Shown here: positions 1-56,822 of the stretch, in pieces
Numbering within the stretch: the first letter of the stretch is position 1
Layout of the letters: each line of letters starts with the position of its first letter
Origin: a virus
DNA: 56,822 nt
Virus genome (UHGV): UHGV-0014949
Reading direction: 5' to 3' (one strand)
Made by a program: the position numbers and the translations under genes
The notes under the pieces: model-generated
The model's database searches: none
What the model was told of the DNA's origin: nothing
What the model saw: only the letters and a program-made list of their open reading frames with translations

Positions 1-274
1 CACCTAAGCCGCATAATTCTGATTTATCGTGCAACCAGCCCCAAACACAAGCATAGGGCGATAGCTTTTTAATATTTCCTTTGGTAAAGCAATATTGCTT
101 GATGTGGTGCGGCTTTAAATCCTCATCTCTATTGGCACTAATTGCGAAAAACTCAGTACGTGGCGTAAGCATTTCTAGGATCTGGATAACCTTGTGGATG
201 CCACCAAGGGAGTGGCAGATAGTTCGATATGGATTTTCATTAATTCTTAGACTGTGTTGGTGGTACTGGTTCAT
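1..274 (-). CDS. partial hypothetical protein (start codon at 272-274, runs off the window start)
   Basis: Minus-strand open frame from ATG (revcomp of cat at 272-274), no stop to position 1. Begins MNQYHQHSLRINENPYRTICHSLGGIHKV. Lies downstream of the minus-strand terminator at 293-316. Absent from the ORF track because truncated. Confidence 0.3.
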   Translation of the reverse strand, partial: MNQYHQHSLRINENPYRTICHSLGGIHKVIQILEMLTPRTEFFAISANRDEDLKPHHIKQYCFTKGNIKKLSPYACVWGWLHDKSELCGLG

Positions 275-292
275 GCTTAAAACTCTTGAACA

Positions 293-316
293 TAAAAACC
301 CAGCACAATGGCTGGG
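293..316 (-). terminator. rho-independent terminator (end of leftward early operon)
   Basis: CCCAGC-acaatg-GCTGGG stem. T-run on the minus strand. Confidence 0.6.
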
Positions 317-335
317 CTATTGATAATAGGGTGGG

Positions 336-821
336 TTATTCGTCAATATCTTTAGCGTTGGCTTGGGATGCTTTGAGTGTTATTTGCTTTAATTCTTTAG
401 CCAAATCATTAGAGTTGATTTTAGGGTTGTGCTTAGAGAGGGCATCATCAATAACCGATTTAAGGCTGTCATTGTCTGTGAGTACCAGTCGCGCTTGTAC
501 CAAGGATAATGCAGCGCGTAAGGCTTCAATATCTTTAACAAGGTCTAGCTGTACCTGCATGTCTTTTGGTTTTTCAAAATAGTAATAATATCCGATAGCA
601 TTTTGCTCCATAGCAAAGCTAAAGCCAGACACAAGCTCAATATCCATGCCTTGTCTTTTGACTTGATTTACAAAACGTCTGGCATATTCAGGCGCAAAAT
701 CATCCATATCGTTAAAGTTATCACGGCTCATAATTGATTCTTCTGGTTGCCCTGATAGCGTGGCCTTATGGATCTGCATGGCATAGTGGATATTTTCAAC
801 ATTTCTACAGTGTTTACACAT
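336..821 (-). CDS. hypothetical protein (161 aa), last gene of the leftward early operon
   Basis: ORF track. Followed on the minus strand by a rho-independent terminator at 293-316. Confidence 0.5.
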   Translation of the reverse strand: MCKHCRNVENIHYAMQIHKATLSGQPEESIMSRDNFNDMDDFAPEYARRFVNQVKRQGMDIELVSGFSFAMEQNAIGYYYYFEKPKDMQVQLDLVKDIEALRAALSLVQARLVLTDNDSLKSVIDDALSKHNPKINSNDLAKELKQITLKASQANAKDIDE

Positions 822-1056
822 TTTTATTAAATCTCTTGGTGGCTAACATGCCACTTTTGTATATATCCCAAGCTTTTTGAATACTGGGATCTGAATAAAC
901 ATATTTTTTGTCGATCCAAGAAGCTGAAAAATCAGCTTGATGGATCTGGTTGATAATTAAGTACGTGTACTGGAAATCACTGATTGATTCGCGGACCACT
1001 GGATTGGTTGACGTGCTGACGGGTACTTGCCACGCCTTCAATTCGATTAAAAACAT
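814..1056 (-). CDS. hypothetical protein (80 aa), overlaps upstream gene by 80 nt
   Basis: ORF track only. Overlap with 977-1267 makes it uncertain. Confidence 0.25.
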   Translation of the reverse strand: MFLIELKAWQVPVSTSTNPVVRESISDFQYTYLIINQIHQADFSASWIDKKYVYSDPSIQKAWDIYKSGMLATKRFNKNV

Positions 1057-1267
1057 CTTCCGGTAAACTCTCCCTGGCTTGTTTGTAGAAAGTGCGGAAA
1101 TAGTTTTGATCCGAACGGTTCACCTTCGATGTGATTTGCTGCTCTACACGTTCAAGCTGGGCGTTAATGGCTGCATCCAGTAATGGATTATTAGAACGGC
1201 GCTTAATCAGATCCTTTTTAGCCTTGGTTAGATCCGTCATGGTCCGTGGCTTTAGATCATCTTTCAT
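977..1267 (-). CDS. hypothetical basic protein (96 aa)
   Basis: ORF track. Stop overlaps the start of 1264-1461 (coupled). Confidence 0.45.
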   Translation of the reverse strand: MKDDLKPRTMTDLTKAKKDLIKRRSNNPLLDAAINAQLERVEQQITSKVNRSDQNYFRTFYKQARESLPEDVFNRIEGVASTRQHVNQSSGPRINQ

Positions 1268-1461
1268 TGTAGAACCTCAAATTTTTCTTTACGGGCCAAA
1301 GTCTGGTTTTTGTGGACCTTGGCGGTTACTGATTTAACCAATAGGTTGTGGCGTGTAACTTTTTGCTGTGCGTCATAGCTACTGGTTGCTTCAACACGGC
1401 CCTTGATTGTGCCGTTTGAATGTACTTTGGCTTCATAAATGAAAATATAAGATTGCTGCAT
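1264..1461 (-). CDS. hypothetical protein (65 aa)
   Basis: ORF track. Packed between the exonuclease gene and downstream genes. Confidence 0.4.
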   Translation of the reverse strand: MQQSYIFIYEAKVHSNGTIKGRVEATSSYDAQQKVTRHNLLVKSVTAKVHKNQTLARKEKFEVLQ

Positions 1462-1465
1462 GTGA

Positions 1466-2161
1466 TTACCCTTTACGATTAATGAGTGCTTTACGCAAAT
1501 TTTTGTCTAAGTCGTCCTGATTCAGTAGCCAGCGAACATAATCAGGGGGCAGATTTACCAGCGCAGTCCCCTTGTACTTTCCAAACGAGATGAAAGTCGG
1601 AATAATCGCCTTCTCAGATGCTTGATAGAGTTCTTCCAGGCTTTTAATTTTTAGCGAATGAATGATGTGTTTCAGGATTGAGCCAGTAAGCAAAATATCT
1701 GCTTTAGCGTTATGGGCATTTTTTAAATACTCACGTGTTTTGTTCTGGTCGCCAGATAGCATGTACGACAGGGTGCTAATCGTATGATTTGGTGCATCCG
1801 GGAATACCATACGTGCCAGAGCAAGTGTGCAAATTGGCTTGTACTGTTCTATATCAATACCGCAGTGCTTTAGTGTTTCTAAGTCATAATCAACCTTATG
1901 GCCGATGACATAGACTGTATCGCTAGGCATCTTGAAAGTTTTATACGAAGGTTTGCCAATCAGATCCGCTTCAATGATGTGATGTACTGACATAGCGCCG
2001 TAGTCAATCGGCTGGTCCACACTGAACAACTCATCAAACAAAGCGGATTTGTCCAGGGCGAACCCTCCCTGCTCAAAAGAGCAAGGAAAGTAAGCGATTT
2101 GAATTGGCAGACCGTTAAGGCTGTTTGTTTCCGTGTCTAAAATAATGGCTTGAGTGTTCAT
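1466..2161 (-). CDS. DnaQ-like DEDDh 3'-5' exonuclease with C-terminal KYKGxxLxxxPxxYxxWL (DUF3820-like) tail
   Basis: Exo I ILDTETNS, Exo II GHKVDYDL and Exo III HNAKADI motifs read in the translation. Confidence 0.7.
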   Translation of the reverse strand: MNTQAIILDTETNSLNGLPIQIAYFPCSFEQGGFALDKSALFDELFSVDQPIDYGAMSVHHIIEADLIGKPSYKTFKMPSDTVYVIGHKVDYDLETLKHCGIDIEQYKPICTLALARMVFPDAPNHTISTLSYMLSGDQNKTREYLKNAHNAKADILLTGSILKHIIHSLKIKSLEELYQASEKAIIPTFISFGKYKGTALVNLPPDYVRWLLNQDDLDKNLRKALINRKG

Positions 2162-3099
2162 TATGCAGCGTCCGTTTCTTTCCAGCGTTTGTTATCTGGG
2201 TCGTAGATGATGTTTAGTTGTGACGCGCAATGCTTCATACCACGCCACATATTTTGATATTGAGGATGCTCAACCTGTAGGGCGAGTTCTTCCATAAGGT
2301 TGTTAAAGTCGCTGGCATACTTCGCGTCATTGCAAATCGTTTGCCAGTGAATCCATGCTTGTTCTCGTTCTGCATGTAGTTTTTGCTCAGGGGTGAGCGT
2401 GTTTAAATGTTCTTTGATATGGGTAATCAAGTCGCCTAGATAGGTCGGCTGATTGGTTATGTCTGGAACTTCGATTGTTCCAAGGTTCGCGCAATCTTTG
2501 GTGTGTAGCGCTTCATCCTTGCCAAATTTAAGAACCTTTCGGTTTTTACCGTTTTTGCCCTTCTCAATGCAGAAGTAAGCCATACAGTCAGATAGGCGAT
2601 AAACTTCCTGACGGTTTTTACCGCCTAGATCTGGGCGTTTAATAACTTCATCGCCGTCCTTGTCCTCAACAGCATGGGCCAGAAACACGACATTCTTGCC
2701 GTAGCCAATCATGCGATTCACAAAACCGCCGAAAAGGTTGTTAGCGATACCAAAAGCATTCTGTTTCAGGCCACCGTCAGACTTCACGTTGTACTGGTTA
2801 CTTGCAACATGGTTTTTAATTACATCGAGCAATCGACCAACCGTATCAATAATGATGGTTTCATACGGAACCAGATCAGCTTCTTCCAGTGAACTTACTT
2901 GATGCCAGTATTCAGCCAATTGCACATCTGAACGGCGCAAAGATCCGGCGCGATATACACCAATATCAGCGTCAATAAGAAGGGCATTGGGGCAAGTCAT
3001 TGCCAGGGATGTTTTACCAATTGAAGGATCGCCGTAGACATACAGCTTGATCGCATTGATCTGGATAGATTCAGTTGGTTTAATTACAGATAGAGCCAT
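2161..3099 (-). CDS. Sak4-like / AAA_24 RecA-family ATPase (phage recombination protein)
   Basis: Walker A GDPSIGKTS near the N-terminus, LLIDAD Walker B-like. 312 aa. Adjacent to the exonuclease, as in phage recombination modules. Confidence 0.65.
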   Translation of the reverse strand: MALSVIKPTESIQINAIKLYVYGDPSIGKTSLAMTCPNALLIDADIGVYRAGSLRRSDVQLAEYWHQVSSLEEADLVPYETIIIDTVGRLLDVIKNHVASNQYNVKSDGGLKQNAFGIANNLFGGFVNRMIGYGKNVVFLAHAVEDKDGDEVIKRPDLGGKNRQEVYRLSDCMAYFCIEKGKNGKNRKVLKFGKDEALHTKDCANLGTIEVPDITNQPTYLGDLITHIKEHLNTLTPEQKLHAEREQAWIHWQTICNDAKYASDFNNLMEELALQVEHPQYQNMWRGMKHCASQLNIIYDPDNKRWKETDAA

Positions 3100-3549
3100 G
3101 ATGTTTCCCCTTCTTATTGTTTATCGAATTTAGAGCCAGAACGATCAGCAGCATGAGCTACCGCATGAACATATTGTTCATGGTGTTCTTGTTCATAATC
3201 GTGGACGCGAAGAAGGCCAAGCATGGCAATGGTCGAGAGGACCATAGAAACGAGATATGCAATCACATTGCGGAAAGTGATATACTTCATGAGTTTTGTA
3301 TCCTATGTGTGTGGATCAAACAGAACGTGAAGGCTTGCCGGCCAACCGTTCAAACTAAGTCAGTGTTGCTATGTGCGGCACTGGCTTTTTTATTACCTCC
3401 CAATAATATATAAATTCATTTATAAAATGCAACAGTTTTCTTATATTTATTTATAATTATATTGGTATTTAGAATTTATGCTTATATGGTTTATATGGAA
3501 AACATAAACAAAAATAAAAATATTTTTAAAATAACTTTCATTAAGCCAA

Positions 3550-3575
3550 TAAAAAGCCCGACTTTAAAAGCCGGG
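3550..3575 (-). terminator. rho-independent terminator downstream of cI
   Basis: GCCCGGC/GTCGGGC stem (one mismatch) followed by TTTTT on the minus strand. Confidence 0.5.
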
Positions 3576-3604
3576 CCTGATATTTGGGGTGTATTTATTT
3601 ATTT

Positions 3605-4330
3605 TTATGGTTTAAGCATATTTACAGCAGCGACCACCACACCCAGCACTTCATAATTTTCTTTTAGTGTTGGGTAAGCTGGGTTGCTTGCTTTTAATTC
3701 ATAAGACTCTACGCCGTCCTCTGAAACATCTGTCACGCAATATTCACGGACATGAAAATCGCTATCTTTATTTTTATTTCCAACAAACACTAGGTCGGTA
3801 GGTGAAGGCTCGACCATTGGATCTACAACAAAGATTGTACCTGGTGCGTATTTCTCTAAAGAGTTGTCCTCTAGTTCAAAAGAAAATGCGGTTCTGGATA
3901 GTTCTTTGCAAATAGGGGTCGTTTCGGAGGAATTGGGCATTATAAAGCTCTGATCTCTTAGATTATGTCTAATCTTGTTTAGGACTTCCGCATTTAGCTT
4001 AGGTACATAAGACACAGTGACTTTACTCAACAATGGATTACGTGCCAGCATTTCGCGCTGTGAGATTTTTTCAGCTAACCGTGGGGAGAAAGCAGAAACA
4101 GGAACTTCTAAGGCTTTAGAAAAAATCAAAGCTGATTCTTCTTTCAATTCTACAGCGCCCTTCAAATAGCTAGACACGTTTGGCTGTGTCCAATCACCAA
4201 GATCAGCAATCGTTCTCTGAGTGAAAGTTAGACCCTTTTGCTTGTCCGCGCTTTTTTTCAGTTCGTAAAGTTCTCTTAGTTTCTCTGCTTCGCTCTGCTT
4301 TACGGCTTCGCGCATGGATCTATCAATCAT
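3605..4330 (-). CDS. cI: CI-like prophage repressor (HTH_XRE N-terminus, S24 LexA-like peptidase C-terminus)
   Basis: HTH LTFTQRTIADLGDWTQPNVSSYLKG. C-terminal GTIFVVDPMVEPSPTDLVFVG ... LKASNPAYPTLKENYEVLGVVVAAV parallels the lambda CI cleavage/dimerisation domain. Divergent from the rightward early operon. Confidence 0.85.
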   Translation of the reverse strand: MIDRSMREAVKQSEAEKLRELYELKKSADKQKGLTFTQRTIADLGDWTQPNVSSYLKGAVELKEESALIFSKALEVPVSAFSPRLAEKISQREMLARNPLLSKVTVSYVPKLNAEVLNKIRHNLRDQSFIMPNSSETTPICKELSRTAFSFELEDNSLEKYAPGTIFVVDPMVEPSPTDLVFVGNKNKDSDFHVREYCVTDVSEDGVESYELKASNPAYPTLKENYEVLGVVVAAVNMLKP

Positions 4331-4439
4331 TAATGGTCACTCCTATTATCGCACCCCTATTTTATAGATACGACTTATGTATTCACAAATATAAATATTC
4401 TTATTGATAAAGTATAAATATGGTAATATTCTAAGCTGG

Positions 4440-4457
4440 TGGCATAACCTTATGCCA
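4440..4457. promoter_or_regulatory. perfect palindrome TGGCATAA-cc-TTATGCCA in cI/early divergent region (candidate operator)
   Basis: 8-2-8 perfect inverted repeat between the divergent cI and the rightward early gene. Confidence 0.45.
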
Positions 4458-4475
4458 CATTTTTGTTTATGAAGT

Positions 4476-4793
4476 GTGAACCTTTTATTCATGATTACCA
4501 TCCCAGCAAAAAAGCAAACGTGTCGTGAAAGCCTAGAAACGGATTTAGAGAAGTTTTTAAAGGCCGGCGGCAAGATTGAGGAAATTCCGTCTGAGGAAAA
4601 GCGCAAAAGTAAGGAAAAGCTGATCAAAACACACCTTTTCTTTTCTGTGCATCACCCTTTCCACTCAAAAAACACTGGTATATCTACAGCACGCTTAAAA
4701 GCAATTCAGCGAACGGTTAGCTGTGCCAGTGATGAGGAAATAGAAACGCTTTGGATCTATTTCCGTTCGCGTGAGTGGTCATTCAATGATTGA
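4476..4793 (+). CDS. first gene of rightward early operon, in the Cro position (no recognisable Cro fold)
   Basis: ORF track (GTG at 4476; ATG alternative at 4491). Divergent from cI across a 145-bp operator region. Confidence 0.4.
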   Translation: MNLLFMITIPAKKQTCRESLETDLEKFLKAGGKIEEIPSEEKRKSKEKLIKTHLFFSVHHPFHSKNTGISTARLKAIQRTVSCASDEEIETLWIYFRSREWSFND

Positions 4794-5235
4794 GATGAAG
4801 CATATAGCAATGCTGATTGCTGAAAGGGCCGCAAAGCGTAGTAACTGCAAAAAGCGTCAGGTGGGTTTTGTTGTATTTAGAGATAAAACCATTTTGGCCG
4901 TAGGTGTAAACCAACATGCAGACGATAAGCCTTGCCAATGTGTTGCTGGTATTCATGATCCGCACGTTATTCATGCTGAAACTGTAATTTGTGATGAATG
5001 GTTCCCAGATTCACAGGCAGTTGTCACTTATGCGCCTTGTATGAGCTGTGCAAATGAACTTGTACCGTCAGGAATTGACGAAATCTCGATTCAGCACGTA
5101 AAGCACCAGGGCGGCATTCATCTTTTAAATCATCACCGCATTGTCACTCACAACGAATGGCTAACGCCGTTGCAGCGTATTCAAGCTGCATGGTTGTTGA
5201 AGTGGACATATAGACAATATGAGGAATATCTCTAA
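4786..5235 (+). CDS. CMP/dCMP (cytidine) deaminase-family zinc enzyme
   Basis: Zinc ligand and catalytic motifs VIHAETVIC (H-A-E) and YAPCMSCANEL (PCxxC). N-terminal KRQVGFVVF ... AVGVNQ matches the dCMP deaminase/ComEB pattern. Confidence 0.7.
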   Translation: MIEMKHIAMLIAERAAKRSNCKKRQVGFVVFRDKTILAVGVNQHADDKPCQCVAGIHDPHVIHAETVICDEWFPDSQAVVTYAPCMSCANELVPSGIDEISIQHVKHQGGIHLLNHHRIVTHNEWLTPLQRIQAAWLLKWTYRQYEEYL

Positions 5236-5925
5236 ATGGCTATTAAGCAAAAACCCAAAAACCGTAAAAAGGCATATAAGCCTAAAAATGTCGGCTTTGT
5301 TCAGAACTCAGCAGAATTTTCGGCATTACGTGGCTTTGATGGTATGGCAAAACACATTGCCAACTTGCCACAGCCTAAAAAATATCATTTGGATATGAAA
5401 TGGGATCTGAAAGACGCAGAAAACACACTCAACCTGTATTGCGCTTTCAATGGTATTGACGAAAACGCTAAAGGTCAGATGCCGTTACACGTATTACAAG
5501 GTGCTTATAAAGGGGATCTGATCATTGCATTACGTGAAAACCTGATTCCAGAATTGCAAAACTTCAAGATTGAAATCACCTGTAAAGCAAGACTGATGGA
5601 TGACCATAGTGTTGTTGTCCCGGTGAAGCCATACCGAGAAAGCTTTGATAACAATCCAATCCCTTACTCGATTTTTATGTCTGGTCTGGAATACGGCAAG
5701 TTCTACCATAAACGCCAGGGCGGTATTAAAACACTATGGAAAGGGCTTACAAAAGAATGGAAGCTTCATTTGGACGAACAATACAGCGATGAGTATGAAA
5801 TCTTTGATTCAAAAGCCACATTGAGCTGTGAAACATATTTCAGGTCCCAGATCTGCGAAGGCATTTTTAATCGATTAAAGGCGGAACGTGCCAAGAAACT
5901 AGCAGAACTAGGGTTAGCGGCATGA
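5236..5925 (+). CDS. hypothetical protein (229 aa)
   Basis: ORF track. Start immediately after the deaminase stop. Confidence 0.5.
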   Translation: MAIKQKPKNRKKAYKPKNVGFVQNSAEFSALRGFDGMAKHIANLPQPKKYHLDMKWDLKDAENTLNLYCAFNGIDENAKGQMPLHVLQGAYKGDLIIALRENLIPELQNFKIEITCKARLMDDHSVVVPVKPYRESFDNNPIPYSIFMSGLEYGKFYHKRQGGIKTLWKGLTKEWKLHLDEQYSDEYEIFDSKATLSCETYFRSQICEGIFNRLKAERAKKLAELGLAA

Positions 5926-6503
5926 TCAGTCGCATGAAGTTTTTTGATCTGGTTCAAGCATATAGATTGGCTACAGGTATAGACGTAAGCCGTTATGCTG
6001 CAAATACGTCATATCTGGCATTACTACAGAACGAAAAGACGGCGCTGGTCAAGCGTATGGAAAAGGCATTTTGTAAGAACGTGGATAATCAGGACTTGAG
6101 AGCGTTTTTAATTAAAAAGCCTGATGTTGATGTAGTTAGAAAGCGAGATCCAAACAAGCCTAAACGTGTTTTTTCGCAAGTGGATTATCTAGGACAGGAT
6201 ATTTTGCTCGAAGTCTTAGACCCGGATCTAAATTTACCAAACAAAGGGGCCACAACCAGACGCGCTTTTAATGAAGGCAAGTTATACATGGTTATGGACT
6301 GCCCTAATCATGGGATTGCTATGCACCGAACATCTGTAGGAACACCGAAGGATGGAGGGGAACGAAAGCATCACCATTATCAAAAGTATTGCTTGCTTTG
6401 CAAAATTGGCAGACAGGCACACCAAGAACGTGCAGATGACGTGCGTACTTTCTTAAAAAATTATTTAGCGTTCCGTGAGCGCGTTAATCAGTCGGCAAGC
6501 TGA
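5922..6503 (+). CDS. hypothetical protein (193 aa) with Cys/His cluster (CPNHG ... HHHYQKYCLLCK)
   Basis: ORF track. ATGA overlap with the upstream gene. Confidence 0.5.
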   Translation: MISRMKFFDLVQAYRLATGIDVSRYAANTSYLALLQNEKTALVKRMEKAFCKNVDNQDLRAFLIKKPDVDVVRKRDPNKPKRVFSQVDYLGQDILLEVLDPDLNLPNKGATTRRAFNEGKLYMVMDCPNHGIAMHRTSVGTPKDGGERKHHHYQKYCLLCKIGRQAHQERADDVRTFLKNYLAFRERVNQSAS

Positions 6504-6534
6504 TCCACCACACACACCACACAGGAATATCAAA

Positions 6535-7035
6535 ATGACACGTATGACCGCAGCAGAAGCAAAAAAACTGGTTAAGAAATCAAATATCACACTAAGAGCA
6601 AAACTATCCCAATTGGGAAGTATTGGGGAAGAAACGCTGGCACGCCACCTACAGGTAAACCAAATTAAATTTAAGCGTGAGTTTCAATTTAACCCAATGA
6701 CAAAGCACCGGGCAGATTTCTACCTACCTGAATATCACTTGCTGGTCGAAGTAGAAGGTGGAACCAAAGGAAAAAGCCGGCACACAACACATAAGGGTTA
6801 TTCAAACGACCTAGATAAATACAACATGGCCCAGATCCTTGGCTTTTCACGTCTGGCATTCACCACAGAACAAGTAAACCAAGGCGCAGCACTACAGACG
6901 ATTGAAATGTTTATTGTGGCTTTCAATGCGCGTAAAGAGAGTGGATTGGTTCCAGAAGCTATAGAGATTGATAACAGCGTACCTGATGCAATCATGGAAG
7001 CGCAGAAGCACAGACCAGGGTACGGAGTTAATTAA
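6535..7035 (+). CDS. DUF559-like (Vsr/PD-(D/E)xK fold) endonuclease-domain protein
   Basis: RADFYLPEYHLLVEVEGG ... HTTHKGYSNDLDKYNMAQILGFSRLAFT matches the DUF559 signature (DF..p...l.iEvDG..H...D..R...L...G..v.RF). Internal Met chosen as start. The printed sequence and the ORF track frame disagree by 1 nt here. Confidence 0.5.
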   Translation: MTRMTAAEAKKLVKKSNITLRAKLSQLGSIGEETLARHLQVNQIKFKREFQFNPMTKHRADFYLPEYHLLVEVEGGTKGKSRHTTHKGYSNDLDKYNMAQILGFSRLAFTTEQVNQGAALQTIEMFIVAFNARKESGLVPEAIEIDNSVPDAIMEAQKHRPGYGVN

Positions 7036-7641
7036 GTGTTAGAGCAGTTTGCAAAGCTAAATGCCAAGACAGCTTCATTCAAAAGCAGCGGTAATGCGCC
7101 GTTGCTTGAAGTGACAGATCTATGTGGTGTATTGGCTTCATTGCCGGATCAACATAGCTGGTACATATACGCAATGATTGAACAGCGCCGCGCTTACAAC
7201 ATGGAATTACTGCACCGGTATTTTAAAGCACTGGTATTACAGGAAATGCGTCAGCGTAAGTTTAAATCAAAGAAGGTTGAGCCTTTAGATTTTGCGTACG
7301 GTGTAACGAAAGCTGTTTTAAACGCTCATTTTCACCCAAGAGGGAAATGTAAGTCATGCCAAGCACTTGGGAAAATATCAGGCATTAAGTGTACGGTGTG
7401 TAGTGGGACAGGGAGAGCAGCGCCAGCACACACATGGTCGGAAAAGGTTAAGTATGGCTTTCCGTTGCGTAAGGATCTGGACAGGAAGTGGTATCACCAA
7501 TCTTGTGGACACTATGATCAGCTTTTAACGTCTACCCTGGCACAGATCCAAATTGACTTAGAAAACGCACTACAGAAAGTAAAAAGACACGCGATCCAAT
7601 ACAGACGCGAAGAAAATGAGAGCTTATTCGATGACCTATGA
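7036..7641 (+). CDS. zinc-finger protein, possible late-gene antiterminator Q-like regulator
   Basis: CKSCQALGKISGIKCTVCSGTGR CxxC-11-CxxC finger. Sits downstream of the early genes and upstream of the accessory, lysis and packaging genes. The call is by position and finger only. Confidence 0.3.
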   Translation: MLEQFAKLNAKTASFKSSGNAPLLEVTDLCGVLASLPDQHSWYIYAMIEQRRAYNMELLHRYFKALVLQEMRQRKFKSKKVEPLDFAYGVTKAVLNAHFHPRGKCKSCQALGKISGIKCTVCSGTGRAAPAHTWSEKVKYGFPLRKDLDRKWYHQSCGHYDQLLTSTLAQIQIDLENALQKVKRHAIQYRREENESLFDDL

Positions 7642-7915
7642 TCTGGATAAGACTATTCGCTTCGGTCAGAAGATCGGCGCAGAAGTTGCCTTTATCTTAA
7701 ACGGTGAGCTTCGCAATTATTACAAGAAGGGCAATAAAGAGAGCAAGCATTGCTGTCTGACCTATACCAATCACAACAATGGCCGGCCATTACGCTGGGA
7801 AAGCGCGAACGAATACCACTGGTCGCGTGTAGTCAATTTCTATAAGGGAATAGGCCACGCCGTTGAATTAATCGAAATACCAGTATTACAGGAATTATAT
7901 GAACATTCAGAATAA
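7616..7915 (+). CDS. hypothetical protein (99 aa; ATG at 7631 likelier start)
   Basis: ORF track. Confidence 0.4.
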   Translation: MRAYSMTYDLDKTIRFGQKIGAEVAFILNGELRNYYKKGNKESKHCCLTYTNHNNGRPLRWESANEYHWSRVVNFYKGIGHAVELIEIPVLQELYEHSE

Positions 7916-8255
7916 AGAAGCCTTGATTGCCGAAATTGAACGATTTAAGGCAGAAGCTTTAAAGATGCACATTATCCAGGTACTTGCTGATTCATACACA
8001 AATACAGACCTTTTTGATTACAACCTTGATTCTGATGGGTCGGTGATTTGGTATAAGGCTCAAGCACGTCAATTATGGGATTTTTGGCGAACCAAATCCC
8101 AAGCAGCACCGGAATTAATCGCCGTTGGTAATAAACTGCAATCATGGATAGCTGGATGGTCGTTTAAAGTAAGCCATGATCGCCATGATTACATTGTTGT
8201 GGAAGCAAACCTTCTTGCTGCAAGAATTGAGAAATTGACAGGGGCGAATGCGTGA
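7899..8255 (+). CDS. hypothetical protein (118 aa)
   Basis: ORF track. Confidence 0.45.
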   Translation: MNIQNKEALIAEIERFKAEALKMHIIQVLADSYTNTDLFDYNLDSDGSVIWYKAQARQLWDFWRTKSQAAPELIAVGNKLQSWIAGWSFKVSHDRHDYIVVEANLLAARIEKLTGANA

Positions 8256-8409
8256 TGAATAACGACCAGATCCAAATTGTAAAGGATGATTTAACGTATA
8301 TTTTAGATTTAGTGGAGAAGGCAGACAGCGAAACAAATCTGAAAGAGCTGATGCTAGACATTCAGGTTATCTGTCACCGCGATATACGCATACTGGGGAA
8401 TATGAAGTG
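8254..8409 (+). CDS. small hypothetical protein (about 51 aa)
   Basis: ATG overlapping the upstream stop. MMNNDQIQIVKDDLTYILDLVEKADSETN... Below the ORF-track size cutoff. Confidence 0.3.
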
Positions 8410-8583
8410 ATTGATTTTATCTTCAAGATCCTTGGACTATGCTCACACCAATGGCAGCCGCCATTTAAAACAGTGCGTCACACCGTATCCGATGGATATA
8501 TCTACACCACGCACCACTGCCGATGTGCCAAATGCGGAAGAATCAAGGGATTTAAGGTTAGATAAAACCATAGGAACACTAAA

Positions 8584-9060
8584 ATGAATGAGTCAAAAGA
8601 AGCCTTCTGTAAATGGAAGGCTGACAAGGGTATTCAATATAACGCTGCTATGGCATGGCAAGCATCCTGGGAACAACAGCAGGTGAAGATAGATGGTCTT
8701 ACGGCACTTGTGGCATACGACACTAAAGTTCAGTCCGAAATGCTCGATAAAATTGATGCGTTAAAGGCCCAGTTATTAAGTGCAGGGTATACAGACAGCG
8801 GCGGCAGCCTTATGAAGCCACCAGTAGGAAAGTCACCCGATTTCACTTTGCTGAATAAGAAGCAAGAGATTATTGACGAGCTTAATATCAAAAATCAGAG
8901 ATACTTGGGCAAGATGCAGGAGCAGCAAAACCAGATTGCAGAATTGAAAAGCAAAGTTGAGGATGCTTTAGCTAAAATAACGATTTATTGGGGTTTCAAT
9001 GATGATGCGGACATTGTTCTGGAAATGATAGAAAAAACCCTAAAGGAAAGCATCCAATGA
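8584..9060 (+). CDS. hypothetical coiled-coil protein (158 aa)
   Basis: ORF track. Heptad-like Q/E/K-rich segments. Confidence 0.5.
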   Translation: MNESKEAFCKWKADKGIQYNAAMAWQASWEQQQVKIDGLTALVAYDTKVQSEMLDKIDALKAQLLSAGYTDSGGSLMKPPVGKSPDFTLLNKKQEIIDELNIKNQRYLGKMQEQQNQIAELKSKVEDALAKITIYWGFNDDADIVLEMIEKTLKESIQ

Positions 9061-9260
9061 TTAAGTTTATAACCGTATGGATTTTGACAGTCACAGTACA
9101 CGATGATTCCTACCATAGATCCAATAACCTACACACCCACTATCAGCTACAGTATGCAACACAGCTAATTTGTGAAAAGCAGCGAAAGAACCACCAGAAG
9201 GAAAGAAGGACGACCCGATGTGACTTTGCTCAAGTTCCGGTGTACGCGCCGTCAAAATAA
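9057..9260 (+). CDS. hypothetical protein (67 aa)
   Basis: ORF track. ATGA-coupled to the upstream gene. Confidence 0.35.
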   Translation: MIKFITVWILTVTVHDDSYHRSNNLHTHYQLQYATQLICEKQRKNHQKERRTTRCDFAQVPVYAPSK

Positions 9261-9301
9261 TTGGTATGATCATTTAACAAGCAAATACGGCATTTAAAGA
9301 A

Positions 9302-9391
9302 ATGGACAAAAGTTTAGCGGTTTTTATTACACTAGGTTCAGTCAGCGGCATATTTCTGGCTTTCTATTTACACTCAACTGGATTGGCATAA
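9302..9391 (+). CDS. tiny hydrophobic peptide (29 aa, single predicted TM)
   Basis: MDKSLAVFITLGSVSGIFLAFYLHSTGLA. Immediately followed by the terminator at 9415-9438. Weak ribosome-binding site. Confidence 0.2.
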   Translation: MDKSLAVFITLGSVSGIFLAFYLHSTGLA

Positions 9392-9414
9392 TCTACCAAA
9401 ACCAACCAGCAAAA

Positions 9415-9438
9415 CAGGCCCATATCGGGCCTTTTTTA
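9415..9438 (+). terminator. rho-independent terminator
   Basis: GGCCC-atat-c-GGGCC stem plus TTTTTT. Confidence 0.6.
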
Positions 9439-9595
9439 ATGCCTATTATTTGCGCCGTTGTTTATCATTTGAAAACAATGATTTAGATTAATTTTTCTTC
9501 AAATTTTAGGGTTGTTTTAGCCGTTTTAGGAAACAACCCCATGATGCAAATTGTCAAGCATAATTTTTTAGCACGATATAACATGCAAAATATAA

Positions 9596-10072
9596 ATGAA
9601 TATAAGTTTTAGGATTTACAAAGTTATGCCGCAATTGATCAAAAAACTAGCAGATATGATGCTAAACAGCCCTTTTGAGGTAGCAGCAATTGAAATGTCA
9701 CCGCAATTTCACCTTAAATTTGTGCATGAATTGCTCCATGATCATGGAGGGAATAAGGATATAGCTTTAGGTATGAACGGTTTATCATTTATGAATTTAC
9801 CGATACTTTTCGTGCATGGCTCAGACGATTATTTCAGGACGATCAACTCGGATCTGCACCGACTTCGGTTAAACCATACCAATTTGCTAGGTATTTATAA
9901 TGAGAAATATACAAGGCTAAAAGTTTTTATAAGTAACGGTTATAAAATAGAAAACTCTAATTCTGCTCAATTTAGCCAGACGGCGGAGCTACAGTCTTTA
10001 GTATATCGCCTAAACCAGATAGAGGGGCAAATGAAAACAATTTCACAAGAAATCTACAAAATTCAAACTTAA
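9596..10072 (+). CDS. moron-type hypothetical protein (158 aa; ATG at 9626 is an alternative start)
   Basis: ORF in an AT-rich block flanked by terminators (9415-9438 upstream, 10094-10131 downstream). Sigma70-like TTGTCA-N17-GATATA upstream. Confidence 0.5.
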   Translation: MNISFRIYKVMPQLIKKLADMMLNSPFEVAAIEMSPQFHLKFVHELLHDHGGNKDIALGMNGLSFMNLPILFVHGSDDYFRTINSDLHRLRLNHTNLLGIYNEKYTRLKVFISNGYKIENSNSAQFSQTAELQSLVYRLNQIEGQMKTISQEIYKIQT

Positions 10073-10093
10073 ATCATAATTTTTGGGTAAAAA

Positions 10094-10131
10094 AATCCCC
10101 TTTACCGGGATAGGTAAAGGGGATTTCTTTG
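10094..10131 (+). terminator. rho-independent terminator after moron gene
   Basis: TCCCCTTTACC-gggatag-GGTAAAGGGGA plus TTTCTTT. Confidence 0.7.
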
Positions 10132-10399
10132 CGATAATAGGAGTGTAGTGAATAATTCAACTACTGAGAGTAATCTCAAGACAAGAGAATACTAATATTA
10201 AATGATCAAATTTTCAAATTAATATGATCGGAAACTTATAAGTAAATATAAATGAATATAAATAATACCCTTGCTTTCTAAATGCCGTTTATATATATTT
10301 CGATCTATTCTGGACATTCTTAACGGCGTTGATCAGTCATCGCTTTTAAGCTGTTTAGTTTAGTTGAATTTTTCAGCGCAAAAAGAACCATTCAACAGG

Positions 10400-10429
10400 A
10401 AACCCGGCCCCCATTAGCCGGGTTTTTTT
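10400..10429 (+). terminator. rho-independent terminator
   Basis: CCCGGC-ccccatta-GCCGGG plus TTTTTTT. Confidence 0.7.
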
Positions 10430-10455
10430 ATTGCAAATAATTACAGGTCGAAACT

Positions 10456-11151
10456 ATGCCTACTGATCAAGTCAATAAAGAAAATCCAATCATGCAGTAT
10501 TTCGCATACGCACATTTACCAGCGCCGTTGAAGAACGTGAGCATGGTCCTAGCACATACTGCACAGCTACTTAATGAGCAATTGCCTGATGGACCAGAGA
10601 AGTCTACGGCGTTACGAAAGATGCTTGAAGCGAAGGACTGCTTTGTCCGTTCTGCCATTGGTGCGCCGAATATTGTGAATCCAAGCCGATTAACGGACGG
10701 TTATCACACTTTTCAAGAGCTGTACGTGCATAGAATGGAATTGTTCAAGGTGATATGCCACCAGAATAAATCTCACGCATGGAAATCCAAGCTTCATGAT
10801 GATGGGACCATGTACCCGAATTACTTTATTGTCGGGATTAATACACCAGAAGGCTCTTTCACTTATCACTACAAGATGGAGTTCTGGGATTCATTCAATG
10901 TTGCAGAGCTGGATCGTGCGCCTGAGTGGGATGGACATACATCGGCAGACATTACACGCCTTCACAGCTTAGACGGCCATATCATGCAGGATGCACAGAG
11001 TATTGCTTGGGATCTGGGTCGAGATATTAGCAATGAGATGAATGAAGCCGAGTTCAAAGCACAGTACCAATGCGAACCAAAGAGCGATAAGGCAACTTTT
11101 GACCTGTATGTACCGCTACAAAGCCGTAGCACTGGTGATAGCAATGAATGA
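10456..11151 (+). CDS. hypothetical protein (231 aa), partner of the DUF2829 fusion gene
   Basis: ORF track. Begins just after the terminator at 10400-10429. Contains AHTAQ, YHTFQ and GHTSAD motifs of unclear meaning. Confidence 0.5.
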   Translation: MPTDQVNKENPIMQYFAYAHLPAPLKNVSMVLAHTAQLLNEQLPDGPEKSTALRKMLEAKDCFVRSAIGAPNIVNPSRLTDGYHTFQELYVHRMELFKVICHQNKSHAWKSKLHDDGTMYPNYFIVGINTPEGSFTYHYKMEFWDSFNVAELDRAPEWDGHTSADITRLHSLDGHIMQDAQSIAWDLGRDISNEMNEAEFKAQYQCEPKSDKATFDLYVPLQSRSTGDSNE

Positions 11152-11920
11152 TCCTAAAGCTATCTTCGGAGCATTCAAAGATTTCGCCAAGCATTTAACT
11201 CTTAAGCAGGACATTCCTTTACGCCGTTTTGTGAAAGATATTGATGGAAAGATGACTGATGTAGATGTAGAGGGTGAGCGATTTAATCTACGTGTGGTTC
11301 TACAGGATGATTCGGTACTTAATGTTCAGGGACATTCGCATGATCATGTGATCTATAAGCTGAATCAGGCGATTGAGGATTACGCAGAAAAACAAGGCTG
11401 GATCAAACCAGAGCCAGTTGATGTATTACAGCGTGCAGAAGTTAAAAACTACATCATTGGTACAAGCAAAGACTTTGACTCAAGCGCACAACTTCATTTT
11501 GTGCGTTTAACGCTGCAAGATGGCGCAATTTCATCTGGTATGCACCCAAATCCAATGATTGCAGAAGAAAAAGCAATCACAGCCGCAATCGAATACAGCA
11601 TTAAAAAAGGCTGGATTGAAAAAGTATCGCCGTATTTCTCATTCAGCAAAGCATTAGAGCTGCTTAAGCAAGGTGACAAGATTGCACGTAAAGGCTGGAA
11701 CGGCGCAGATCAGTGGCTTTCTATCTCATGCCTAGATACCAAAGATATTCCTGCAGAAAGCTTTTGGTCGCCACATAACGCAGAATTTGCACGTAAGAAC
11801 GGCGGATCTGCAAAGGTAGCACCATGTATCACGCTTAAAAATGCACAAGGCATGATCATCATGGGGTGGATTCCATCCGCAGGTGATTTATTTGCTGATG
11901 ATTGGATGGTTGCAGAATGA
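11144..11920 (+). CDS. two-domain protein: unknown N-terminal domain plus C-terminal DUF2829 (Tad2-like) domain
   Basis: C-terminus FSKALELLKQGDKIARKGWNGADQWLSI ... GWIPSAGDLFADDWMVAE matches the DUF2829 hallmark (ALkqGkkvaRkGWNG ... DW.v). Start taken at the in-frame ATG 11144, overlapping the upstream stop. Confidence 0.6.
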   Translation: MNDPKAIFGAFKDFAKHLTLKQDIPLRRFVKDIDGKMTDVDVEGERFNLRVVLQDDSVLNVQGHSHDHVIYKLNQAIEDYAEKQGWIKPEPVDVLQRAEVKNYIIGTSKDFDSSAQLHFVRLTLQDGAISSGMHPNPMIAEEKAITAAIEYSIKKGWIEKVSPYFSFSKALELLKQGDKIARKGWNGADQWLSISCLDTKDIPAESFWSPHNAEFARKNGGSAKVAPCITLKNAQGMIIMGWIPSAGDLFADDWMVAE

Positions 11921-12150
11921 AAATGATTATTTCAGCGGCCATTGCAGCAGCTATTACGGGTATCTGGTGGTGCATCATCACCTTTATTGCATTTGCAATT
12001 ACCAAGTCAGGCGGTACAGGTGAATGGATTAATGAGTTTAAGCCTTATGTATTGGCTGTCATCTTCATAATCTGCTTTTTCTCAGTGTGGGTAAATATCG
12101 TTGCAGCTACAGCAACACAAAAGCGAACCCTTCGCAGTCGCTACCGTTAA
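11917..12150 (+). CDS. small membrane protein (2 predicted TM)
   Basis: MKMIISAAIAAAITGIWWCIITFIAFAI ... VLAVIFIICFFSVWVNIVAA. ATGA overlap with the upstream stop. Confidence 0.45.
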   Translation: MKMIISAAIAAAITGIWWCIITFIAFAITKSGGTGEWINEFKPYVLAVIFIICFFSVWVNIVAATATQKRTLRSRYR

Positions 12151-12160
12151 GGAAATAACA

Positions 12161-12622
12161 ATGAATAAATACGTTAAAAACCCAGTTGAAATTACTGCTA
12201 TCCAATACAAATGGAATGATCTACCTGGTCAATCACAAGATGAAGTGCAGGACAATATTGCTGATTTTGTTAATCAGAATATTGAATTACGTGGCGACAG
12301 AGTTCTTTTTTATGGCGCAATTGGCCAAGTTTCAGTTGAACCGGGTGACTGGGTTATTAAACAAAATGACCAAGACTTCTATCCATGTTCGGATGAGGTA
12401 TTTCAGCAGAACTACAAAGCAGCGCCGTCTACCTGGTTAGATCGTGTGAAGTTGGAACAGGAGCGAGTGCAAAAGGATTTATCTGCTTTAGATAAAACCC
12501 TAGATGTTGAACGCAAGCCTGATTTCATTACAGATGAACAATGGATCTTTATGACACGTCAGCAGTTCCACATGCGTCAGTACAACCAGATCTTAAAAGA
12601 TCGTATCGCTAACGCCGTTTAA
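12161..12622 (+). CDS. hypothetical protein (153 aa)
   Basis: ORF track frame. Start set at ATG 12161 (MNKYVKNPVEITAIQYKW) preceded by an AGGAAA ribosome-binding site. Confidence 0.5.
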   Translation: MNKYVKNPVEITAIQYKWNDLPGQSQDEVQDNIADFVNQNIELRGDRVLFYGAIGQVSVEPGDWVIKQNDQDFYPCSDEVFQQNYKAAPSTWLDRVKLEQERVQKDLSALDKTLDVERKPDFITDEQWIFMTRQQFHMRQYNQILKDRIANAV

Positions 12623-12674
12623 GAATACCAACCGAGCCGAACATAACAGTTTTTATAGCAATCGGTACTCAACA

Positions 12675-13124
12675 ATGTTCGGTTTATTTACCCGGCTAGC
12701 CGTCTGGTTAAGCCTTCCGGTGCTTTCTCTTGTTAAGAAAGCACATGCAGAAGGTGTATACCACACAGCAGTTAGCCAATATCCAAATGAGCTAATCATC
12801 ATTCTTTGCGGAGTAATGATGGTCTTAGGTTGTTTGGCATCCGCAGTAACGCCAGATCCAGACGGCGTACCCCCAACCAAGCCTATAGCGAAGATTGTTT
12901 ATTCAGTCTTTGGCAGCATTACCGCGCTTGTCTATATCGTTTTTTACGAGAAGGAATTAAGCCTGGTACATGCTGCTTGGGTCGGTGGCGTGTCGTTTGT
13001 GGCCCCAGCAGTCGTGCCAAGCCTTAAAGCTTTGGTATTTGATCTGCTACCGGTGGCAATGCGTAGCTTAAAAGCGTTTATCACCAAATGGATGGGTGCA
13101 GACGGAGGAAAAGGACATGAGTAA
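12675..13124 (+). CDS. multi-pass membrane protein, holin-like (lysis cassette)
   Basis: 3-4 hydrophobic segments, charged C-terminus. Immediately upstream of a second membrane protein and the endolysin. Confidence 0.45.
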   Translation: MFGLFTRLAVWLSLPVLSLVKKAHAEGVYHTAVSQYPNELIIILCGVMMVLGCLASAVTPDPDGVPPTKPIAKIVYSVFGSITALVYIVFYEKELSLVHAAWVGGVSFVAPAVVPSLKALVFDLLPVAMRSLKAFITKWMGADGGKGHE

Positions 13125-13353
13125 TTTACAAATTACATGGATTGTAGTGGGCCTGATTATGGGCCTTCTACTCATGATCCCAATCAAGCGGTGCTTCTCC
13201 ACCTACAACGGCCTTACATCAATGCTCATAGCTTCGCTAATGGGCATTTTTTCTGCCCCTTATACGTGGGTTCCCGTAGTAATTGGACTGTTCTGCTTTT
13301 CATACGGTTTTTATCAAAACCATCACAAATACATTGGAGCTACTAATGACTAA
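13096..13353 (+). CDS. small membrane protein (holin/antiholin-like, 85 aa)
   Basis: MSNLQITWIVVGLIMGLLLMIPI ... VPVVIGLFCFSYGF. Overlaps the endolysin start. Confidence 0.4.
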   Translation: MQTEEKDMSNLQITWIVVGLIMGLLLMIPIKRCFSTYNGLTSMLIASLMGIFSAPYTWVPVVIGLFCFSYGFYQNHHKYIGATND

Positions 13354-13873
13354 ACAATCAGAACTTGAATGGGTCGGCATTGGTCGCTCGAAGATCGACA
13401 CATACGAGATTAAAGGCGCAAAACATAACGCCGTCATTCTTGCTATGTGGCAATTGGCTTTTCAGGCCACGGATCAAAAGCAATGGATCAATGACGATGA
13501 AACAGCATGGTGCGGTGCTTTTACTGCTTATTGCATGGCTAAGGCTGGCTTGCCCCAGCACATCCCTAAAGCGTTTTACCGAGCTAAGGACTGGGCCAGC
13601 GTTGGTAAGCCAATCAACAAACCGGCCTATGGCTGCATCGTGGTATTCACTCGCAACGGCGGTGGACACGTTGGCATCGTAGTCGGCAAGGACCAGAAGG
13701 GAAACATCATGGTATTGGGCGGCAATCAATCGAATGCAGTCAATATCAAACCGTTCGCCGTAGGACGTGTACTGGCTTATCGCTGGTGCGGTACTCAGAA
13801 TTTACCTTGGGCTTCACGTTACGACCTACCTTTGCTGAATAGCAACGGCCAAGTCAGTACGAATGAAGCTTAA
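13346..13873 (+). CDS. CHAP / NlpC-P60 family peptidoglycan hydrolase (endolysin; TIGR02594-like)
   Basis: Cys in ETAWCGAFTAYCMAKAG and His in GCIVVFTRNGGGHVGIVVG ... VLGGNQSNAV match the CHAP catalytic arrangement. Start at ATG 13346 (MTKQSELEWVGIG). Confidence 0.7.
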   Translation: MTKQSELEWVGIGRSKIDTYEIKGAKHNAVILAMWQLAFQATDQKQWINDDETAWCGAFTAYCMAKAGLPQHIPKAFYRAKDWASVGKPINKPAYGCIVVFTRNGGGHVGIVVGKDQKGNIMVLGGNQSNAVNIKPFAVGRVLAYRWCGTQNLPWASRYDLPLLNSNGQVSTNEA

Positions 13874-13882
13874 GTCTAGTTT

Positions 13883-13926
13883 GACCGTGAGCAATTGCTC
13901 ATTAACTGTTTGTTGCGGTCTTTTTT
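13883..13926 (+). terminator. terminator-like hairpin with embedded 12-bp perfect palindrome GAGCAATTGCTC
   Basis: GACCG ... CGGTC outer stem plus TTTTTT. Palindrome at 13889-13900. Lies between the endolysin and terS. Confidence 0.4.
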
Positions 13927-13948
13927 ACAGTGGTGAGTAGCACAACAG

Positions 13949-14653
13949 ATGAAAAAATGCGGTGCGAAAACCAAAACCGGCGGCAAATGTCAGTATCAAG
14001 CAGGTCAGGGGACTGATCATCTTGGTACTGGCAAATGTCGATTACATGGCGGCGCGTCCAAGGGTGCGCCAAAAGGCAATAAGAATGCTCAAAAGCATGG
14101 CATCTACTCCAAATTATTTTCAGAAGCGGAGATGGATGCAGCAAAGGAGATGCAAGGCTCAGTCGAGAATGAACTAGCTATCGCTCGATTGCAGCTATTC
14201 AGGCTGTTACAGGAACAGCAGAAAGCTGGTGACACGCCGTATTTAGACAAGGTTGAAGAAAAAACCATTGTCCAAACCGAGGAAGAAAAAGAGAAGGACA
14301 AGAAGAAAAAAGACTTTCTCAAAATGCTAGTCAGATCAGCCAGACAAGCCGGGGAGGAATACGACCCAGACGGCGATGAAGAACACTTATTCGATGAAGG
14401 AGATCCAGCCAAGGAATCAGACATTTTTGAGCGCAAAAGAACCTTTCAACGGCGTGACTTTCAGGGTGAATTTGTCCGTTTGACTTCACTCATTGCACGA
14501 CTTGAGCAGCAGATCCTTAGCTCGAAGAAAACCAAGGCAGAGATCAAGATCATTGAAGTAACAGGTAATAAGACTGATGATGCAGACGATAAGCTCACAG
14601 ACACAGAGCTGGATAAAGAAATTCAAGAGCTTATCGGCGGATTCGAGATATAA
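13949..14653 (+). CDS. terS: terminase small subunit
   Basis: N-terminal KCGAKTKTGGKCQ ... GKCRLHGGASKGAPKGNKNAQKHGIYS motif typical of one TerS family. Acidic coiled-coil C-terminus. Directly upstream of TerL. Confidence 0.65.
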   Translation: MKKCGAKTKTGGKCQYQAGQGTDHLGTGKCRLHGGASKGAPKGNKNAQKHGIYSKLFSEAEMDAAKEMQGSVENELAIARLQLFRLLQEQQKAGDTPYLDKVEEKTIVQTEEEKEKDKKKKDFLKMLVRSARQAGEEYDPDGDEEHLFDEGDPAKESDIFERKRTFQRRDFQGEFVRLTSLIARLEQQILSSKKTKAEIKIIEVTGNKTDDADDKLTDTELDKEIQELIGGFEI

Positions 14654-14666
14654 GCTACTGGCAGAA

Positions 14667-16097
14667 ATGACCCGGGAGCAAAAGAAGAAGTTAAAGAATC
14701 TCTTAAAAGAGCTGGAAACCAGAGCCAATAGCAAGCTGTTTCAGTTTTTCCCGGATCAGGGACCATTACGGCGCGAGTTGTATCACAAGCACATGGCCTT
14801 CTTTAAGGCTGGTGCAACGGTACGTTCACGCTTATTTATGGCCGGAAACCGGGTAGGTAAAACAATTACCGGGTGTACCGAGGACGTTTACCACTTATCT
14901 GGCCTTTATCCTGAGTGGTGGGAAGGCAAAGTCTTTCATGAGCCGATCCGGGCTTGGGTCGCTGGTAAGACCAATGAAACCACACGTGACATTATCCAGC
15001 TTGAATTGCTGGGTAACGTGACCTATGAGAAAGGCAAAAAGACTTTCGATGGTACAGGCTTAATCCCGAAGCACTTAATCGGAAAGATTACCTGGCGGCA
15101 AGGTGTACAGGATCTAGCAGATACGATCCTGATCCGTCATAAGGACGGCGGATGGTCAAAGCTGGGCCTAAAATCATACCAACAGGGCCGTGGATCGTTT
15201 GAGGGTACAGCGCAGCACCTTATCCATCTGGATGAGGAACCGCCACAAGACGTATATACAGAGTGTTTAACACGTACCGCAACAACAGACGGTATCGTTT
15301 TAATCACCTTTACGCCGTTGGAAGGCTTAACGGCCATGATTCTGGACTTCATGGAGAAGGCCAAGAACGGCACAACGATCATGGTTCAGGCTGGATGGGA
15401 TGATGCACCCCATTTAACTGAGAAAACCAAGAAAGAATTACTGGCTGAGTTCCCGATACACGAACACGATGCACGTTCTAAAGGTGTACCGATCAGTGGT
15501 TCCGGTTCGATCTATCCGGTCCCAGATGAGGACCTTATGGTTGATCCGTTCGATATTCCTAAGCACTGGCCGCGCATTACCGGCATGGACTTCGGATGGG
15601 ATCACCCAACGGCAGCAGTCAACCTGGCTTGGGATCGTGACACAGACACCATTTACGCCGTGGCTGAATATGGTGCTTCACGTAAGACACCGGTGGAACA
15701 TGCGCCGAATATCCGTGGATTGTGTGACTTTGCCCCAGTCGCATGGCCACATGACGGCGTGAACACTGAGAAAGGCGGCGGTGAGCCAATCAAAGAACAG
15801 TATGTCGATACAAAGCTGAACATGCTGCATGAGAAAGCCACATTGCCAGACGGATCTAACTCAGTTGAAGCGTCAATCAGCTTGATTTTGCAGTACATGC
15901 AGAAAGGCCAGTTCAAGATATTCAAAACTTGTACGCGCTTATTAGATGAAAAACGTATCTATCACCGTAAGGACGGCAAGATCGTCAAAATCAATGACGA
16001 CTTTATTGATGCCATGCGTTACGGCGTGATGATGATTAGATTTGCAATCACTGAACCAGTGAAAACCAAGAGAGAAAGACGGAGAAACGCACTGTGA
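14667..16097 (+). CDS. terL: terminase large subunit
   Basis: Walker A MAGNRVGKTITG. Nuclease-half acidic motifs downstream. ORF-track start 14577 overlaps TerS, so ATG 14667 was chosen. Confidence 0.85.
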   Translation: MTREQKKKLKNLLKELETRANSKLFQFFPDQGPLRRELYHKHMAFFKAGATVRSRLFMAGNRVGKTITGCTEDVYHLSGLYPEWWEGKVFHEPIRAWVAGKTNETTRDIIQLELLGNVTYEKGKKTFDGTGLIPKHLIGKITWRQGVQDLADTILIRHKDGGWSKLGLKSYQQGRGSFEGTAQHLIHLDEEPPQDVYTECLTRTATTDGIVLITFTPLEGLTAMILDFMEKAKNGTTIMVQAGWDDAPHLTEKTKKELLAEFPIHEHDARSKGVPISGSGSIYPVPDEDLMVDPFDIPKHWPRITGMDFGWDHPTAAVNLAWDRDTDTIYAVAEYGASRKTPVEHAPNIRGLCDFAPVAWPHDGVNTEKGGGEPIKEQYVDTKLNMLHEKATLPDGSNSVEASISLILQYMQKGQFKIFKTCTRLLDEKRIYHRKDGKIVKINDDFIDAMRYGVMMIRFAITEPVKTKRERRRNAL

Positions 16098-16522
16098 TCA
16101 ATATCGAGTACGGTATTTTAAAAGAGCTTCAAGTTAGAAGTAAGTTCGGTGTACGTGCCGCAGTTGTGAATGTGGTTATCCGTGAAAATGGCAAGGAGCC
16201 AGTAGACGATGCAGCATTACTGATCATGCGCCGTTCTTTCGGTCTAGGTCGAATGCACATCATCCTTAGACAAAATATGCACGCTGTATTGGATACGCAA
16301 GAGCTTATTCAAATGGCCCATGATGCAACAGTTAAACTTTTTGGATCTGCCGATAAAGATAATCTGCATCGTATGGCTGATCTACTGCTTGACCACACAG
16401 ACGAGCTTGTATTGCACCCACCAGAGGACCAGATGCGCCTTTGGAAGAAAGAACAGAAGGTACTTGAGCAGTCGCAAGCATTAATCAAAGTCAACGATAA
16501 AGTTATTTTGGATGCTCGATAA
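16094..16522 (+). CDS. hypothetical protein (142 aa) between TerL and portal
   Basis: ORF track. ATGA-coupled on both sides. Confidence 0.45.
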   Translation: MINIEYGILKELQVRSKFGVRAAVVNVVIRENGKEPVDDAALLIMRRSFGLGRMHIILRQNMHAVLDTQELIQMAHDATVKLFGSADKDNLHRMADLLLDHTDELVLHPPEDQMRLWKKEQKVLEQSQALIKVNDKVILDAR

Positions 16523-18813
16523 TGTCGATTAATGAAGATGAAAAATTAGGGAATCTGGATCAAGATTTCCTAGAAAGTGAAGATGGACAGTTTTTGGCAT
16601 GGGCGCATGGTCTATATCATCGTGAATTAGATATTCAGGCTGATTCACGTACAAAACGAGCCAATGACATGGCTTTCTATGACGGCGACCAGCACACCGA
16701 AGAAGAACTGGCTGAATATACCGAACGAAATCAAACGCCACGTGTGTTTAATGAGATTAAGCCTACCGTAGATTGGTTATTGGGCGGTGAACGCCGTATC
16801 CGTACTGATTGGGCAATCCTGCCACGTACAGAGGATGACTCTAAGGCCAGCATTCATAAAACCAAGCTGGCTAAGTACATTGATGATATTAATAACGCAC
16901 GTTGGCATCGTTCCGAAGCATATAGCGATATGACCAAAGGCGGTGAAGGCTGGGTAGCGATTGAGTACCTGCCAAACCAAGACGGCGAACACCAGATCAT
17001 GATTCAGCATGAACACTGGCGCTATATGATTGCTGATTCTAAAAGTCGCAGACGCGATATGACGGATATGCAGTATATCTGGCGTGTCAAAATTATTGAT
17101 CTGCAATCTTTGATTAACCATTTTCCTGAGAAAGAAACCGAGCTGGTTAATCTTAGTGGGGATATGGAAGTATTAGAGCAGGATCTATTAGACGAAGGCT
17201 TGAACGGTGTCGATCAATCAGACAGTGAACGCCATTTAAGATCTGGAACTATGAACTTTATGCAAAGTGCTGGGGACCGTGACGGCGTTAAAGTCTATGA
17301 AATGTGGTACAAACAGACCGAAAAGGTCAAGCTGCTACGTGGTGAAGGCTCTTTTAATAATCAGCCTTATGATGAAAAGAACCAGGATCATGCGGTATTA
17401 ATTGCACACTATGGTTTTAATGTCGCAGAAGTGACACGCCAGCAAATGTATTGCGCTATGTACACTGATGATACGGTGCTATATCGCCAGAAGTCACCAT
17501 ACAAGCACAATCGTTTCCCATTTGTGCGCCGTTATGCGTATTTGAAGGATCGCGAAGGTACACCATACGGTGTAATCAGATCCATCAAAGATCCACAATC
17601 AGATTTAAACATACGCCGTAATAAGGCATTGCACATGCTTTCAAGTGTACGTGTCGTGATGGAGGAAGGTGCAGTTGAGGATGAAAATGCACTAGCAGCA
17701 GAAGTGGCGCGATGGGATGGAATCGTTAAATATAAGAAAGGATCAAAACTAGAGATCCAAGAAGGTTCAGACCGAGCCAATCAGCAACTTAATGTTGGTG
17801 AGCAAAACTCAGCTTATATTCGCCAGATCAGTGGTGTAACTGGTGAAAACCGGGGGATGGATAGTAATGCCACTTCTGGTATTGCGATTCAGGCCAGACA
17901 GGAACAAGGCACAGTAATCTCCACCGTATTAACCGATATGCACAGCCTTGGCCGAAAGCTTGAAGGCGAGCTGATTCTTAGCCTGATTGAGCAATTCATG
18001 GATAAGCCTTTCCAGTTCCGTATTACGGCGGATAACCTGAATGATAAGGTTGAATTTGCACGTATCAATGATGAATCAGAACCGGAAACCGACATTACCA
18101 AAACACAGTCTGATTTTGTTGTAGCTGAACGCGACTACAGAACCACAATGCGTCAGGCACTATCGGAACAAATGCTTAATTCGGCTGGTGCGATTGCACA
18201 GCACACAGGAAACCCACAGTTAGCCGTTGCCATGCTGACCGCAGCTATTGAATTGCAGGATCTACCAGATAAAGACCGCTTGATTGATGGATTGCGTAAG
18301 GCATCTGGCTTGCCGCCGTCCAATGAAACGGAAGAAGAACGTCAGCAGCGTGAGCAGCAAGAGAATCAGGCCAAGCAACAACAGCAGGAACAGCAGCAAG
18401 CGGCACTAGAGCTGGAAATGAAGGAACGGGCAGCCAAGATTGCAGAACTTGAAGCCAGAGCAGCCAAGACGGTACTTGACGGCGAGTTCCAGAAGGTAAG
18501 AACCCTATTTGAGAAAATTAATTCACTCAAATCAGGTATTGAAGCTGGAACCATTGCGGTTCAAAGCCACGGCGCGTTACCAGTTGTTGATCAGTTACTT
18601 GAGGAAATTGATTCACTATTGAATCTGGCCCCAGAGCAGGAACAACAGCAAGGCCCGTCACCGGAGGAACAAGCCATGATGGAACAACAGCAAATGGAAC
18701 AGCAACAAGCCCAAATGATGCAGCAGCAAGAGCAAGAACAGATGCAAATGCAACAGCAGCAGCCAGAACAGCCGATTGATGAACCAATGCAGCAACCGCC
18801 GCAGCCAGTTTAA
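16522..18813 (+). CDS. portal protein with Q/E-rich low-complexity C-terminal extension
   Basis: 763 aa. Position between TerL and scaffold. C-terminus QQQEQQQAALELEMKERAA ... MMQQQEQEQMQMQQQQPEQP. Confidence 0.7.
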   Translation: MSINEDEKLGNLDQDFLESEDGQFLAWAHGLYHRELDIQADSRTKRANDMAFYDGDQHTEEELAEYTERNQTPRVFNEIKPTVDWLLGGERRIRTDWAILPRTEDDSKASIHKTKLAKYIDDINNARWHRSEAYSDMTKGGEGWVAIEYLPNQDGEHQIMIQHEHWRYMIADSKSRRRDMTDMQYIWRVKIIDLQSLINHFPEKETELVNLSGDMEVLEQDLLDEGLNGVDQSDSERHLRSGTMNFMQSAGDRDGVKVYEMWYKQTEKVKLLRGEGSFNNQPYDEKNQDHAVLIAHYGFNVAEVTRQQMYCAMYTDDTVLYRQKSPYKHNRFPFVRRYAYLKDREGTPYGVIRSIKDPQSDLNIRRNKALHMLSSVRVVMEEGAVEDENALAAEVARWDGIVKYKKGSKLEIQEGSDRANQQLNVGEQNSAYIRQISGVTGENRGMDSNATSGIAIQARQEQGTVISTVLTDMHSLGRKLEGELILSLIEQFMDKPFQFRITADNLNDKVEFARINDESEPETDITKTQSDFVVAERDYRTTMRQALSEQMLNSAGAIAQHTGNPQLAVAMLTAAIELQDLPDKDRLIDGLRKASGLPPSNETEEERQQREQQENQAKQQQQEQQQAALELEMKERAAKIAELEARAAKTVLDGEFQKVRTLFEKINSLKSGIEAGTIAVQSHGALPVVDQLLEEIDSLLNLAPEQEQQQGPSPEEQAMMEQQQMEQQQAQMMQQQEQEQMQMQQQQPEQPIDEPMQQPPQPV

Positions 18814-18830
18814 AAAATTAGAAATCTAAC

Positions 18831-18855
18831 AAGCACCCAACCGGGTGCTTTTTTA
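18831..18855 (+). terminator. rho-independent terminator after portal gene
   Basis: GCACCC-aacc-GGGTGC plus TTTTTT. Confidence 0.65.
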
Positions 18856-18867
18856 TTGCCTAAATAA

Positions 18868-19860
18868 ATGGAGCAACCCATGTCAGACGTAAATGATGAC
18901 GACACATTAAATGAATTTGACTACTCAGAAGAAGAACTGGCAGAGCTGGCGAAGCTGAATGAACTCAATGATGATTCAGACGAGCTGAAAACCGAGCCAA
19001 ATCCAGAAGATGATGTGACCTTGGTTCCAAAAAAAGAGCTTGATGATCCAGAAGATTTAGAGCTGGGTGATGATTTCGTTAATGAACTTTTAACACCGGG
19101 CGATACAAAGACAGAACCAGAACCGGCTAAACAGCCAGATCCAGAGCCTACGCCTGAGCCGGAAATTGAACCCGAGCCAGCCCCAGACTTTGACGACCAG
19201 TTGGAAGAAAGCATACAGCGCGTACAAGAAGCCCAAGGCAATATCGACGACACGCTGAGCAAGATTAAAGAGCTTGGTGATAAATATGATGATGGTGAAA
19301 TTGGTGAGGGCCGATATAAGACACTTTCGTTTGAGCTTGAACGTGAATTGCGTCGTCATGAAAAGTTGCTGGATAAAGTAGAACAAGCTCATGAAGCATT
19401 AGAAAGCGAAGCCAACAGCCAAACACATGCTTATCAAGAATCGCGCCGTAACGCATGGAGAAATGATTTAGTTGGGTTCCTGGAAGATCCAGCCAACGCC
19501 GTCATTGCGAACAACCAGCACGTAGCAGAACAGTTCGATGCCTTACTTCAATCAATGGGTCAGTCGGGCGTATTTGAGGGACTGAATAACCAGCAGGTAT
19601 TGCAGTCAGTACGCAATCAATTGTCTTTCCGTGTGCCAGAACTCAGCAAAACCACATACAACCCACAGACGGCGAGAGAGAAGCCGCCTAAGCCAACACA
19701 AAAGGCCAATATTCCAGCGTCATTGTCCCAAATGAGCGCACAGGAAATGCCGGCAGACGATCCATTCGCTTATTTACGCAAATTATCAGGCGTTGCATAC
19801 GAACAAGCCTTATCCAAATTAACGCCAGAACAAAGCGATGCTTATACGTTCGGTGAGTAA
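18868..19860 (+). CDS. scaffolding protein (highly acidic, PEP(T)-repeat N-terminus)
   Basis: Acidic 330 aa protein with EPEPAKQPDPEPTPEPEIEPEPAP repeats and coiled-coil C-terminus. Between portal and capsid genes. Confidence 0.55.
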   Translation: MEQPMSDVNDDDTLNEFDYSEEELAELAKLNELNDDSDELKTEPNPEDDVTLVPKKELDDPEDLELGDDFVNELLTPGDTKTEPEPAKQPDPEPTPEPEIEPEPAPDFDDQLEESIQRVQEAQGNIDDTLSKIKELGDKYDDGEIGEGRYKTLSFELERELRRHEKLLDKVEQAHEALESEANSQTHAYQESRRNAWRNDLVGFLEDPANAVIANNQHVAEQFDALLQSMGQSGVFEGLNNQQVLQSVRNQLSFRVPELSKTTYNPQTAREKPPKPTQKANIPASLSQMSAQEMPADDPFAYLRKLSGVAYEQALSKLTPEQSDAYTFGE

Positions 19861-19895
19861 CCCTTTTTAACTTTTCATAATCAGGAGCAACCATC

Positions 19896-21044
19896 ATGGG
19901 TGCAGCAGTAAAAGCAAACAACATTCCGTTCGGTTCACCACTTGCTAAAAAGCATTTTGGCGGAACAATGTTCAACTCTACGATTGAAAAATCGTGGGTA
20001 ATGAAGAACATGATCGAATCAGCACACCGTACCGATAAAGGTGCTGAAATGGCGAACGCGCCAATCGTGGTGATGAATGACTTAACCAAGTCGGAAGGTG
20101 AAACGGTATCTTTCGATATTTACATGCAGCTTACAGGTCGTGCGACTTTTGGTGATGACAACTTAGAAGGCAACTTGGAATCCCTTGATGCCTACCAAGA
20201 TGAAATTACCATTAACCAAGTGCGTAAAGGTGTGGACGTTGGTGGCCGTATGACCAACAAAAAAACTGTCAATGACCAGCGTGCAATTGCACGTCAGAAG
20301 CTTACTGAGTGGTTCGCTCAGTTTGTCGATCAAACGTGCTTCACGAACTTAGCCGGTAAGCGTGGTATCAACCCGTTTGTTTTGGCGAAGAACGTGAACT
20401 ATGCGATTAAAGATACGCATACGTTTGAAGATTATGACGCTGATCATACTGTTTACGGTGGATCTGCAACGTCTAAAGAGTCAATGACGGCGCAAGACAA
20501 AATGACCCTTGGCTTAATTGATAAGCTGATCGTTAAAGCCACTACCGAAGGCGGTGACGCTGATAAGAAAGTGCGTTTAACGCCGCTGGATAAAAATGGT
20601 GAAGATGCCTATATCATGCTGTTACACCCATACCAAGAGCATGACTTGCGTGTTGATACTGGTCCTTCGAGCTGGTTAGACATTCAGAAAGCGGCGGCTG
20701 GTGCAGAAGGCTTGAAATCACCAATCTTTAAGCAGAACCTTGGTAACTACCGTGGCGTACACTTCAAAAAGCACAAGCATGTTGTGTTGGATGATACATA
20801 CGGCGCAGCAGGTAACGTACAAACAGCACGTGCGAACTTCTTAGGCCGTCAATCGCTTGTTATGGCCTTCGGTAATGCGTCAAGTGCGAACCTTCGCGCA
20901 GACTGGACCGAGAAAAAGACAGACGTGGATGATAACAAACAGGCTATTTCTGGCCGCATGATGTTTAACGCCAAGCGTCCGCGCTTCAATGGTCAAGACG
21001 TAAACTCTTACGCCGTGGATACAGCAGCAACCAAGCCAGCTTAA
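19896..21044 (+). CDS. major capsid protein
   Basis: 382 aa, follows scaffold. Strong ribosome-binding site (aggagcaaccatcATG). Terminator-like hairpin downstream. Confidence 0.7.
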   Translation: MGAAVKANNIPFGSPLAKKHFGGTMFNSTIEKSWVMKNMIESAHRTDKGAEMANAPIVVMNDLTKSEGETVSFDIYMQLTGRATFGDDNLEGNLESLDAYQDEITINQVRKGVDVGGRMTNKKTVNDQRAIARQKLTEWFAQFVDQTCFTNLAGKRGINPFVLAKNVNYAIKDTHTFEDYDADHTVYGGSATSKESMTAQDKMTLGLIDKLIVKATTEGGDADKKVRLTPLDKNGEDAYIMLLHPYQEHDLRVDTGPSSWLDIQKAAAGAEGLKSPIFKQNLGNYRGVHFKKHKHVVLDDTYGAAGNVQTARANFLGRQSLVMAFGNASSANLRADWTEKKTDVDDNKQAISGRMMFNAKRPRFNGQDVNSYAVDTAATKPA

Positions 21045-21112
21045 TCAAAATTTAAAGGCTCATCATGTAAATGGTGGGCCTTTTTCATATTCATTTTTTG
21101 GAGTAGTCAAAC

Positions 21113-21565
21113 ATGGCTCAATTTAATTCAGATTCGCACGAAGGCTTAAGCAACCTACCGACTAACTCACATGGCGGCATGGTTATGGCGCATCGTTGCG
21201 CTATTCACTTCACCGTTGCCGCAGTCTTAGCCGCTGGTGACAAACTGGTACTAGGTGAACTCCCAGCCGGTTACACCGTACAAGGTATTACGGCGGATTC
21301 AGACGGTATTGCTGGCCTATCTGTAAATGTGGTACAGGCTGATTCACTTGAATCTGATGCAGAAAAATTAACACTTGCATCGGGCATTAGCTTGGCTACC
21401 GCTGGCGGTGAAATTGCAGGGGCAATGACCAAGGATGCTGTGCGCTTCAAAGGCGATAACAACAACTTATACCTGGTGGCGGAAGTGGTAGAAGGTGGAT
21501 CTGTTACAAAAGGCCAAGAAGTCGGTGTAACTGTGACCTACCGTTACCGTCAAGTTGCATATTAA
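21113..21565 (+). CDS. head decoration / minor capsid protein
   Basis: 150 aa Gly/Ala/Val-rich protein right after the capsid gene. Followed by the strong terminator at 21580-21615. Confidence 0.4.
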   Translation: MAQFNSDSHEGLSNLPTNSHGGMVMAHRCAIHFTVAAVLAAGDKLVLGELPAGYTVQGITADSDGIAGLSVNVVQADSLESDAEKLTLASGISLATAGGEIAGAMTKDAVRFKGDNNNLYLVAEVVEGGSVTKGQEVGVTVTYRYRQVAY

Positions 21566-21579
21566 TAAAATCAGTAAGC

Positions 21580-21615
21580 CGGGAAAGGGGGATTAGTCCT
21601 CCTTTCCTTTTTTTC
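21580..21615 (+). terminator. rho-independent terminator after capsid/decoration genes
   Basis: GGAAAGG ... CCTTTCC plus TTTTTTT. Confidence 0.6.
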
Positions 21616-21626
21616 ACTCAAAATAA

Positions 21627-22190
21627 TTGATCAGGATAATTGCCATGACCGCAGCAGCAAAAAACAAAATTGACTTAGAAGCCGATGACCTTATCGAATG
21701 TACGATTCAGCGCAAAGGTGGAACGGTTGTAGATTTTGGATTTCACAACAAAAAGAAGGTGAGTTATCACTTTTTACCGATCAACCCTTTAGATCCTGAA
21801 TCACCACACGTCTGTAATGTTCCAAACGATGAACACTATGAGCGTTTCGTTAATATTCCAGAAGCTTATCGTGAATTTGATCCAAGCGAAGATTATGAGC
21901 CGGTCTATTCAGCACCAACGCCGTCTGACAAAGAAGATAACTTCGATCCACGCAATGACTTCAATGATTTGCTATCAGTCAATCCAGAAGATGTAAGCAA
22001 TGAATGGTTAGGTAATTTTGCCAAAGTCATCCTTGAAACACCAATCAACCAAAAACAAAAGCTGGCAGATATGGCAACAACTCGCTGGAAGCTTGAGTTT
22101 GACTACAAAACCACAAGCGCCGTGGATATTGTGCGAAAAATTCTGGTTGAGCGTATCAAAGAAGAACGCAACGTAAGCGACAACACTTAA
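21627..22190 (+). CDS. acidic virion-associated hypothetical protein (187 aa)
   Basis: ORF track. In the head-completion region. Confidence 0.45.
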   Translation: MIRIIAMTAAAKNKIDLEADDLIECTIQRKGGTVVDFGFHNKKKVSYHFLPINPLDPESPHVCNVPNDEHYERFVNIPEAYREFDPSEDYEPVYSAPTPSDKEDNFDPRNDFNDLLSVNPEDVSNEWLGNFAKVILETPINQKQKLADMATTRWKLEFDYKTTSAVDIVRKILVERIKEERNVSDNT

Positions 22191-22205
22191 TAACAGGGGT
22201 GGCTT

Positions 22206-22868
22206 ATGTCACAGATTACATGCCAAGTCTTAATTGACGGCGTAAGAGCAACACAGTTAAACGATATTGAAAAAATCACATGGTCTGATTCCTTGCTTAT
22301 CTCAGCATTGAACCAAGCCTTGTCGATGCTGTCATTAGTGCGTCCTGATGCAACGGCGAAGGTGTACGAATTTGTTTGTGAAAAAGGCACACGTCAGGAT
22401 TTACCTTCTGATGGATTGCGATTACTTAAAGTGGTTCGCAACCTAAAAGAAGATGGTTCAATGGGCCGCGCCGTTCGTCTAGTGAATATTTCGGATCTGG
22501 ATTCTATTGCACCAGACTGGCACTCACAACCAACCACAGACACCGCTAAAGAATATATGTTCGATGAGCGTAGTCCGAAGTGGTTTTATGTTTACCCACC
22601 AGTAAATGCCGGTGTGAAGCTGGATATTGAATATTCAGCACAGCCAGAACAAATCGTGTCATTAGACAGCATGTTGCCAGTTGATACGGTATATATGCAG
22701 CCATTACAAGAATTTCTCTTGTACAAGTTGCTATCAGGTGAAGGCGGCCAAGGCCAAGGAATGCAGCATTACAATACTGGAATGTCATTGTTAGGTGCTA
22801 AACCGGCAGTTGACCGCTTTGCTGCACCAATTACAGAAACCAACCGCGCAACCGGTGTGGGAGGTTAA
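22206..22868 (+). CDS. head completion / connector-region protein (220 aa)
   Basis: ORF track. Position only. Confidence 0.4.
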   Translation: MSQITCQVLIDGVRATQLNDIEKITWSDSLLISALNQALSMLSLVRPDATAKVYEFVCEKGTRQDLPSDGLRLLKVVRNLKEDGSMGRAVRLVNISDLDSIAPDWHSQPTTDTAKEYMFDERSPKWFYVYPPVNAGVKLDIEYSAQPEQIVSLDSMLPVDTVYMQPLQEFLLYKLLSGEGGQGQGMQHYNTGMSLLGAKPAVDRFAAPITETNRATGVGG

Positions 22869-22872
22869 TTAA

Positions 22873-23445
22873 ATGGCGAAGCATGAAGATTTAAGTTCAC
22901 GTGTGGCGATTCATGTTTCGCCATGCCCGGAACAGGCAATCATGGACGCACTCAAGCATATTGTTCGTGATTTCTGTCAGCAGACAAAAAGCTGGGTGCA
23001 TGATGTTCCAGTGATCCAGGGTGAAGTAGACATACTCAGTTATGCAATGCAGATCCCGGAGCAGAGTGTAGCAATCCATCTTTGGGGGATTGATGGTCGT
23101 CAAGGCCGCTATCAAGTATCCGCAGATTATTACTTGGGATTCCCTAACCAGCTTAATTTCAATAGCAAAGCGCCGTCTAAGCCGATCAAGCCGCTAATTT
23201 CACTGATGCCAAGCAGCCAAAGTGATGAATACCCGGACTATATCGCTGAATATTTCGCTGATTGCCTAATATCCGGAGCCGTTGGCTATTTGCAGATGCA
23301 GCCATTTCGAGAATGGTCCCAGCCTAATGCGGCTGGCGCTCACATGCAGATGTATGAACAAGGTATTGCAAGGGCAAAACGTCAGCGTGATGACGGTTTA
23401 AACCTGTCAAAAGCAACCGGGCGCGTGCGTCCTCAGTATATTTAA
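22873..23445 (+). CDS. head-tail joining region protein (190 aa)
   Basis: ORF track. Position only. Confidence 0.4.
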   Translation: MAKHEDLSSRVAIHVSPCPEQAIMDALKHIVRDFCQQTKSWVHDVPVIQGEVDILSYAMQIPEQSVAIHLWGIDGRQGRYQVSADYYLGFPNQLNFNSKAPSKPIKPLISLMPSSQSDEYPDYIAEYFADCLISGAVGYLQMQPFREWSQPNAAGAHMQMYEQGIARAKRQRDDGLNLSKATGRVRPQYI

Positions 23446-23464
23446 AAAATTGGAGTGATTTTTA

Positions 23465-24016
23465 ATGATGATTATTTTTGTTGCAGAGCCAAATGGAAAG
23501 TTTTTCACAGAGTTACGTGGAGATCCGCAAAGCGTTTTATCTCAGATCCCTGCCGGTTATCAGACAACCAATCTCATGCCGCCACGAAATACCGATTATT
23601 GGAATGGTACAAGCTGGGTAGATATTGGACCAGCCCCTCAGTGGTACTTTCAGTTTGATTACAATACTAAAAAATGGGTGGATTCAAGAGATCTAGAACA
23701 GACTAAAAAAGAAAAGTGGGAGCGAGTTAAGTTAGAACGTAACACTTTAGAGCTATCTGGTTTTGTATATAACGGCAATGTTTACGATAGCGATATGGTT
23801 TCACAGATCAGAATTATCGGCGGTGCTGTACTGGGTGCGCCAACTACCTGGACATTAAAAAATAATGAAACTATTGATCTAACTTCTGAACAGTTAAAGG
23901 AACTGGGGCAAGCACTGGCCCAGCACGTCCAAGGACTGCACGACAGAGCCAGAGCAGCACGTATTAATATCAATGCGTGTGTTACGGCGGATCAAGTCGA
24001 TACCGTCAACTTTTAA
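23465..24016 (+). CDS. tail fibre assembly-like protein (DUF4376-like C-terminal domain)
   Basis: YNGNVYDSDMVSQIRIIGGAVLG ... TIDLTSEQLKELGQALAQHVQGLHDRARAARININAC resembles the DUF4376 tail-assembly chaperone-like pattern. Terminator follows. Confidence 0.4.
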   Translation: MMIIFVAEPNGKFFTELRGDPQSVLSQIPAGYQTTNLMPPRNTDYWNGTSWVDIGPAPQWYFQFDYNTKKWVDSRDLEQTKKEKWERVKLERNTLELSGFVYNGNVYDSDMVSQIRIIGGAVLGAPTTWTLKNNETIDLTSEQLKELGQALAQHVQGLHDRARAARININACVTADQVDTVNF

Positions 24017-24032
24017 AGCATAAACAGCTAAT

Positions 24033-24060
24033 AAGCCCACCTATACGGTGGGCTTTTTTA
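24033..24060 (+). terminator. rho-independent terminator
   Basis: GCCCACC-tatac-GGTGGGC plus TTTTTT. Confidence 0.7.
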
Positions 24061-24083
24061 TTGGAAAATAACGGAACCATCAC

Positions 24084-25763
24084 ATGCGAATCAAGATTAG
24101 TAATTTTCTCAATATGTTCCCACGTATTGATGAGAGAAAGCTCAAAGATACGGCGGCGGCCATTGCGAAAGATGCTGATATTTCAAGCGGTGTGGTCCGT
24201 CCTTTCTATAGCATCGACTTTAAACAGCAGCTCAATGATATGGGGTCAGAAACTAAATCTTTCCATTTTTTTGAGTTCCCGAACATATCCGGTTTTTTTC
24301 AGTTCAAAGATCATATTGATCTTGCATATTCACCAATTGCCGATGATCAATATCGCCGTATCTATTGGTCTGGGGATAGCAGAGATAACGGTCATTTACT
24401 TTATTCTTATACGCCTAAGCTCACACAAGGTACGGTATTTAAGCCAGATCTATGGAGCCGTGTCGGTGTACCAGCACCAACAGTTGCACCGTTGGTTACA
24501 GCCAACACAACAGAATATACAGAGGATGAATTAGCTGATCTAAGTGATGAATCCCGGATATATGTATATACCTACATTACAGAAACCGGAGAGGAATCAG
24601 CGCCAAGTCCGGCCAGCGCAATGGTTCATACGCCACACGATAAGAGTAGTGTAACTCTAGGCTTATTAACAACAGATCCACAGGCCAGCACAGGGCGAAC
24701 GATTACCAAGAAGCGAATTTATAGATCATTGACCACATCGTCCGGCATTGCTGATTTATATTTTGTAGGTGAAATCCAAGCGTCTAGCAGCACTTTTACA
24801 GACACTTTAGATAGTAGCGATATAAATACAGCAGATCCGTTGCCGTCAATCAATTGGGATGAACCAAGAACCGGACTAAGTGGCCTTGGTGTGACACCGA
24901 AAGGCATGAATTATGCCTTTACCGGAAAAATAGTCTGCTTTTCTGAACCGTACTATCCGTATGCTTGGCCGCGTGATTATGAGCTAACCCTACAGCATGA
25001 CGTTGTAGCAATGGGCCACTATGAAAATTACATTCTATGTGCAACCAAGGGAACGCCTTATATCATTTCTGGGATTGATCCAGGCTCAACTAGCATTGAT
25101 GAATTACCGCTAAACGAACCATGTGTATCTAAACGGTCATTGGTGAGTATGGCGAAGTGTGTCTGCTATGCCAGCCCTAACGGTATTGTTATGGCATATG
25201 GCTCCACGGCAAAACTGGTCAGTGATTCATTCTTCGATAAGGACACATGGCAAAGCCTAAAGCCTGAGAGCATCCATGCAATTGAGCATCGCGGCAAGTA
25301 TCTATTTTTCTATGACAACGGCACTAAAAAGGGTGCTTTCTTATTTGATCCATTACAGGTCGATTTCGGTATTGTTGAGTTAGATATGTGGTACAAGGCA
25401 GCCACACGTCAGCACCAGACTGAACAGCTATTTTTCCTAGATGAACAAAACAAAGTTCACGTATTCAATGACACGTCACCACAAAAACGCCCATTTACCT
25501 GGCGTAGCAAATTATTTGATGTATCTGGTGACGGCACACGCATGTTATGCGCCCAAGTCATTGCCAGAGATTACAACAACATCACCTTAAAAGTTTTCAT
25601 GGACGGCGCACTACTACACAGCAAAGAGGTGAAAAGCCGCAGACCTTTCCGCTTGCCTAACCACTCTAAACATTTTGAATGGCAGCTTGAAATCACAGGC
25701 ACATCAGAAGTAAGTGAAATTGTCCTGGCTGAATCAATGTTGGAGTTATCAAAAAATGTCTAA
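24084..25763 (+). CDS. virion structural protein (559 aa; tail hub/adaptor candidate)
   Basis: ORF track. Precedes the giant fibre gene. Confidence 0.45.
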   Translation: MRIKISNFLNMFPRIDERKLKDTAAAIAKDADISSGVVRPFYSIDFKQQLNDMGSETKSFHFFEFPNISGFFQFKDHIDLAYSPIADDQYRRIYWSGDSRDNGHLLYSYTPKLTQGTVFKPDLWSRVGVPAPTVAPLVTANTTEYTEDELADLSDESRIYVYTYITETGEESAPSPASAMVHTPHDKSSVTLGLLTTDPQASTGRTITKKRIYRSLTTSSGIADLYFVGEIQASSSTFTDTLDSSDINTADPLPSINWDEPRTGLSGLGVTPKGMNYAFTGKIVCFSEPYYPYAWPRDYELTLQHDVVAMGHYENYILCATKGTPYIISGIDPGSTSIDELPLNEPCVSKRSLVSMAKCVCYASPNGIVMAYGSTAKLVSDSFFDKDTWQSLKPESIHAIEHRGKYLFFYDNGTKKGAFLFDPLQVDFGIVELDMWYKAATRQHQTEQLFFLDEQNKVHVFNDTSPQKRPFTWRSKLFDVSGDGTRMLCAQVIARDYNNITLKVFMDGALLHSKEVKSRRPFRLPNHSKHFEWQLEITGTSEVSEIVLAESMLELSKNV

Positions 25764-28700
25764 CAAAATCATTAATCAATTGCTAAAAAGCCGGGTTTTA
25801 AGCAAAGCTAGATCAAAAAGTTTAAGTGCAGCCACACCGATTGTTGAAGATCCAACACTACAGACCTGGATCAAAGAAGTATCTAGCACTATCAAAGATG
25901 TGGCTGGATCGAGTGTAAGAAAATCGGATCTGGTTAGAGCTGGTATCGTCACAATTAACAACGGCGAACTACAAAATGCCTTAACACCAAATGAGGAAGT
26001 TAATTTAACCATTCCGGCAGCAGTGGTAAACCTTGCGGCGAATGGCGCTTATAGTTCTATTACTTTGGACTGGGAAACCAAGCCAAGTAAGTATTTTGGG
26101 CAAAATACTATTTATAGATCCGATGTGGATGACTTCGGGACAGCAACACAAATTGGATCAACTTTAGGTGATGTTTACACAGACTATGTGGGGAACCATA
26201 TTAAAGCTTACTACTGGGTAAGAACCATTAGTAAATTTGGTGTAGAGGGGGATTTAGCGCCGTCAGTCTATGCAGAAACGGCCATTGATGTGGCTTATGT
26301 GATGGACCAGATTTCAGGCCAGATTGATAAGTCGCACTTAAATCAGCTTTTACAAAGTGAAATTGGAAAAATTACACAAAATACCAGTGATTTAATTAAT
26401 GAAATTAAAAATAGAGCAGCAGCAGTAGCCAATCTAGCCAATCAATTGCGTCTTGAAGCAGAAGCGCGAGTTAATGATTTGATTGCATATATAGACACTG
26501 AGGTTTTGGAAAAAACCGTAGCAGAAGCCCAAGCACGTGCAGTAGCTATAGCAGAGGAAGCATCTAAGCGCACAACAGAGTTACTAGCCAAGGCGAATGA
26601 GTTAAAAACAGAATTTACCGCTTTGAATGCTCAAAGAATACAAGATATTTTATTATTAAATGATGGGCTAACCAGCGAAGTTACCAGTCGTAAAGCTGGT
26701 GATGCTGCAAATCTTACAGCACTAAATAACTATAAAACATCAAACAATGCAGCACTATCCAATATCAGCGAAACCCTTAGTACCGCAGTTGATACCGGCC
26801 AAGCCACAGCCGAAAAAGTCACAGCTTTAGACACGCGACTAACTACCAATGAACAAGTGAGTTCAACCGCACTGACTAAAGCAGAATCCGCCGTCACATC
26901 AAATAGCGCACTGGCTTCAAAGGTAGACAATCTGGCTGCTATCATCACAGATATTGGAGAAGGTGCTGAAACGAATGTCGATGTTTATGCCTTTAATGCG
27001 TTAAAGGTGGAGGTTAATGCTCAAGGGGACCAGGTTGACACCATCACCAGCGACTTGACTACTTTAACAGGGACAGTATCAAATCTGGGTAACATTACCA
27101 ATGCGACCAATAACGCCGTTGCAGAATTAAAGACACAACAAACTGCTACAGGAACCAAGGTAAACCAGCAAGGGGAAAGTATTACCTTGCTTCAAAACAG
27201 TGTTGCCACTCTTAATGATGATCTAGCTACCAAGGTGGATTCAGAAACCTTTGACAGCCTAACTTCTCAGGTCACGCAAGATAGAGCCAACATCACAGCG
27301 CAAGGCCAGAGCATTACCAATATTCAGAACAACCTAGAAACGACAAACAATAAAATAAATACCAAGGCCGATGCTAGCGCATTGACGGCGACAGATTCAA
27401 AAGTAGCAAATATTGATGATAGAACAACGACTAACACTAATGACACCACTGACTTAAAAGGTCGCATGTCTACAGTTGAGAATGGTTTATCTACCAAAGC
27501 AGATGTGAGCGCACTCAACAACATCTACACGAAAACTCAGTCTGATGCTAAGGCTATTGAGCTGGCAGCAGGTGAAATCAGTAAATACGATGCTACCCTT
27601 ATTACAGGCGGTAAAAACTACGCCATTAAGCTCCAAAATGGTGAAGACTTTAAGCCCTTCTCAGGTTCAGTCGTAACGGTTACACCTAACTTGTCTAGAC
27701 TACTCCTACCTCTTACCTTACCTGTAACAAACCCATTCCGTGTAAAAATCACAGGAGGTACAAGTGTTGTATTAACCGCACCAGTTATTACGTTTATTAA
27801 AGAATCCAGTGTCTTTATTGGATTTAAAGTAAAGAACGAAAGTACTGAGCTTTTACGCTTCGCCTTTAACAACCTATTTGATATTAAATACTTTAAAGGT
27901 TCGGACATAGTAAATCCAGGAGAAGAAAAAGAGATTCTATTGCGGGGTATTACTAGATCTAATGTTAGTGTAGGTCTGCGTGTTCTAAATCCATATAACA
28001 CAAATGGAGGGGCATATACTGAATTATCCTTCCTTATGGCTGAAGTAATGGCTGGTGTAGGCACAATCCCTTCTAATTGGATAGAACCTGTTGAGATAGT
28101 TAAGTCGGCAATTGAAGTAAATGCTACAGCAATCACCACTACCAATGCAGAAGTTGTACGTGTAGATGGTAAAACTACTGTAAATGCTAATGAAATTAAT
28201 GGTTTAACCAGCCGTATGAGCACGGTTGAAGGGCAGGTATCAACTAAAGCGGAAGCCAGTGCTTTACAGAATTACTATACCAAGACTGAGGCTGCAACAA
28301 ACGCGACTACAGTAGCAGCAGGTGAAGTTGCCAAATACGATGCTTCTTTAAAAGTAGGTGGTGAAAACTTATGGTCGCTAGATGAAGCAACTATTGCAAA
28401 AGAAGGTGGTAACGCGGTAATTGAGTATATAGACCGCAATAAAGAGCACTATAAAGTCACTATCTCATCTTTCAGATCAACAGATAACTTGAATTTAATT
28501 CGTCACGACAACATGCTTTTAAGTAAGTCACTCGCTGATGTAGATAAAAATTCACAATACACCCTGTCTTTTGAAATTAGAGCTATAAAAGCTGGAAGAT
28601 GTACGCTTTACGCTTATTTTAACGGAGCCAACACAGTACCGGGTATTGACGTAACAACTGAGTGGCAGCGCTTTGAATTTACGCCAGCTAGTAAACCTGC

Positions 28701-31437
28701 CGGAACTGGTGCGACATTAACAAGTCAGCTATTTGCTTTTGGACTAAACACTATAAATGGGTGGGCTGTAAATGATTGGTACGAAGTACGTCATATTCAG
28801 ATGCAAAAAGGTACTAAGGCCACTGCATTCAGCAAAGCTACCCTTGCGTTGCAAAATGCGTTAGATGCTAACGCTACTGCGATCCAATCTACTAACACCG
28901 AACTAACTAAAGTAGATGGTAAGGTTACTGCAAACAGTAACTCTATTACATCCCTCAATAGTTCTGTATCTAACCTAGAAAACACTAAATTAAACGCTAG
29001 TGTGATAGCAGGTTACTATACAAAATCTGAAACAGATAGCAAGGTAGAAACAGTTACCGCAGGAAGGATTGAAGCATTTAAATCCTCTATTGAGAACTCA
29101 GTAGAGGCTATTAAGATACTTCCACTACAGGCAACTGTAGCTAACATTCTTCGCCCTAATAATCCAGATTTTAACAATATCTCTCTTGTGCAGGATAGTA
29201 CTACCAATGCTTCGCATGTTCTTAAGGTGACTGGTTTAGAGGGTGGAGTAAATATCTTTGCAGCAGAGAATGTACCATTTAACCCTAATAGGCTGTACAG
29301 AGTTAAGTATCGTTTAAAGCGGGTAGCTGGAACAGGTATTGTGTATCCTGCTGTAGTACCTATGAATATGTACAAAACAGGCGGCATTACCTCGAATAAC
29401 ACTGGATTAAATATTAACACTATTAGTTCTGTTATCTACCCATTGGCAGGTACAACTACTGCAATGCCTTTAAACGTGTGGGTAGAGGGTGATTACTACA
29501 TTAAAGGCCAATCTGCTGGGGCATCTACAGGAGCAGGTACTTTAACTAGTCCTCGGACTATGCCTAATTTTGGGGCATATTTAAGACTAGGCTTTATTTG
29601 CCCTATACGTACGGATTTCTTAATTGAATACTTCATTTTAGAAGAAGCTGATGACGACATAACGGCGGATGCGCTCATTACAACCAATGCCGAAGTATCT
29701 CGCATTGACGGCGCATTAACCAGTACAGCGAACAACATAATTTCACTAAGCAGTTCAGTTCAAGGGCTTGAGCAAGATAATTTAGTGTTACCGTTTAAGG
29801 ATAAAACATACAGCGGCGCGGCATATTTACAAGTTAGTTGCCCTCTACGCGATCTATATTACATGCGAACCGGAGAAGTCTATACAGTCCGTGGAAAGGT
29901 GTCTTTTGATCATCCGAATGCCCTTAGCGCAGCGCAGGGATTAGCGATATATCTAGAGGGAGCTATTCGGTTTACCAACGTAGCTTTGTTTAAGCAAGGC
30001 GATAATCAGTATTTTGAGGGTACGATCACAATCCCTGCTATCGTTGATGGTCGCTCTTTCACTAACCTAAACTTCTATTTCTTACCATCAGGTACGGCAG
30101 TAGCTGGTACAAAAACAACAGTTCATTGGGCAGAGCTACGAAAAGGAGATCAGGTTAGCAAAGTTGATCTTTCAGACTACGCCACAGCTAATGCACTAAG
30201 TTCTACTAACACAGAAGTATCTCGAATCAATGGGGTAGTAAATACTCAAGCCACCCAATTAACTTCATTGTCTGCTGGGTTAAGTAGACAAGAGGATGTT
30301 AAATCACTAGCTTACGATTACGAAACGAAAGATGCTGATAGCTGGATTCCTCACTATGGAGGTAGAAGCACCCAGTTTGGAATAGCTTCCGCTGGTGGCG
30401 GTAAGGTAAGCCCAACGTCTTACTATCTCCCTGAAGGCGTGTCCGGTTCGTTTATGTATAACGCAAAGCGACTAACAAATGATAGAAAATACCGTGTATC
30501 TTTTTGGGCGCGAAAATCGAGTACAGCAACGGCGGCTAACTACATTACTGTAGCGAGAGCTTTAAAGAACGGTAATTTTACAGTTTCTTACTACACTTAT
30601 GTAGCTTTCGCACTATCTACGAATGGAGAATGGCAATTCATATCCGTTGATATTGACTTTAGTTTTTCGCAAGAAAGTTACCCTTATTTATATTTAGGGT
30701 TCTCTGTAAATAATGGGAACGCTAATGGCTGGTCTGAGGTTCAGGGATTCCGTATAGATGAAGTCACTATATTGCCTGATATGTCTGAGTATGCCACCGC
30801 CACGGCTGTAAGTTCTCTTACTACTGAGGTTAGTCGGGTTAATGGGGTGGCAACTTCGGCAGCTAATAGCACTACTCTACTCACATCGCGCATGGGAGCC
30901 GCTGAGAATAAGCTACTTGTCCAGGGGAAAGTAACAGACGGCGTTAGATCCAGCTATGTAGTTAAAATGGAAACTGGAAACGTGGTAGGTGGCTTTGGCA
31001 TGGTCCAAGAAACCGGCGCACTAGGCAATGTAATAACAAGTTTTGGTGTCAATGCAGACACCTTTTTTATTGGCTCACCAACTGGTAATAAGAAGCCCTT
31101 CGCCGTCTTAGGCACATCCGGTTTAATTAATGGTGTAACTGTTCCAGCCGGAACTTATATTGATACTGCTTATATCCCAAACGGAACAATCACCAATGCC
31201 AAAATTGGCGATCTTTCCGCAGATAAAATTACAACAGGCAGTATTGCCGCAGATCGCATGAAGGCCAACATTGTGGCAGCCGCACAAGGTCAATTCACAA
31301 CATTAAGCGCATTATCAGCAAAGATCGGAGTATTAAGAACAGCTACTTCTGGGGCTAGAACGGAAATTAAAGACAATTTGATTGAGGTGTACGACAGTAG
31401 CGGCAAATTACGTGTCAGATTGGGCGTATGGAGTTAA
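25756..31437 (+). CDS. tail fibre / host specificity protein (about 1890 aa) with five paralogous modules
   Basis: N-terminal FN3-like segment (AYYWVRTISKFGVEGDLAPSV). Long coiled coil. Five repeats of ..TNAEVSRIDG..T...L.S each followed by a 200-300 aa module. J-like C-terminus (ITNAKIGDLSADKITTGSIAADRM). Start moved to ATG 25756. Confidence 0.7.
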   Translation: MSNKIINQLLKSRVLSKARSKSLSAATPIVEDPTLQTWIKEVSSTIKDVAGSSVRKSDLVRAGIVTINNGELQNALTPNEEVNLTIPAAVVNLAANGAYSSITLDWETKPSKYFGQNTIYRSDVDDFGTATQIGSTLGDVYTDYVGNHIKAYYWVRTISKFGVEGDLAPSVYAETAIDVAYVMDQISGQIDKSHLNQLLQSEIGKITQNTSDLINEIKNRAAAVANLANQLRLEAEARVNDLIAYIDTEVLEKTVAEAQARAVAIAEEASKRTTELLAKANELKTEFTALNAQRIQDILLLNDGLTSEVTSRKAGDAANLTALNNYKTSNNAALSNISETLSTAVDTGQATAEKVTALDTRLTTNEQVSSTALTKAESAVTSNSALASKVDNLAAIITDIGEGAETNVDVYAFNALKVEVNAQGDQVDTITSDLTTLTGTVSNLGNITNATNNAVAELKTQQTATGTKVNQQGESITLLQNSVATLNDDLATKVDSETFDSLTSQVTQDRANITAQGQSITNIQNNLETTNNKINTKADASALTATDSKVANIDDRTTTNTNDTTDLKGRMSTVENGLSTKADVSALNNIYTKTQSDAKAIELAAGEISKYDATLITGGKNYAIKLQNGEDFKPFSGSVVTVTPNLSRLLLPLTLPVTNPFRVKITGGTSVVLTAPVITFIKESSVFIGFKVKNESTELLRFAFNNLFDIKYFKGSDIVNPGEEKEILLRGITRSNVSVGLRVLNPYNTNGGAYTELSFLMAEVMAGVGTIPSNWIEPVEIVKSAIEVNATAITTTNAEVVRVDGKTTVNANEINGLTSRMSTVEGQVSTKAEASALQNYYTKTEAATNATTVAAGEVAKYDASLKVGGENLWSLDEATIAKEGGNAVIEYIDRNKEHYKVTISSFRSTDNLNLIRHDNMLLSKSLADVDKNSQYTLSFEIRAIKAGRCTLYAYFNGANTVPGIDVTTEWQRFEFTPASKPAGTGATLTSQLFAFGLNTINGWAVNDWYEVRHIQMQKGTKATAFSKATLALQNALDANATAIQSTNTELTKVDGKVTANSNSITSLNSSVSNLENTKLNASVIAGYYTKSETDSKVETVTAGRIEAFKSSIENSVEAIKILPLQATVANILRPNNPDFNNISLVQDSTTNASHVLKVTGLEGGVNIFAAENVPFNPNRLYRVKYRLKRVAGTGIVYPAVVPMNMYKTGGITSNNTGLNINTISSVIYPLAGTTTAMPLNVWVEGDYYIKGQSAGASTGAGTLTSPRTMPNFGAYLRLGFICPIRTDFLIEYFILEEADDDITADALITTNAEVSRIDGALTSTANNIISLSSSVQGLEQDNLVLPFKDKTYSGAAYLQVSCPLRDLYYMRTGEVYTVRGKVSFDHPNALSAAQGLAIYLEGAIRFTNVALFKQGDNQYFEGTITIPAIVDGRSFTNLNFYFLPSGTAVAGTKTTVHWAELRKGDQVSKVDLSDYATANALSSTNTEVSRINGVVNTQATQLTSLSAGLSRQEDVKSLAYDYETKDADSWIPHYGGRSTQFGIASAGGGKVSPTSYYLPEGVSGSFMYNAKRLTNDRKYRVSFWARKSSTATAANYITVARALKNGNFTVSYYTYVAFALSTNGEWQFISVDIDFSFSQESYPYLYLGFSVNNGNANGWSEVQGFRIDEVTILPDMSEYATATAVSSLTTEVSRVNGVATSAANSTTLLTSRMGAAENKLLVQGKVTDGVRSSYVVKMETGNVVGGFGMVQETGALGNVITSFGVNADTFFIGSPTGNKKPFAVLGTSGLINGVTVPAGTYIDTAYIPNGTITNAKIGDLSADKITTGSIAADRMKANIVAAAQGQFTTLSALSAKIGVLRTATSGARTEIKDNLIEVYDSSGKLRVRLGVWS

Positions 31438-31440
31438 GTT

Positions 31441-31815
31441 ATGCCACAAGGATTAATGGTTAATGTTCAGAATGGTTCAGGTTTAGCATCGCTATTTCAT
31501 CCGACTTTGCCGTTCTCTTATTTTGTGGGGAACGTCAATCTTTCAGGAACATGGGGGCCAAATGTTCACAACATGGATACCACTTTTGAGGCACCGTTTG
31601 TATTAAATAAGCCGTGGTTCATCTTGTCTGGATCACCCAACAATGTGGGGAGTTACTACATTGAAAAAGTGGCTGGCACTACAAAAACCTATAGGATTAC
31701 CGCAGAGCGATATATTCGTTTGATTGATCCCAGAAGTGGCTATGTCTACTGGTTAAACCCGGACAAACCGCTAATTGAAAATGCAATTATAAAAATCGGT
31801 GACATTCGTGGCTAG
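31441..31815 (+). CDS. hypothetical protein (124 aa) downstream of tail fibre
   Basis: ORF track. Confidence 0.45.
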   Translation: MPQGLMVNVQNGSGLASLFHPTLPFSYFVGNVNLSGTWGPNVHNMDTTFEAPFVLNKPWFILSGSPNNVGSYYIEKVAGTTKTYRITAERYIRLIDPRSGYVYWLNPDKPLIENAIIKIGDIRG

Positions 31816-32617
31816 TTATTTTGAAGTAAAAAACGACAACTTTAATGTCGTCATTGATGATACTTATGAAAACCTTTCTTTTGTGCATTTTAGTGATGTG
31901 GTGACGATTCAGGCATCGGATGAACAAGGGGTTGGTTCAGTAGGCTGGCAGAATATTTCAAACGGTGCCTATGGTAAATATCAGGCTTATTCGAGATATT
32001 ATACTTTCGAGGAAGTCGGCATAATCAACAAAAAAGTACCGTCTTATGTAGGTATTCGACAAGTCAATGCGGCAAACCCAAATGAACAAAGCTATGCGAT
32101 GGTTGCGGCTTTACCAGCCTATACCACTTTTAACGATCCCAGTACGCCAGTAGTCGGTTTTTATTATCGCATTAACTCTATGGAATTGGGCGCACAATAC
32201 CAGATGGTGAGCTATACCGAGCTGGAAAACAGAACACCATCTAAAGAAGGCTTGCAGATTTACGATGAAAATAGAAAGTTAATTTTTGATGCAGCCTTGG
32301 GCTTTTTGCAAGTCATGGATAGCCAGTATCACAAGCGAGATGTGTTTTCTAGCGCCGTTCAAAGTTTTCCAGTTTATAACTCTACCTTGCCGGAGCTGGA
32401 TTACAACCGCATGTATTTAATCCCAAGACAACGGCCATACGCCATGACAGGTGGCACCATCATTACTAATTTTCGCCAGTATGTACCCAGAATGCGTAGA
32501 GATCCGGTGACAAGACAACTTTATGTGGATCTGGCGATGTGGGGCGAAACAGGCGGCAGCCGACTACAGCAATACCAGTATGTATTTAGTTTTATGGTCG
32601 CTTACGTTCAATTCTAA
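31799..32617 (+). CDS. hypothetical protein (272 aa)
   Basis: ORF track. Confidence 0.45.
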   Translation: MTFVASYFEVKNDNFNVVIDDTYENLSFVHFSDVVTIQASDEQGVGSVGWQNISNGAYGKYQAYSRYYTFEEVGIINKKVPSYVGIRQVNAANPNEQSYAMVAALPAYTTFNDPSTPVVGFYYRINSMELGAQYQMVSYTELENRTPSKEGLQIYDENRKLIFDAALGFLQVMDSQYHKRDVFSSAVQSFPVYNSTLPELDYNRMYLIPRQRPYAMTGGTIITNFRQYVPRMRRDPVTRQLYVDLAMWGETGGSRLQQYQYVFSFMVAYVQF

Positions 32618-32646
32618 TTATTTTTAAACTTCTCAAAAGGTATCTT

Positions 32647-32799
32647 ATGCAAATATTTCTAGTCGTGCTTATGGCACTGGCTGTAACTTCGTGCGTCATC
32701 ACAAAACTGGAACCGGTGGAGCTTTGTATTAGTTCACCACAGCAAACAAACAATGAGCTACAATGCCAAGACATAATACAAAATAAGAAACACCCCTAA
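32647..32799 (+). CDS. small lipoprotein (50 aa; lipobox VTSC), Cor/Llp-like superinfection-exclusion candidate
   Basis: MQIFLVVLMALAVTSCVITKLEPVELCISSPQQTNNELQCQDIIQNKKHP. AAGG ribosome-binding site 7 nt upstream. Located just downstream of the tail fibre genes. Confidence 0.4.
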   Translation: MQIFLVVLMALAVTSCVITKLEPVELCISSPQQTNNELQCQDIIQNKKHP

Positions 32800-32852
32800 C
32801 TTTCTGCTTATATTGGCAACCGCAACAGACACCTAATCTACATAGGTGTGCT
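32781..32852 (+). promoter_or_regulatory. conserved box (AATAAGAAACAC ... TTGGCAACCGCAACAGACA) plus 7-bp-stem hairpin, copy 1
   Basis: Box A 32782-32793, box B 32813-32831. Hairpin ACACCTA/TAGGTGT at 32829-32849 contains the SD. ATG at 32853. Confidence 0.45.
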
Positions 32853-33311
32853 ATGAATGGCTTAGAACAAGTCAATCAATTTTTAAGTGTGACTGGCAGC
32901 AAATTTGTACAACGTGTACATGAGCTACAGCAGCACCTTCAATCATTCCCGGAAGGCGATAAGGTTGATCCACCAGTAAATCATTATTTCGGCCATAAAA
33001 CCTATGTCCGGGAAATGCTTGCGCCGTCTGGGTCCATCATCGTAGGTAAAACTCATCGCTATAACCATACGTGCATTGTCTTACAGGGCAAGGCTTTAGT
33101 GTATTCAGAAAATGGATCTTTTGAGATCCAAGCGCCGTTTACCTTCTCTTGTGAAGCTGGTGCAAAGCGCCTATTTGTTGTGCTGGAAGATCTAGTATTT
33201 CAAACCGTTCACTACACTGAAAGCACAGATCTGGCCGTGATTGAGCAAGAAATTATCGTACCGGATGCAGAAATAAATCAATTTCGTAAAGATCTAAATT
33301 TAGAGGTGTAA
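32853..33311 (+). CDS. hypothetical protein (152 aa) expressed from a conserved box-hairpin element
   Basis: ORF track. Preceded by the conserved element 32781-32852. Confidence 0.5.
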   Translation: MNGLEQVNQFLSVTGSKFVQRVHELQQHLQSFPEGDKVDPPVNHYFGHKTYVREMLAPSGSIIVGKTHRYNHTCIVLQGKALVYSENGSFEIQAPFTFSCEAGAKRLFVVLEDLVFQTVHYTESTDLAVIEQEIIVPDAEINQFRKDLNLEV

Positions 33312-33313
33312 TT

Positions 33314-34102
33314 ATGTCCTGGGTAGCAGTAGGAGTGGGTGCAGTCAGCACCATCGGCGGCTTATTTGGCAGCAGTAGTGCCAAAAAAGCCCAGAAGGAA
33401 GCCAACAAAATTAATCGTGATACGCTCAACTTTAGAAAAGAGCAATACAACGATTATAAGAACAAGTACGGCGGCATTATTGATATGGTTATCAGTGATG
33501 CAGAGGAGGGCGTACAGGCTGATCTAGGTCGGGTGACAAGTGAAGCAGGTGCAGATACAGCAACAGCGTTTTCCAATGCAAAACAGGCTTTAGATAATCA
33601 AAACAACCGCATGGGGATTAATCCCAATAGTGGCCGGGCAGAATCAAGTGAACGTCAATTTGCATTAAATCAGGCCGTGGCGACAGCCGGAAACGTGACA
33701 AATGCACGCAACAAAGAACGCCAGTTCGCAGAAGATGCCACTTGGAACCGTCGTTACGGGGTATATCAACAAGGCAACTCTTTGATTAATGGTGCTGCAA
33801 ACAATGTCGGCAACTCTATGTCCAATCTGGCGGATTCATATAGCACCAGTGCAATAAATCAGAGCAACATGGCAAATCAGGCTATTGCTGGCGGCGTTTC
33901 ATCTATCACACAGGGTTTATTAGCAAACCCAAATGCGATCAAAAGCCTATGGGGTGGAGCGACTACTACAGTGCCGGTATCTAACATTGATTCAGCCACC
34001 AAGGGCATGAAGGTCAGTGGTACAGAAGTCGGAAGCGGTGTGATGTATGACAACATCGCCAGCGTTAGACCAAAAACAAACAACGGCTCATTTTTAGGAT
34101 AA
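33314..34102 (+). CDS. internal virion / ejection protein candidate (N-terminal TM, Gly/Ala/Asn/Ser-rich)
   Basis: MSWVAVGVGAVSTIGGLFG hydrophobic N-terminus. Low-complexity composition like podovirus ejection proteins. Precedes the SLT protein. Confidence 0.4.
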   Translation: MSWVAVGVGAVSTIGGLFGSSSAKKAQKEANKINRDTLNFRKEQYNDYKNKYGGIIDMVISDAEEGVQADLGRVTSEAGADTATAFSNAKQALDNQNNRMGINPNSGRAESSERQFALNQAVATAGNVTNARNKERQFAEDATWNRRYGVYQQGNSLINGAANNVGNSMSNLADSYSTSAINQSNMANQAIAGGVSSITQGLLANPNAIKSLWGGATTTVPVSNIDSATKGMKVSGTEVGSGVMYDNIASVRPKTNNGSFLG

Positions 34103-34111
34103 GGTGAAATT

Positions 34112-36304
34112 ATGTCTATTGATTGGGGCAATGTAGCAGCAGCAGCCGGTGTGGGTGCTGTCACCGGTTTAAATCAATTTAAAGCGGAAACCAAAGAGAA
34201 AGAGGAACGCGACTACACACGTGGTCGCCAAGCAGTACAGGACAAGCAACAGGCTGAATTACACGGCCAGACAATAAAGCAAAATGATTTCACCTTGCAG
34301 TCAAGCGCAAGAGAGCAAGCAGAAGCCAACCGCAAGCAGCTTTTGAGTGAACGCTTGGGTATGTACCAAAACTTCAAAACAACCGGTGATATTGACCGGG
34401 CAGCATCCACATACGTTGAATTTGCCAACAAGGACAACGTAGGTAATCCAAATTTTGATCCAAACCAAGCCTTGTCTTATGTAAAAAATGCAGATGGTAC
34501 AGTCAACATTAACATTGTGGACCGAAACACCGGTGCATTGGTACGAGCAGCCAGAGAGAACGTCAATATTGATGACTTTGTTTCAGCGACCTACCAGCAG
34601 CTTGAGCCAGTTAAAAACTATGAAACTGGCGTAGACAATGCTGCAAAATCTGCACTAAAGCAGCAGGAATATAGCTGGGAAGAACGCAAAATGGGATTGC
34701 AGTATGGTTTTGATCTAAATAAAGAAAACAATAAGCACAATAACACCATTAGTTTGGAAGGTTATAAGCATGGCAATACACTAAGCCTGGAAGGAATCAG
34801 GCAAGGTGGGGCCAACTATCGTGCTGAGTTAGGTCAAGAGGGCCAGAATTACCGGGCAACTTTGCCAGGAAAGGGAACAACCGGTACAGGATCAGGCAAG
34901 GCCAGCGCCGCCGTAGCATCTGGCGTACAGGGTGCAATCGGTTTTGCCCAGCAGAATGCACCAATGCTGAGTTTTTTAAGCAATCAACCGGATCTGTATA
35001 ACAAAACCGTTGCAATGATGGGGATTGAATCCGCAGGTAAGCCGAATGCAGTAAGCTATGATGGATCTAGTCATGGTCCAATGCAGATTAATGCCAAATA
35101 TGCCCAAGGCTTTGCAAGACAATTTAATATTACTGGAAACCCGGTTACAGATGTTCAAGCCAACATTCAAACCGGTGCAGCTTTAATTAATCACCTGGAT
35201 AAAAAATACGGTGGAGATACAACCTTGATTGCCGCTGCATATAACGCTGGGGAACCAGCCATTGATGCCGCAGTAGCACGCTGGCAAAACGCTGGGCAGC
35301 AAGGCACATGGTTCGACCATTTAAACCTAAACGATTCAGCGCGTCAGCAAGTGTACGGCCATATCGTAAAATACAACCAAGCTTTGGGTTATCTGGGTGC
35401 TGGTGGACAGCCGACCAATATCACCGTGGCTCAGGAAAACCAGAAAAATGCACAACAGACGGTCAATGCAAAGAATAACTATAGACAAGGTGTAAGCGCA
35501 CAGGCTACCGCAGCAATCAAAAATACAGCCACGGCAATGGGTACGGAGCTAGGATTAGACAAAGGAGCGAATGCGGCCATTGTGGGCGGTTTGGCTGGCA
35601 CACAAACAGAGATTGCTAAATTTGCCAGCAGCAACACTGAAAGAGAGCGCCGGGCAGCTTATGGGAATATTTACAAGTTGGTTGATACCGCCGTTCTATC
35701 TACAGAAGCCGGGCAAATGATGACACCAGCCCAGCGCAAGGAGTATGCACAACAGAAAACTTCTGAACTGGTCGGAGCTACCAACAAAACCGAAGCTGGA
35801 AATTGGATTTTACATGGCCGTAACGGGAAGAAGGCAGCCAAGCCAGCCGAACAAAGTAATCTAAATACGAAAGAAATTGATAACGTATTTCACGATATTA
35901 ACGTAGGTGAAAGTACGCCAGCAGCCAAACCAGCAGCTAAATCTGGTCAAGCTATGATTCCATTGCGAAACCCAATGCAAAGTGAAGCTGTCACAAAAGC
36001 TGCATCACGTTTTGAGCCACCAAAGACCCAAGCTAAAGCTGCACCAAAACCTGCGGCCAAGCCTAAGAGCAAAGCAGAGCAGAATGCAGAAGCCAGGGCA
36101 GCACGCAAACGAGCGCAAGTGGATGCAGTCAATGAGCGTATTAAGTCAGAACAGGCCGCCAAGCAAAAGGATAAGCCCAAAAAGCCGGAGGAATCTAAAA
36201 AATTAACGCCGTTATTTAAGCAAAGTACCGAGCCATTTTATGGAGGATCTGCCGTAGAAGCGGCCAGAGCTTTAAAGTTAAAGCAGTTGCAAAATAACAG
36301 CTAA
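34112..36304 (+). CDS. internal virion protein with lytic transglycosylase (SLT) domain
   Basis: GIESAGKPNAVSYDGSSHGPMQINAKYAQG ... IAAAYNAGE (nt about 35020-35260) matches the SLT catalytic E-S, Q-I and AYNAG motifs. Lys/Ala-rich C-terminus. Confidence 0.7.
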   Translation: MSIDWGNVAAAAGVGAVTGLNQFKAETKEKEERDYTRGRQAVQDKQQAELHGQTIKQNDFTLQSSAREQAEANRKQLLSERLGMYQNFKTTGDIDRAASTYVEFANKDNVGNPNFDPNQALSYVKNADGTVNINIVDRNTGALVRAARENVNIDDFVSATYQQLEPVKNYETGVDNAAKSALKQQEYSWEERKMGLQYGFDLNKENNKHNNTISLEGYKHGNTLSLEGIRQGGANYRAELGQEGQNYRATLPGKGTTGTGSGKASAAVASGVQGAIGFAQQNAPMLSFLSNQPDLYNKTVAMMGIESAGKPNAVSYDGSSHGPMQINAKYAQGFARQFNITGNPVTDVQANIQTGAALINHLDKKYGGDTTLIAAAYNAGEPAIDAAVARWQNAGQQGTWFDHLNLNDSARQQVYGHIVKYNQALGYLGAGGQPTNITVAQENQKNAQQTVNAKNNYRQGVSAQATAAIKNTATAMGTELGLDKGANAAIVGGLAGTQTEIAKFASSNTERERRAAYGNIYKLVDTAVLSTEAGQMMTPAQRKEYAQQKTSELVGATNKTEAGNWILHGRNGKKAAKPAEQSNLNTKEIDNVFHDINVGESTPAAKPAAKSGQAMIPLRNPMQSEAVTKAASRFEPPKTQAKAAPKPAAKPKSKAEQNAEARAARKRAQVDAVNERIKSEQAAKQKDKPKKPEESKKLTPLFKQSTEPFYGGSAVEAARALKLKQLQNNS

Positions 36305-36331
36305 AATTTAGCTTTTGAAATATACTCACGA

Positions 36332-36415
36332 AATAAGAAACACGTTTTAATTTTTTGCCGTTTTTTGGCAACCGCAACAGACAGTAAATCCGATTAACTA
36401 AGAGGTTTTACTGTG
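36332..36415 (+). promoter_or_regulatory. conserved box (AATAAGAAACAC ... TTGGCAACCGCAACAGACA) plus 7-bp-stem hairpin, copy 2
   Basis: Box A 36332-36343, box B 36365-36383. Hairpin CAGTAAA/TTTACTG at 36382-36413 encloses the AAGAGG SD and touches the GTG start at 36413. Confidence 0.45.
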
Positions 36416-39400
36416 AATATTAACCAGCACTTTAGCAATTTAGCAGCAAAGGCAGCAGCAGAAGGCGCAGATGCAAGTCAATTAATCAGTCAGCGTGAAC
36501 GTCTATTCAAAGACAAAGTGATTCCTGAATTAACCAAACGTGGTGCAAATGACACTGCAATTGTTCAGGCGCGTGAAAAATGGTACTCACAGACTGATAA
36601 AGTCATGCAGAGTGCTGGACTATTGCCGAAAGCTGGACAAAATAGCCGCAGCTTTGCCAAGGACAAACGTGCAGACAAGGCCGTTCAAGAAGCCGCAAAG
36701 ACTGGCAGTAAGTTACCGATCATCAAAGAAACCATTAAGTCTACTGGCGAAACTATCGGGAACCTATTTGGACAGGGCGTAGGCAGCACAATTGAAAGTG
36801 CCGCTGGCTTTGTGCGTGATATTGGCGAGAACGAACAGGATTCTATTTCAGCTAAAGTTGCTGATTACGGTAAAAACCTTAGAAAAGAATTTGAAGGTAG
36901 TGCGTCCAGCTTTCAAAAAGATCTGCAAGCTGGGGGAAGTGGTAAAGCAGCCCAATTAGCCACCGGTGCAATTCAATCCGTTCCAGCTATGGCAGCACCA
37001 TTTGGTGTGGCTAAGATTGTTTCTAAGGGTGCTGGCGCACTCAATGCCACCAAAGCAGCAGCCCCTTATCTGGGTATGGGTGCTGGTGTAGTCGCAGGGC
37101 ATACACAGAACTATGGTGAAGTACGCCGCAACGCAACAGAAAACCTTGAGCGTGATTTCCCAAGCTGGGAGAAACTGCAAGGCAATCCGCTATTTGAGCA
37201 AAATTTCCAAGAAAAATTAAACAGCGGTCTAGGCATTAATCAGGCACGCCAGCAAGCCCATGCAGCAACCTTAGACGCACTTTCAGAACAGGCAGCAAAT
37301 AAATACGGTTCAGCCATGACTGCAATCGACTTTATCGCGCCGTCCGGTGCAGTCCTGGGATCGGGGATTCTCAAAAACCAACCTACCAGCCAAATAGGTA
37401 AAAAGCTGGTCGGCGGCGGTGTAGATTCAGCTTTGGTTAAGCGTGAAATGCAACAGGTCCCACGCACCGGCATGGCTAAATTGGTTCCAGATGTAAGTCT
37501 TGCAGCCAACAAAGCAGCGGCCAAAATGGTGGGTAAACAGGCCCTAGAGGAAGGTTTACAGGGCGGTATTGGTGAGTATGGCGCTCAAGCTGCATCGGCC
37601 AATATTGGAGGTACACCGGTAGATTATGGCAAGGTCGGCCAGACTGTTCTTGAGGAAGGCTTAATTGGCGGTATCATGGGCGGCGGTATGCAGTCTGCTA
37701 CTGGCGGATCACCGACCAGCCAAGCCAAGGACGTGGCGAAGCAATTACGCAACCAGACCAACACATTACGCCAGGAGGAAGCCTCAGCACGTAAAGAGCT
37801 GGCAGATGCCATGCAGCTTAACGATCCGGCAGCACTCCAAAGCGCACAAGACAACCTGAATAATATTGGTGCAGAAGCCAGCAAGGTTAAAGCTACTTAT
37901 GATCAGTACGGTATTGATACGCCGTATTTTGTAGAGCGTTTTGCGGCACAGTATCAACCACCAAAACAACACGAACAGGAGCTGCCAGTAGTAGAACCGG
38001 AAGTACAACCGGAGGTGCAGCCAGAAGTACAACCACAACCAACAGAACAACCACAGGCCACGCCAATTAATCAGGGCATGGCAAATACCACAAATCTGGT
38101 GATGGATAGTGTGAGCAATGGATATATCACACCAGAAGAAGCGCAGGTAATCCAGACAGATCCTATTCGAGCTGATGTATTCACTCTAACAATGACCGGT
38201 GATGAAGCGGCAGCGCATAACGTGGTAATGAATGCTGTAACACTGGGGAACATTGATACAAATCAGGCACAAGAGCTGATTCAATCAATTACGCGCTATT
38301 CTCAAGCCAAAGCACCGAAAAAGCCTTCTGTTTCCAGCATTGTGAATAATCATGTTAAACAGCAGATCCATCCACAAGATAAAGGACTGTTTAGCAATCC
38401 AGTTGAATTAGATCCGAAAACCTTTGAACCGATTGATCCTAATCAGCCATCGCCGTTCCAGGAGGATTTTAACGAGCCTAAAGAGTTTTACAATGCAGCC
38501 AAAGCCAATGATTATGTGCGTATTAATGGTCTAACTGATTCACATGACATTGAGATTGCCGATGACGGCACACTTAAAGTTGTTAAAAAACAGGGCATCA
38601 TCCCAGATGATCCGAACCTAAGTAATTTTGGTTATGAACCTGAAAGAATCGTACAGCCAACCCCGGCAGATCCGAATTTATCAAATTTCTCAGAAGGTCT
38701 GGTCAGTGTTGACAGCTTAAATGCTGATAATGTGCCTGATATTATTGACCCAGAAGAAGTTCAGCAGCCAGTACAGCCGATCCCAACAGCGCAGCCAGAC
38801 CACAATAAACCTAAAACTTTCACAAATTATGTGAGAGCAAATGATTTCGTAAAAACAAACGGCCTAAAAGATAGCCATGAAATTATTAATAAGGGGGAAG
38901 GTCAGGTAATTGTTCAGCCTAAATCAGCAGCATCGATTGAGGATTTTGGAAGTGATCAGGCTTTCGATGACATGCTTAACGCCGTTCCACCTACTAGAAC
39001 ACCTGCAAAAAATCCAGTTGAGCCAGTACAGGCCGCAGATCCAGCAACGGACTTTGATAGTGATGAGGCATTTGACGAGTTATTAAATGCTGTGCCGCCA
39101 AGTGGTAAACAAACTGATCCAGCACAACCAACAGCCAGCTTTGCTGATCAGATTCGTGACGCTCACTTAAACAAGCCGAGTGACAAACCAAAACTGATCC
39201 AGGATGAAGTTGCTAAAGGCCGTCCACGTGCGGAAGTCTTAGCAGAAGTTTCAGACGTGGTTAAGGCAATCAGTACGACCACTACACCGGAGCTTAAAAC
39301 TGATACACCGGAGCTTGCACCGGAAGAAAAGCCACTTAGCTTTGAGGAAGAAAAAGAAAAACAAAAGCAAGAATATCTGCAAAAAGTCCGTGATGCTTAT

Positions 39401-42400
39401 GCCAAAGATCCGGCAAGCGTTAAACAGGTAATTGATAAAGAAGTACCTATTATCGGAAACTTTAAAGATAGATTGCTTAACATTGCCGAAGCAACGGGGA
39501 TTGTCGAGAATCTCAAAAAGCAAAACAAACAAGTTGATGAACAAAAAACAGGCGGAAATGGCATTCAGGAAATTGATTCACCGGAAGGTATGAAATCTGG
39601 CGATATTGGCCGAGGATCTGATGGAAAACCCTTTCTAAGCAAGAATGCCGCAAATCGAGGTCTAAAGCTTCGTGATGTGGAAAAAACACATGAAGTTTTT
39701 GAAATTTCGCCGTCTAATTTTGTACTTCGCGCCAAGGAAACAGTACCAGAAGTTGATAAGCCACAAGAATCTGATAATCCCTATCAAAAGTATGATGATT
39801 TAGCCAAACAGTACGGCAGATCTATTAAGTCGGATGGAACTATCGTAGCTCGTAACGGTCAAGATACCGCTTTTAAGATCCAAGAGAAAAATGGACGTTT
39901 ACACATTAAAGATGTTTTAGGAAATCTTGCATTCAGTGGTGCAACAACCCCAGAAAGCCTGAGTAACTTCCTAGAAGATTATTGGTATGACAAAAAACAG
40001 CAAAATAGCCAAAAGGATCAAACCGCTGGGGATAGTGCTGTATTGGAAACACCAGCACCACAGAAGATGAAAAAGGGAGATCTGGGCCGTAAGTCTGATA
40101 ACCAGCCTTTTGCCAGTGCAAGCGCTGCAAAAACCACGATTAAAAAGCAAGGGTTAGATAACTCACATGAAGTTATACAGCTTGCACCATCACAGTTTGT
40201 ATTGCGCCATAAGGATGCTGGCGAACCATTACACAAGGCACTAACGGAAAAATACGGCAATACTGATGTAGTTCGTGATGGTGATAAATTCACAATTAAG
40301 GGAGATCCAGAAGCAACGATTACCATTGAAGGTGACAAGGCTCAATTGTCTATGGATGGTGAAACCCTAAAAGGTGGATATGATGTAACCAATGCAGATA
40401 AAACTGTAGATTATTTTTCTGATTACATTCGATCAGGTAGAAGCCGGAATGCTTTAAAAGCATCACAAAAAATAGCAGAAGAAGCCAAAAAACTAAATGC
40501 GGCAAAACCAAAACCGGAGCCAGAAAACAAGCCTGACACTGGAATTAGCGTAGATGAATTGAAGCGTCTGCAAATGGAAGCAGAAGCACTAATCAACAAA
40601 TCTAAACAAGTTTCAGATCCATTAGAGTTCCCATTAGATAAGGTAAAAGAAGCATACGGCCATGCACATCTTTCACCTGGCAATACAGCAAGATCCTTTA
40701 AAGAATCATTTGATAAGTTTATTCAGGCTGAAATTGATGATGCTCAAGCACTGGCAACTACGGAAGCCCAGCAAACTGCACTTGATGAAGCTATAGACTG
40801 GGTGAAGGATAATTATATCAATGAAGCCTTACCGCCGTTATTAAATGCAGCCAGTGCAACAGTGAGTTCGGCGAGAGCTGGACGCAATAACTTCAATTCT
40901 AAGCAAGCTGATCAGCGTGGATCTGCTCTGGATAAAGCTACTGCCAAATTTGATGCAGAACTGGAACGATTGAAAGGCTATACAAAATTAAAAGTTTTGG
41001 CCGCCAGAACTCCAAAACAGAAACAGGCAGATGCAGAAGCCGAAGCCGAAGCCAAGGCCCAAGCGGCAAAAGATGCAGCAGCACAAGCCAAGGTCGAAGC
41101 CAAGACTAAAGCCGAGGAAGAAGCCAAAGCCAGTAAAAAGCGTGCAAGCAATCAGCATTTAGGTAGTCCAGAAGGCGCAGAGCAGATGACAGCCGCAGAA
41201 TGGCGTGCCAAGCACAAGGACGGAAAATCCGTTATTGATGGTGTGCGATATGTCATGAAGCTGGTGAATGGAGCAACCAGCCTTGTGCCTGTATGGATTA
41301 CAGACGAGAAGGGAACCACATCAAAAGCACCAGCAACAGAAACACCTAACGAAAGCAGCTATGAATCAATCAAGAAACATTTTGATGACACAGTAGAGCG
41401 TATGGATGATGGTGACGAAAGCTTAACACTGGATGAATTAAAAGCAGCTTACAAGGCTTTGATGGATAACCAGGAGAGTTTAGTTTCAGAGCTTTCTAGT
41501 CAAACCAAACAGCAGCTACTTGATAAGATGCACCCCTATTATGCGGCTATGTATAAATCCCACAAAAAGGATGAGCTTGTAAACAAGTGGGTATCTAACA
41601 CCTTTAGAGCTATGGATTTTGCCAGCGGTGGAGTGGTGACTATTTCTTATGGTGATAAACGCACCATGCCTGAAATTGTACGTGACAAAATTGAAGCTGC
41701 AACTCAAGAGGATCTGAACAAGTATTTAGAGGAACAGCGTCAGGCTAAGATCCAGAGAGAAAAGGATCTGGAAGCAGCAGAAGCCGGAATGAATGACCCT
41801 AAGACAATGGATGACTTTAAACGGATCTATGCAAATGGCGATTTCAAGGACTTTAAAGACTTTTACCGAAGCTTAACTATTCCGCAACAAGCATTGTATG
41901 ACGAGTTGAAGTCTGACGCATACAACGAGCAGCGGATGCAGGAAATCGAAAGAAATAAAGCCTATCGAGAAGCCAGCAACCCAAGTCACGCCGTTGAATC
42001 AACCACAGAAGCAACCTTATTTGCCGGGAAACATACCAAAAAAGGGACGGACATTTGGACCGTGGCCCTAAATGGTCGTGTGGATGGTGATGCGTTTAAT
42101 GATTATCGCAGTCAAGCTAAAGGTTTAGGCGGATATTATTCGAGCTACAAGGGCGGCGGTGCAGTACCTGGCTTTATTTTTGACAATGAAGCCACAGCCA
42201 ATGAGTTTCTAAACTTAGTCACTGGGGACCACGAAGCCAAGTCAACCGATCCAGAACCCGAAGCCATTGCAGTTGATCCACAGGCAGAAGTTGAGGTGAT
42301 TGAAACTGATGCAAAACGTCAGGCTGATAAATTGCGTGAAAAGGCTCAAGCCGTCATAGATCGTGGTGAGCAGAACATTAACCGTGACCGTAAAACCAAC

Positions 42401-45400
42401 ACAGCAAAACGTGCCGGTGATGCAGCTAGAGCAGAGGAACGGGCAAATAGTGCCATTTTCTTGGGTGAAACGCTTAATCGAATTGCAGACGGTATCGAAA
42501 ATGGATCGGTTAAATACTTATCCCGACTGGGGGCAATGACACAGTTAAGCCACCTGGAATCTCTTTTGCAGCGTGCATCTTATGACCAGCAACGAGAAAC
42601 CAATGCGAAAGAGCGTGAGATTACCGCAACCACAATTGCTTATGCAGAGTTCCCACAATATAAGACCTGGACTGACAGCTTTAATAATATCCGTAGCGAT
42701 TTAAAGGCAGCTAATCCACGTCTGGCCGAAAAACTGGAAAAAACAATCGGTATCCGCTACCACAATGCTTATACACGTTGGTTGAATGAAACGAATGAAT
42801 TTGGCACCGAAAATTATGTAGGGCAATTAGCACGCAAGTCTGACGGCTCACCAGCAGTATTTAAGACCAATATTAAACAGGCTGAAACACTGGTCAAGGC
42901 AAGTAACAAGAGAGCTGGAAAGGACAGTTTTGAGGTATTCAAGATTAAAAATGGTGAATACGCCGTTATTTCATCTTATGAAACCGCAATGGAAAATGGA
43001 TCTTGGAAGCCGACCAATTCAGACAAGCAAATGACCTTGACGAATGAATTTGGGAGTGAGCTTTACAATGCCTTGAAGCAATACAAGCGCAAAAATCCAA
43101 GCTATTACATGAACTGGCTAATTGAATCTATGCACGATTCTGTTTCACGCATGGAGAAACTAGGTATTCATGACCCTGCAACATTCCGGGCCGCAATGCG
43201 TGAATATTTGAGCCTGAGAAGTAAAGAAAAGGCCAATGACCCAATCAAGGAAATGGAACGCTCTATGATTGGCCGCAGCAATGACGGCTTAGACTTTTTC
43301 CCAACCCCTAGAAATGTCGTTGAACAGATGATTGAAATGGCGGATCTGGATAGTGATATGAAGGTTTTAGAGCCTTCTGCCGGTATGGGGCATATTGCAG
43401 ATGTATTAAAGGACCACGGCATTAAACCGGATGTGATTGAGCTATCAGGCAAACGTCAAGATCTATTAAAGCTAAAAGGTTATAGCGTTGTTGGTAATGA
43501 CTTCTTAATGTTTGATCCAAAAAACAGAGCGCCGAACTATGGGGACGTGTTTAAAACCGCTGATGGAAAGTACCAGGGCGTTATGCGTGGATCAGGTAGC
43601 CTTGGAAGCAATCGAGTACGTCTAATGCGTGAAGATGACGGCCAGATGATCACTTACTTTGACCGTGATGAGCTTGAGCTGGTCAAAATGAATGGCGTTA
43701 ATTATGACCGTATCATTATGAACCCTCCATTTAGTGATAGACGTGATGCAGCCCATATTTATCATGCTTTTGATTTACTGGCTGATGATGGTGTGATGGT
43801 CGCAATTGCCGGTGAAGGTGTATTTTTTGGCAAAGATAAAGCAGCTAAAGAATTTCAGGACTGGTTAGATCAAGTTGGTGCGGAAATCACGCCGTTGGAT
43901 GCTGGAACCTTTAACGACCCTAGTTTGCCAGTGACTACAGGCGTTAAGGCTAGAATCATCAAAATCAACAAGGCAGACAGCAGCGGTAAACGATTTAGTC
44001 GTAGTGAAGATCTAAATCAAGTACCAGCGCACGTGAAAGAAAACACCAGTGGTTCAACCCCGGATCAGATCCGCACAGAGCTTGTAAACCGATTTGGTGA
44101 GGATACTATTCAGCAACTTGAGCAAAAAGGCATTTTAAGCATTGTGCCTACTCATACTGAGCAGGGGGTGGAAGGCTTTGCGGAAAATGGTCGGGTAACA
44201 CTTGTTGCGGATGCAATCACAGCAGAGAACATCGTACCAGTGTTCTTACATGAACTTGGCGGCCACATTGGGATGCAGGGTGTGCTTAAAGCCAGTGCGT
44301 ACGATAATTTAATGTCAGAATTTAATCGTCTGGTGAAGTCTGGAAACCCAGATGCAATTGAAGCCAAACGATTAGCAGAGCGTGAGTCTGATGCACAAGT
44401 ACAGTCTGATGAATATTTACCGTACTTAATCACCATAACCGCAAGGAATCAGCAAAACCAAGGACCAGCACAGAGGCTTATAAACCGCGTTTTAAGTGCG
44501 GTTAAGGCGTGGGCGGTAGATAGACTAGGATTAAACCTAAAACTTAGCCCTAGCGATATGGTGGCCCTTGCTGAACGAATGGTTAAGACTGTTTCTAAAG
44601 GAACACCACCAACGCCACCAAAAGGCGGCAAAAAAGCGCCGTCAGTGAATAAGCATGTTGATAGGTCTAACCAGACTGAAACAGCAGCATTTAAGTCATG
44701 GTTTAATGGCAGCAAGGTTGTTGATTCAAATGGCAGCCCTTTAATCATGTACCACGGCACACCAAAATCATTCAATCAATTCAATACGAATGAGTCTGGT
44801 GCTTTACTTGGTAAGGGAAGCTACTTCACAGCAGCTTTATCCGAAGCAAGCGCATACGCTGATAGTAAGTCGCCTATGCAAACCTATCTATCAATCCAAA
44901 ATCCATACTATGTTAATTCTGTCATGGATCAGGTCCCAAGTCGAAAGGAGCTTAAAGACTTGGGCCATGATGGTGTAATCCTTTTAAATGAAGATAAAAC
45001 CGTTAAATGGGCAGTAGCGCATGAGCCGACACAAATTAAGTCAGCAACAGCGAATAGCGGCACATTTGATTCATCCCATCCAGATATTCGCTACAGTCGC
45101 AGCAGTACAGCCAATCCGCAGAACATGAGTCGAACCAAGCAGCGCGAGTTTCTGGACAAAGCAGCAGCAACCGCTTTTGGTCAAATGTCTTTACGTGGTG
45201 CAGAAGCTTCAAAAACCCTAAGCAATAGAACGCTTAATCTATTCCAAACCATGCTACATAAGGCTTTGAAGGATGAAACAGGAGAATTTAAAAAGACCTT
45301 CGATCTAGTCCAGGGCAAGATTAATCACGTTACTTTTGCAAGTTCAAAATCAATGGACGTTGCGCCTAACGTACTGATTCAGTTAGAGGAAGGTAGTGAC

Positions 45401-47923
45401 TACTGGAAGGAAGTTAAGCGAGTGGGCCGGACGATGGGCAACACCTTATCCGGAGGAAGAATCGACAAGGCCAAAGTAGATAAAGACTTAAAGAAAATTG
45501 GCGATTTAATGTTTGAAAATACATTGCTCGACAACTCAGAACGTCACACGGCAAAAGAATTAAAGCAACTAGGCTTTGATGATGAGCAAATCAGCTTGTA
45601 CAACGAAGTACGTGAAGCTATCGACACATCACTTGATACCTTTGCCAACACCACATTTAGTAATATTTATAAGCATCTGGGTGGAACCACCGAGGAAGTG
45701 TTGGAGCTGGCCGGGAAAGACCTAGACATTGTGGACCATTACAATGAGATTCTTAAACGTATTGACGCATTGACCAAGGGCAAGCCGGAAAAGGCAGATG
45801 CTCGACAGGCGGCCATTGAAGCCATTGACCGAGTATTTAAGAAGGCGAACGACCTAAAAGATCAAGGTTACGTTCCGCTTATGCGTTTTGGTAAATATTT
45901 CGTGAGGATCTACAACCCAACCACAGGCGAAGTTGCTTATCGTCAGCACTTTGAAAGTGAATCTGAGCGTAATCTATTTTACAGAAATTATAACAAGGCC
46001 AATATTCCAGCCGGTTACGAGATCGAACAAGGCCAGATCAATGAACTACAGCACAAATTATTCCAAGGTGTAAGTCCTGAAACGGTGGCCTTATTCGCTA
46101 AGGAATCAGGTTTACCAATCGGTGATGCTGAAACGGCTTATATCAAATACGCCGTACAGAATAACCATGCACTTAAACGCTTATTGAAACGCCAAGGTAT
46201 TGACGGCTTTGATAGTGATTTAAAGCGCGTTTTAGCATCGTTTGTTATGTCGAATGCACGTTATTCAGCAAACCAAACCTACAACCCGGCAATTGATGAA
46301 TCAATCGCAGATATTAACGATCCGGCATACCAGGAGGATGCTATCCGGTTGCGTGACTATTCGCTTGATACTCAAGAGGAACTAGCCGCCGTCAAAAACT
46401 TTGCGTTTGTCTGGTATATGGGGTTCTCAGCCATGTTTGGACTGGTGAACTTAACACAGCCACTATTACAGACATTCCCTTATTTAATGCAGTACAGCAA
46501 GGATCATGGAACCATCCTAAAAGCATTTGGCAAAGCTGTTACCACCTGGCGTAAAGGCACAAACGTAATGGACCAGAAGTACAAGGCCCACTATGAGCGT
46601 GCAAGAAAAGAAGGCCACTTGGACCCACAAAACACATGGATGATGCAAGGTTTAGAGCGTGGTAAATCTGGCCTTGGTGCAAGTACCTGGCAATTGGTCA
46701 GCCATGCGTCTGGTTTATTTGCTCAAGCATCTGAAACCGTCAACCGCCGTACTTCATTGTTTGCAGCCTTGGATGTGGCCGAAAGCATGGGGCAAGCCAA
46801 ACTAGAGAAACTAGGCTTTAAAGATGCGTATGATTTCGCCGTCAGAACAATCCAAGAAACCCAAGGTATTTACAACAAAGGTAACAGACCGCGAGTATCC
46901 AGAGGTAATGTCGGTTCCATGCTGATGATGTATAAGCAATTCATGATTGCCTATATCGAACAAATGGTTCGTATGCAGAAATCTGGCTTATACGGCGGTG
47001 ATGATGACGAGTTTAAAAAGAAAATGGCCGGTCTGGTCGGTTTTGGTGTATCCAGATCCGTTTTAACTATGCTGGGAATCTTAATGGCCTTTTCTGGTAC
47101 GTCTGGCTTGCCATTTGTACGCGATATTCTGGACGGTATTGAAACTGCCGGTGGATTGGTCGGAAAGCCTGTTAATACCGAGCGTGAGATTCAAATCGCC
47201 TTGCATGATGCACTTGGGCAGACGATGGGTAGCGCAGTAAATACGGCTCTAATGGATGGTATTGTTAACTTAAATCCATTGATTGACGTTAAGGGCCGTA
47301 TGGGTATGGGTGACTTAATCCCGGCGACTGCATATTTCAGCCCAACCACAAGTGACTATATGAAATCTTCTGAAATTTCACAGATAGCTGGTCCAATTGG
47401 CGGCCTACTTGAAAAAGTGAAGGAATCAGTCGCACTGGCTCAGGTCGGTGCGTATGGGCAATCTGGCGTGCAATTATTGCCGAAAGCGATTACAAGCGTG
47501 GGGCAAGGTGCTATTGCTGCAACGACTGGTGATTATCGCAATATGAAAACTGGCGTTAAGACGAATGATGCCACGGTGCTAGACGGCATAGTTAAGATGC
47601 TTGATGCACAACCAGCCGGTATTGCAAAAGAGGGTCGTGTAAGAGGCTTAGAGATGAAAGACAAATCTTCTCAGATCTACTTAAACAAACGCTGGAAAGA
47701 ACGCTATGAAGCTGCTTTGGAATCTGGGGACCGCACTCAAGTCCGCGACATTAAGCAGCAGATCCGCGACTACAACAAGGAGAATCCACGTTATCCAATC
47801 AAATTTAATCAAAAACTGGCTGAAACGAATTTCAACAAGTCTAACCAGACCTGGCAAGAAAAGCGTAAAACAGTGAAAGGACTAGAGTGGATGAGTGAAT
47901 ACAACCCATATTTAGACCAGTAA
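36413..47923 (+). CDS. giant polyvalent virion protein (3836 aa): amino-MTase + HExxH zincin + PARP-like ART + repeats
   Basis: MTase motif I VLEPSAGMGHI (about 43366-43398) and motif IV IIMNPPFSD (43720-43731). HELGGH at 44249-44266. IMYHGT ... GALLGKGSYFT ... ILLNED (44744-44990) parallels the PARP HGS ... GKGIYFA ... YNE signature. AEAK low-complexity stretch. GTG start with AAGAGG ribosome-binding site. Confidence 0.8.
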   Translation: MNINQHFSNLAAKAAAEGADASQLISQRERLFKDKVIPELTKRGANDTAIVQAREKWYSQTDKVMQSAGLLPKAGQNSRSFAKDKRADKAVQEAAKTGSKLPIIKETIKSTGETIGNLFGQGVGSTIESAAGFVRDIGENEQDSISAKVADYGKNLRKEFEGSASSFQKDLQAGGSGKAAQLATGAIQSVPAMAAPFGVAKIVSKGAGALNATKAAAPYLGMGAGVVAGHTQNYGEVRRNATENLERDFPSWEKLQGNPLFEQNFQEKLNSGLGINQARQQAHAATLDALSEQAANKYGSAMTAIDFIAPSGAVLGSGILKNQPTSQIGKKLVGGGVDSALVKREMQQVPRTGMAKLVPDVSLAANKAAAKMVGKQALEEGLQGGIGEYGAQAASANIGGTPVDYGKVGQTVLEEGLIGGIMGGGMQSATGGSPTSQAKDVAKQLRNQTNTLRQEEASARKELADAMQLNDPAALQSAQDNLNNIGAEASKVKATYDQYGIDTPYFVERFAAQYQPPKQHEQELPVVEPEVQPEVQPEVQPQPTEQPQATPINQGMANTTNLVMDSVSNGYITPEEAQVIQTDPIRADVFTLTMTGDEAAAHNVVMNAVTLGNIDTNQAQELIQSITRYSQAKAPKKPSVSSIVNNHVKQQIHPQDKGLFSNPVELDPKTFEPIDPNQPSPFQEDFNEPKEFYNAAKANDYVRINGLTDSHDIEIADDGTLKVVKKQGIIPDDPNLSNFGYEPERIVQPTPADPNLSNFSEGLVSVDSLNADNVPDIIDPEEVQQPVQPIPTAQPDHNKPKTFTNYVRANDFVKTNGLKDSHEIINKGEGQVIVQPKSAASIEDFGSDQAFDDMLNAVPPTRTPAKNPVEPVQAADPATDFDSDEAFDELLNAVPPSGKQTDPAQPTASFADQIRDAHLNKPSDKPKLIQDEVAKGRPRAEVLAEVSDVVKAISTTTTPELKTDTPELAPEEKPLSFEEEKEKQKQEYLQKVRDAYAKDPASVKQVIDKEVPIIGNFKDRLLNIAEATGIVENLKKQNKQVDEQKTGGNGIQEIDSPEGMKSGDIGRGSDGKPFLSKNAANRGLKLRDVEKTHEVFEISPSNFVLRAKETVPEVDKPQESDNPYQKYDDLAKQYGRSIKSDGTIVARNGQDTAFKIQEKNGRLHIKDVLGNLAFSGATTPESLSNFLEDYWYDKKQQNSQKDQTAGDSAVLETPAPQKMKKGDLGRKSDNQPFASASAAKTTIKKQGLDNSHEVIQLAPSQFVLRHKDAGEPLHKALTEKYGNTDVVRDGDKFTIKGDPEATITIEGDKAQLSMDGETLKGGYDVTNADKTVDYFSDYIRSGRSRNALKASQKIAEEAKKLNAAKPKPEPENKPDTGISVDELKRLQMEAEALINKSKQVSDPLEFPLDKVKEAYGHAHLSPGNTARSFKESFDKFIQAEIDDAQALATTEAQQTALDEAIDWVKDNYINEALPPLLNAASATVSSARAGRNNFNSKQADQRGSALDKATAKFDAELERLKGYTKLKVLAARTPKQKQADAEAEAEAKAQAAKDAAAQAKVEAKTKAEEEAKASKKRASNQHLGSPEGAEQMTAAEWRAKHKDGKSVIDGVRYVMKLVNGATSLVPVWITDEKGTTSKAPATETPNESSYESIKKHFDDTVERMDDGDESLTLDELKAAYKALMDNQESLVSELSSQTKQQLLDKMHPYYAAMYKSHKKDELVNKWVSNTFRAMDFASGGVVTISYGDKRTMPEIVRDKIEAATQEDLNKYLEEQRQAKIQREKDLEAAEAGMNDPKTMDDFKRIYANGDFKDFKDFYRSLTIPQQALYDELKSDAYNEQRMQEIERNKAYREASNPSHAVESTTEATLFAGKHTKKGTDIWTVALNGRVDGDAFNDYRSQAKGLGGYYSSYKGGGAVPGFIFDNEATANEFLNLVTGDHEAKSTDPEPEAIAVDPQAEVEVIETDAKRQADKLREKAQAVIDRGEQNINRDRKTNTAKRAGDAARAEERANSAIFLGETLNRIADGIENGSVKYLSRLGAMTQLSHLESLLQRASYDQQRETNAKEREITATTIAYAEFPQYKTWTDSFNNIRSDLKAANPRLAEKLEKTIGIRYHNAYTRWLNETNEFGTENYVGQLARKSDGSPAVFKTNIKQAETLVKASNKRAGKDSFEVFKIKNGEYAVISSYETAMENGSWKPTNSDKQMTLTNEFGSELYNALKQYKRKNPSYYMNWLIESMHDSVSRMEKLGIHDPATFRAAMREYLSLRSKEKANDPIKEMERSMIGRSNDGLDFFPTPRNVVEQMIEMADLDSDMKVLEPSAGMGHIADVLKDHGIKPDVIELSGKRQDLLKLKGYSVVGNDFLMFDPKNRAPNYGDVFKTADGKYQGVMRGSGSLGSNRVRLMREDDGQMITYFDRDELELVKMNGVNYDRIIMNPPFSDRRDAAHIYHAFDLLADDGVMVAIAGEGVFFGKDKAAKEFQDWLDQVGAEITPLDAGTFNDPSLPVTTGVKARIIKINKADSSGKRFSRSEDLNQVPAHVKENTSGSTPDQIRTELVNRFGEDTIQQLEQKGILSIVPTHTEQGVEGFAENGRVTLVADAITAENIVPVFLHELGGHIGMQGVLKASAYDNLMSEFNRLVKSGNPDAIEAKRLAERESDAQVQSDEYLPYLITITARNQQNQGPAQRLINRVLSAVKAWAVDRLGLNLKLSPSDMVALAERMVKTVSKGTPPTPPKGGKKAPSVNKHVDRSNQTETAAFKSWFNGSKVVDSNGSPLIMYHGTPKSFNQFNTNESGALLGKGSYFTAALSEASAYADSKSPMQTYLSIQNPYYVNSVMDQVPSRKELKDLGHDGVILLNEDKTVKWAVAHEPTQIKSATANSGTFDSSHPDIRYSRSSTANPQNMSRTKQREFLDKAAATAFGQMSLRGAEASKTLSNRTLNLFQTMLHKALKDETGEFKKTFDLVQGKINHVTFASSKSMDVAPNVLIQLEEGSDYWKEVKRVGRTMGNTLSGGRIDKAKVDKDLKKIGDLMFENTLLDNSERHTAKELKQLGFDDEQISLYNEVREAIDTSLDTFANTTFSNIYKHLGGTTEEVLELAGKDLDIVDHYNEILKRIDALTKGKPEKADARQAAIEAIDRVFKKANDLKDQGYVPLMRFGKYFVRIYNPTTGEVAYRQHFESESERNLFYRNYNKANIPAGYEIEQGQINELQHKLFQGVSPETVALFAKESGLPIGDAETAYIKYAVQNNHALKRLLKRQGIDGFDSDLKRVLASFVMSNARYSANQTYNPAIDESIADINDPAYQEDAIRLRDYSLDTQEELAAVKNFAFVWYMGFSAMFGLVNLTQPLLQTFPYLMQYSKDHGTILKAFGKAVTTWRKGTNVMDQKYKAHYERARKEGHLDPQNTWMMQGLERGKSGLGASTWQLVSHASGLFAQASETVNRRTSLFAALDVAESMGQAKLEKLGFKDAYDFAVRTIQETQGIYNKGNRPRVSRGNVGSMLMMYKQFMIAYIEQMVRMQKSGLYGGDDDEFKKKMAGLVGFGVSRSVLTMLGILMAFSGTSGLPFVRDILDGIETAGGLVGKPVNTEREIQIALHDALGQTMGSAVNTALMDGIVNLNPLIDVKGRMGMGDLIPATAYFSPTTSDYMKSSEISQIAGPIGGLLEKVKESVALAQVGAYGQSGVQLLPKAITSVGQGAIAATTGDYRNMKTGVKTNDATVLDGIVKMLDAQPAGIAKEGRVRGLEMKDKSSQIYLNKRWKERYEAALESGDRTQVRDIKQQIRDYNKENPRYPIKFNQKLAETNFNKSNQTWQEKRKTVKGLEWMSEYNPYLDQ

Positions 47924-47924
47924 T

Positions 47925-47955
47925 AAAAAAGCGCCCACGAATGGGCGCTTTTTTC
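47925..47955 (+). terminator. rho-independent terminator after polyvalent protein gene
   Basis: GCGCCCA-cgaa-TGGGCGC plus TTTTTT. Confidence 0.8.
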
Positions 47956-48147
47956 AAGATTTACGCTTAAATATGGCAGTCTAAACGGCTTCTTGGCGAA
48001 GAACCTTAAAATATAACTGATAAAATATAAATATCAATTGTTTTTTATAAAATATATAAATAATTATTAAATTAACTTTTATTAACTTATATTTTTAAAT
48101 ATACTCGTTCAACCCTCCTTGGAATATCTCAGAGTATTTCAGGTTTA

Positions 48148-48186
48148 AGTCTGTTAAACGGCCTATACGTCTAACAGACTCTTTTT
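48148..48186 (+). terminator. terminator-like hairpin immediately 5' of tRNA
   Basis: AGTCTGTTA-N15-TAACAGACT plus CTTTTT. Ends 1 nt before the tRNA. Confidence 0.4.
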
Positions 48187-48259
48187 GCGTCAGTAGCTCA
48201 GTGGATAGAGCAACAGCCTTCTAAGCTGTTTGTCACTGGTTCAAATCCAGTCTGACGCG
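48187..48259 (+). tRNA. tRNA-Arg (anticodon TCT)
   Basis: Cloverleaf folded by hand: acceptor GCGTCAG/CTGACGC, D-stem GCTC/GAGC, anticodon stem ACAGC/GCTGT with loop CTTCTAA, T-stem ACTGG/CCAGT with loop TTCAAAT. Discriminator G, no encoded CCA. Confidence 0.85.
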
Positions 48260-48569
48260 CATCGTAACCGATCTGACGAGCTAGTGAGATTCTAGCGAAA
48301 CCTTTTAGGTCATCGGACTTTACGCCACCGGAACTGCATGAAACCGGTGAGGACTGCCAGAGGAATGCGTAATACAGTCTGGACGGCATAGCACGTTATT
48401 GGTCGTAGATAACAGTAGCCCGACCATAAAGCCGCTATGGGTATTTACCTGTTAGAGAATGTAAATCAAGCTTAGTTGGTTATGTTGGAGAAAACCCTAA
48501 ACCGCTTACTTGCAGCGTAAAGCAAGATGACAGCCTGGAACAGACAGGCACCTAATTTCTAGTTTATAA
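48260..48569 (+). ncRNA. candidate structured non-coding RNA region downstream of tRNA-Arg
   Basis: About 310 nt with no ORF over 17 codons. GC higher than flanks. Several 5-6 bp hairpins (CACCGG/CCGGTG, GGTCG/CGACC, CTTGC/GCAAG, GCCTG/CAGGC). Ends at the terminator 48570-48608. Confidence 0.3.
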
Positions 48570-48608
48570 ATCCCCTGGCTCACCTATTTGGATCAGGGTT
48601 TTTTTTAT
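48570..48608 (+). terminator. rho-independent terminator closing the tRNA/non-coding unit
   Basis: CCCTGG ... TCAGGG stem followed by T9. Confidence 0.65.
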
Positions 48609-48683
48609 CCTTTCTATTGGGCTTAGGCAAAAATAACTTATAATTATTTATCAATATTCTTATATTTTTTTAAAGGTGTAACC

Positions 48684-48977
48684 ATGTCTAAAGTTCTTAT
48701 CGCTGTCACCATTGCACAAGCCGTTGGGAGTATTTTGGATGCTATTCAGTATGGCCGTCAATTCTACCAGCAAACCGTTAGTTTTATGGATTCCATGCAG
48801 ATTAAAGGCGGCTTATCCGGTGCAGATAAAAAGAAAGCTGTACTGGCTAAAATGAAAGAGATTATCCTGGGAGAAAACGAGGACTGGGATCGTTGGCATT
48901 TGGGGTTATCTAATTTTATTGACCGGATCAAGTCCACATACAATGACTTTAAGACGCTATTTCCTAAATTAGCCTGA
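48684..48977 (+). CDS. hypothetical protein (97 aa)
   Basis: ORF track. Own terminator at 48985-49017. Confidence 0.45.
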   Translation: MSKVLIAVTIAQAVGSILDAIQYGRQFYQQTVSFMDSMQIKGGLSGADKKKAVLAKMKEIILGENEDWDRWHLGLSNFIDRIKSTYNDFKTLFPKLA

Positions 48978-48984
48978 TTTTAGT

Positions 48985-49017
48985 CAAAAAAAGCCAGCAT
49001 TTAAGCTGGCTTTTTTG
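48985..49017 (+). terminator. rho-independent terminator
   Basis: GCCAGC-atttaa-GCTGGC plus TTTTTT. Confidence 0.7.
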
Positions 49018-49062
49018 GTTATGATGATTAGTAAATTTTTATCATAAAAACAGGATGAAATT

Positions 49063-49341
49063 ATGGGGCTTATCATTTCGGTTATTCTGGCGGTTATATC
49101 GTACTTTGTAGCCAAAGGCTTTGCGAGTTCAAAACCAGAAGTGGCAGATTGGTCCGTAAATAAGAAACAGGCTCTATCACTGGCTTGGTTCGTTATGAGT
49201 GTTCTCATTATGACCTTGGTTAAAGTGGTAATTCAGCCAGACGTGGCTATTGAACAGCAGATCCTTGGTAGTGTGGGTATATCTGTTATCTTTGGCATGA
49301 TCTTCTACCAAGGATTAAAACCGAAAAAACAGACTGCATAA
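49063..49341 (+). CDS. small membrane protein (92 aa, 3 predicted TM)
   Basis: MGLIISVILAVISYFVAKGF ... SLAWFVMSVLIMTLVKVVI ... SVGISVIFGMIFY. Followed by the bidirectional terminator at 49345-49375. Confidence 0.45.
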   Translation: MGLIISVILAVISYFVAKGFASSKPEVADWSVNKKQALSLAWFVMSVLIMTLVKVVIQPDVAIEQQILGSVGISVIFGMIFYQGLKPKKQTA

Positions 49342-49344
49342 GAC

Positions 49345-49375
49345 TAAAAAAGGCCAGCTTAATGCTGGCCTTTTC
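49345..49375. terminator. bidirectional terminator between convergent genes
   Basis: AAAAAA-GGCCAGC-ttaat-GCTGGCC-TTTT. Confidence 0.7.
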
Positions 49376-49385
49376 GATTCGTGCG

Positions 49386-49769
49386 TTAAACGCTATGTCC
49401 TTGTTTCTTAAGTTCGCGCTTGGTGTATTCATCCAAGGCTTCAATTAATAGCGCCGTTTTATTCGTTTTACGTCCTAAACCACGTGATTTTTTCGTACCA
49501 ACCAAGTAGTCCAGGCGCAATACTAATTCCATAGGGATGTTGTAAGACCCCTTCTCAGTCACAACCATCAATTCATCCTCAGACATGCTGGTCCCAGCAC
49601 GCCAAGGTTTTACAGCTTCAACCGGATTCGTTTGTTCAACTTGAATCGTTTGCAAAGGTGCAGCGTTAATAACTTCTTCCGGGCTTTTTTCAGCTTGGGC
49701 AGGTTTACGTGCTTCGGTAGCTTGCGCCCGGCGTGGGTTCGCTGGAATATCAGTCATTATTTTCACCAT
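49386..49769 (-). CDS. partition adaptor protein (ParG/ParB-like small DNA-binding partner of ParA)
   Basis: 127 aa, basic N-terminus. Translationally coupled (ATGACTGA) to the upstream parA. Call by position. Confidence 0.45.
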   Translation of the reverse strand: MVKIMTDIPANPRRAQATEARKPAQAEKSPEEVINAAPLQTIQVEQTNPVEAVKPWRAGTSMSEDELMVVTEKGSYNIPMELVLRLDYLVGTKKSRGLGRKTNKTALLIEALDEYTKRELKKQGHSV

Positions 49770-50412
49770 AAATAAAGTTAAACAAAGTTAAGAACTCATT
49801 TTGAGCAATTTCAATATATTTCGTTTCATTGCGCTTAATTGGCTTTAGATCCAATAGACCGATACCCTCATCGAAAGCTCTTGTGTACCAGACACGATCA
49901 CCAATAACAGTTGGACAAGGTTGAACTAACGGATCGTTAATAATCTCAGTAATTGCCCGATCAAGTTCTGGTGATGATGTGTGGTGCGGTGCTTTAGTAA
50001 CAACACCGTACACTTTAGGCAGGTTATCTGGACGCATTTGCTCGATTGTTTCTGCTACTTTTCGCAGACCTTCAATGTTTGAAGTGGAACCCACCAATAA
50101 AGGGATGAGAATTACATCGGCAATACTAATAGCTTGACGGTATTCAGTGTTATCGAAACCACCAGCATCAATTACCACTTCGTCATAATCATCTGCAATT
50201 TTGGCAATCTGGTCGCGAACATCACCAGATAAAAAGTAAAACTTACCATCTATCTCAGTGCGGTTTTTACTCCATTCAGCCGATGCAGCCTTATTTACAG
50301 AATCCAGATCCACACCAACAACACCCTTATCTTTCGCTAAAGCAGCAAGAATTGAAGTCGCTAAAGATGTTTTTCCGACACCGCCTTTCGTGTTCGCAAT
50401 TAAAGTAATCAT
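49750..50412 (-). CDS. parA: ParA/Soj-family partition ATPase (small type Ib)
   Basis: Deviant Walker A TKGGVGKTSLAT near the N-terminus. 220 aa. Confidence 0.8.
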   Translation of the reverse strand: MITLIANTKGGVGKTSLATSILAALAKDKGVVGVDLDSVNKAASAEWSKNRTEIDGKFYFLSGDVRDQIAKIADDYDEVVIDAGGFDNTEYRQAISIADVILIPLLVGSTSNIEGLRKVAETIEQMRPDNLPKVYGVVTKAPHHTSSPELDRAITEIINDPLVQPCPTVIGDRVWYTRAFDEGIGLLDLKPIKRNETKYIEIAQNEFLTLFNFIYGENND

Positions 50413-50620
50413 TTATATATTTCCATGTGTGTGTGAATATTGCCGTATGTGCATTATACCTACCAGATATACAGCTATCAATACAGCCAGATATAAATAT
50501 AACTAACCTTAAATATATGAAACCTTATATATAGCCATTTTTATAGTTATATATCTATCAATATGTATGGTTATATATATGTATTATATAATACATATAT
50601 ATTATTTTAGCTACTGTAAG
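50413..50620. repeat. AT-rich reiterated TATATAT(A/C)-type repeats plus CCAGATATA x2 upstream of parA (candidate centromere/par promoter)
   Basis: Repeated cttatatatag, gttatatatct, ggttatatatatg, attatataatac, catatatatta units, and CCAGATATA at about 50464 and 50489. Confidence 0.35.
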
Positions 50621-51202
50621 TCATTGACTTAGTTTAATTACTTTCTCTTTTAATAGATTTGGGTCTGACGCAAAGTATTCCTGAGTTGTTGTAATACTAG
50701 AATGCCCCATGAGTTGCTGAATTGAATAAATATCAACATTATGTCTAATTAATCGAGTAGCAAATGAGCGCCGTCCACTATGAGAAGTCCCATTTATACC
50801 GGCTTTCTTGTATAAATTACCGATCATTCTTTGCATGGTATTGGCTGTAAAAGGTTGTAATTTTTGTGATAAAAATAACGGTGCTTCCGGCCCTGAATCC
50901 TCCCTTGAAAGGATATATTCAAGCATGATATTTCTGGCCGTTGTGTCCAGTAGGAAAACTTCACGGTATTTATTACCCTTGGTGTATGCAGCTAAAAGCC
51001 GGATCGTATCCCTGAGTATGTGATTTCTAAAATCGTACACATCACCCATTTTAAGTGAAGCCATTTCCTTGGCACGCAAACCCATAAAATGAGAAGCCAG
51101 TAACACAGCTTGGTTTCTTACTGAGTTTTTACCCTTTAGGCTTTTAAGTGTGAGTTGCAGATCACTTTCAGAAATATATGCAGCTTTGCCTGATTTTTTC
51201 AT
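50621..51202 (-). CDS. minimal tyrosine recombinase (catalytic domain only, 193 aa)
   Basis: R in GLRAKE, HSGRRSFAT (H-x-x-R) and LMGHSSITTTQEY (H ... Y) give the R-H-R-Y set. No N-terminal core-binding domain. FimB/FimE-size. Confidence 0.75.
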   Translation of the reverse strand: MKKSGKAAYISESDLQLTLKSLKGKNSVRNQAVLLASHFMGLRAKEMASLKMGDVYDFRNHILRDTIRLLAAYTKGNKYREVFLLDTTARNIMLEYILSREDSGPEAPLFLSQKLQPFTANTMQRMIGNLYKKAGINGTSHSGRRSFATRLIRHNVDIYSIQQLMGHSSITTTQEYFASDPNLLKEKVIKLSQ

Positions 51203-51257
51203 AAATCACCCCATCGTATTTTTCATGAAACAGTAGTTAGACCCTGCAAAAACATTT

Positions 51258-51506
51258 TCATGCACGTACAGCGTGTTGCTGACCTATTGATGTGCTGGCG
51301 TTATTTAGGATTAGCTGCATTTGTCGCCCCGAAAATGGGGGAATCAAACCAAATCCTTTTAGGCCGTTAACCTCCCTTTGTATGAATACTTTTGCAGCTT
51401 CTAGGTCTAGTCCAGGGTTCATTATTATTAAGGTTTCTATGAGTTCTTTCTCTTGCTTGTTGATCATCCGTAAATTCCTAATTAATAATCTAAAATTCAT
51501 GCTCAT
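51258..51506 (-). CDS. hypothetical small protein (82 aa), possible regulator
   Basis: ORF track. Sits between the recombinase and the twin terminators. Confidence 0.4.
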   Translation of the reverse strand: MSMNFRLLIRNLRMINKQEKELIETLIIMNPGLDLEAAKVFIQREVNGLKGFGLIPPFSGRQMQLILNNASTSIGQQHAVRA

Positions 51507-51527
51507 AATAATCCTAAATACAATAAT

Positions 51528-51558
51528 GCCCTAAAATGTCTATTTTAGGGCATTTTTA
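51528..51558. terminator. hairpin terminator 1 of a tandem pair downstream of MTase operon
   Basis: GCCCTAAAA-tgtcta-TTTTAGGGC perfect 9-bp stem with flanking T/A runs. Confidence 0.55.
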
Positions 51559-51571
51559 TAGGCAAAATAAG

Positions 51572-51597
51572 TACCGCCGAAGCGGTAGCTATTTTTT
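51572..51597. terminator. hairpin terminator 2 of tandem pair
   Basis: TACCGC-cgaa-GCGGTA plus TATTTTTT. Confidence 0.55.
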
Positions 51598-51599
51598 AA

Positions 51600-52139
51600 T
51601 TAATTTCTTGCCAGGTGATATGTGTTGGCTAGTGCTTTCTTACGTTCACGCACCAGATGTACAGCCATATCCAATGAAATCTCATCAACAAACTTTGTTA
51701 CTAGTAATTTTTCCGGAAGTCTACGCCAGGCTTCTTCTGATACGCCATAGGCGACATTGCCAGAAATAGATTTATAGCGCATGTGCATAGCACCGGATAA
51801 TTCATCTATTCTTGCATCCGCCTGATACGTGTCGATATAGCACAGGGAATATTGAACAGCACTGATTACCGGATTCATATCGCCAAATGAGTAGCGCGAT
51901 GTTTGTCTTTTTGGGTATTCATAACGTTCACGTATTTCTTTAACTTCTGCCGTTTGCACTGGCAAAGTGGCAAAGTGTTCGCCTAAGACTTCTGCGGTGA
52001 GATTAATCACTTCATTCGCTTGGCATAAATCATGGTTAAGTGAGCTGATATGTTCTATATGCTGCTCAAGTAGCTTTTCTTGCGACTGGATCTGGTTACG
52101 CATAGCGCGTTTTTGATTGCGTCCAAAACGTCTCGCCAT
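51600..52139 (-). CDS. hypothetical protein (179 aa), third gene of MTase operon
   Basis: ORF track. ATGA-coupled to 52142-52687. Confidence 0.45.
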   Translation of the reverse strand: MARRFGRNQKRAMRNQIQSQEKLLEQHIEHISSLNHDLCQANEVINLTAEVLGEHFATLPVQTAEVKEIRERYEYPKRQTSRYSFGDMNPVISAVQYSLCYIDTYQADARIDELSGAMHMRYKSISGNVAYGVSEEAWRRLPEKLLVTKFVDEISLDMAVHLVRERKKALANTYHLARN

Positions 52140-52141
52140 TG

Positions 52142-52687
52142 TTATAGATCCTCAATATTTACAGAGATTCGCTTTTGGTCCTTTCGGGCATCACAAGCCG
52201 TATTGAGTTCAGCATCTTCGCTCATTTGAGCTTTGATCTCATTCAGGCAGTGTTCATCCATACTTAAAACTTCACCACTTTTCAAAGTTAATTCAAAACT
52301 AACTTTCGCAAATTTAAAGATTTCTTGATCAAAGGAATCAAAATTGCTGATCATTCTGGCTTTTTGGATCTGCATTTCGGCAATCAAATTTTCTATATTT
52401 GATAAGGTTGCACCTTCTGGTACTTTTCGATTTTGGTAGGCTTCATCGGGTAGGGTAACGTAATCATATTTTTTGTTATCCATAACAGCCAGTAAATGAT
52501 TATCTTGGCATGTGTAATAGTGTTCGGATAACTCAGATATTAACTTGCCTTCCAAGTCGTATGATTGCTGATACACATTGCGAAATAGCTTTGGCCCAAT
52601 ATGGTCACAGCCAGCTTCGCAAACCCATTCTTGATGATCTTCTAATTCTGGTAGCTGGCGGATTGGTTTAATTTGATTGATGTTCAT
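52142..52687 (-). CDS. hypothetical protein (181 aa) with Cys cluster (CEAGCDH)
   Basis: ORF track. Second gene of the MTase operon. Confidence 0.45.
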   Translation of the reverse strand: MNINQIKPIRQLPELEDHQEWVCEAGCDHIGPKLFRNVYQQSYDLEGKLISELSEHYYTCQDNHLLAVMDNKKYDYVTLPDEAYQNRKVPEGATLSNIENLIAEMQIQKARMISNFDSFDQEIFKFAKVSFELTLKSGEVLSMDEHCLNEIKAQMSEDAELNTACDARKDQKRISVNIEDL

Positions 52688-52761
52688 AGTGTGTGACTTC
52701 CCCCTTTAGGGATTAAAATGTATTCGCTGTTTACTTCTGTGTGTGCAATACCAGCTCGGAG

Positions 52762-54210
52762 TTATGCTGCACCACTATACTGAAGTTCATGTTTGAAATT
52801 CGCCTCAACCAAAGCTTTAGAAAGATCAGGCGGTACGGAGTTCCCAACCATACGAGTTTGTTCAGTTTTGGTTAGTGTGATTCGTTGATCTTTTTCATCA
52901 ATACCGTGTGTAAAAATGTATGTTTCTGGAAAGCCTTGCGCTTTAAAAAGCTCAACCGGTTGAAGCATTCGGAAACCAATGTCTACAATCTCGTAATCTT
53001 GCTGCCCGATTGTCACAAGCCCAAAACGGTCACGTGTTGGAATGGTTCTTAATGGCTCATCGACTGAATTACCATCTTTTTCATTGCCATAAAATGCTGT
53101 AAGAAATGCACGAACTTCTGCAAACTGATTTACGGTTGTGAGTGTATGCATGGGATCACTAACATCCTGTCCAGTACAGCCGTTTTTCATTTTGGATAAA
53201 TGGCTAACTACAAGCGAATTATGATCTTTGGCTGTAATCGTATGAACTGGTTCTTTTATAGAACTACCAATAACACCTGTGTAGTTTTTTGCTAGAAATG
53301 CAGAAATCAGTGCGTGATGTCCACCTTTTGTTTGAGCACAGATAGTTCTTAAAGGCTCATCAATTGGCATTGAGCGCTTATTTGATGCGTTGGCGCATTC
53401 TGTTAACACTGGTGCGATACCATTCACAATAAATGGCTTTTGATTATTGAAAACAAATTTCTTTAATCCACCTGCAATACGTTCAAGTGTGGCTGTGGCC
53501 AATGGACGTTTACGTGTAAAGATACTCGGGCAATCAAGAGACCAATCAATACATTCCGCTGCTGTGCGCCAAGGTTTTAAATTACCTTTTTGCACTTGGA
53601 CGGAATCAGGATGTGCATGTGTAGGTTTAGGCCACCTGATCTCTAACCCATCTCGACGTGCAATTAGAAAGAAACGCTTACGGATCGTTGGTGATCCATA
53701 ATCACATGCACGCAATTCACGATAATCAACCACATAACCTTGACGTTTAAGCGCATTCACAAACGAATTGAAAGTTCGTCCTTTCTGTTTTGGACAAGGC
53801 TTACCATTTGCAGCTAAATCACCCCATGTTTTAAATTCTTCTACATTCTCCAGCATGATTACTCGAGGGCGAACTTTTGCTGCCCACCGCAAAGCAACCC
53901 AAGCCAAGCCACGAATTTTCTTTTCTACTGGTTTACTGCCTTTTGCTTTAGAAAAATGCTTGCAATCAGGTGATAACCAAACAAGCCCTACTGGTTGATT
54001 TCCAGTGACTTCAATTGGATCTATATCCCACACACTTTCACAATAATGCTTAGTGTCTGGATGGTTAATACGATGCATTGCTAGAGCTTTGGCATCATGA
54101 TTTATTGCTACATCAACTGGACGACCAAATGCTTGCTCAAGACCTGTACTTGTACCGCCGCCGCCAGCAAAGTTGTCTATGATTAATTCGTGGGGTAGTA
54201 AGTTCATCAT
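52762..54210 (-). CDS. DNA (cytosine-5)-methyltransferase
   Basis: Motif I DNFAGGGG, motif IV SPDCKHFSKA (PC), motif VI ENV, motif IX/X QGFPETYIF and GNSVPP all present in order. 482 aa. Confidence 0.85.
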   Translation of the reverse strand: MMNLLPHELIIDNFAGGGGTSTGLEQAFGRPVDVAINHDAKALAMHRINHPDTKHYCESVWDIDPIEVTGNQPVGLVWLSPDCKHFSKAKGSKPVEKKIRGLAWVALRWAAKVRPRVIMLENVEEFKTWGDLAANGKPCPKQKGRTFNSFVNALKRQGYVVDYRELRACDYGSPTIRKRFFLIARRDGLEIRWPKPTHAHPDSVQVQKGNLKPWRTAAECIDWSLDCPSIFTRKRPLATATLERIAGGLKKFVFNNQKPFIVNGIAPVLTECANASNKRSMPIDEPLRTICAQTKGGHHALISAFLAKNYTGVIGSSIKEPVHTITAKDHNSLVVSHLSKMKNGCTGQDVSDPMHTLTTVNQFAEVRAFLTAFYGNEKDGNSVDEPLRTIPTRDRFGLVTIGQQDYEIVDIGFRMLQPVELFKAQGFPETYIFTHGIDEKDQRITLTKTEQTRMVGNSVPPDLSKALVEANFKHELQYSGAA

Positions 54211-54262
54211 ATAGATAGATCCTTTTATGTGTGTGGAGTTTTAGAAGTAATTGCCGTCACTT

Positions 54263-54292
54263 CGCCATATAGACGACATAAATATAATTTGT
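54263..54292. promoter_or_regulatory. inverted pair of iteron half-sites (GACGACA-N12-TGTCGTC)
   Basis: tatagacgacataaatataatttgtcgtcaatt. Uses the iteron core AGACGACA in inverted orientation, about 50 nt upstream of the MTase start codon. Confidence 0.4.
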
Positions 54293-54322
54293 CGTCAATT
54301 ATAAATCAAGTTACTAGATAAG

Positions 54323-54352
54323 AAAAAAGCCAGATAAACAAATTATCTGGCC
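54323..54352 (-). terminator. terminator upstream of MTase promoter (insulates from ori region)
   Basis: GCCAGATA-aacaaat-TATCTGGC. T-run on the minus strand. Confidence 0.5.
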
Positions 54353-54791
54353 TTTCCCACTTTCGCTTTAGGATTCACTTAATCATTTATGACCAAATTA
54401 ACCATCATTTCCCAATGACAGAGCTAATATAAATCATTTATCTAAATAATAAAAGCTGTTTATAAAATAAGTAATATACTCTAAGTGTTGTGTTTATTGA
54501 CTTCTGACACCAATAGACGACATTTGCCTGACAAATAGGCTATTTAAAATATAAGTCATTAATAAGATTATATAAATATTTTTTGCCTAAGTTGAATAAA
54601 ACTTATTTTAAAAATAAGTTCCATTAATTAAATTACCGGGAATATTGGCTAAGTAATCATCTAAAAACAGTAAAAAATCTAAAATTTAACCAAAATAACC
54701 CATTATTTACTTATTAAAGAAGAACCTTATTTACTTATTCTATTAGTGACACGATTTTTCGGCCTGAAAGCCTTATGCTGTCTATATTTCA

Positions 54792-54945
54792 AAAAAGTAA
54801 TAAACGACAAATCCCTGACGCTTAGACGACAAATCCCTGACGCTTAGACGACAAATCCCTGACGCTAATAGACGACAAATCCCTGACGCTTAGACGACAA
54901 ATCCCTGACGCAAAATAAATAGACGACAAATCCCTGACACTAATA
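54792..54945. repeat. iteron array: six full and one partial direct 22-bp repeats AGACGACAAATCCCTGACGCTT (oriV)
   Basis: Direct repeats read in sequence with 0-7 nt spacers, 75 nt upstream of the Rep_3 gene. AT-rich region upstream. Confidence 0.8.
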
Positions 54946-55021
54946 GACGACAAACTTTTATCTTGACGTTTAATGTCGCGTATTATACCATTTTTGCATC
55001 TGAAAACTAAGAATTAAGAAA

Positions 55022-56281
55022 ATGACTGATCTTGTTATTTCTGAAACGGATATTGCGGTTAAGCAAGCAAACAGGCTGATTGAGTCCATTTATAAGATGG
55101 AGCTGAACGAACATAAATTACTTTTGTTGGCGACCAAGAAAGTTAATGAGATGGAATTGCGTAATCATCCATTTAACGAAAGGACAAAAATAACGATCAG
55201 CAGTTCTGAATTTGCCGACCAATATGCTATTACCAGACAAACGGCATTCGATATTATCGTGGATGCTAAAAAATCTATCTATGAGCGTGAGTTTGATTAT
55301 CTTCATGTGGAAGAAAATGGAACCGTGACCCCAATGAAAAGTCGTTGGTTTCAAGCCAGAGGGATGGATGCTGGTAAGGGTGAAATTTCTTTTATGTTCG
55401 CCAGTGCGGTTATTCCTTTAATTTATCTTGTGAAAAGTGAATACACTTTGTTGGATCTGCATGAGATTGGGCAACTAAATAGTAAATATGCAGTGCGTTT
55501 ATATAAGTATTTAATGCGCTGGGTAAATGCACCGTATAAAAACAAGATCTCGATAGAGCAGCTTAGGGTCATATTTGGGCTGGGTGAGGATGAATACCCT
55601 AGACTGTTTGACTTTAAGCGCCGTGTTCTTGATGTGGCCGTTAAAATGGTAAAGGCAAATACTGGTTTTAAGGATCTGACTGTCAAAAGCTACAAAACTG
55701 GCGTGAAGGTTACAGATTTTTCCTTTCATTACACCAGCTACAGCAACAAGCTAATCAAAAATGCTAGAAAGCAGGTGATTGATGGGGATTCTGCACACGG
55801 TCAGAACGGTGATGATTATGTGATTTATCAAATGACCATTGATCAAATTGAAACCTTCTCTAAAACTTTGGCGCTCAAGGCATCCAAGTCTGAGCCAGGT
55901 TATTCTGAGCTTGGTTCCTTGGTTGATGCTGGTCAAGATTGGTCGGTATTGGCTAAACGAATTTCAGAAGATTTCAGAAAGTGCGTATTTGAGCCGTATT
56001 TAGAGTATTTGAAGTTGGCAGGGTTCAAGCCTACCAAGCTGAATAAAACGCCGCTACCGGGGCAAACAGAAGAAAATACAGCTATTGATTCTGGTAATGA
56101 GGGCGAGGAGCCGGAAAAACCAAAAGACAATCCATTTAAATTACCTGATTCCCTATATGCCAGGTATGTTTCCAAGGGGGGTAAAATGACCAAGGATCAG
56201 ATCCTAGATATAGCAATGGCTGAGGATACGAAGCCGGTTAAGGTGATGCTTGATGATGGAATAAATGTACTGGCAATATAG
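55022..56281 (+). CDS. repA: Rep_3-family plasmid replication initiator
   Basis: SRWFQARGMD ... ISFMFASAVIPLIYL ... LDLHEIGQLNSKYAVRLYKYLMRW ... GEDEYPRLFDFKRRVLDVAVKMVKANTGFKDLTVKSYKTGVKVTDFSFHY parallels Acinetobacter-type Rep_3 initiators. Iterons immediately upstream. Confidence 0.8.
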   Translation: MTDLVISETDIAVKQANRLIESIYKMELNEHKLLLLATKKVNEMELRNHPFNERTKITISSSEFADQYAITRQTAFDIIVDAKKSIYEREFDYLHVEENGTVTPMKSRWFQARGMDAGKGEISFMFASAVIPLIYLVKSEYTLLDLHEIGQLNSKYAVRLYKYLMRWVNAPYKNKISIEQLRVIFGLGEDEYPRLFDFKRRVLDVAVKMVKANTGFKDLTVKSYKTGVKVTDFSFHYTSYSNKLIKNARKQVIDGDSAHGQNGDDYVIYQMTIDQIETFSKTLALKASKSEPGYSELGSLVDAGQDWSVLAKRISEDFRKCVFEPYLEYLKLAGFKPTKLNKTPLPGQTEENTAIDSGNEGEEPEKPKDNPFKLPDSLYARYVSKGGKMTKDQILDIAMAEDTKPVKVMLDDGINVLAI

Positions 56282-56292
56282 TAGTCAGTAAA

Positions 56293-56325
56293 GAAAAACC
56301 CGGCTTAATTGGCCGGGTTTTTTTA
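56293..56325. terminator. bidirectional terminator between repA and convergent 124 aa gene
   Basis: AAAAA-CCCGGC-ttaattg-GCCGGG-TTTTTTT. Confidence 0.75.
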
Positions 56326-56336
56326 TTCGAGGGATT

Positions 56337-56711
56337 TTACAGAAAAATGATTTTGATAATAGCAGCGCCAATAACCAGAAAGATCAGCATTAGTGCCTTA
56401 TCAATTTCCTTGGTAGATTCTATTTCCTGGGCATATTCCATATTTTTTTTAATTTCATATTGGCGCAAGGCTTCTGTAAGTAACAAGCTTTGCTCAAGTC
56501 GCATTTGCATCCATGCAATATCCGATTCCACTTCACGCCGGCGGTGCATTCTTTTCAGTTCGGCTGCTAACCTTAGTTGCTCATCATAGAGCTTCATGGT
56601 CTGATTAATTCGGTACTCAGTGTGAGTAAGGTATTCACCATCTACAGGTTCAACATCACTTTTAATTAGCTCATTCACAATCGCAACCCTGATCACCTTG
56701 TTTCTTGTCAC
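56337..56711 (-). CDS. hypothetical C-terminally membrane-anchored protein (124 aa)
   Basis: GTG start with AAGAGG ribosome-binding site. C-terminal LMLIFLVIGAAIIKIIFL. Confidence 0.45.
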   Translation of the reverse strand: MTRNKVIRVAIVNELIKSDVEPVDGEYLTHTEYRINQTMKLYDEQLRLAAELKRMHRRREVESDIAWMQMRLEQSLLLTEALRQYEIKKNMEYAQEIESTKEIDKALMLIFLVIGAAIIKIIFL

Positions 56712-56822
56712 CTCTTAAAAGTGTAATCCTATCCATCGTTTGAAAATAGATATTTTCAGGAACAAATACGCCGTGGTTAATTGCGTGTTCTAGGCCGCCT
56801 AGGAACTCATTAACCTGATATG

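Follow-up and report, generated by a model that had tools for sequence, protein, structure and literature searches.

Phage-plasmids are an already known class of element. Described systems with which the one analyzed here can be compared are five circular 55- to 56-kb Acinetobacter baumannii plasmids of the pTG31986 type, known from complete genomes and treated as Rep_3 plasmids of rep type R3-T16 (PMC9927589), and the phages JC1 and Bcep22. The genome of JC1, an integrating relative, is reported to be terminally redundant and circularly permuted (PMC9144972). Both phages have a recombinase of about 550 aa annotated as an integrase, in JC1 a serine recombinase, whereas no large integrase or serine recombinase was found in the 56,822-bp stretch of DNA that we analyzed in full (the window; UHGV virus genome UHGV-0014949). 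Since it carries plasmid replication and partition genes in place of an integrase, we count the element among the phage-plasmids, as a credible member not previously recorded. The window is probably the whole circular genome of a temperate Acinetobacter podovirus that would be kept as a plasmid and could be induced, with A. lwoffii or a close relative as its most likely host.

Colinear relatives

All five A. baumannii plasmids are colinear with the window, and their portal proteins are 64.7% identical to the window portal. pTG31986, itself circular, encodes colinear homologs of 37 of the 57 window proteins that were tested, among them the replication initiator, the repressor, the recombinase, ParA, and its small partner. 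In two A. lwoffii isolates, relatives occupy unit-length contigs (57,089 and 58,533 bp) whose nucleotide identity to the window is 87 to 96% outside the fiber region, and the same backbone is present in several metagenomes and in IMG/VR. Among about 15 related contigs and records, none is longer than one unit length (more than 58.5 kb) and none includes flanking chromosomal DNA. Together, the colinearity with pTG31986, the unit-length A. lwoffii contigs, and the lack of a relative on a longer contig support the view that the phage-plus-plasmid architecture is an inherited unit rather than a chimera.

Closure of the genome

At the assembly level, there is strong support for closure of the window into a circle. 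Three other public contigs have the same sequence, with 0 mismatches over all stretches compared, and each has a different break point; two are longer than the window by exactly the assembler k, 55 and 141 bp. The ENA scaffold (56,877 bp) starts at window position 26902, and its first 55 bp are identical to its last 55 bp; the MEGAHIT k141 contig measures 56,963 bp, and the Logan contig (56,774 bp) has its break within the iterons. Locus L001 runs across the end-to-start junction of the window, where 21,260 bp align with 0 mismatches, and the closed circle contains no host sequence. The original prediction, which had read the window as one circular phage-plasmid in permuted form, is supported by this closure across contigs, by gene content, and by the colinear circular plasmids; its grading of circularity as weakly supported no longer applies, and the chromosomal flanks that it had named as contrary evidence were not seen at the window ends. 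The four contigs could derive from related samples, or one data set could have been assembled more than once; they may therefore count as separate assemblies without being separate observations in biological terms.

One gene runs across the junction, in two parts:

1..274 (-), 5' part of the wrap-around gene (first 91 codons plus one base; ATG at 274-272)
56671..56822 (-), 3' part of the wrap-around gene (TGA at 56673-56671)

The predicted start at 272-274 and in-frame continuation to a TGA were found, although the continuation comprises 49 whole codons plus one codon split at the window's end, rather than 48 codons, and terminates at 56673-56671 rather than near 56700. Its 3' part shares 8 nt with the start of the next gene (56337-56678). 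This is a real 141-aa gene, called as a single gene on L001 and conserved beside rep in four relatives, in which junction-spanning homologs were found (L021, 84%; L022, 66%; L013, 51%; L012, 38%); neither Pfam nor PHROG gave a match to its product.

A circle is also what results from assembling a lytic phage whose DNA is circularly permuted by headful packaging, so closure alone is no proof of a plasmid state. The circle could be the assembly image of a permuted, terminally redundant headful genome belonging to a phage with no plasmid prophage, for which the Rep_3 protein and iterons would be a phage replication origin and ParA would serve something else. In line with this, the nuclease domain of the large terminase matches PDB 4dkw ("Large terminase protein"; 2.5e-54), which we take to be the headful terminase nuclease domain of phage P22. 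The early operon has no recognized initiator, helicase, or primase, so that Rep could also be the lytic initiator, and the sequence source is a metagenome; JC1, as a related phage, is reported to have a permuted and terminally redundant genome (PMC9144972). We nevertheless consider this explanation improbable: the colinear relatives were deposited as circular plasmids in five complete A. baumannii isolate genomes, the unit-length contigs from assemblies of two A. lwoffii isolates mean that pure cultures carry such elements stably, the window encodes a CI-like repressor, and ParA, its partner, and the adjacent recombinase form a plasmid maintenance set conserved across the lineage.

Replication initiator and presumed origin

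54211..54797, AT-rich (27% G+C) part of the presumed origin, with a diverged extra iteron copy at 54514
54801..54965 (+), iteron array, six full copies and one half copy of a 22-bp unit (repeat analysis)
55022..56281 (+), Rep_3 (RepE/RepM-type) replication initiator, 419 aa, with a long C-terminal extension (Pfam Rep3_N 1.5e-24, Rep3_C 6.7e-13)

A Rep_3 initiator with 6.5 upstream iterons, as originally described, was confirmed. RepE and RepA structures in the PDB match the protein at 6e-10 to 2e-14, and NCBIfam RepM_Acin matches at 4e-52, below the curated cutoff for the named equivalog. The iteron unit is TAGACGACAAATCCCTGAC; its six full copies (54801-54938) are spaced at 22 to 29 bp, the half copy lies at 54944, and 100 shuffles returned 0 matches, none being expected by chance. 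The array leads into a promoter-like site for rep (54963-54991), and the AT-rich stretch (54211..54797) contains two iteron half-sites in inverted orientation (54270-54301) and no DnaA box. The arrays of relatives all keep the 22-bp period while differing in sequence, in parallel with Rep divergence of 39 to 62%; Rep and iterons co-vary. In the plasmid prophage that we favor, the initiator would bind the iterons beside the AT-rich stretch and lead to theta replication by host enzymes.

Partition region and small recombinase

48187..48260 (+), tRNA-Arg(TCT) (ARAGORN; Rfam tRNA 74 bits)
49386..49769 (-), small partner of ParA, 123 to 127 aa, presumed centromere-binding protein (position; phrog_4064 at 2.9e-30, PHROG category function unknown)
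49750..50412 (-), ParA-type partition ATPase, short form, 220 aa (Pfam CbiA, AAA_31, MipZ; phrog_164, "ParA-like partition protein," at 4.6e-34)
50413..50620, AT-rich region between recombinase and parA, 208 bp, 24% G+C versus 42.7% for the whole window (composition, repeats)
50621..51202 (-), tyrosine recombinase, 193 aa, catalytic domain only (Pfam Phage_integrase 2.1e-27)

Of the predicted ParA, small partner, and AT-rich reiterated region, both genes and the base composition stand, and "reiterated" holds loosely, as the repeats are imperfect. The region also contains a perfect 30-bp palindrome (50573-50602), with palindromes at the equivalent place in pTG31986 and L023, and a promoter-like site for parA on the minus strand (TTGATA-17-TATAAT, 11 of 12 positions matched, 50481-50453); we regard it as a candidate centromere/operator and/or recombinase site. 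ParA matches NCBIfam ParA_partition at 2.7e-22, below the curated cutoff for the named equivalog. The partner gene, downstream of parA and overlapping its end, is conserved in relatives, and its product is 45% identical to that of the same-position gene of pTG31986. Its single-sequence AlphaFold model, with a strand-helix-helix C terminus, is of low confidence (pLDDT 58.6), and the centromere and partner protein are presumed, candidate assignments. During lysogeny, ParA and its partner would segregate copies via the AT-rich repeat region upstream of parA, and the recombinase beside parA would most likely resolve plasmid multimers.

The predicted small tyrosine recombinase aligns only with the C-terminal half of each of XerA, XerC, and XerD, and the residues R, HxxR, H, and Y correspond in the alignment; it matches the FimB/E-type invertase model NF007370 weakly over the full length and is 64% identical to a 195-aa protein of pTG31986. 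No large integrase was found, as had been noted, and apart from this protein the ORFs scanned yielded no domain of an integrase, serine recombinase, or transposase. PHROG and Pfam class the 193-aa protein with integrases, and the tRNA-Arg(TCT) gene lies 2.4 kb from it, as might be expected if the element were an integrating temperate phage, with this protein as its integrase, perhaps acting at the tRNA gene, and the window as its excised or replicating form. That is very unlikely, in our view, since the protein consists of a catalytic domain and has neither the core-binding nor the arm-binding domain of a phage integrase, the tRNA gene is intact and its pTG31986 counterpart lies at a different position, and neither the closed circle nor any of the about 15 related contigs and records includes host chromosomal DNA.

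Virion genes and selection

13949..14653 (+), small terminase subunit (phrog_1889 at 1.2e-29)
14577..16097 (+), large terminase (Pfam Terminase_6N, Terminase_6C)
16522..18813 (+), P22-type portal protein, 763 aa (Pfam P22_portal 2.9e-128)
19896..21044 (+), major capsid protein, N4-gp56 family (Pfam Phage_capsid_3 1.1e-51; NCBIfam capsid_maj_N4 143.8 bits versus a cutoff of 60)
22206..22868 (+), head-to-tail adaptor, SU10 type (Pfam SU10_adaptor 8.7e-21)
24084..25763 (+), internal virion protein, 559 aa (phrog_511 at 2.9e-183)
25714..31437 (+), putative tail fiber or spike of about 1,900 aa, located where the genome is most divergent
33314..36304 (+), ejection proteins, one of 262 aa, weakly T7-gp14-like (Pfam T7_gp14 8.4e-4, below cutoff), and one of 730 aa with a lytic transglycosylase domain (Pfam SLT 6.1e-15)
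36413..47923 (+), giant polyvalent virion protein, 3,836 aa, with an ADP-ribosyltransferase domain (Pfam ART-PolyVal 4.4e-17 at aa 2771-2885)

Domain and PHROG matches bear out the tailed-phage gene set originally described, comprising repressor, lysis, both terminase subunits, portal, capsid, adaptor, fiber, and ejection proteins. The true start of the large terminase is likely near 14667, according to the 476-aa gene call on the ENA contigs. The 559-aa protein is homologous to Bcep22 gp67 (30% identity; Bcep22 positions 41967-43691), and the 3,836-aa protein occupies the position of Bcep22 gp75 ("DarB-like"), to which its similarity is weak; its C-terminal 943 aa are 67% identical to a PLxRFG-domain protein of pTG31986. 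The JC1 homolog of the giant protein was detected in virions (PMC9144972). The putative fiber or spike has no Pfam match, and its N terminus is 46% identical to a 3,049-aa protein of pTG31986. From 24.1 kb to about 26.3 kb, including the first ~600 nt of the fiber gene, nucleotide identity to the A. lwoffii relatives is 71 to 75%; the remainder of the gene had no nucleotide match or lay outside the fetched loci, between flanks that are 87 to 96% identical.

All large virion genes are intact, including the 3,836-aa and ~1,900-aa ORFs, and comparison with the A. lwoffii contigs gave dN/dS values of 0.02 to 0.15 for virion genes, at dS reaching 0.6 or higher; the endolysin value was as high as 0.35. 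The virion genes are under strong purifying selection, and such low ratios at high dS mean that selection for protein function has persisted. These data bear on whether the element is a defective phage-derived plasmid, maintained as such and no longer making infectious particles. The 50,697-record phage collection holds no isolated phage with a portal more than 37% identical, nor does it include a cultured phage from this lineage; R3-T16 Rep_3 plasmids is how the A. baumannii relatives have simply been classed (PMC9927589); and no spanin was recognized in the window. Such decay is nonetheless improbable given the intact genes and the selection on them, the recurrence of the backbone in several metagenomes and IMG/VR, and a receptor-binding region that diverges fastest, as expected of a phage still tracking its hosts. 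Upon induction, the functional temperate phage that we favor would express its early, lysis, and late genes, and the 4dkw-related terminase and P22-type portal would carry out headful packaging into the N4-gp56-type capsid, which would leave circularly permuted DNA in the virions. Internal and ejection proteins would be packaged too, namely, the gp14-like and SLT proteins and the 3,836-aa ART-domain polyvalent protein.

Repressor, early, accessory, and lysis genes

336..821 (-), conserved protein, 161 aa (phrog_27053 at 1.3e-18; homolog in pTG31986)
1466..2161 (-), DnaQ/ExoX-like 3'-5' exonuclease, 231 aa (Pfam RNase_T; NCBIfam exodeoxyribonuclease X 3.7e-20, below curated cutoff)
2161..3099 (-), AAA_24 ATPase, phage P-loop recombination/replication accessory, 312 aa (Pfam AAA_24 1.8e-28)
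3605..4330 (-), lambda-CI-like repressor, 241 aa (phrog_4, "transcriptional repressor," 2.7e-13)
4331..4490, divergent regulatory region between repressor gene and early operon, 29% G+C (position, composition)
4491..12622 (+), early operon (domain and PHROG searches)
12675..13873 (+), lysis cassette (hydrophobicity scan; Pfam CHAP; NCBIfam TIGR02594)
52762..54210 (-), cytosine-5 DNA methyltransferase, 482 aa (Pfam DNA_methylase 1.5e-30; PADLOC MTase_II)

The repressor gene is transcribed away from the early operon, which its product would silence during lysogeny. The best solved relative of the repressor is the full-length lambda repressor (3bdn, 3.4e-6), aligned through an "EVEGNSM"-type segment, and the protein is 53% identical to an XRE-family regulator of pTG31986; no antirepressor was recognized in the window. 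The early operon encodes a SutA-RBD protein, a dCMP deaminase, a DUF559/Vsr-like protein, a WDGH protein, a Tad2-like-domain protein, a crAss001_48-like protein, and several PHROGs of unknown function, with no recognized helicase, primase, or polymerase. The cytosine-5 methyltransferase is accessory, being missing from L021, the closest IMG/VR relative. Of the three products of the lysis cassette, one of 149 aa has several hydrophobic segments, one of 85 aa has two such segments, and one is a CHAP/TIGR02594 endolysin, which matches NCBIfam TIGR02594 at 4.4e-35, above the cutoff.

Results

The original prediction took the window for one permutation of a circular phage-plasmid, and its earlier support for circularity, a stop-free continuation of one reading frame across the ends, was weak; public assemblies settle the closure. 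The exact Rep protein of the window is encoded on three further public contigs of 56.8 to 57.0 kb. One of them, ENA ERZ28615552 scaffold_495 (56,877 bp), begins at window position 26902, and its first 55 bp equal its last 55 bp exactly, with other overlap lengths failing; a circular path assembled at k=55 is expected to give such an overlap, and removing 55 from 56,877 leaves 56,822, the length of the window. The MEGAHIT contig k141_576301 (ENA ERZ27287089) measures 56,963 bp and ends inside the giant gene; it exceeds the window by 141 bp, an overlap that is a matter of length arithmetic alone. The Logan contig ERR7738152_5870 (56,774 bp) terminates at window 54882, within the iteron array, where an assembler is expected to break a circle. 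Finally, a locus crossing the junction, L001, runs from window 45022 through 56822 and on through 1-9459 with 0 mismatches across 21,260 bp. Given contigs with other break points and a locus that crosses the junction, the window represents a closed circle opened at one of its possible points. Related samples or reassembled data may underlie the four identical contigs.

The reading frame predicted to continue across the ends is called on L001 as a 141-aa gene, with its ATG at 274-272 and its TGA at 56673-56671. Homologues of this wrap-around gene span both sides of the junction in four diverged relatives (84, 66, 51 and 38% identity), in which they lie directly 3' of rep on the opposite strand. 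As for the chromosomal flanks of an integrated prophage, which had been named at the outset as the observation that would speak against a circle, the circle closes without host sequence and no relative extends beyond unit length.

The circle (56,822 bp, 42.7% G+C, exact terminal repeat absent) is organized in three gene blocks.

Gene blocks of the window
336-4330, minus strand: leftward block, closing with the gene for a 241-aa repressor
4491-47923, plus strand: rightward block of early, lysis, packaging, head and tail/ejection genes
48187-56822: mixed block, with a tRNA and plasmid-type genes

The tailed-phage gene set, predicted to be complete, is present and intact in its packaging, head, fibre, ejection and lysis genes. 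TerS was identified by phrog_1889 and TerL by Terminase_6N and Terminase_6C; the TerL nuclease domain matches PDB 4dkw (2.5e-54), which we take to be the headful nuclease of phage P22. By domain searches the portal is of P22 type (2.9e-128), the major capsid protein of N4-gp56 type and the adaptor of SU10 type, and a DUF4376 fibre-associated protein was also identified. The internal virion protein has 559 aa (phrog_511, 2.9e-183) and the candidate fibre ~1,900 aa; they are joined by a protein with weak likeness to gp14 and by one of 730 aa that contains a lytic transglycosylase domain. A giant ORF of 3,836 aa (36413-47923) takes up 20% of the genome; its product carries an ART-PolyVal ADP-ribosyltransferase "polyvalent protein" domain at aa 2771-2885, and its C-terminal 943 aa are 67% identical to a PLxRFG-domain protein of the A. 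baumannii plasmid pTG31986, the remainder being poorly conserved. Immediately 5' of TerS lie genes for two membrane (holin-like) proteins and a CHAP/TIGR02594 endolysin, and no spanin was recognized among the window's genes. The repressor matches phrog_4; among solved structures, full-length lambda CI comes closest to it. Domain and PHROG searches of the window's genes brought up no recognizable helicase, primase, polymerase or second initiator.

Several further genes were also seen: a SutA RNA-polymerase-binding domain protein (4491-4793), a dCMP deaminase (4771-5235), a DUF559/Vsr-like protein (6475-7035), a 292-aa protein (11042-11920) whose C terminus is a Tad2-like (anti-Thoeris) domain, and an orphan-looking C5 methyltransferase (52762-54210). 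These look like counter-defence or host-takeover functions. PADLOC reported only the methyltransferase, and Rfam only the tRNA. The tRNA-Arg(TCT) at 48187-48260 is shared with pTG31986 (40767-40843 in its locus, L003) at a different site, lying 3' of the giant gene in the window and between rep and recombinase in the plasmid.

On the plasmid side, the Rep_3 initiator (55022-56281) has both winged-helix domains of its family, WH1 and WH2: Pfam Rep3_N (87.5 bits) and Rep3_C (49.1 bits) each score above cut-off, and the protein aligns to RepE (1rep/2z9o) across aa 13-237 and also to RepA structures. The 6.5 iterons noted upstream of rep were recovered as a series of TAGACGACAAATCCCTGACGCT units, six of them complete and one a half, with a 22-bp period, in an array that ends 57 bp 5' of the rep start; 0 iteron matches are expected by chance, and diverged extra copies occur at 54514 and 54270-54301. 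The array is adjoined by an AT-rich stretch (54211-54797, 27% G+C) that contains no DnaA boxes at up to 1 mismatch, nor are such boxes enriched window-wide. In all relatives examined the iteron arrays have the 22-bp period, and their sequences co-vary with Rep divergence.

Some details of this region deserve mention in their own right. At 54270-54301 the iteron half-sites form an inverted pair (TAGACGACA ... TGTCGTC) ~60-90 bp beyond the methyltransferase start codon (54210) and 500 bp from the main array, which may be a second control site bound by Rep. Within the 419-aa Rep, the Pfam domains stop at residue 237 and a 304-position Acinetobacter RepM model at residue 335; the C-terminal extension is conserved and is kept even where the N-terminal part has been swapped. 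One relative (L012, ENA ERZ28616921 scaffold_121, 54,913 bp) has two tandem Rep_3 genes, coding for 406 and 238 aa, and its iterons form two distinct arrays, with these genes and arrays at 2095-4107 and 1642-2027.

The ParA with a small partner was likewise found. ParA (49750-50412, minus strand) is a short Walker-type ATPase of 220 aa whose P-loop NTPase domain begins at residue 3-4; it has no N-terminal DNA-binding domain and is thus of the short, type Ib-like form, matching NCBIfam ParA_partition over positions 4-191 of 203 with 79 bits, below the 180 cut-off. A gene for a 123-127-aa protein overlaps parA just downstream and occupies the same position in relatives. This partner protein matched no family of known function in Pfam, PHROG and NCBIfam profile searches, and its single-sequence AlphaFold model, of low confidence (pLDDT 58.6), has a disordered N terminus and a strand-helix-helix C terminus. 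The 208 bp upstream of parA (24% G+C) contain a near-consensus parA promoter and short repeats, among them ATACATAT three times (three of its four copies in the window) and TATATCTGG twice.

Upstream of parA lies the gene for the small tyrosine recombinase expected from the prediction, of 193 aa (50621-51202, minus strand). It scores 96.4 bits against Pfam Phage_integrase, and the catalytic R, HxxR, H and Y all align with those of XerC-like 4a8e. Its 193 aa align only to residues ~95-290 of XerA, XerC and XerD, that is to their C-terminal halves, so that the core-binding domain is lacking, and on this ground the protein was not classed as an orthologue of Xer or Cre. Its length and aligned span recall those of FimB/E-type invertases, whose model NF007370 it matches weakly, with 34.7 bits over positions 9-180 of 200. 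We infer a role in multimer resolution from the conserved placement of the gene next to parA. A perfect 30-bp (15+15) palindrome lies at 50573-50602, 19 bp past the recombinase stop, and may serve as recombinase site or centromere. Palindromes also occur at the matching place in pTG31986 (L003 41776-41800) and in another relative (L023, about 8000-8030), roughly 20-30 bp beyond the recombinase stop across the three, and ATGTAT/ATACAT motifs recur in all three intergenic regions.

As predicted, a large integrase is lacking: the window ORFs scanned contain no large tyrosine or serine integrase and, the small recombinase apart, no domain of an integrase, serine recombinase or transposase. The reading as an integrating phage that uses the small recombinase would build on the protein's Phage_integrase match; with a catalytic domain alone, a circle that closes without host sequence and relatives that stay at unit length, we regard it as highly improbable.

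Relatives were sought at protein level since nucleotide searches were barren: megablast against plasmids (both window halves) and against phages (first half) returned nothing but tRNA matches. The portal found its best matches (64.7% identity) in complete A. baumannii genomes, on five circular plasmids of 55-56 kb, namely the pTG31986-type plasmids NZ_CP039342, CP039344, CP039932, CP072306 and CP140422. These resemble the window in being circular, in size class and in gene order and differ from it in host species. Colinearity of pTG31986 with the window extends around the entire circle, and the plasmid has homologues for 37 of the 57 window proteins tested, with identities of 80% for TerL, 71% for the major capsid protein, 65% for the portal, 64% for the recombinase, 57% for ParA, 53% for the repressor, 45% for the partner protein and 39% for Rep. 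It too has a 22-bp iteron array upstream of rep and a tRNA-Arg(TCT), but its iteron sequence is different and its Rep shorter (376 aa), its YoeB/antitoxin pair and Y-family polymerase are absent from the window, and its fibre and giant proteins measure 3,049 and 3,227 aa, as against ~1,900 and 3,836 aa in the window.

Two A. lwoffii contigs from two isolates, NZ_JBMPZJ010000009.1 (58,533 bp) and NZ_JAMXXC010000017.1 (57,089 bp), were found in a one-genome-per-species collection. Over the 22 kb compared, which cover early and virion genes, they are 87-96% identical to the window in nucleotide sequence, the fibre region excepted. Extrapolated from coordinates and lengths, each contig makes up about one full circle, with no room for chromosomal flanks. 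The host they suggest is A. lwoffii or a closely related species, in agreement with the window's G+C content of 42.7%. Further colinear relatives of 51-58 kb came from IMG/VR and metagenome contigs; a single-sequence Rep search of IMG/VR gave no matches, and detection by Rep there took a Rep alignment as query. Among them, IMGVR_UViG_3300014961_000001 (58,108 bp) is, with the A. lwoffii contigs, one of the closest relatives, in which the portal protein is 94-95% identical. No relative from plasmid, isolate, IMG/VR or metagenome sources lies on a contig larger than 58.5 kb. Extrachromosomal carriage is thus seen in the relatives, as circular plasmid records in A. baumannii and as unit-length contigs in A. 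lwoffii.

This bears on the reading of the element as a phage lacking any plasmid stage, whose apparent circle would arise from the assembly of a permuted genome. The P22-type terminase, for which headful packaging would be predicted, is in keeping with such a reading; the Rep_3 and ParA genes and the relatives recorded as circular plasmids in complete bacterial genomes are features of plasmid life, and we consider it improbable.

That the element is instead a defective plasmid derived from a phage is unlikely too, given the purifying selection on its virion genes. In fifteen genes compared between the window and each A. lwoffii contig, virion and packaging genes have dN/dS values of 0.02-0.15 at dS of 0.08 to >0.6, and the endolysin has 0.25-0.35. 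The very long ORFs are intact and the receptor-binding region diverges fastest, a combination that argues against a decaying phage remnant. From 24.1 to ~26.3 kb, a region made up of the internal virion protein gene (559 aa) and the beginning of the fibre gene, nucleotide identity to the two A. lwoffii loci (L009 and L010) is only 71-75%, compared with 87-96% in the flanks; the rest of the fibre gene (to 31437) either has no nucleotide match in L009 and L010 or lies beyond the loci compared. Such divergence is as expected for host-range diversification, which it may reflect. The dN/dS values and the fast-evolving fibre genes together lend indirect support, short of proof, to the production of infectious virions.

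The relative IMGVR_UViG_3300014961_000001 (locus L021) differs from the window in a confined part of the plasmid region. To either side of the origin it has a nucleotide identity of 82-92%, with protein identities of 98.8% for the repressor and 99.4% for AAA_24; window 52760-55827 has no nucleotide counterpart in it (compared with L021 1670-3906). This stretch holds the methyltransferase gene, the AT-rich region, the iterons and the first ~270 rep codons, encoding the WH1-WH2 part. In the relative the methyltransferase is missing, and the iterons, here five copies of GGACAATTCTTTGACAGGGTAA, and the N-terminal two thirds of Rep are replaced; its Rep is 47.5% identical overall, and the last ~150 codons, the C-terminal third, remain 71% similar in nucleotide sequence.

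Discussion

Our data indicate that the window is probably a phage-plasmid. Gene content, iterons, closure and plasmid-borne relatives all uphold what had been proposed from the sequence, and the combined phage and plasmid architecture is shown to be inherited as such, with relatives carried as circular plasmids in cultured isolates.

With respect to the mechanism, we propose that the Rep_3 initiator would drive iteron-controlled theta replication, as is known of Rep_3 replicons, that the short ParA would act in active partition through the AT-rich repeat region, as in other short-ParA systems, and that multimers would be resolved by the small recombinase. Lysogeny would be held by the CI-type repressor, with SOS-type induction, and the P22-type terminase would package by the headful. 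As no helicase, primase, polymerase or second initiator was recognized, Rep may also start lytic replication, a speculative proposal in which plasmid maintenance and lytic replication would share one Rep_3 origin, there being no recognizable separate lytic replicon.

The cassette difference fits the pattern described for phage-plasmids, whose phage genes are conserved and whose plasmid genes are variable (PMC7969092), and suggests, from the few loci compared, that exchange of Rep and iterons leads to incompatibility switching. A compact cassette, consisting of the iterons and the iteron-binding WH1-WH2 part of Rep, would be exchanged among near-identical backbones and would switch incompatibility with, or immunity to, co-resident relatives. 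If this apparent swapping is what it seems, it would offer a simple natural system for incompatibility-driven evolution of phage-plasmids.

The nearest cultured phages are Bcep22-like podoviruses, that is Lessievirus (Bcep22, BcepIL02, DC1, BcepMigl and JC1), and a wider group (PBC5, PEp14, Parlo and LASTA/SJM3), with portal and major capsid proteins ~37% identical; the phage collection held no cultured phage closer than 37% portal identity. Eight Bcep22 proteins are colinear with those of the window at 20-47% identity, a distance above genus level, and among Bcep22-like proteins the adaptor is 38% and the internal virion protein 30% identical, the giant protein matching weakly. Both virion modules end with a giant virion protein of several thousand residues, and in both the gene for a cI-like repressor points away from the early genes. 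JC1 is reported to be circularly permuted and headful-packaged, has its giant protein in the virion and integrates into rimO (PMC9144972). Megablast of window 1-25000, the half with portal and capsid genes, against phages gave no nucleotide relatedness to Lessievirus, and membership in that genus was rejected on this ground and for want of a large serine recombinase. Bcep22 (gp06) and JC1 (gp1, a serine recombinase) have an integrase of ~550 aa, whereas the window has Rep_3, ParA and the small tyrosine recombinase instead. Bcep22 also has its own replication initiator, a DnaC-like loader, RecT and RecE, none of which was found in the window.

The classic circular phage-plasmid is P1, a myovirus of 94 kb with an iteron-binding initiator, ParA-type partition, Cre/lox multimer resolution and repressor-held lysogeny, which packages by the headful and carries antirestriction proteins (DarB) in its virion. 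The initiator, partition, recombinase, repressor, packaging and virion-borne functions predicted for the window follow the same logic. Since P1 is a myovirus of 94 kb, its virion genes have no sequence relationship to those of the window. P1 RepA, unlike the window's Rep, falls outside the Rep_3 family; Cre is a recombinase of full length with two domains, whereas the window's protein consists of the catalytic domain only; and P1 has a separate lytic replicon (repL), of which none was recognized here.

Phage-plasmids of the AB group share host genus and lifestyle class with the window; they are ~110 kb in size, carry recA/recF together with two ParB genes (Pfeifer et al. 2021, PMC7969092) and are described as related to the SSU5 supercommunity (PMC7969092). 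The window, a 57-kb podovirus-type element, belongs to a different lineage, and the AB group, pLM21S1 and RHEph10 were rejected as relatives, being of 110-118 kb and of a different type.

Phage-plasmids are a well-known class, to which ~7% of RefSeq plasmids are assigned by score (PMC7969092), and the present lineage already has members deposited as plasmids in GenBank and as viral contigs in IMG/VR. In the accessible literature, the ~110-kb AB group, unrelated to this lineage, is the only Acinetobacter phage-plasmid group that we found characterized. We found no description of a 55-58-kb podoviral lineage in the literature, with survey supplementary lists checkable only in part, and, as far as these could be checked, the pTG31986-type accessions are not in the supplementary tables of the phage-plasmid surveys. 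Full-text literature on these accessions comprised only the rep-typing paper, which makes pTG31986 the type plasmid of the Rep_3 group R3-T16 and does not mention its phage nature or call the plasmids phages (Lam et al. 2022, PMC9927589). We tentatively propose, as a possibility short of an established case, that the window and its relatives represent an undescribed lineage, widespread in Acinetobacter, of podoviral phage-plasmids with swapped Rep cassettes, a dual-use origin and repeated replicon capture. None of its members would have been cultured, and its rank would be that of a genus or higher.

Phage-plasmids spread genes both as viruses and as plasmids, and Acinetobacter is a clinically important genus. 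The window and its relatives make up a second, unrelated and short-tailed lineage of phage-plasmids in this genus, so far on record only under "Rep_3 plasmids" (R3-T16) or among anonymous contigs of viruses. Once such plasmids are recognized as phages, their spread is to be read as infection within a host range set by the fibres rather than as conjugation or mobilization. This matters for the annotation of Acinetobacter "plasmids"; it does not overturn current understanding, and specialists will hardly be surprised.

A comparable architecture was seen outside the genus. The circular Brucella pseudintermedia plasmid pOps-OCH-23_4 (NZ_CP137607.1, 59,075 bp) carries a Bcep22-like virion module, with an N4-gp56 capsid protein, a 4,953-aa PLxRFG protein and a portal 33% identical to that of the window, and adds repA/repB partition genes and a 378-aa tyrosine recombinase. 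With the same kind of virion module beside repA/repB, plasmid life recurs in the supergroup, and these podoviruses would have become plasmid-borne repeatedly by way of host-typical replicons, Rep_3 in Acinetobacter and a repABC type in Brucella. Chromobacterium and Comamonas plasmids of 57-74 kb also match the window's portal.

Follow-up and report, generated by a model that had tools for sequence, protein, structure and literature searches.

Several anti-signalling proteins of phages are already known as fusions. Acb4-Tad2, Tad2-Sequestin and Acb4-Sequestin proteins have been described and assayed (10.1101/2025.07.12.664507; 10.64898/2026.06.04.730250). Acb4 is a frequent fusion partner of Tad2, and the Acb4-Tad2 protein of Pasteurella phage Pm86 abolishes defence by type I Thoeris as well as by type I CBASS (10.1101/2025.07.12.664507). 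Sequestin was discovered through its fusion to Tad2 and Acb4. Its family corresponds to PF21825, and the anti-Thoeris activity of SequestinA requires E12, Q47 and R61, the substitution R8A being without effect (10.1101/2025.07.12.664507). In HgmTad2, gcADPR is bound by W21/N22/G23, W87, S90 and D93 (bioRxiv 10.1101/2023.11.15.567273).

In this work, we focused on a four-gene island (10456-12622) of a ~57-kb Acinetobacter phage, whose genome (UHGV-0014949, 56,822 nucleotides) constitutes the window, i.e. the whole stretch of DNA analysed. According to the original prediction, a fused or extended sponge at this locus would be new; as such fusions have already been published and tested, fusion alone does not make this Tad2 novel in kind. 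We consider it probable (probability of about 0.6) that the island as a whole counteracts immune signalling and that ORF2 functions as a Tad2-type sponge.

Arrangement of the island

The island lies just 5' of holin-like, CHAP endolysin and terminase genes (Table 1), and its genes are separated successively by overlaps of 8 nt and 4 nt and by a 10-nt gap. The translational overlap between ORF1 and ORF2 was confirmed, the 8 shared nucleotides being located at ATGAATGA. The start of ORF2 at 11144 is backed by a GGTGA Shine-Dalgarno sequence 5-6 nt upstream and by homologues beginning with MND...; a metagenome gene caller preferred 11108. The phage carries a P22-type portal and a T4-type terminase, and no close DNA relative was found among 50,697 phage records.

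Table 1. Position and organization of the features discussed in the text.
Feature	Position	Strand	Organization
Second strong terminator	9416-9432		
Strong intrinsic terminator	10397-10428, or to 10435	+	12-bp stem, U7 tail; predicted folding energy ΔG -17.7 kcal/mol (z -3.3)
ORF1, 231 aa	10456..11151	+	hairpin ~10-70; WDGH 79-171; tail 172-231
ORF2, 258 aa	11144..11920	+	dsRBD-like modules ~28-85 and ~94-155; Tad2-like/DUF2829 166-256
77-aa basic protein	11917..12150	+	overlaps ORF2 stop by 4 nt; pI 10.0
ORF3, 153 aa	12161..12622	+	β-rich N-domain 1-90; Sequestin domain 91-150

ORF1 and ORF2 had been described as a pair enclosed by two strong terminators. Both terminators are in fact upstream of the pair, the nearer one lying ~20 nt before the start of ORF1, a space in which a promoter would not fit; no terminator was found 3' of ORF2, where the genes at 11917 and 12161 follow in close succession. 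ORF1 and ORF2 are the head of a coupled operon that continues with a putative 77-aa membrane protein, the Sequestin fusion, and the lysis and terminase genes. From its location after a terminator, the island is predicted to be expressed late and to depend on antitermination, which is unusual for a counter-defence gene.

The 77-aa protein displays two hydrophobic, putatively membrane-spanning stretches, read by eye from its sequence; its gene was also called in the related island L089 and is missing from L001 and L007. In L001, L005-L011 and L089, the order is conserved, with WDGH followed by Tad2 and Sequestin and next by the genes for lysis and terminase. A role of the genes as a defence system was rejected, since PADLOC returned no match for the eight genes tested and NCBIfam gave no names for the genes examined.

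Putative sponge domains of ORF2 and ORF3

The presence of a DUF2829 domain at the C-terminus of ORF2 was borne out by the profile search, in which this region matched PF11195 with an E-value of 2.5e-19 and 70 bits (cut-off 25), over profile positions 2-72 of 73, as well as by solved Tad2 structures: the domain has the Tad2 fold and shares 35 % identity with 8kbi and 9eib across 80-86 residues. The motifs initially quoted as hallmarks of the family correspond to the alignment positions that do not vary among its members (R182, W185, N186, G187, W242, S245, D248, D253 and W254). Among these, the equivalents of the HgmTad2 gcADPR pocket, i.e. W185/N186/G187, W242, S245 and D248, are the same in all of 49 relatives, and T92 of HgmTad2 is replaced by Gly in ORF2; this conservation, read from the alignment, is taken only as an indication of activity. 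A long β2-β5 insertion places ORF2 in the HgmTad2 class. In contrast, the residues of the HgmTad2 cyclic-dinucleotide pocket (R31, S47, F70 and N85) are replaced by S, W (or I), V and M in ORF2, in a region where the alignment is uncertain.

The anti-defence setting originally proposed for the pair is strengthened by ORF3, a Sequestin-domain gene located two genes downstream. Residues 91-150 of ORF3 matched PF21825 (E-value of 6.1e-11, 42.5 bits, cut-off 24.8), and R95/E99/Q134/R148, which are invariant or nearly so, are spaced identically to R8/E12/Q47/R61 of SequestinA. The domain resembles T4 Y16O and SequestinA/B, from which ORF3 differs by the fusion of this domain to an N-terminal one. 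The nearest named relative of the N-terminal domain is SPO1 gp34.82 (tblastn E-value of 2e-4). An assignment of this domain to Acb4 was rejected, residues 1-90 having no match in Pfam and none in the PDB either by single sequence or by profile. SPO1 gp34.82 was likewise rejected as Acb4, as it differs from the crystallised SPO1 Acb4, and comparisons with the N-terminus of N4 gp49 as a test for Acb4 were discarded, N4 gp49 showing only Tad2-like in the Pfam copy used.

We propose that the C-terminal domain of ORF2 would assemble into the usual Tad2 homotetramer and would sequester an ADP-ribose signal produced by TIR (3'cADPR/gcADPR or a related molecule) in its W-N-G / W-x-x-S-x-x-D pocket, so that the Thoeris effector would stay off. 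Its β2-β5 insertion departs from the pocket that takes up cyclic dinucleotides in HgmTad2 and could confer a second specificity, and ORF3 would contribute a Sequestin-type 3'cADPR sponge.

The hairpin and WDGH domain of ORF1

ORF1 had been considered a protein of unknown fold; it contains the named Pfam domain WDGH (PF25311, E-value of 1.1e-40, 138 bits, cut-off 27) preceded by a hairpin of the Acb2/Tad1 type. In its AF2 model (pLDDT 80), the hairpin helices span residues 23-42 and 47-67, and the tail is acidic (pI 4.3) and of low confidence. The hairpin family aligned with Acb2/Tad1 hairpin proteins by hhalign (probability 94.3 %, E-value of 9.8e-8), the seed protein of the latter group scoring an E-value of 2.2e-22 to PF24729, and Foldseek searches of BFVD matched ORF1 with Acb2/Tad1 hairpin proteins with probabilities of 0.96-0.99. 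Direct matches of the hairpin to PF24729 were marginal (best E-value of 0.14; two of 20 members). Judging from these comparisons, the N-terminus appears as a distant relative of the PF24729 hairpin family and not as a Pfam-level member. Both groups have a two-helix hairpin with the common pattern F-x-Y-x-H..P ... P-x-x-x-E-K-S-x-x-L..L-E-A. However, an invariant Ser occupies in the ORF1 hairpin family the column of a nearly invariant Arg in the Acb2-type alignment, and the hairpin is followed by WDGH in ORF1, whereas Acb2 has a third helix there and Tad1 has a β-domain before the hairpin.

No literature was found on WDGH, a family without described function and with no relative among solved structures. 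It is large: the search reported over 2,700 homologues after clustering at 90 %, and 473 phage genome records carry it. Its members are 55-70 % identical between phages of Firmicutes, Actinobacteria and Proteobacteria, which we judge unusual for a sponge, and share ~20 invariant residues, including five His and four Asp, Arg and Lys being invariant as well. Lockin, Acb5, Bes1, Bes2 and RyR-Tad were set aside as possible identities of WDGH on the text of their published descriptions, which differ.

Fusions of WDGH were found with Tad2 (P0041, present on four contigs from several samples, P0103, L011 and L037), with Tad3 (P0114 and P0145) and with Sequestin (P0160), and additionally with the unrelated STIV B116-like and DUF551 domains. 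A neighbourhood survey was carried out from 74 IMG/VR WDGH genes, with 80 loci fetched. A Tad2 domain was fused or directly adjacent to WDGH in seven of these 80 loci, and genes encoding Tad3, Sequestin, an Acb2/Tad1 hairpin, Apyc1 or NADAR were also found at most two genes away. About 85 % of WDGH loci had no recognised anti-signalling neighbour, and many adjoin dUTPase, ThyA or dCTP deaminase-like genes.

These neighbours, which include dUTPase (4), thymidylate synthase, a dCTP deaminase-like gene, an ssDNA-binding protein and RinB, would suit a reading in which ORF1 is a nucleotide-metabolism enzyme, or another housekeeping enzyme of the phage, that merely shares a permissive accessory slot, the Tad fusions being due to promiscuous shuffling. 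The high identity across phyla is what an enzyme with a universal substrate would display, and the invariant His and Asp residues and the fusions to STIV B116-like and DUF551 domains point in the same direction. However, independent fusions, made with differing linkers in separate lineages, join WDGH to Tad2, Tad3 and Sequestin, three Thoeris inhibitors unrelated to one another; WDGH adjoins Acb2/Tad1-hairpin and Apyc1 genes in distant phages; and, according to a rough estimate from family sizes, anti-signalling neighbours exceed chance expectation by a factor of some tens. A housekeeping role is on balance rather unlikely, even if it is the best placed of the alternatives.

In the anti-signalling reading of the island, ORF1 would be a second, independent anti-signalling protein co-produced with the ORF2 sponge, and we hold it possible, in a tentative way, that ORF1, by its WDGH domain, has such an activity. 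As Sequestin was found through sponge fusions, a similar argument for the present island draws attention to WDGH, a good candidate for a counter-defence family of phages that is new. A broader proposal, namely that WDGH constitutes a new and widespread family of proteins by which phages inhibit TIR/cGAS-type signalling, either as a sponge or as a signal-degrading enzyme, and that the dsRBD-like module of ORF2 and the gp34.82-like domain of ORF3 belong to the same interchangeable set, is possible but less likely than not. If it is true, the fusion partners of Tad2, Tad3 and Sequestin would together point to three or more counter-defence families that had gone unrecognised. Should WDGH block immune signalling, the known counter-defence proteins would gain a large family. 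A new mechanism could also come to light, since the conservation of WDGH and its invariant His, Asp and Arg are more suggestive of an enzyme than of a sponge.

N-terminal modules of ORF2 and comparison with published fusions

The N-terminal part of ORF2 had been presented as one uncharacterised domain of ~170 aa. The extension is real, and it is composed of two copies of a ~65-aa module (BLASTP E-value of 7e-5; z 7.6 against shuffles) rather than of a single domain. The modules have a dsRBD-like α-β-β-β-α fold, and their profile matched canonical dsRBDs in the PDB; no Pfam family was matched. Their mildly acidic character and the absence of the KKxAK lysines make RNA binding unlikely, and they may constitute an added oligomerising or ligand-binding unit. 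Two matches to this N-terminus (P0182 and P0184) were spurious, both being low-complexity repeat proteins.

The modules share the fold class of Acb4 without an Acb4 sequence match. They could nevertheless be a divergent, duplicated Acb4-type sponge, in which case ORF2 would be an Acb4-Tad2 fusion blocking CBASS, through cyclic dinucleotides, together with Thoeris. The frequency of Acb4-Tad2 fusions and the double activity of the Pm86 protein speak for this assignment, as do sister proteins in which a near-identical Tad2 domain bears other N-terminal domains at the same position. Against it, PF13876 (Acb4) gave no match at E ≤ 10 with ORF2 1-164 or with any of 25 module sequences, for which reason the modules were not classified as Acb4; their profile, which finds canonical dsRBDs, failed to retrieve the Acb4 structure 9e4w at E ≤ 10; and the module is confined to this Acinetobacter lineage among the 1.84 billion representative proteins searched. 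We regard a hidden Acb4 as improbable. Least probable, and unlikely in itself, is a target of the ORF2 DUF2829 domain outside Thoeris, as an AcrIIA7-like anti-CRISPR or a housekeeping c-di-GMP sponge altering host physiology. In its favour, the best PDB sequence match bears the name AcrIIA7, 'Inhibitor of Type II CRISPR-Cas system', in its deposition, the affinity of HgmTad2 for c-di-GMP is in the pM range, and Pycsar and type IV Thoeris are likewise blocked by homologues of Tad2, but Cas9 inhibition could not be reproduced by Li et al., the c-di-GMP pocket is not conserved in ORF2, and the neighbouring Sequestin gene points to 3'cADPR.

With ORF2 read as a Tad2-type sponge of an anti-signalling island, the locus can be set beside the described systems. 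Compared with SPO1 Gp34.65, HgmTad2/AcrIIA7 and ModTad2, ORF2 has 165 additional N-terminal residues. As in the published fusions, i.e. Acb4-Tad2 of Pm86, Tad2-Sequestin of a Comamonas element and Acb4-Sequestin of phages YH6 and Ab09 (gp59), a sponge is joined here to a second small domain, and, as in the published hotspot of fused sponges, several anti-signalling genes would be clustered together. ORF3 is equal in size and layout to Ab09 gp59, with an N-domain of ~85 aa and a Sequestin domain of ~63 aa. In contrast with the published Acb4 fusions, the partners have no recognisable Acb4: a lineage-specific dsRBD-like module, present twice, accompanies Tad2, and an SPO1 gp34.82-like domain accompanies Sequestin. 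The island illustrates how one phage lineage swaps the putative specificity insertion of Tad2 and shuffles N-terminal modules among three putative anti-signalling proteins. Finally, unlike the N4-like hotspot, the island opens a late operon, and the phage that carries it has a P22-type portal and a T4-type terminase.

Gene organisation of the island

The two reading frames of the original prediction, ORF1 and ORF2, were recovered as described and overlap by 8 nt at ATGAATGA. The longest possible frame of ORF2 starts at 11042 and the metagenome gene caller placed the start at 11108; the start at 11144 is better supported, since a GGTGA Shine-Dalgarno sequence lies 5-6 nt 5' of it and all close ORF2 homologues begin with MND. 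The coupling of the pair reaches further than first seen, i.e. through a gene for a 77-aa protein to ORF3. This small protein, which sits between the Tad2 (ORF2) and Sequestin (ORF3) genes, is absent from two related islands (L001 and L007) and was thus considered a lineage-specific insertion. The genes 3' of ORF3 encode, in this order, two holin-like membrane proteins that match no family, a CHAP endolysin and the terminase; in related contigs, a P22-type portal comes next.

The pair had also been placed between two strong terminators. Both were found upstream of ORF1, and no terminator-like element was detected 3' of ORF2. Only about 20 nt separate the end of the second terminator from ORF1, too few for a promoter; from sequence, we infer that the island would be transcribed by terminator read-through, in the manner of the leading genes in a lambdoid late operon. 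The 158-aa ORF lying alone between the terminators matches phrog_21049, gave no Pfam, NCBIfam or PADLOC match, and resembles a self-contained accessory gene (moron).

Features of the window
Feature	Coordinates	Strand	Description
186-aa ORF	6475-7035	+	weak DUF559 match (Vsr-like endonuclease fold), E 8.4e-5
Strong terminator	9416-9432		upstream of ORF1
158-aa ORF	9596-10072	+	GC 0.35
Strong terminator	10397-10428		upstream of ORF1; 12-bp stem then U7, ΔG -17.7 kcal/mol
ORF1	10456-11151	+	231 aa
ORF2	11144-11920	+	258 aa
77-aa protein	11917-12150	+	basic (pI 10), two hydrophobic stretches; 4-nt overlap with ORF2 stop
ORF3	12161-12622	+	153 aa; 10 nt after 77-aa protein, AAGGAA ribosome-binding site upstream
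1,907-aa ORF	25714-31437	+	structural region
3,836-aa ORF	36413-47923	+	structural region

Records of Acinetobacter lwoffii and A. johnsonii contain relatives, which suggests an Acinetobacter phage. Three island-carrying contigs (L005, L006 and L089; 58,533, 57,089 and 56,877 bp) have, like the window (56,822 bp), the size of a whole phage. Two of the island-carrying contigs come from A. lwoffii genome assemblies, and such contigs may represent phage genomes that are complete or extrachromosomal. The 3,836-aa ORF may encode a tail or host-recognition protein and the 1,907-aa ORF a tape measure.

Predicted sponge domains of ORF2 and ORF3

A profile search confirmed the DUF2829 domain expected at the ORF2 C-terminus (Pfam Tad2-like/DUF2829, residues 166-256, E 2.5e-19). 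The same residues matched HgmTad2/AcrIIA7 (8kbi; 1.4e-9 and 10.2), ModTad2 (9eib; 1.5e-8 and 10.0) and SPO1 Gp34.65 (8sme; 1.1e-7, the second value not being in the top list). In HgmTad2, gcADPR is held by W21/N22/G23, W87, L88, S90, T92 and D93 (Li et al., bioRxiv 10.1101/2023.11.15.567273). The ORF2 equivalents W185/N186/G187, W242, S245 and D248 are invariant across 49 relatives; unlike HgmTad2, ORF2 does not keep the cyclic-dinucleotide pocket (R31, S47, F70, N85). Given the strong domain match and the conserved gcADPR pocket, ORF2 would most likely act as a sponge of the Tad2 type that sequesters an ADP-ribose signal of TIR origin. Three ORF2 relatives (P0003, P0006 and P0007) bear three different β2-β5 insertions on near-identical N-terminal modules and Tad2 cores, as if an element setting specificity were exchanged as a cassette; in HgmTad2, this insertion is the region forming the cyclic-dinucleotide pocket.

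The first 165 residues of ORF2 had been taken for a single domain of about 170 aa. They consist instead of two copies of a module of about 65 aa, whose alignment with each other gave a BLASTP E of 7e-5 and a z of 7.6 against shuffles. AlphaFold2 models showed three strands and a long helix in each copy, with a clear α-β-β-β-α arrangement in the second (pLDDT 73-94) and low confidence in the first (pLDDT 44-63). Most ORF2 relatives, of 167 aa, carry one module and Tad2, those of 232-258 aa two modules. Searched against 1.84 billion representative proteins, the module had only two real matches, both to proteins from this Acinetobacter Tad2 family. With a profile built from 25 modules, real dsRBDs were retrieved from the PDB, at E-values that were marginal (TRBP 0.004, RNase III 0.036, ADAR2 0.059). 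For Acb4, described as a dsRBD-derived sponge, Chang et al. (10.1101/2024.12.30.630793) report hits of the same kinds as for the modules, to dsRBD proteins (RNase III, for example), release factors and ribosome hibernation factors. Sequence comparison nevertheless did not place the modules in Acb4: they gave no PF13876 match at E <= 10 and their profile did not retrieve Acb4 from the PDB. RNA binding is unlikely because the modules are mildly acidic (pI 5.7-6.1) and have acidic residues where dsRBDs have the KKxAK lysines. The two copies would probably serve as an extra unit for oligomerisation or ligand binding, of the type from which Acb4 evolved.

In phage N4 gp49 (L088, 504-986), the Pfam copy used detected only the Tad2-like domain (83-159); the N-terminal 80 residues did not match PF13876, although PF13876 takes its name from 'N4 Gp49'. 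Three relatives, P0059 among them, also have an N-terminus of this type ahead of Tad2.

The C-terminal domain of ORF3 belongs to PF21825 (E 6.1e-11), now named Sequestin, a 3'cADPR sponge (10.1101/2025.07.12.664507). Residues R95, E99, Q134 and R148 are invariant or nearly so and spaced as R8, E12, Q47 and R61 of SequestinA, a correspondence that we infer from this spacing together with the N-terminal sequences that published primers encode. The activity of SequestinA depends on E12, Q47 and R61 and is unaffected by R8A (10.1101/2025.07.12.664507). ORF3 is predicted, as are all functions given here, to be most likely an additional Sequestin sponge. Its N-terminal 90 residues matched no Pfam family or PDB chain and are related to SPO1 gp34.82 (E 2e-4), which is not the same protein as the crystallised SPO1 Acb4.

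ORF1 and the WDGH neighbourhood

ORF1, previously described as unknown, has two recognisable parts, a helical hairpin (residues ~10-70) and a WDGH domain (residues 79-171, Pfam PF25311, E 1.1e-40); the 60 residues at its C-terminus are acidic and little conserved and were modelled with low confidence. WDGH, which is not mentioned in the searchable literature, has 2,748 homologues in a 90%-clustered database and occurs in 473 phage genome records. It is unusually conserved (55-70% identity among Acinetobacter, Bacillus, Listeria and Lactococcus phages), with about 20 residues invariant or nearly so, including H84, H92, H114, H138, H161, D81, D116, D159, D165, R93 and R168.

Foldseek against viral models linked the hairpin to 'Acb2/Tad1 hairpin domain' proteins (probability 0.96-0.99, weak E-values); matches to Pfam were marginal, and a profile search reached Acb2 homologue 43 (9ptq) at E 0.58. 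The decisive test was a profile-profile comparison of the ORF1-hairpin alignment with a set built from one protein matching PF24729 (E 2.2e-22) and its ten relatives, which gave a probability of 94.3% (E 9.8e-8). The gene for the seed protein of this set is followed, 34 nt further 3', by a stand-alone WDGH gene (L019); hairpin and WDGH are thus also paired as two separate genes. The ORF1-type hairpin, carried by 353 phage records in all, also occurs alone as a 63-aa protein (L091, 2995-3186; gp61 of Acinetobacter phage YMC11/11/R3177), within the head-morphogenesis module of A. baumannii phages.

WDGH neighbourhoods were surveyed in 80 IMG/VR loci picked solely for WDGH, in which 74 WDGH genes were delimited. 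Tad2 was fused to or directly adjoined WDGH in 7 of the 80 loci; Tad3, Sequestin, the Acb2/Tad1 hairpin, the anti-Pycsar protein Apyc1 and NADAR were also found within two genes of the 74. Against a baseline of ~0.1% of phage proteins, taken from published anti-signalling family sizes, such neighbours are enriched some tens of fold; this is a rough estimate, made on loci that are not independent. Such neighbours are lacking around most WDGH genes, and many lie by dUTPase, ThyA or dCTP deaminase-like genes; the main rival explanation is that ORF1 is an unrelated nucleotide-metabolism enzyme. In ORF1, a distant Acb2/Tad1-type hairpin precedes WDGH; we read the protein as a further, independent candidate for an anti-signalling role. 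In the IMG/VR contig L018, WDGH is fused to a STIV B116-like domain (1894-2538) and a convergent Tad2 gene (2856-3329) lies immediately 3'; this is another independent WDGH-Tad2 neighbourhood.

Fusion network and comparison with known systems

The domains of the island recur in other combinations among related proteins and loci. Hairpin, WDGH, linker and Tad2 form one protein in P0041 (four contigs, several samples) and L011. WDGH is fused to Tad2 in P0103 and L037 (in the latter directly after a Sequestin gene), to Tad3 in P0114 and P0145, and to Sequestin in P0160. The dsRBD-like module fronts hairpin-WDGH proteins (P0097, P0101, P0104) and a Sequestin protein (L010), and the gp34.82-like domain is joined to Tad2 (P0061) or WDGH (L080).

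As a type of architecture, a fused sponge is not new, contrary to the expectation, because fused sponges (Acb4-Tad2, Tad2-Sequestin, Acb4-Sequestin) and anti-signalling hotspots (the N4-like hotspot) have been published, and Hadary et al. deliberately left multi-domain Tad2 proteins with a PF21825 or PDB 6E3C domain out of their test set. Novelty lies in the specific partners (the gp34.82-like domain and the dsRBD-like module in its duplicated form) and in the placing of the island, which heads a late operon. Also new is that WDGH is repeatedly linked to three Thoeris inhibitors unrelated to one another, and this singles it out as a candidate family.

Follow-up and report, generated by a model that had tools for sequence, protein, structure and literature searches.

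The window, by which we mean the whole stretch of 56,822 nt that was analysed, is an Acinetobacter phage-plasmid. Two leaders in its virion region carry the same short sequence, and they head genes for ejected internal virion proteins, namely gp13-like, gp14-like and gp15-like proteins and a giant polyvalent protein. Ejected proteins of this set are potentially toxic, among them a lytic transglycosylase and the giant protein, which bears an ADP-ribosyltransferase. The 19-mer TTGGCAACCGCAACAGACA occurs in exactly two copies, at 32813-32831 and 36365-36383 (plus strand), before the gp13-like gene (copy 1, c1) and before the gene for the 3836-aa giant protein (copy 2, c2), and with up to 3 mismatches allowed these remain the only two matches (0.01 expected). 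The two identical boxes that the initial annotation placed ahead of gene 32853 and of giant gene 36413 are both found there, each followed by the hairpin it described. The features of the two leaders, and of a terminator upstream of them that we call T_terS, are as follows.

13881-13926, plus strand: T_terS, predicted intrinsic terminator between the endolysin gene (stop 13873) and terS (ATG 13949); conserved, and co-varying with the box in relatives
32759-32777, plus strand: candidate -10 hexamers of copy 1, TACAAT (32759-64) and CATAAT (32772-77), both within the 3' end of a 50-aa lipoprotein ORF
32782-32793, plus strand: 12-mer AATAAGAAACAC, copy 1, the last codons of that 50-aa ORF (32647-32799); not conserved as an element
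32805-32818, plus strand: hairpin 1, copy 1; TGCT, loop TATATT, GGCA, with one G.U pair
32819-32831, plus strand: box copy 1, ACCGCAACAGACA; predicted unpaired, 13 bp possible with T_terS
32829-32855, plus strand: hairpin 2, copy 1; ACACCTA (32829-35) and TAGGTGT (32843-49) around a 7-nt loop, the 3' arm being the Shine-Dalgarno sequence (SD, AGGTG), with ATG at 32853
36299-36317, plus strand: weak terminator-like palindrome AGCTAAAATTTAGCT, then TTTG, spanning the stop codon of the gp15-like gene (36302-04)
36321-36326, plus strand: candidate -10 hexamer TATACT in the giant-gene leader; a good -35 is absent
36332-36343, plus strand: 12-mer, copy 2, beginning about 6 nt past the -10 hexamer and reading as AAN triplets; not kept in relatives
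36355-36371, plus strand: hairpin 1, copy 2; TTGCC, loop GTTTTTT, GGCAA
36371-36385, plus strand: box copy 2, ACCGCAACAGACAGT; 15 bp possible with T_terS, one G.U included
36381-36415, plus strand: hairpin 2, copy 2 (ACAGTAAA / TTTACTGT); 18-nt loop holding the SD AAGAGG, GTG start at 36413-15

The search of other genomes that had been proposed earlier finds the core GCA(N)CCGCAAC-RRR-CA retained by relatives at both virion-gene sites. The box is conserved at the nucleotide level while the neighbouring proteins fall to 35-57% identity, and the core CAACAAACAG is common to several clades. The initial annotation had described two conserved blocks 19-21 nt apart, and the 12-mer does occur without mismatch at 32782 and 36332, spaced 19 and 21 nt from the 19-mer, but it lies outside the conserved element: it is coding in c1, and at c2 it is missing even in a 95%-identical A. 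lwoffii relative. Copy 2 of the 12-mer has its start some 6 nt beyond the -10 hexamer and so is probably at the 5' end of a transcript.

Transcription and folding of the leaders

The box had been suggested to be a middle or late promoter specific to the phage, or a site of RNA processing, which we now consider very improbable, although an identical 19-mer does head two virion transcription units, and the giant gene, which in relatives lies beyond bidirectional terminators and antisense morons, for that reason needs a promoter of its own nearby. Against this, Pfam, PHROGs and PDB sequence searches of the 57-kb genome, the 3836-aa protein included, turned up no gene for a phage RNA polymerase or sigma factor, and the box has only 2 sense copies in 57 kb, none of them before terS, capsid or tail genes. 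A promoter of T7- or N4-type phage polymerases was rejected on the same two grounds. The geometry of the box fits neither sigma factor: TTGGCA is spaced just 14-15 bp, not 16-18, from TAATCT/TAAATC, and these are poor hexamers, while for a sigma54 promoter GG-N10-GC (TGGCAC-N5-TTGCW) the GC in TTGGCAACCGCAACA follows the GG by 5 nt, not 10. A promoter scan of 32780-32850 and 36330-36415 returned no promoter-like site. The RfaH ops and lambda boxA consensus sequences, GGCGGTAGNNTG or CGCTCTTTA, are absent from 32780-32855 and 36330-36415.

The earlier statement that neither copy has a sigma70 -35/-10 or fits sigma54 therefore stands for the box itself, but -10-like hexamers lie about 45-60 nt upstream of the boxes, and at c2 their position is conserved in relatives (9 of the 11 copies have TATACT, TATAAT, CATACT or TAAAAT between -48 and -55 relative to CCGCAAC), so that a conserved hexamer sits some 50 nt before the box instead of within it. 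Five c1 copies have TACAAT or TATAGT at -60 to -62, weak evidence because the sequence there is coding. The palindrome AGCTAAAATTTAGCT before the c2 hexamer recurs in contig L002 with its stem conserved and its loop different.

The small hairpin before the box also argues against a promoter. Its pairing is preserved across at least 7 different stems by compensatory substitutions (at c2 in relatives, TGCTA/TAGCA, TGCTC/GAGCA, TGCCA/TGGCA and GCTA/TAGC), and the box is for this reason probably transcribed. The predicted fold of both leaders runs from hairpin 1 through an unpaired box to hairpin 2 (z -1.7 for c1, -3.3 for c2), and according to these models the box is probably an exposed segment of a folded mRNA leader ahead of the DNA-ejection genes.

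The perfect 7-bp stem after each box, with loops of 7 and 18 nt, is confirmed at its coordinates. That each stem holds the SD and ends at the start codon is true of c1, but in c2, where the stem is (A)CAGTAAA (36381-88) / TTTACTG(T) (36407-14), the loop holds the SD (36400-05), of which just the GG is paired, to an inner CC, and the first two start-codon bases fall under the 3' arm. The two stems are not compensatory versions of one, as had been argued, but two different hairpins; true compensation, a change from U-A to C-G in the c2 hairpin, is seen among orthologues only. Folding and comparative data do back the proposal that a hairpin occluding the ribosome-binding site (RBS) is coupled to the box and gates translation. 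In the longer leaders of L016, L048 and L050 the box is itself the 5' strand of a long predicted helix with the SD on the 3' strand (z -3.3 to -5.3). A riboregulator target should overlap an inhibitory structure over the RBS, and in the predicted folds, those of the window's own leaders as well as these, the box segment does. This cis SD strand resembles the seed of T_terS: GUGUUUGUUGAGG in c2 of L048 is close to CUGUUUGUUGCGG (from the clade-1 T_terS, not that of L048), and a second near-copy is GUUCGUCUGCGAG against GUUCGCUGCGGGU.

A complementary segment in the terminator before terS

T_terS lies on the same strand as the boxes, 19-22 kb upstream of them. It consists of a 5' arm GACCG (13883-87), an inner hairpin (13889-13900), an unpaired seed ATTAACTGTTTGTTG (13901-15), a 3' arm CGGTC (13916-20) and a T-run (13921-26). 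Judged by its sequence, it would be an intrinsic terminator in all three clades of relatives, with a G+C-rich stem and a U-run (GACCG...CGGTC with T6 in the window, ACCCG/CGGGT with T7 in clade 2, GGCTCA/TGAGCC with T6 in clade 3). The segment complementary to the box, ACTGTTTGTTGCGGT (13905-13919), is in the loop and the 3' arm. The window offers 13 and 15 bp of complementarity, and the remaining clade-1 sets 11-15 bp, against the 10 nt or more expected of a trans-encoded riboregulator and its target. Across 8 clade-1 genome sets the possible helix is contiguous, with 13 bp at c1 and 14-15 bp at c2 (0-2 G.U pairs); the exceptions are c1 of L050, with 11 bp, and a one-base-shorter A. baumannii c2 that pairs only with a bulge. 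When leader and T_terS are cofolded, hairpin 2 disappears and the predicted ddG is -13 and -15 kcal/mol. At c1 the pairing invades only 3 nt of hairpin 2. Complementarity extends 4-5 nt into the 3' arm in all three clades despite their different stems, so the box mimics the 5' arm of T_terS. An Rfam search with cmscan (E <=10) over the boxes, T_terS and the clade-3 box unit returned noise only.

Within one genome this complementarity is statistically unexceptional: 17 plus-strand sites form helices of at least 13 nt with T_terS when G.U is allowed, and the c2 duplex ranks by energy only in about the top 0.1%. Helices with T_terS of 13-16 nt with G.U occur by chance elsewhere in the genome, which would suit leaders that are ordinary cis elements, in which an RBS-occluding hairpin accompanies a single-stranded standby site, no trans partner exists, and the match to T_terS reflects an old inverted duplication and low-complexity sequence of the CAACAAACAG type. 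RBS hairpins are common, and that core recurs in several clades. We nevertheless find this improbable, as it leaves unexplained the joint flank changes of box and terminator in three clades, the successful clade-3 prediction described below, and the nucleotide conservation of the box beside proteins of 35-57% identity.

The boxes might also be short-repeat joints at which recombination exchanges or deletes the cassette of ejection genes. L057 and L064 join c1-type upstream to c2-type downstream sequence, and the gap before c2 is a hot spot of inserted genes, but contigs of the L057 type may be assembly chimeras, the repeats measure just 13-19 bp, every long contig keeps the architecture unchanged, and neither the hairpins nor the terminator partner would be accounted for. 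We regard this as extremely improbable.

Shared changes in box and terminator

Box and terminator change together within clade 1: the base that follows CCGCAAC is A at both sites in the window, L205, L193 and L196, and G at both in L187 and L198. In L050, c2 (CAACAGGTAGT) and the antisense of its own terminator (CAACAAATAGT) have together changed a C-G to a U-A pair. In clade 2, L213 has the box ACTCGCAGCGAAC, and L230, another contig from that sample, has a terminator whose antisense reads ACCCGCAGCGAAC. For clade 3, the box CTCACARCAARCAGAT was predicted from the terminator loop alone and then found, in sense orientation and once per contig; 8 clade-3 contigs carry both box and terminator, and in L329 the predicted box is about 80 nt upstream of a gp14-like gene whose product is 35% identical to that of the window. 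The 5' flank of the box tracks the 5' arm of the terminator by clade (AACCG vs GACCG, ACUCG vs ACCCG, CCUCA vs GCUCA). Complementarity is thus kept by correlated substitutions within clade 1 and across the three clades, with one mismatch per clade-3 genome, and the independent lineages are few, comprising the three clades and a few events within clade 1. The mismatch (A.C or A.A) is to an invariant box and is present in every clade-3 terminator variant, so that the argument from G.U tolerance, at 8 to 2, is not clean. For a further 'GGGC' clade (L026, L028, L029, L190), a AGCUGUUUGUUGCCC-like seed would be predicted in the terminator upstream of terS.

Concerted change at all sites of a genome would also be expected if the three sites were double-stranded DNA sites for one co-evolving, sequence-specific phage protein, such as a late regulator or a roadblock, with RNA complementarity a by-product of one inverted site; the A.C differences in clade 3, where pairing is not conserved, are in line with this. 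Yet the shared 13-21 bp are asymmetric and lack dyad symmetry, the boxes stand some 35-50 nt past the putative -10 rather than at activator positions, and the inverted copy is always within the loop and 3' arm of a sense-strand terminator. Moreover, the flanking RNA hairpins carry compensatory changes, the cis SD strand mimics the T_terS seed, and a search of the genome for a candidate regulator identified none. This, too, is improbable, to the same degree as leaders acting in cis only.

A possible RNA-RNA switch for virion genes

The match between box and terminator, together with their co-evolution, suggests an undescribed RNA-RNA switch for virion genes. Our preferred reading, to which we give slightly less than an even chance, is anti-antisense activation, in which the box is bound by late RNA that carries T_terS and the ribosome site thereby becomes free. 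The leader would comprise a -10-like element, about 20 nt, hairpin 1, the box, and hairpin 2 with the RBS. RNA carrying T_terS would arise only during transcription of the late operon; by pairing with the box it would strip away the 5' strand of hairpin 2, and the loss of that strand would expose the SD and the start codon. In the Psychrobacter-like clade, the same pairing would instead weaken a leader attenuator. What the analysis establishes is the complementarity, its co-variation in three clades, one prediction borne out in clade 3, the hairpins, and the likeness of the cis SD strand to the T_terS seed; that both RNAs coexist, that they pair and that the effect is activating is inferred.

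The same pairing could act in reverse, with box RNA, supplied in trans or, in clade 3, as a short sRNA, sequestering the seed and 3' arm of T_terS on nascent late transcripts so that polymerase reads into terS and the virion genes. The 4-5 nt reach into the 3' arm, in all three clades and with differing stems, would suit this, as would the clade-3 box unit, which resembles an sRNA gene in having TGnTATACT as an extended -10, followed by a 5' hairpin, a seed left single-stranded and a hairpin with a U-run. In several clade-3 genomes another terminator directly precedes T_terS, because of which T_terS RNA may be scarce there, and positive feedback is possible since the read-through transcripts bear two more boxes. 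However, a trans RNA would have to bind within a fraction of a second, after the seed has been transcribed and before the 3' arm is, hairpin 2 of clade 1 has no U-run, and sequestration of the box in cis by the SD strand (L016, L048, L050) suits a target more than a regulator; we judge the reversed direction unlikely. A combination of the two is also unlikely: T_terS would both stop transcription and provide a loop that acts as a trans RNA to unlock the ejection-gene leaders, that of the giant polyvalent toxin-like protein included, and because the pairing enters the 3' arm of T_terS itself, the effect could run both ways, with the terminator opened by leader RNA and the leaders by terminator RNA.

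Activation of this anti-antisense kind is known from DsrA and RprA, base-pairing RNAs that activate translation of rpoS. CpxQ and SdhX are enterobacterial sRNAs derived from 3' UTRs or terminators, with seeds 5' of the terminator stem; in them, as here, the regulator shares the intrinsic terminator of an mRNA and the seed is beside or within that hairpin, but here the seed is the large internal or hairpin loop of the terminator itself, running into the 3' arm. The lambda nut (boxA + boxB) and HK022 put sites occur in two copies per phage genome (nutL/nutR, putL/putR), and like RfaH ops they place a short conserved leader element and an adjacent hairpin before long operons; the hairpins described here differ between the two copies, and we know of no nut, put or ops system with a complementary partner inside a terminator. 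The c4 RNA of P1/P7 and the CA RNA of N15 are antisense RNAs like that of P4 (P1 and N15 being phage-plasmids), and all three, CI, c4 and CA, arise by processing of the leader of the operon under their control, causing premature termination, in immunity or antirepressor control.

In the immunity system of satellite phage P4, the CI RNA (seqB) pairs with seqA and seqC, and prophage Gifsy-1 encodes IsrK, a terminator-defined, prophage-borne base-pairing regulator (PMC4825925). With P4 CI, c4 and CA the present system has in common that a single short sequence complements two distinct sites in transcripts of the same element; it differs in that its partners lie on either side of the virion module and activation is predicted, and the P4 CI and P1 c4 families showed no sequence or Rfam relationship to it (cmscan E <=10). 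As in DsrA/RprA-rpoS and IsrK, an upstream leader segment sequesters the RBS strand, and a second RNA resembling that strand binds the segment and releases the ribosome site; with IsrK it further shares a terminator-defined regulator and a prophage-borne element. Unlike DsrA and IsrK, the regulator proposed here is neither a dedicated sRNA gene nor an isoform of the target: a terminator inside an mRNA, at the lysis/terS junction, would supply it from its loop and 3' arm. Its targets would be two, both within the same array of late genes and 19-22 kb distant; the present case is argued from sequence.

Late control in temperate phages is usually credited to proteins, namely Q-type antiterminators, activators and sigma factors. 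If true, the pairing would add a new regulatory layer, in which two conserved RNA segments that co-evolve connect the beginning of the packaging module with the ejection operon, and it would apply to a widespread, so far uncultured family of phage-plasmids of Acinetobacter and Psychrobacter, including clinical A. baumannii plasmids of 55-56 kb. It would explain how potentially toxic ejected proteins are silenced in the plasmid state, and the sequence rule that the box matches the loop of the terS terminator could locate the same circuit elsewhere. Were the interaction reciprocal, Moraxellaceae phage-plasmids with protein identities down to about 35% would share a late switch that reinforces itself and works without a protein.

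Genomic setting of the ejection genes

The window is a temperate, podovirus-like phage-plasmid of Acinetobacter, complete or nearly so. Isolated phages gave zero matches in DNA and protein searches, and it therefore has no annotated relative among them; the nearest relatives are contigs of about 55-58 kb and circular plasmids, all of them absent from the isolated-phage collection. They include an A. lwoffii contig (of the approximately 57-kb class in A. lwoffii assemblies) with 95% amino-acid identity to the window, and A. baumannii pTG31302 with four similar plasmids (55-56 kb, circular, non-mobilizable). The Rep3, ParA and recombinase genes adjoin a full virion module, in which a T7-style set of ejected proteins follows the late array. 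Accessory products include a SutA RNA-polymerase-binding domain protein, a dCMP/cytidine deaminase, a Tad2-like (anti-Thoeris) domain protein and a C5 cytosine methyltransferase.

Features of the window
4476-4793, 4771-5235, 11042-11920 and 52762-54210: accessory genes
13873: stop of the endolysin gene
13881-13926, plus strand: T_terS, an intrinsic terminator
13949: start of terS, first gene of the late array
14577: terL
16522: portal gene
19896: major capsid gene
25714: tail gene
32647-32799: 50-aa ORF with lipoprotein signal LAVTSC
32853: 152-aa gene in the gp13 position
33314: gp14-like gene
34112: gp15-like gene with SLT domain
36305-36412: gap between the gp15-like and giant genes
36413-47923: giant polyvalent ejected protein, 3836 aa, ART-PolyVal at residues 2771-2885
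49750-50412, minus strand: ParA
50621-51202, minus strand: small tyrosine recombinase, 193 aa
55022-56281: Rep3-family initiator

The repeated leader element

The initial annotation described two leader copies, c1 before the gene in the gp13 position and c2 before the giant gene, each with a 12-mer and a 19-mer block followed by a hairpin. The 19-mer, TTGGCAACCGCAACAGACA, lies at 32813-32831 and 36365-36383 on the plus strand, and these are its only matches in the window at up to three mismatches, against 0.01 expected. The 12-mer, AATAAGAAACAC, is indeed exact at 32782 and 36332, and with two mismatches allowed it is found 9 times against 8.7 expected, which is not above chance. We rejected it as part of the element because it is not conserved, the c2 copy being missing even in the 95%-identical relative, and because it is coding in c1, where it forms the last codons of the 50-aa ORF. 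This ORF, which could encode a spanin-like or exclusion lipoprotein, is kept in many relatives and absent from the A. baumannii and A. ursingii types. The 12-mer (32782-32793 and 36332-36343) is confined to this genome and reads as the AAN triplets AAU-AAG-AAA, which would stand at the extreme 5' end of both leaders if transcription begins after the -10-like hexamers described below. Other c2 copies have AAN runs at the same place, for example AAU-AAC-AAG in L006, and the 12-mer may be an Hfq distal-face (ARN)n motif.

The hairpin after each 19-mer (hairpin 2) is present in both copies as first described. The Shine-Dalgarno (SD) sequence was said to lie within each stem, and this holds for c1, where the 3' arm contains AGGTG, and fails for c2, where AAGAGG sits in the loop and the 3' arm masks the initial GT of the GTG start codon.

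The CCGCAAC-type segment within the leader, here called the box, precedes virion genes elsewhere too: every Acinetobacter relative examined has c1 and c2 in the same two places, including relatives whose gp14-like protein is only about 57% identical. The invariant core of both copies is GCA(A/G/-)CCGCAAC-RRR-CA. Distant clades have one box, not two, and a repeat search for an analogous two-copy motif in the distant loci gave nothing convincing; the loose pattern AGCACCGCAACGRNCA returned mostly chance matches in viral contigs. The sequence CCGCAACGAGC resembles 16S rRNA around position 1100, and we set aside mimicry of 16S rRNA because the resemblance is too short.

Directly 5' of the core lies a small hairpin (hairpin 1), whose 3' arm is the start of the 19-mer. 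Its pairing is kept in the stems TTGCC/GGCAA, TGCTA/TAGCA, TGCTC/GAGCA, TGCCA/TGGCA, GCTA/TAGC, GACCG/TGGTC, GGCAG/TTGCC and GCCC/GGGC, with loops of 3-7 nt, and the variable loop length and G.U pairs point to a single-stranded hairpin and against a protein dyad. Of the 11 c2 copies examined, 9 have a -10-like hexamer (TATACT, TATAAT, CATACT or TAAAAT) at a distance of 48-55 nt on the upstream side of CCGCAAC, and the distant clade 3 has an extended -10, TGnTATACT. The evidence is weaker for c1, with TACAAT at -61 within coding sequence. The giant gene of several relatives stands behind a bidirectional terminator and antisense insertions, and it therefore needs a promoter close by. Hairpin 1, the hexamers and this need put the box roughly at leader positions +35 to +50 and do not put it in a promoter. 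The earlier interpretation of the box as a phage promoter is unlikely, and searches of the window turned up no gene for an RNA polymerase or sigma factor. The giant protein was considered as an N4-like virion RNA polymerase and rejected, since it has only the ART-PolyVal domain and PHROG matches to methyltransferase-like or unknown-function families, and no match in the PDB. Its counterparts in relatives range from about 2100 to 4356 aa and carry other cargo domains (MuF_C, InPase, helicase and LPD families).

The gap before the giant gene is an insertion hot spot in relatives (L044 12673-13779; L048 12898-17390; L050 12589-13056; L188 10736-11464), and the box remains with the giant gene whatever the insert. 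One insert holds a PDZ-domain protein and an opposite-strand 103-aa ORF behind a bidirectional terminator; another, similar to P22 immI, is a 4.7-kb block of Adhesin_E, Arc-like and ANT/pRha antirepressor-like genes. In two short contigs, L057 (IMGVR_UViG_3300005066_000250) and L064, upstream sequence of the c1 type, made up of the last part of the small lipoprotein ORF plus a GCAG-type box, runs directly into the c2-type hairpin and a giant gene that halts 15 codons from its start. The junction is either a deletion of gp13-15 through recombination between boxes or an assembly chimera.

Complementarity and co-variation with the terS terminator

Matches of the CCGCAAC type occur in the window at c1, c2 and an inverted site at 13905-13919, and nowhere else. 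The inverted site is the unpaired loop segment (the seed) and 3' arm of T_terS, which lies between the endolysin stop and the terS start and is laid out as GACCG, an inner hairpin, UUAACUGUUUGUUG, CGGUC and U6. As RNAs of the same strand, T_terS could form 13 bp with c1 and 15 bp with c2. The comparative evidence carries the weight, since within the window alone this complementarity is not significant: 17 plus-strand sites give helices of at least 13 nt with T_terS (G.U allowed), duplex energy ranks c2 no higher than roughly the top 0.1%, and genome-wide RNAduplex and helix scans, in which U/G-rich queries pair promiscuously, did not single out the boxes as best targets. In several clade-3 genomes, L234, L235 and L240, a second canonical intrinsic terminator (about 60 nt upstream of T_terS, with a gap of only about 10 nt) stands in tandem with T_terS before terS. 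One fold showed a possible interaction between the seed and the terS SD, which is not conserved in L193-type sequences and was dropped.

For clade 1, which includes the window, we compared eight genome sets, matching each T_terS with its own boxes. The c1 helix has 13 bp in seven of the eight and 11 bp in L050, and the six c2 helices without a gap measure 14-15 bp, G.U pairs numbering 0-2 in all; in the A. baumannii type, c2 lacks one base and needs a bulge to pair. The base after CCGCAAC changes alike in box and terminator (A in the window, L205, L193 and L196; G in L187 and L198), and the L050/L223 genome has CAACAGGTAGT at c2 with CAACAAATAGT as its terminator antisense, a C-G to U-A change. 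In clade 2 (sample 3300009419) the box ACTCGCAGCGAAC in L213 and the terminator antisense ACCCGCAGCGAAC in L230, separate contigs assumed to be a single genome, form 13 bp with one G.U.

Clade 3 consists of Psychrobacter-like contigs of about 55 kb with 36-42% identity in terS. Its box was predicted from the terminator loop only, UAUCUG[C/U]UUG[U/C]UGUGAG giving sense-strand CTCACARCAARCAGAT, and a scan of the collection bore this out in 8 contigs with two opposite-strand matches, terminator and box. The L329 box has a gp14-like gene (35% identity, E 7e-30) about 80 nt downstream of it and a gp15-like gene after that. Across the three clades the 5' flank of the box tracks the terminator stem (AACCG versus GACCG; ACUCG versus ACCCG; CCUCA versus GCUCA). 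Eight box/terminator differences are compatible with pairing and two are incompatible, among few independent lineages; the two arise because each terminator variant of clade 3 fails to pair with the invariant box at one position, either A.C or A.A.

The same pairing could also work with roles reversed, the box RNA preventing T_terS from forming and so causing read-through into terS. This main rival gains from the conserved reach of the box complementarity into the 3' arm of the terminator and from the sRNA-like character of the clade-3 box unit, and we nevertheless consider it unlikely.

Further box variants (L026, L028, L029, L190, about 10 short metagenome loci, and L008 at 6400-6515 and 9570-9670) follow the same plan: a tract rich in T, then a small hairpin (GCCC/GGGC or GTGCC/GGTAC), then an A/C-rich segment (GGGCAACAAACAGCTAACTAAATACC or ACCGAAACAAG). 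The GGGC clade has no second box copy, and its giant gene directly adjoins the gene before it. A search for the T_terS partner of the GGGC-type and L008 boxes, over retrieved loci that do not include their terS terminators, matched only the boxes themselves. The pairing model predicts the reverse complement of each genome's own box in the terminator upstream of terS: AGCTGTTTGTTGCCC for the box GGGCAACAAACAGCT, and CTTGTTTCGGT in the L008 terminator for the L008 c1 box.

Leader folding and a candidate riboregulatory switch

The window leaders are predicted to fold as hairpin 1, an unpaired box (unpaired probability about 0.9) and hairpin 2, with z of -1.7 for c1 and -3.3 for c2. In cofolds with T_terS RNA the energy gain is -13 and -15 kcal/mol, and hairpin 2 no longer forms. 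Among orthologues, c2 hairpin 2 has one compensatory pair (U-A to C-G), 87.5% of cells pair, and its covariation score of 0.197, versus 0.155 in shuffles, is reached in 3 of 500 shuffles. In longer leaders (L016, c1 and c2 of L048, and c1 of L050) the box is predicted to be the 5' strand of a long helix with the SD on the 3' strand (z -3.3 to -5.3), and this SD strand is nearly a copy of the T_terS seed: GUGUUUGUUGAGG in L048 c2 versus CUGUUUGUUGCGG in the clade-1 T_terS, which is not L048's own terminator, and GUUCGUCUGCGAG in L016 versus GUUCGCUGCGGGU. Because the box pairs with the SD strand and that strand mimics the seed, the box looks, in these models, like an anti-SD strand and T_terS like its better-matched decoy. 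In clade 3 a U-run follows the hairpin after the box, which looks like an attenuator, and pairing with T_terS would open this hairpin at the base of its stem.

Box and terminator would also be linked if a DNA-binding protein co-evolved with all three sites. Tolerance of G.U pairs would favor RNA over DNA recognition, an argument weakened by the clade-3 A.C mismatches. Such a protein leaves unexplained the embedding of one site in a terminator, the RNA hairpins and the SD-strand mimicry, and we regard it as improbable.

We tentatively propose, at somewhat less than even confidence, that T_terS RNA activates the ejection-gene leaders by pairing with the box. Late transcription through the lysis genes would yield an RNA bearing T_terS, whose loop would pair with the box in the c1 and c2 leaders and displace the strand masking the ribosome site, or in clade 3 weaken the attenuator, so that ejected proteins would be produced only while the late operon is active. 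The analysis establishes the complementarity, the co-variation, the predicted structures and the promoter-like hexamers, and we infer that the RNAs coexist and pair, and also the sign of the effect.

An anti-antisense design is known from rpoS and DsrA. It is also found in the prophage RNA IsrK (PMC4825925), and these two activators are among the closest known systems to the proposed switch. P4 CI RNA (seqA and seqC), P1 c4 and N15 CA RNA are similar in being antisense circuits with one regulator and two targets, but their place is in immunity regions, they work through termination, and they have no sequence in common with the box or T_terS. The boxes, T_terS and the clade-3 unit all lack a match in Rfam, and literature searches found Acinetobacter phage-plasmids and nothing on this element. 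If the proposal is true, the terminator heading the packaging module would also serve to riboregulate the ejection genes throughout a large and unstudied family of phage-plasmids.
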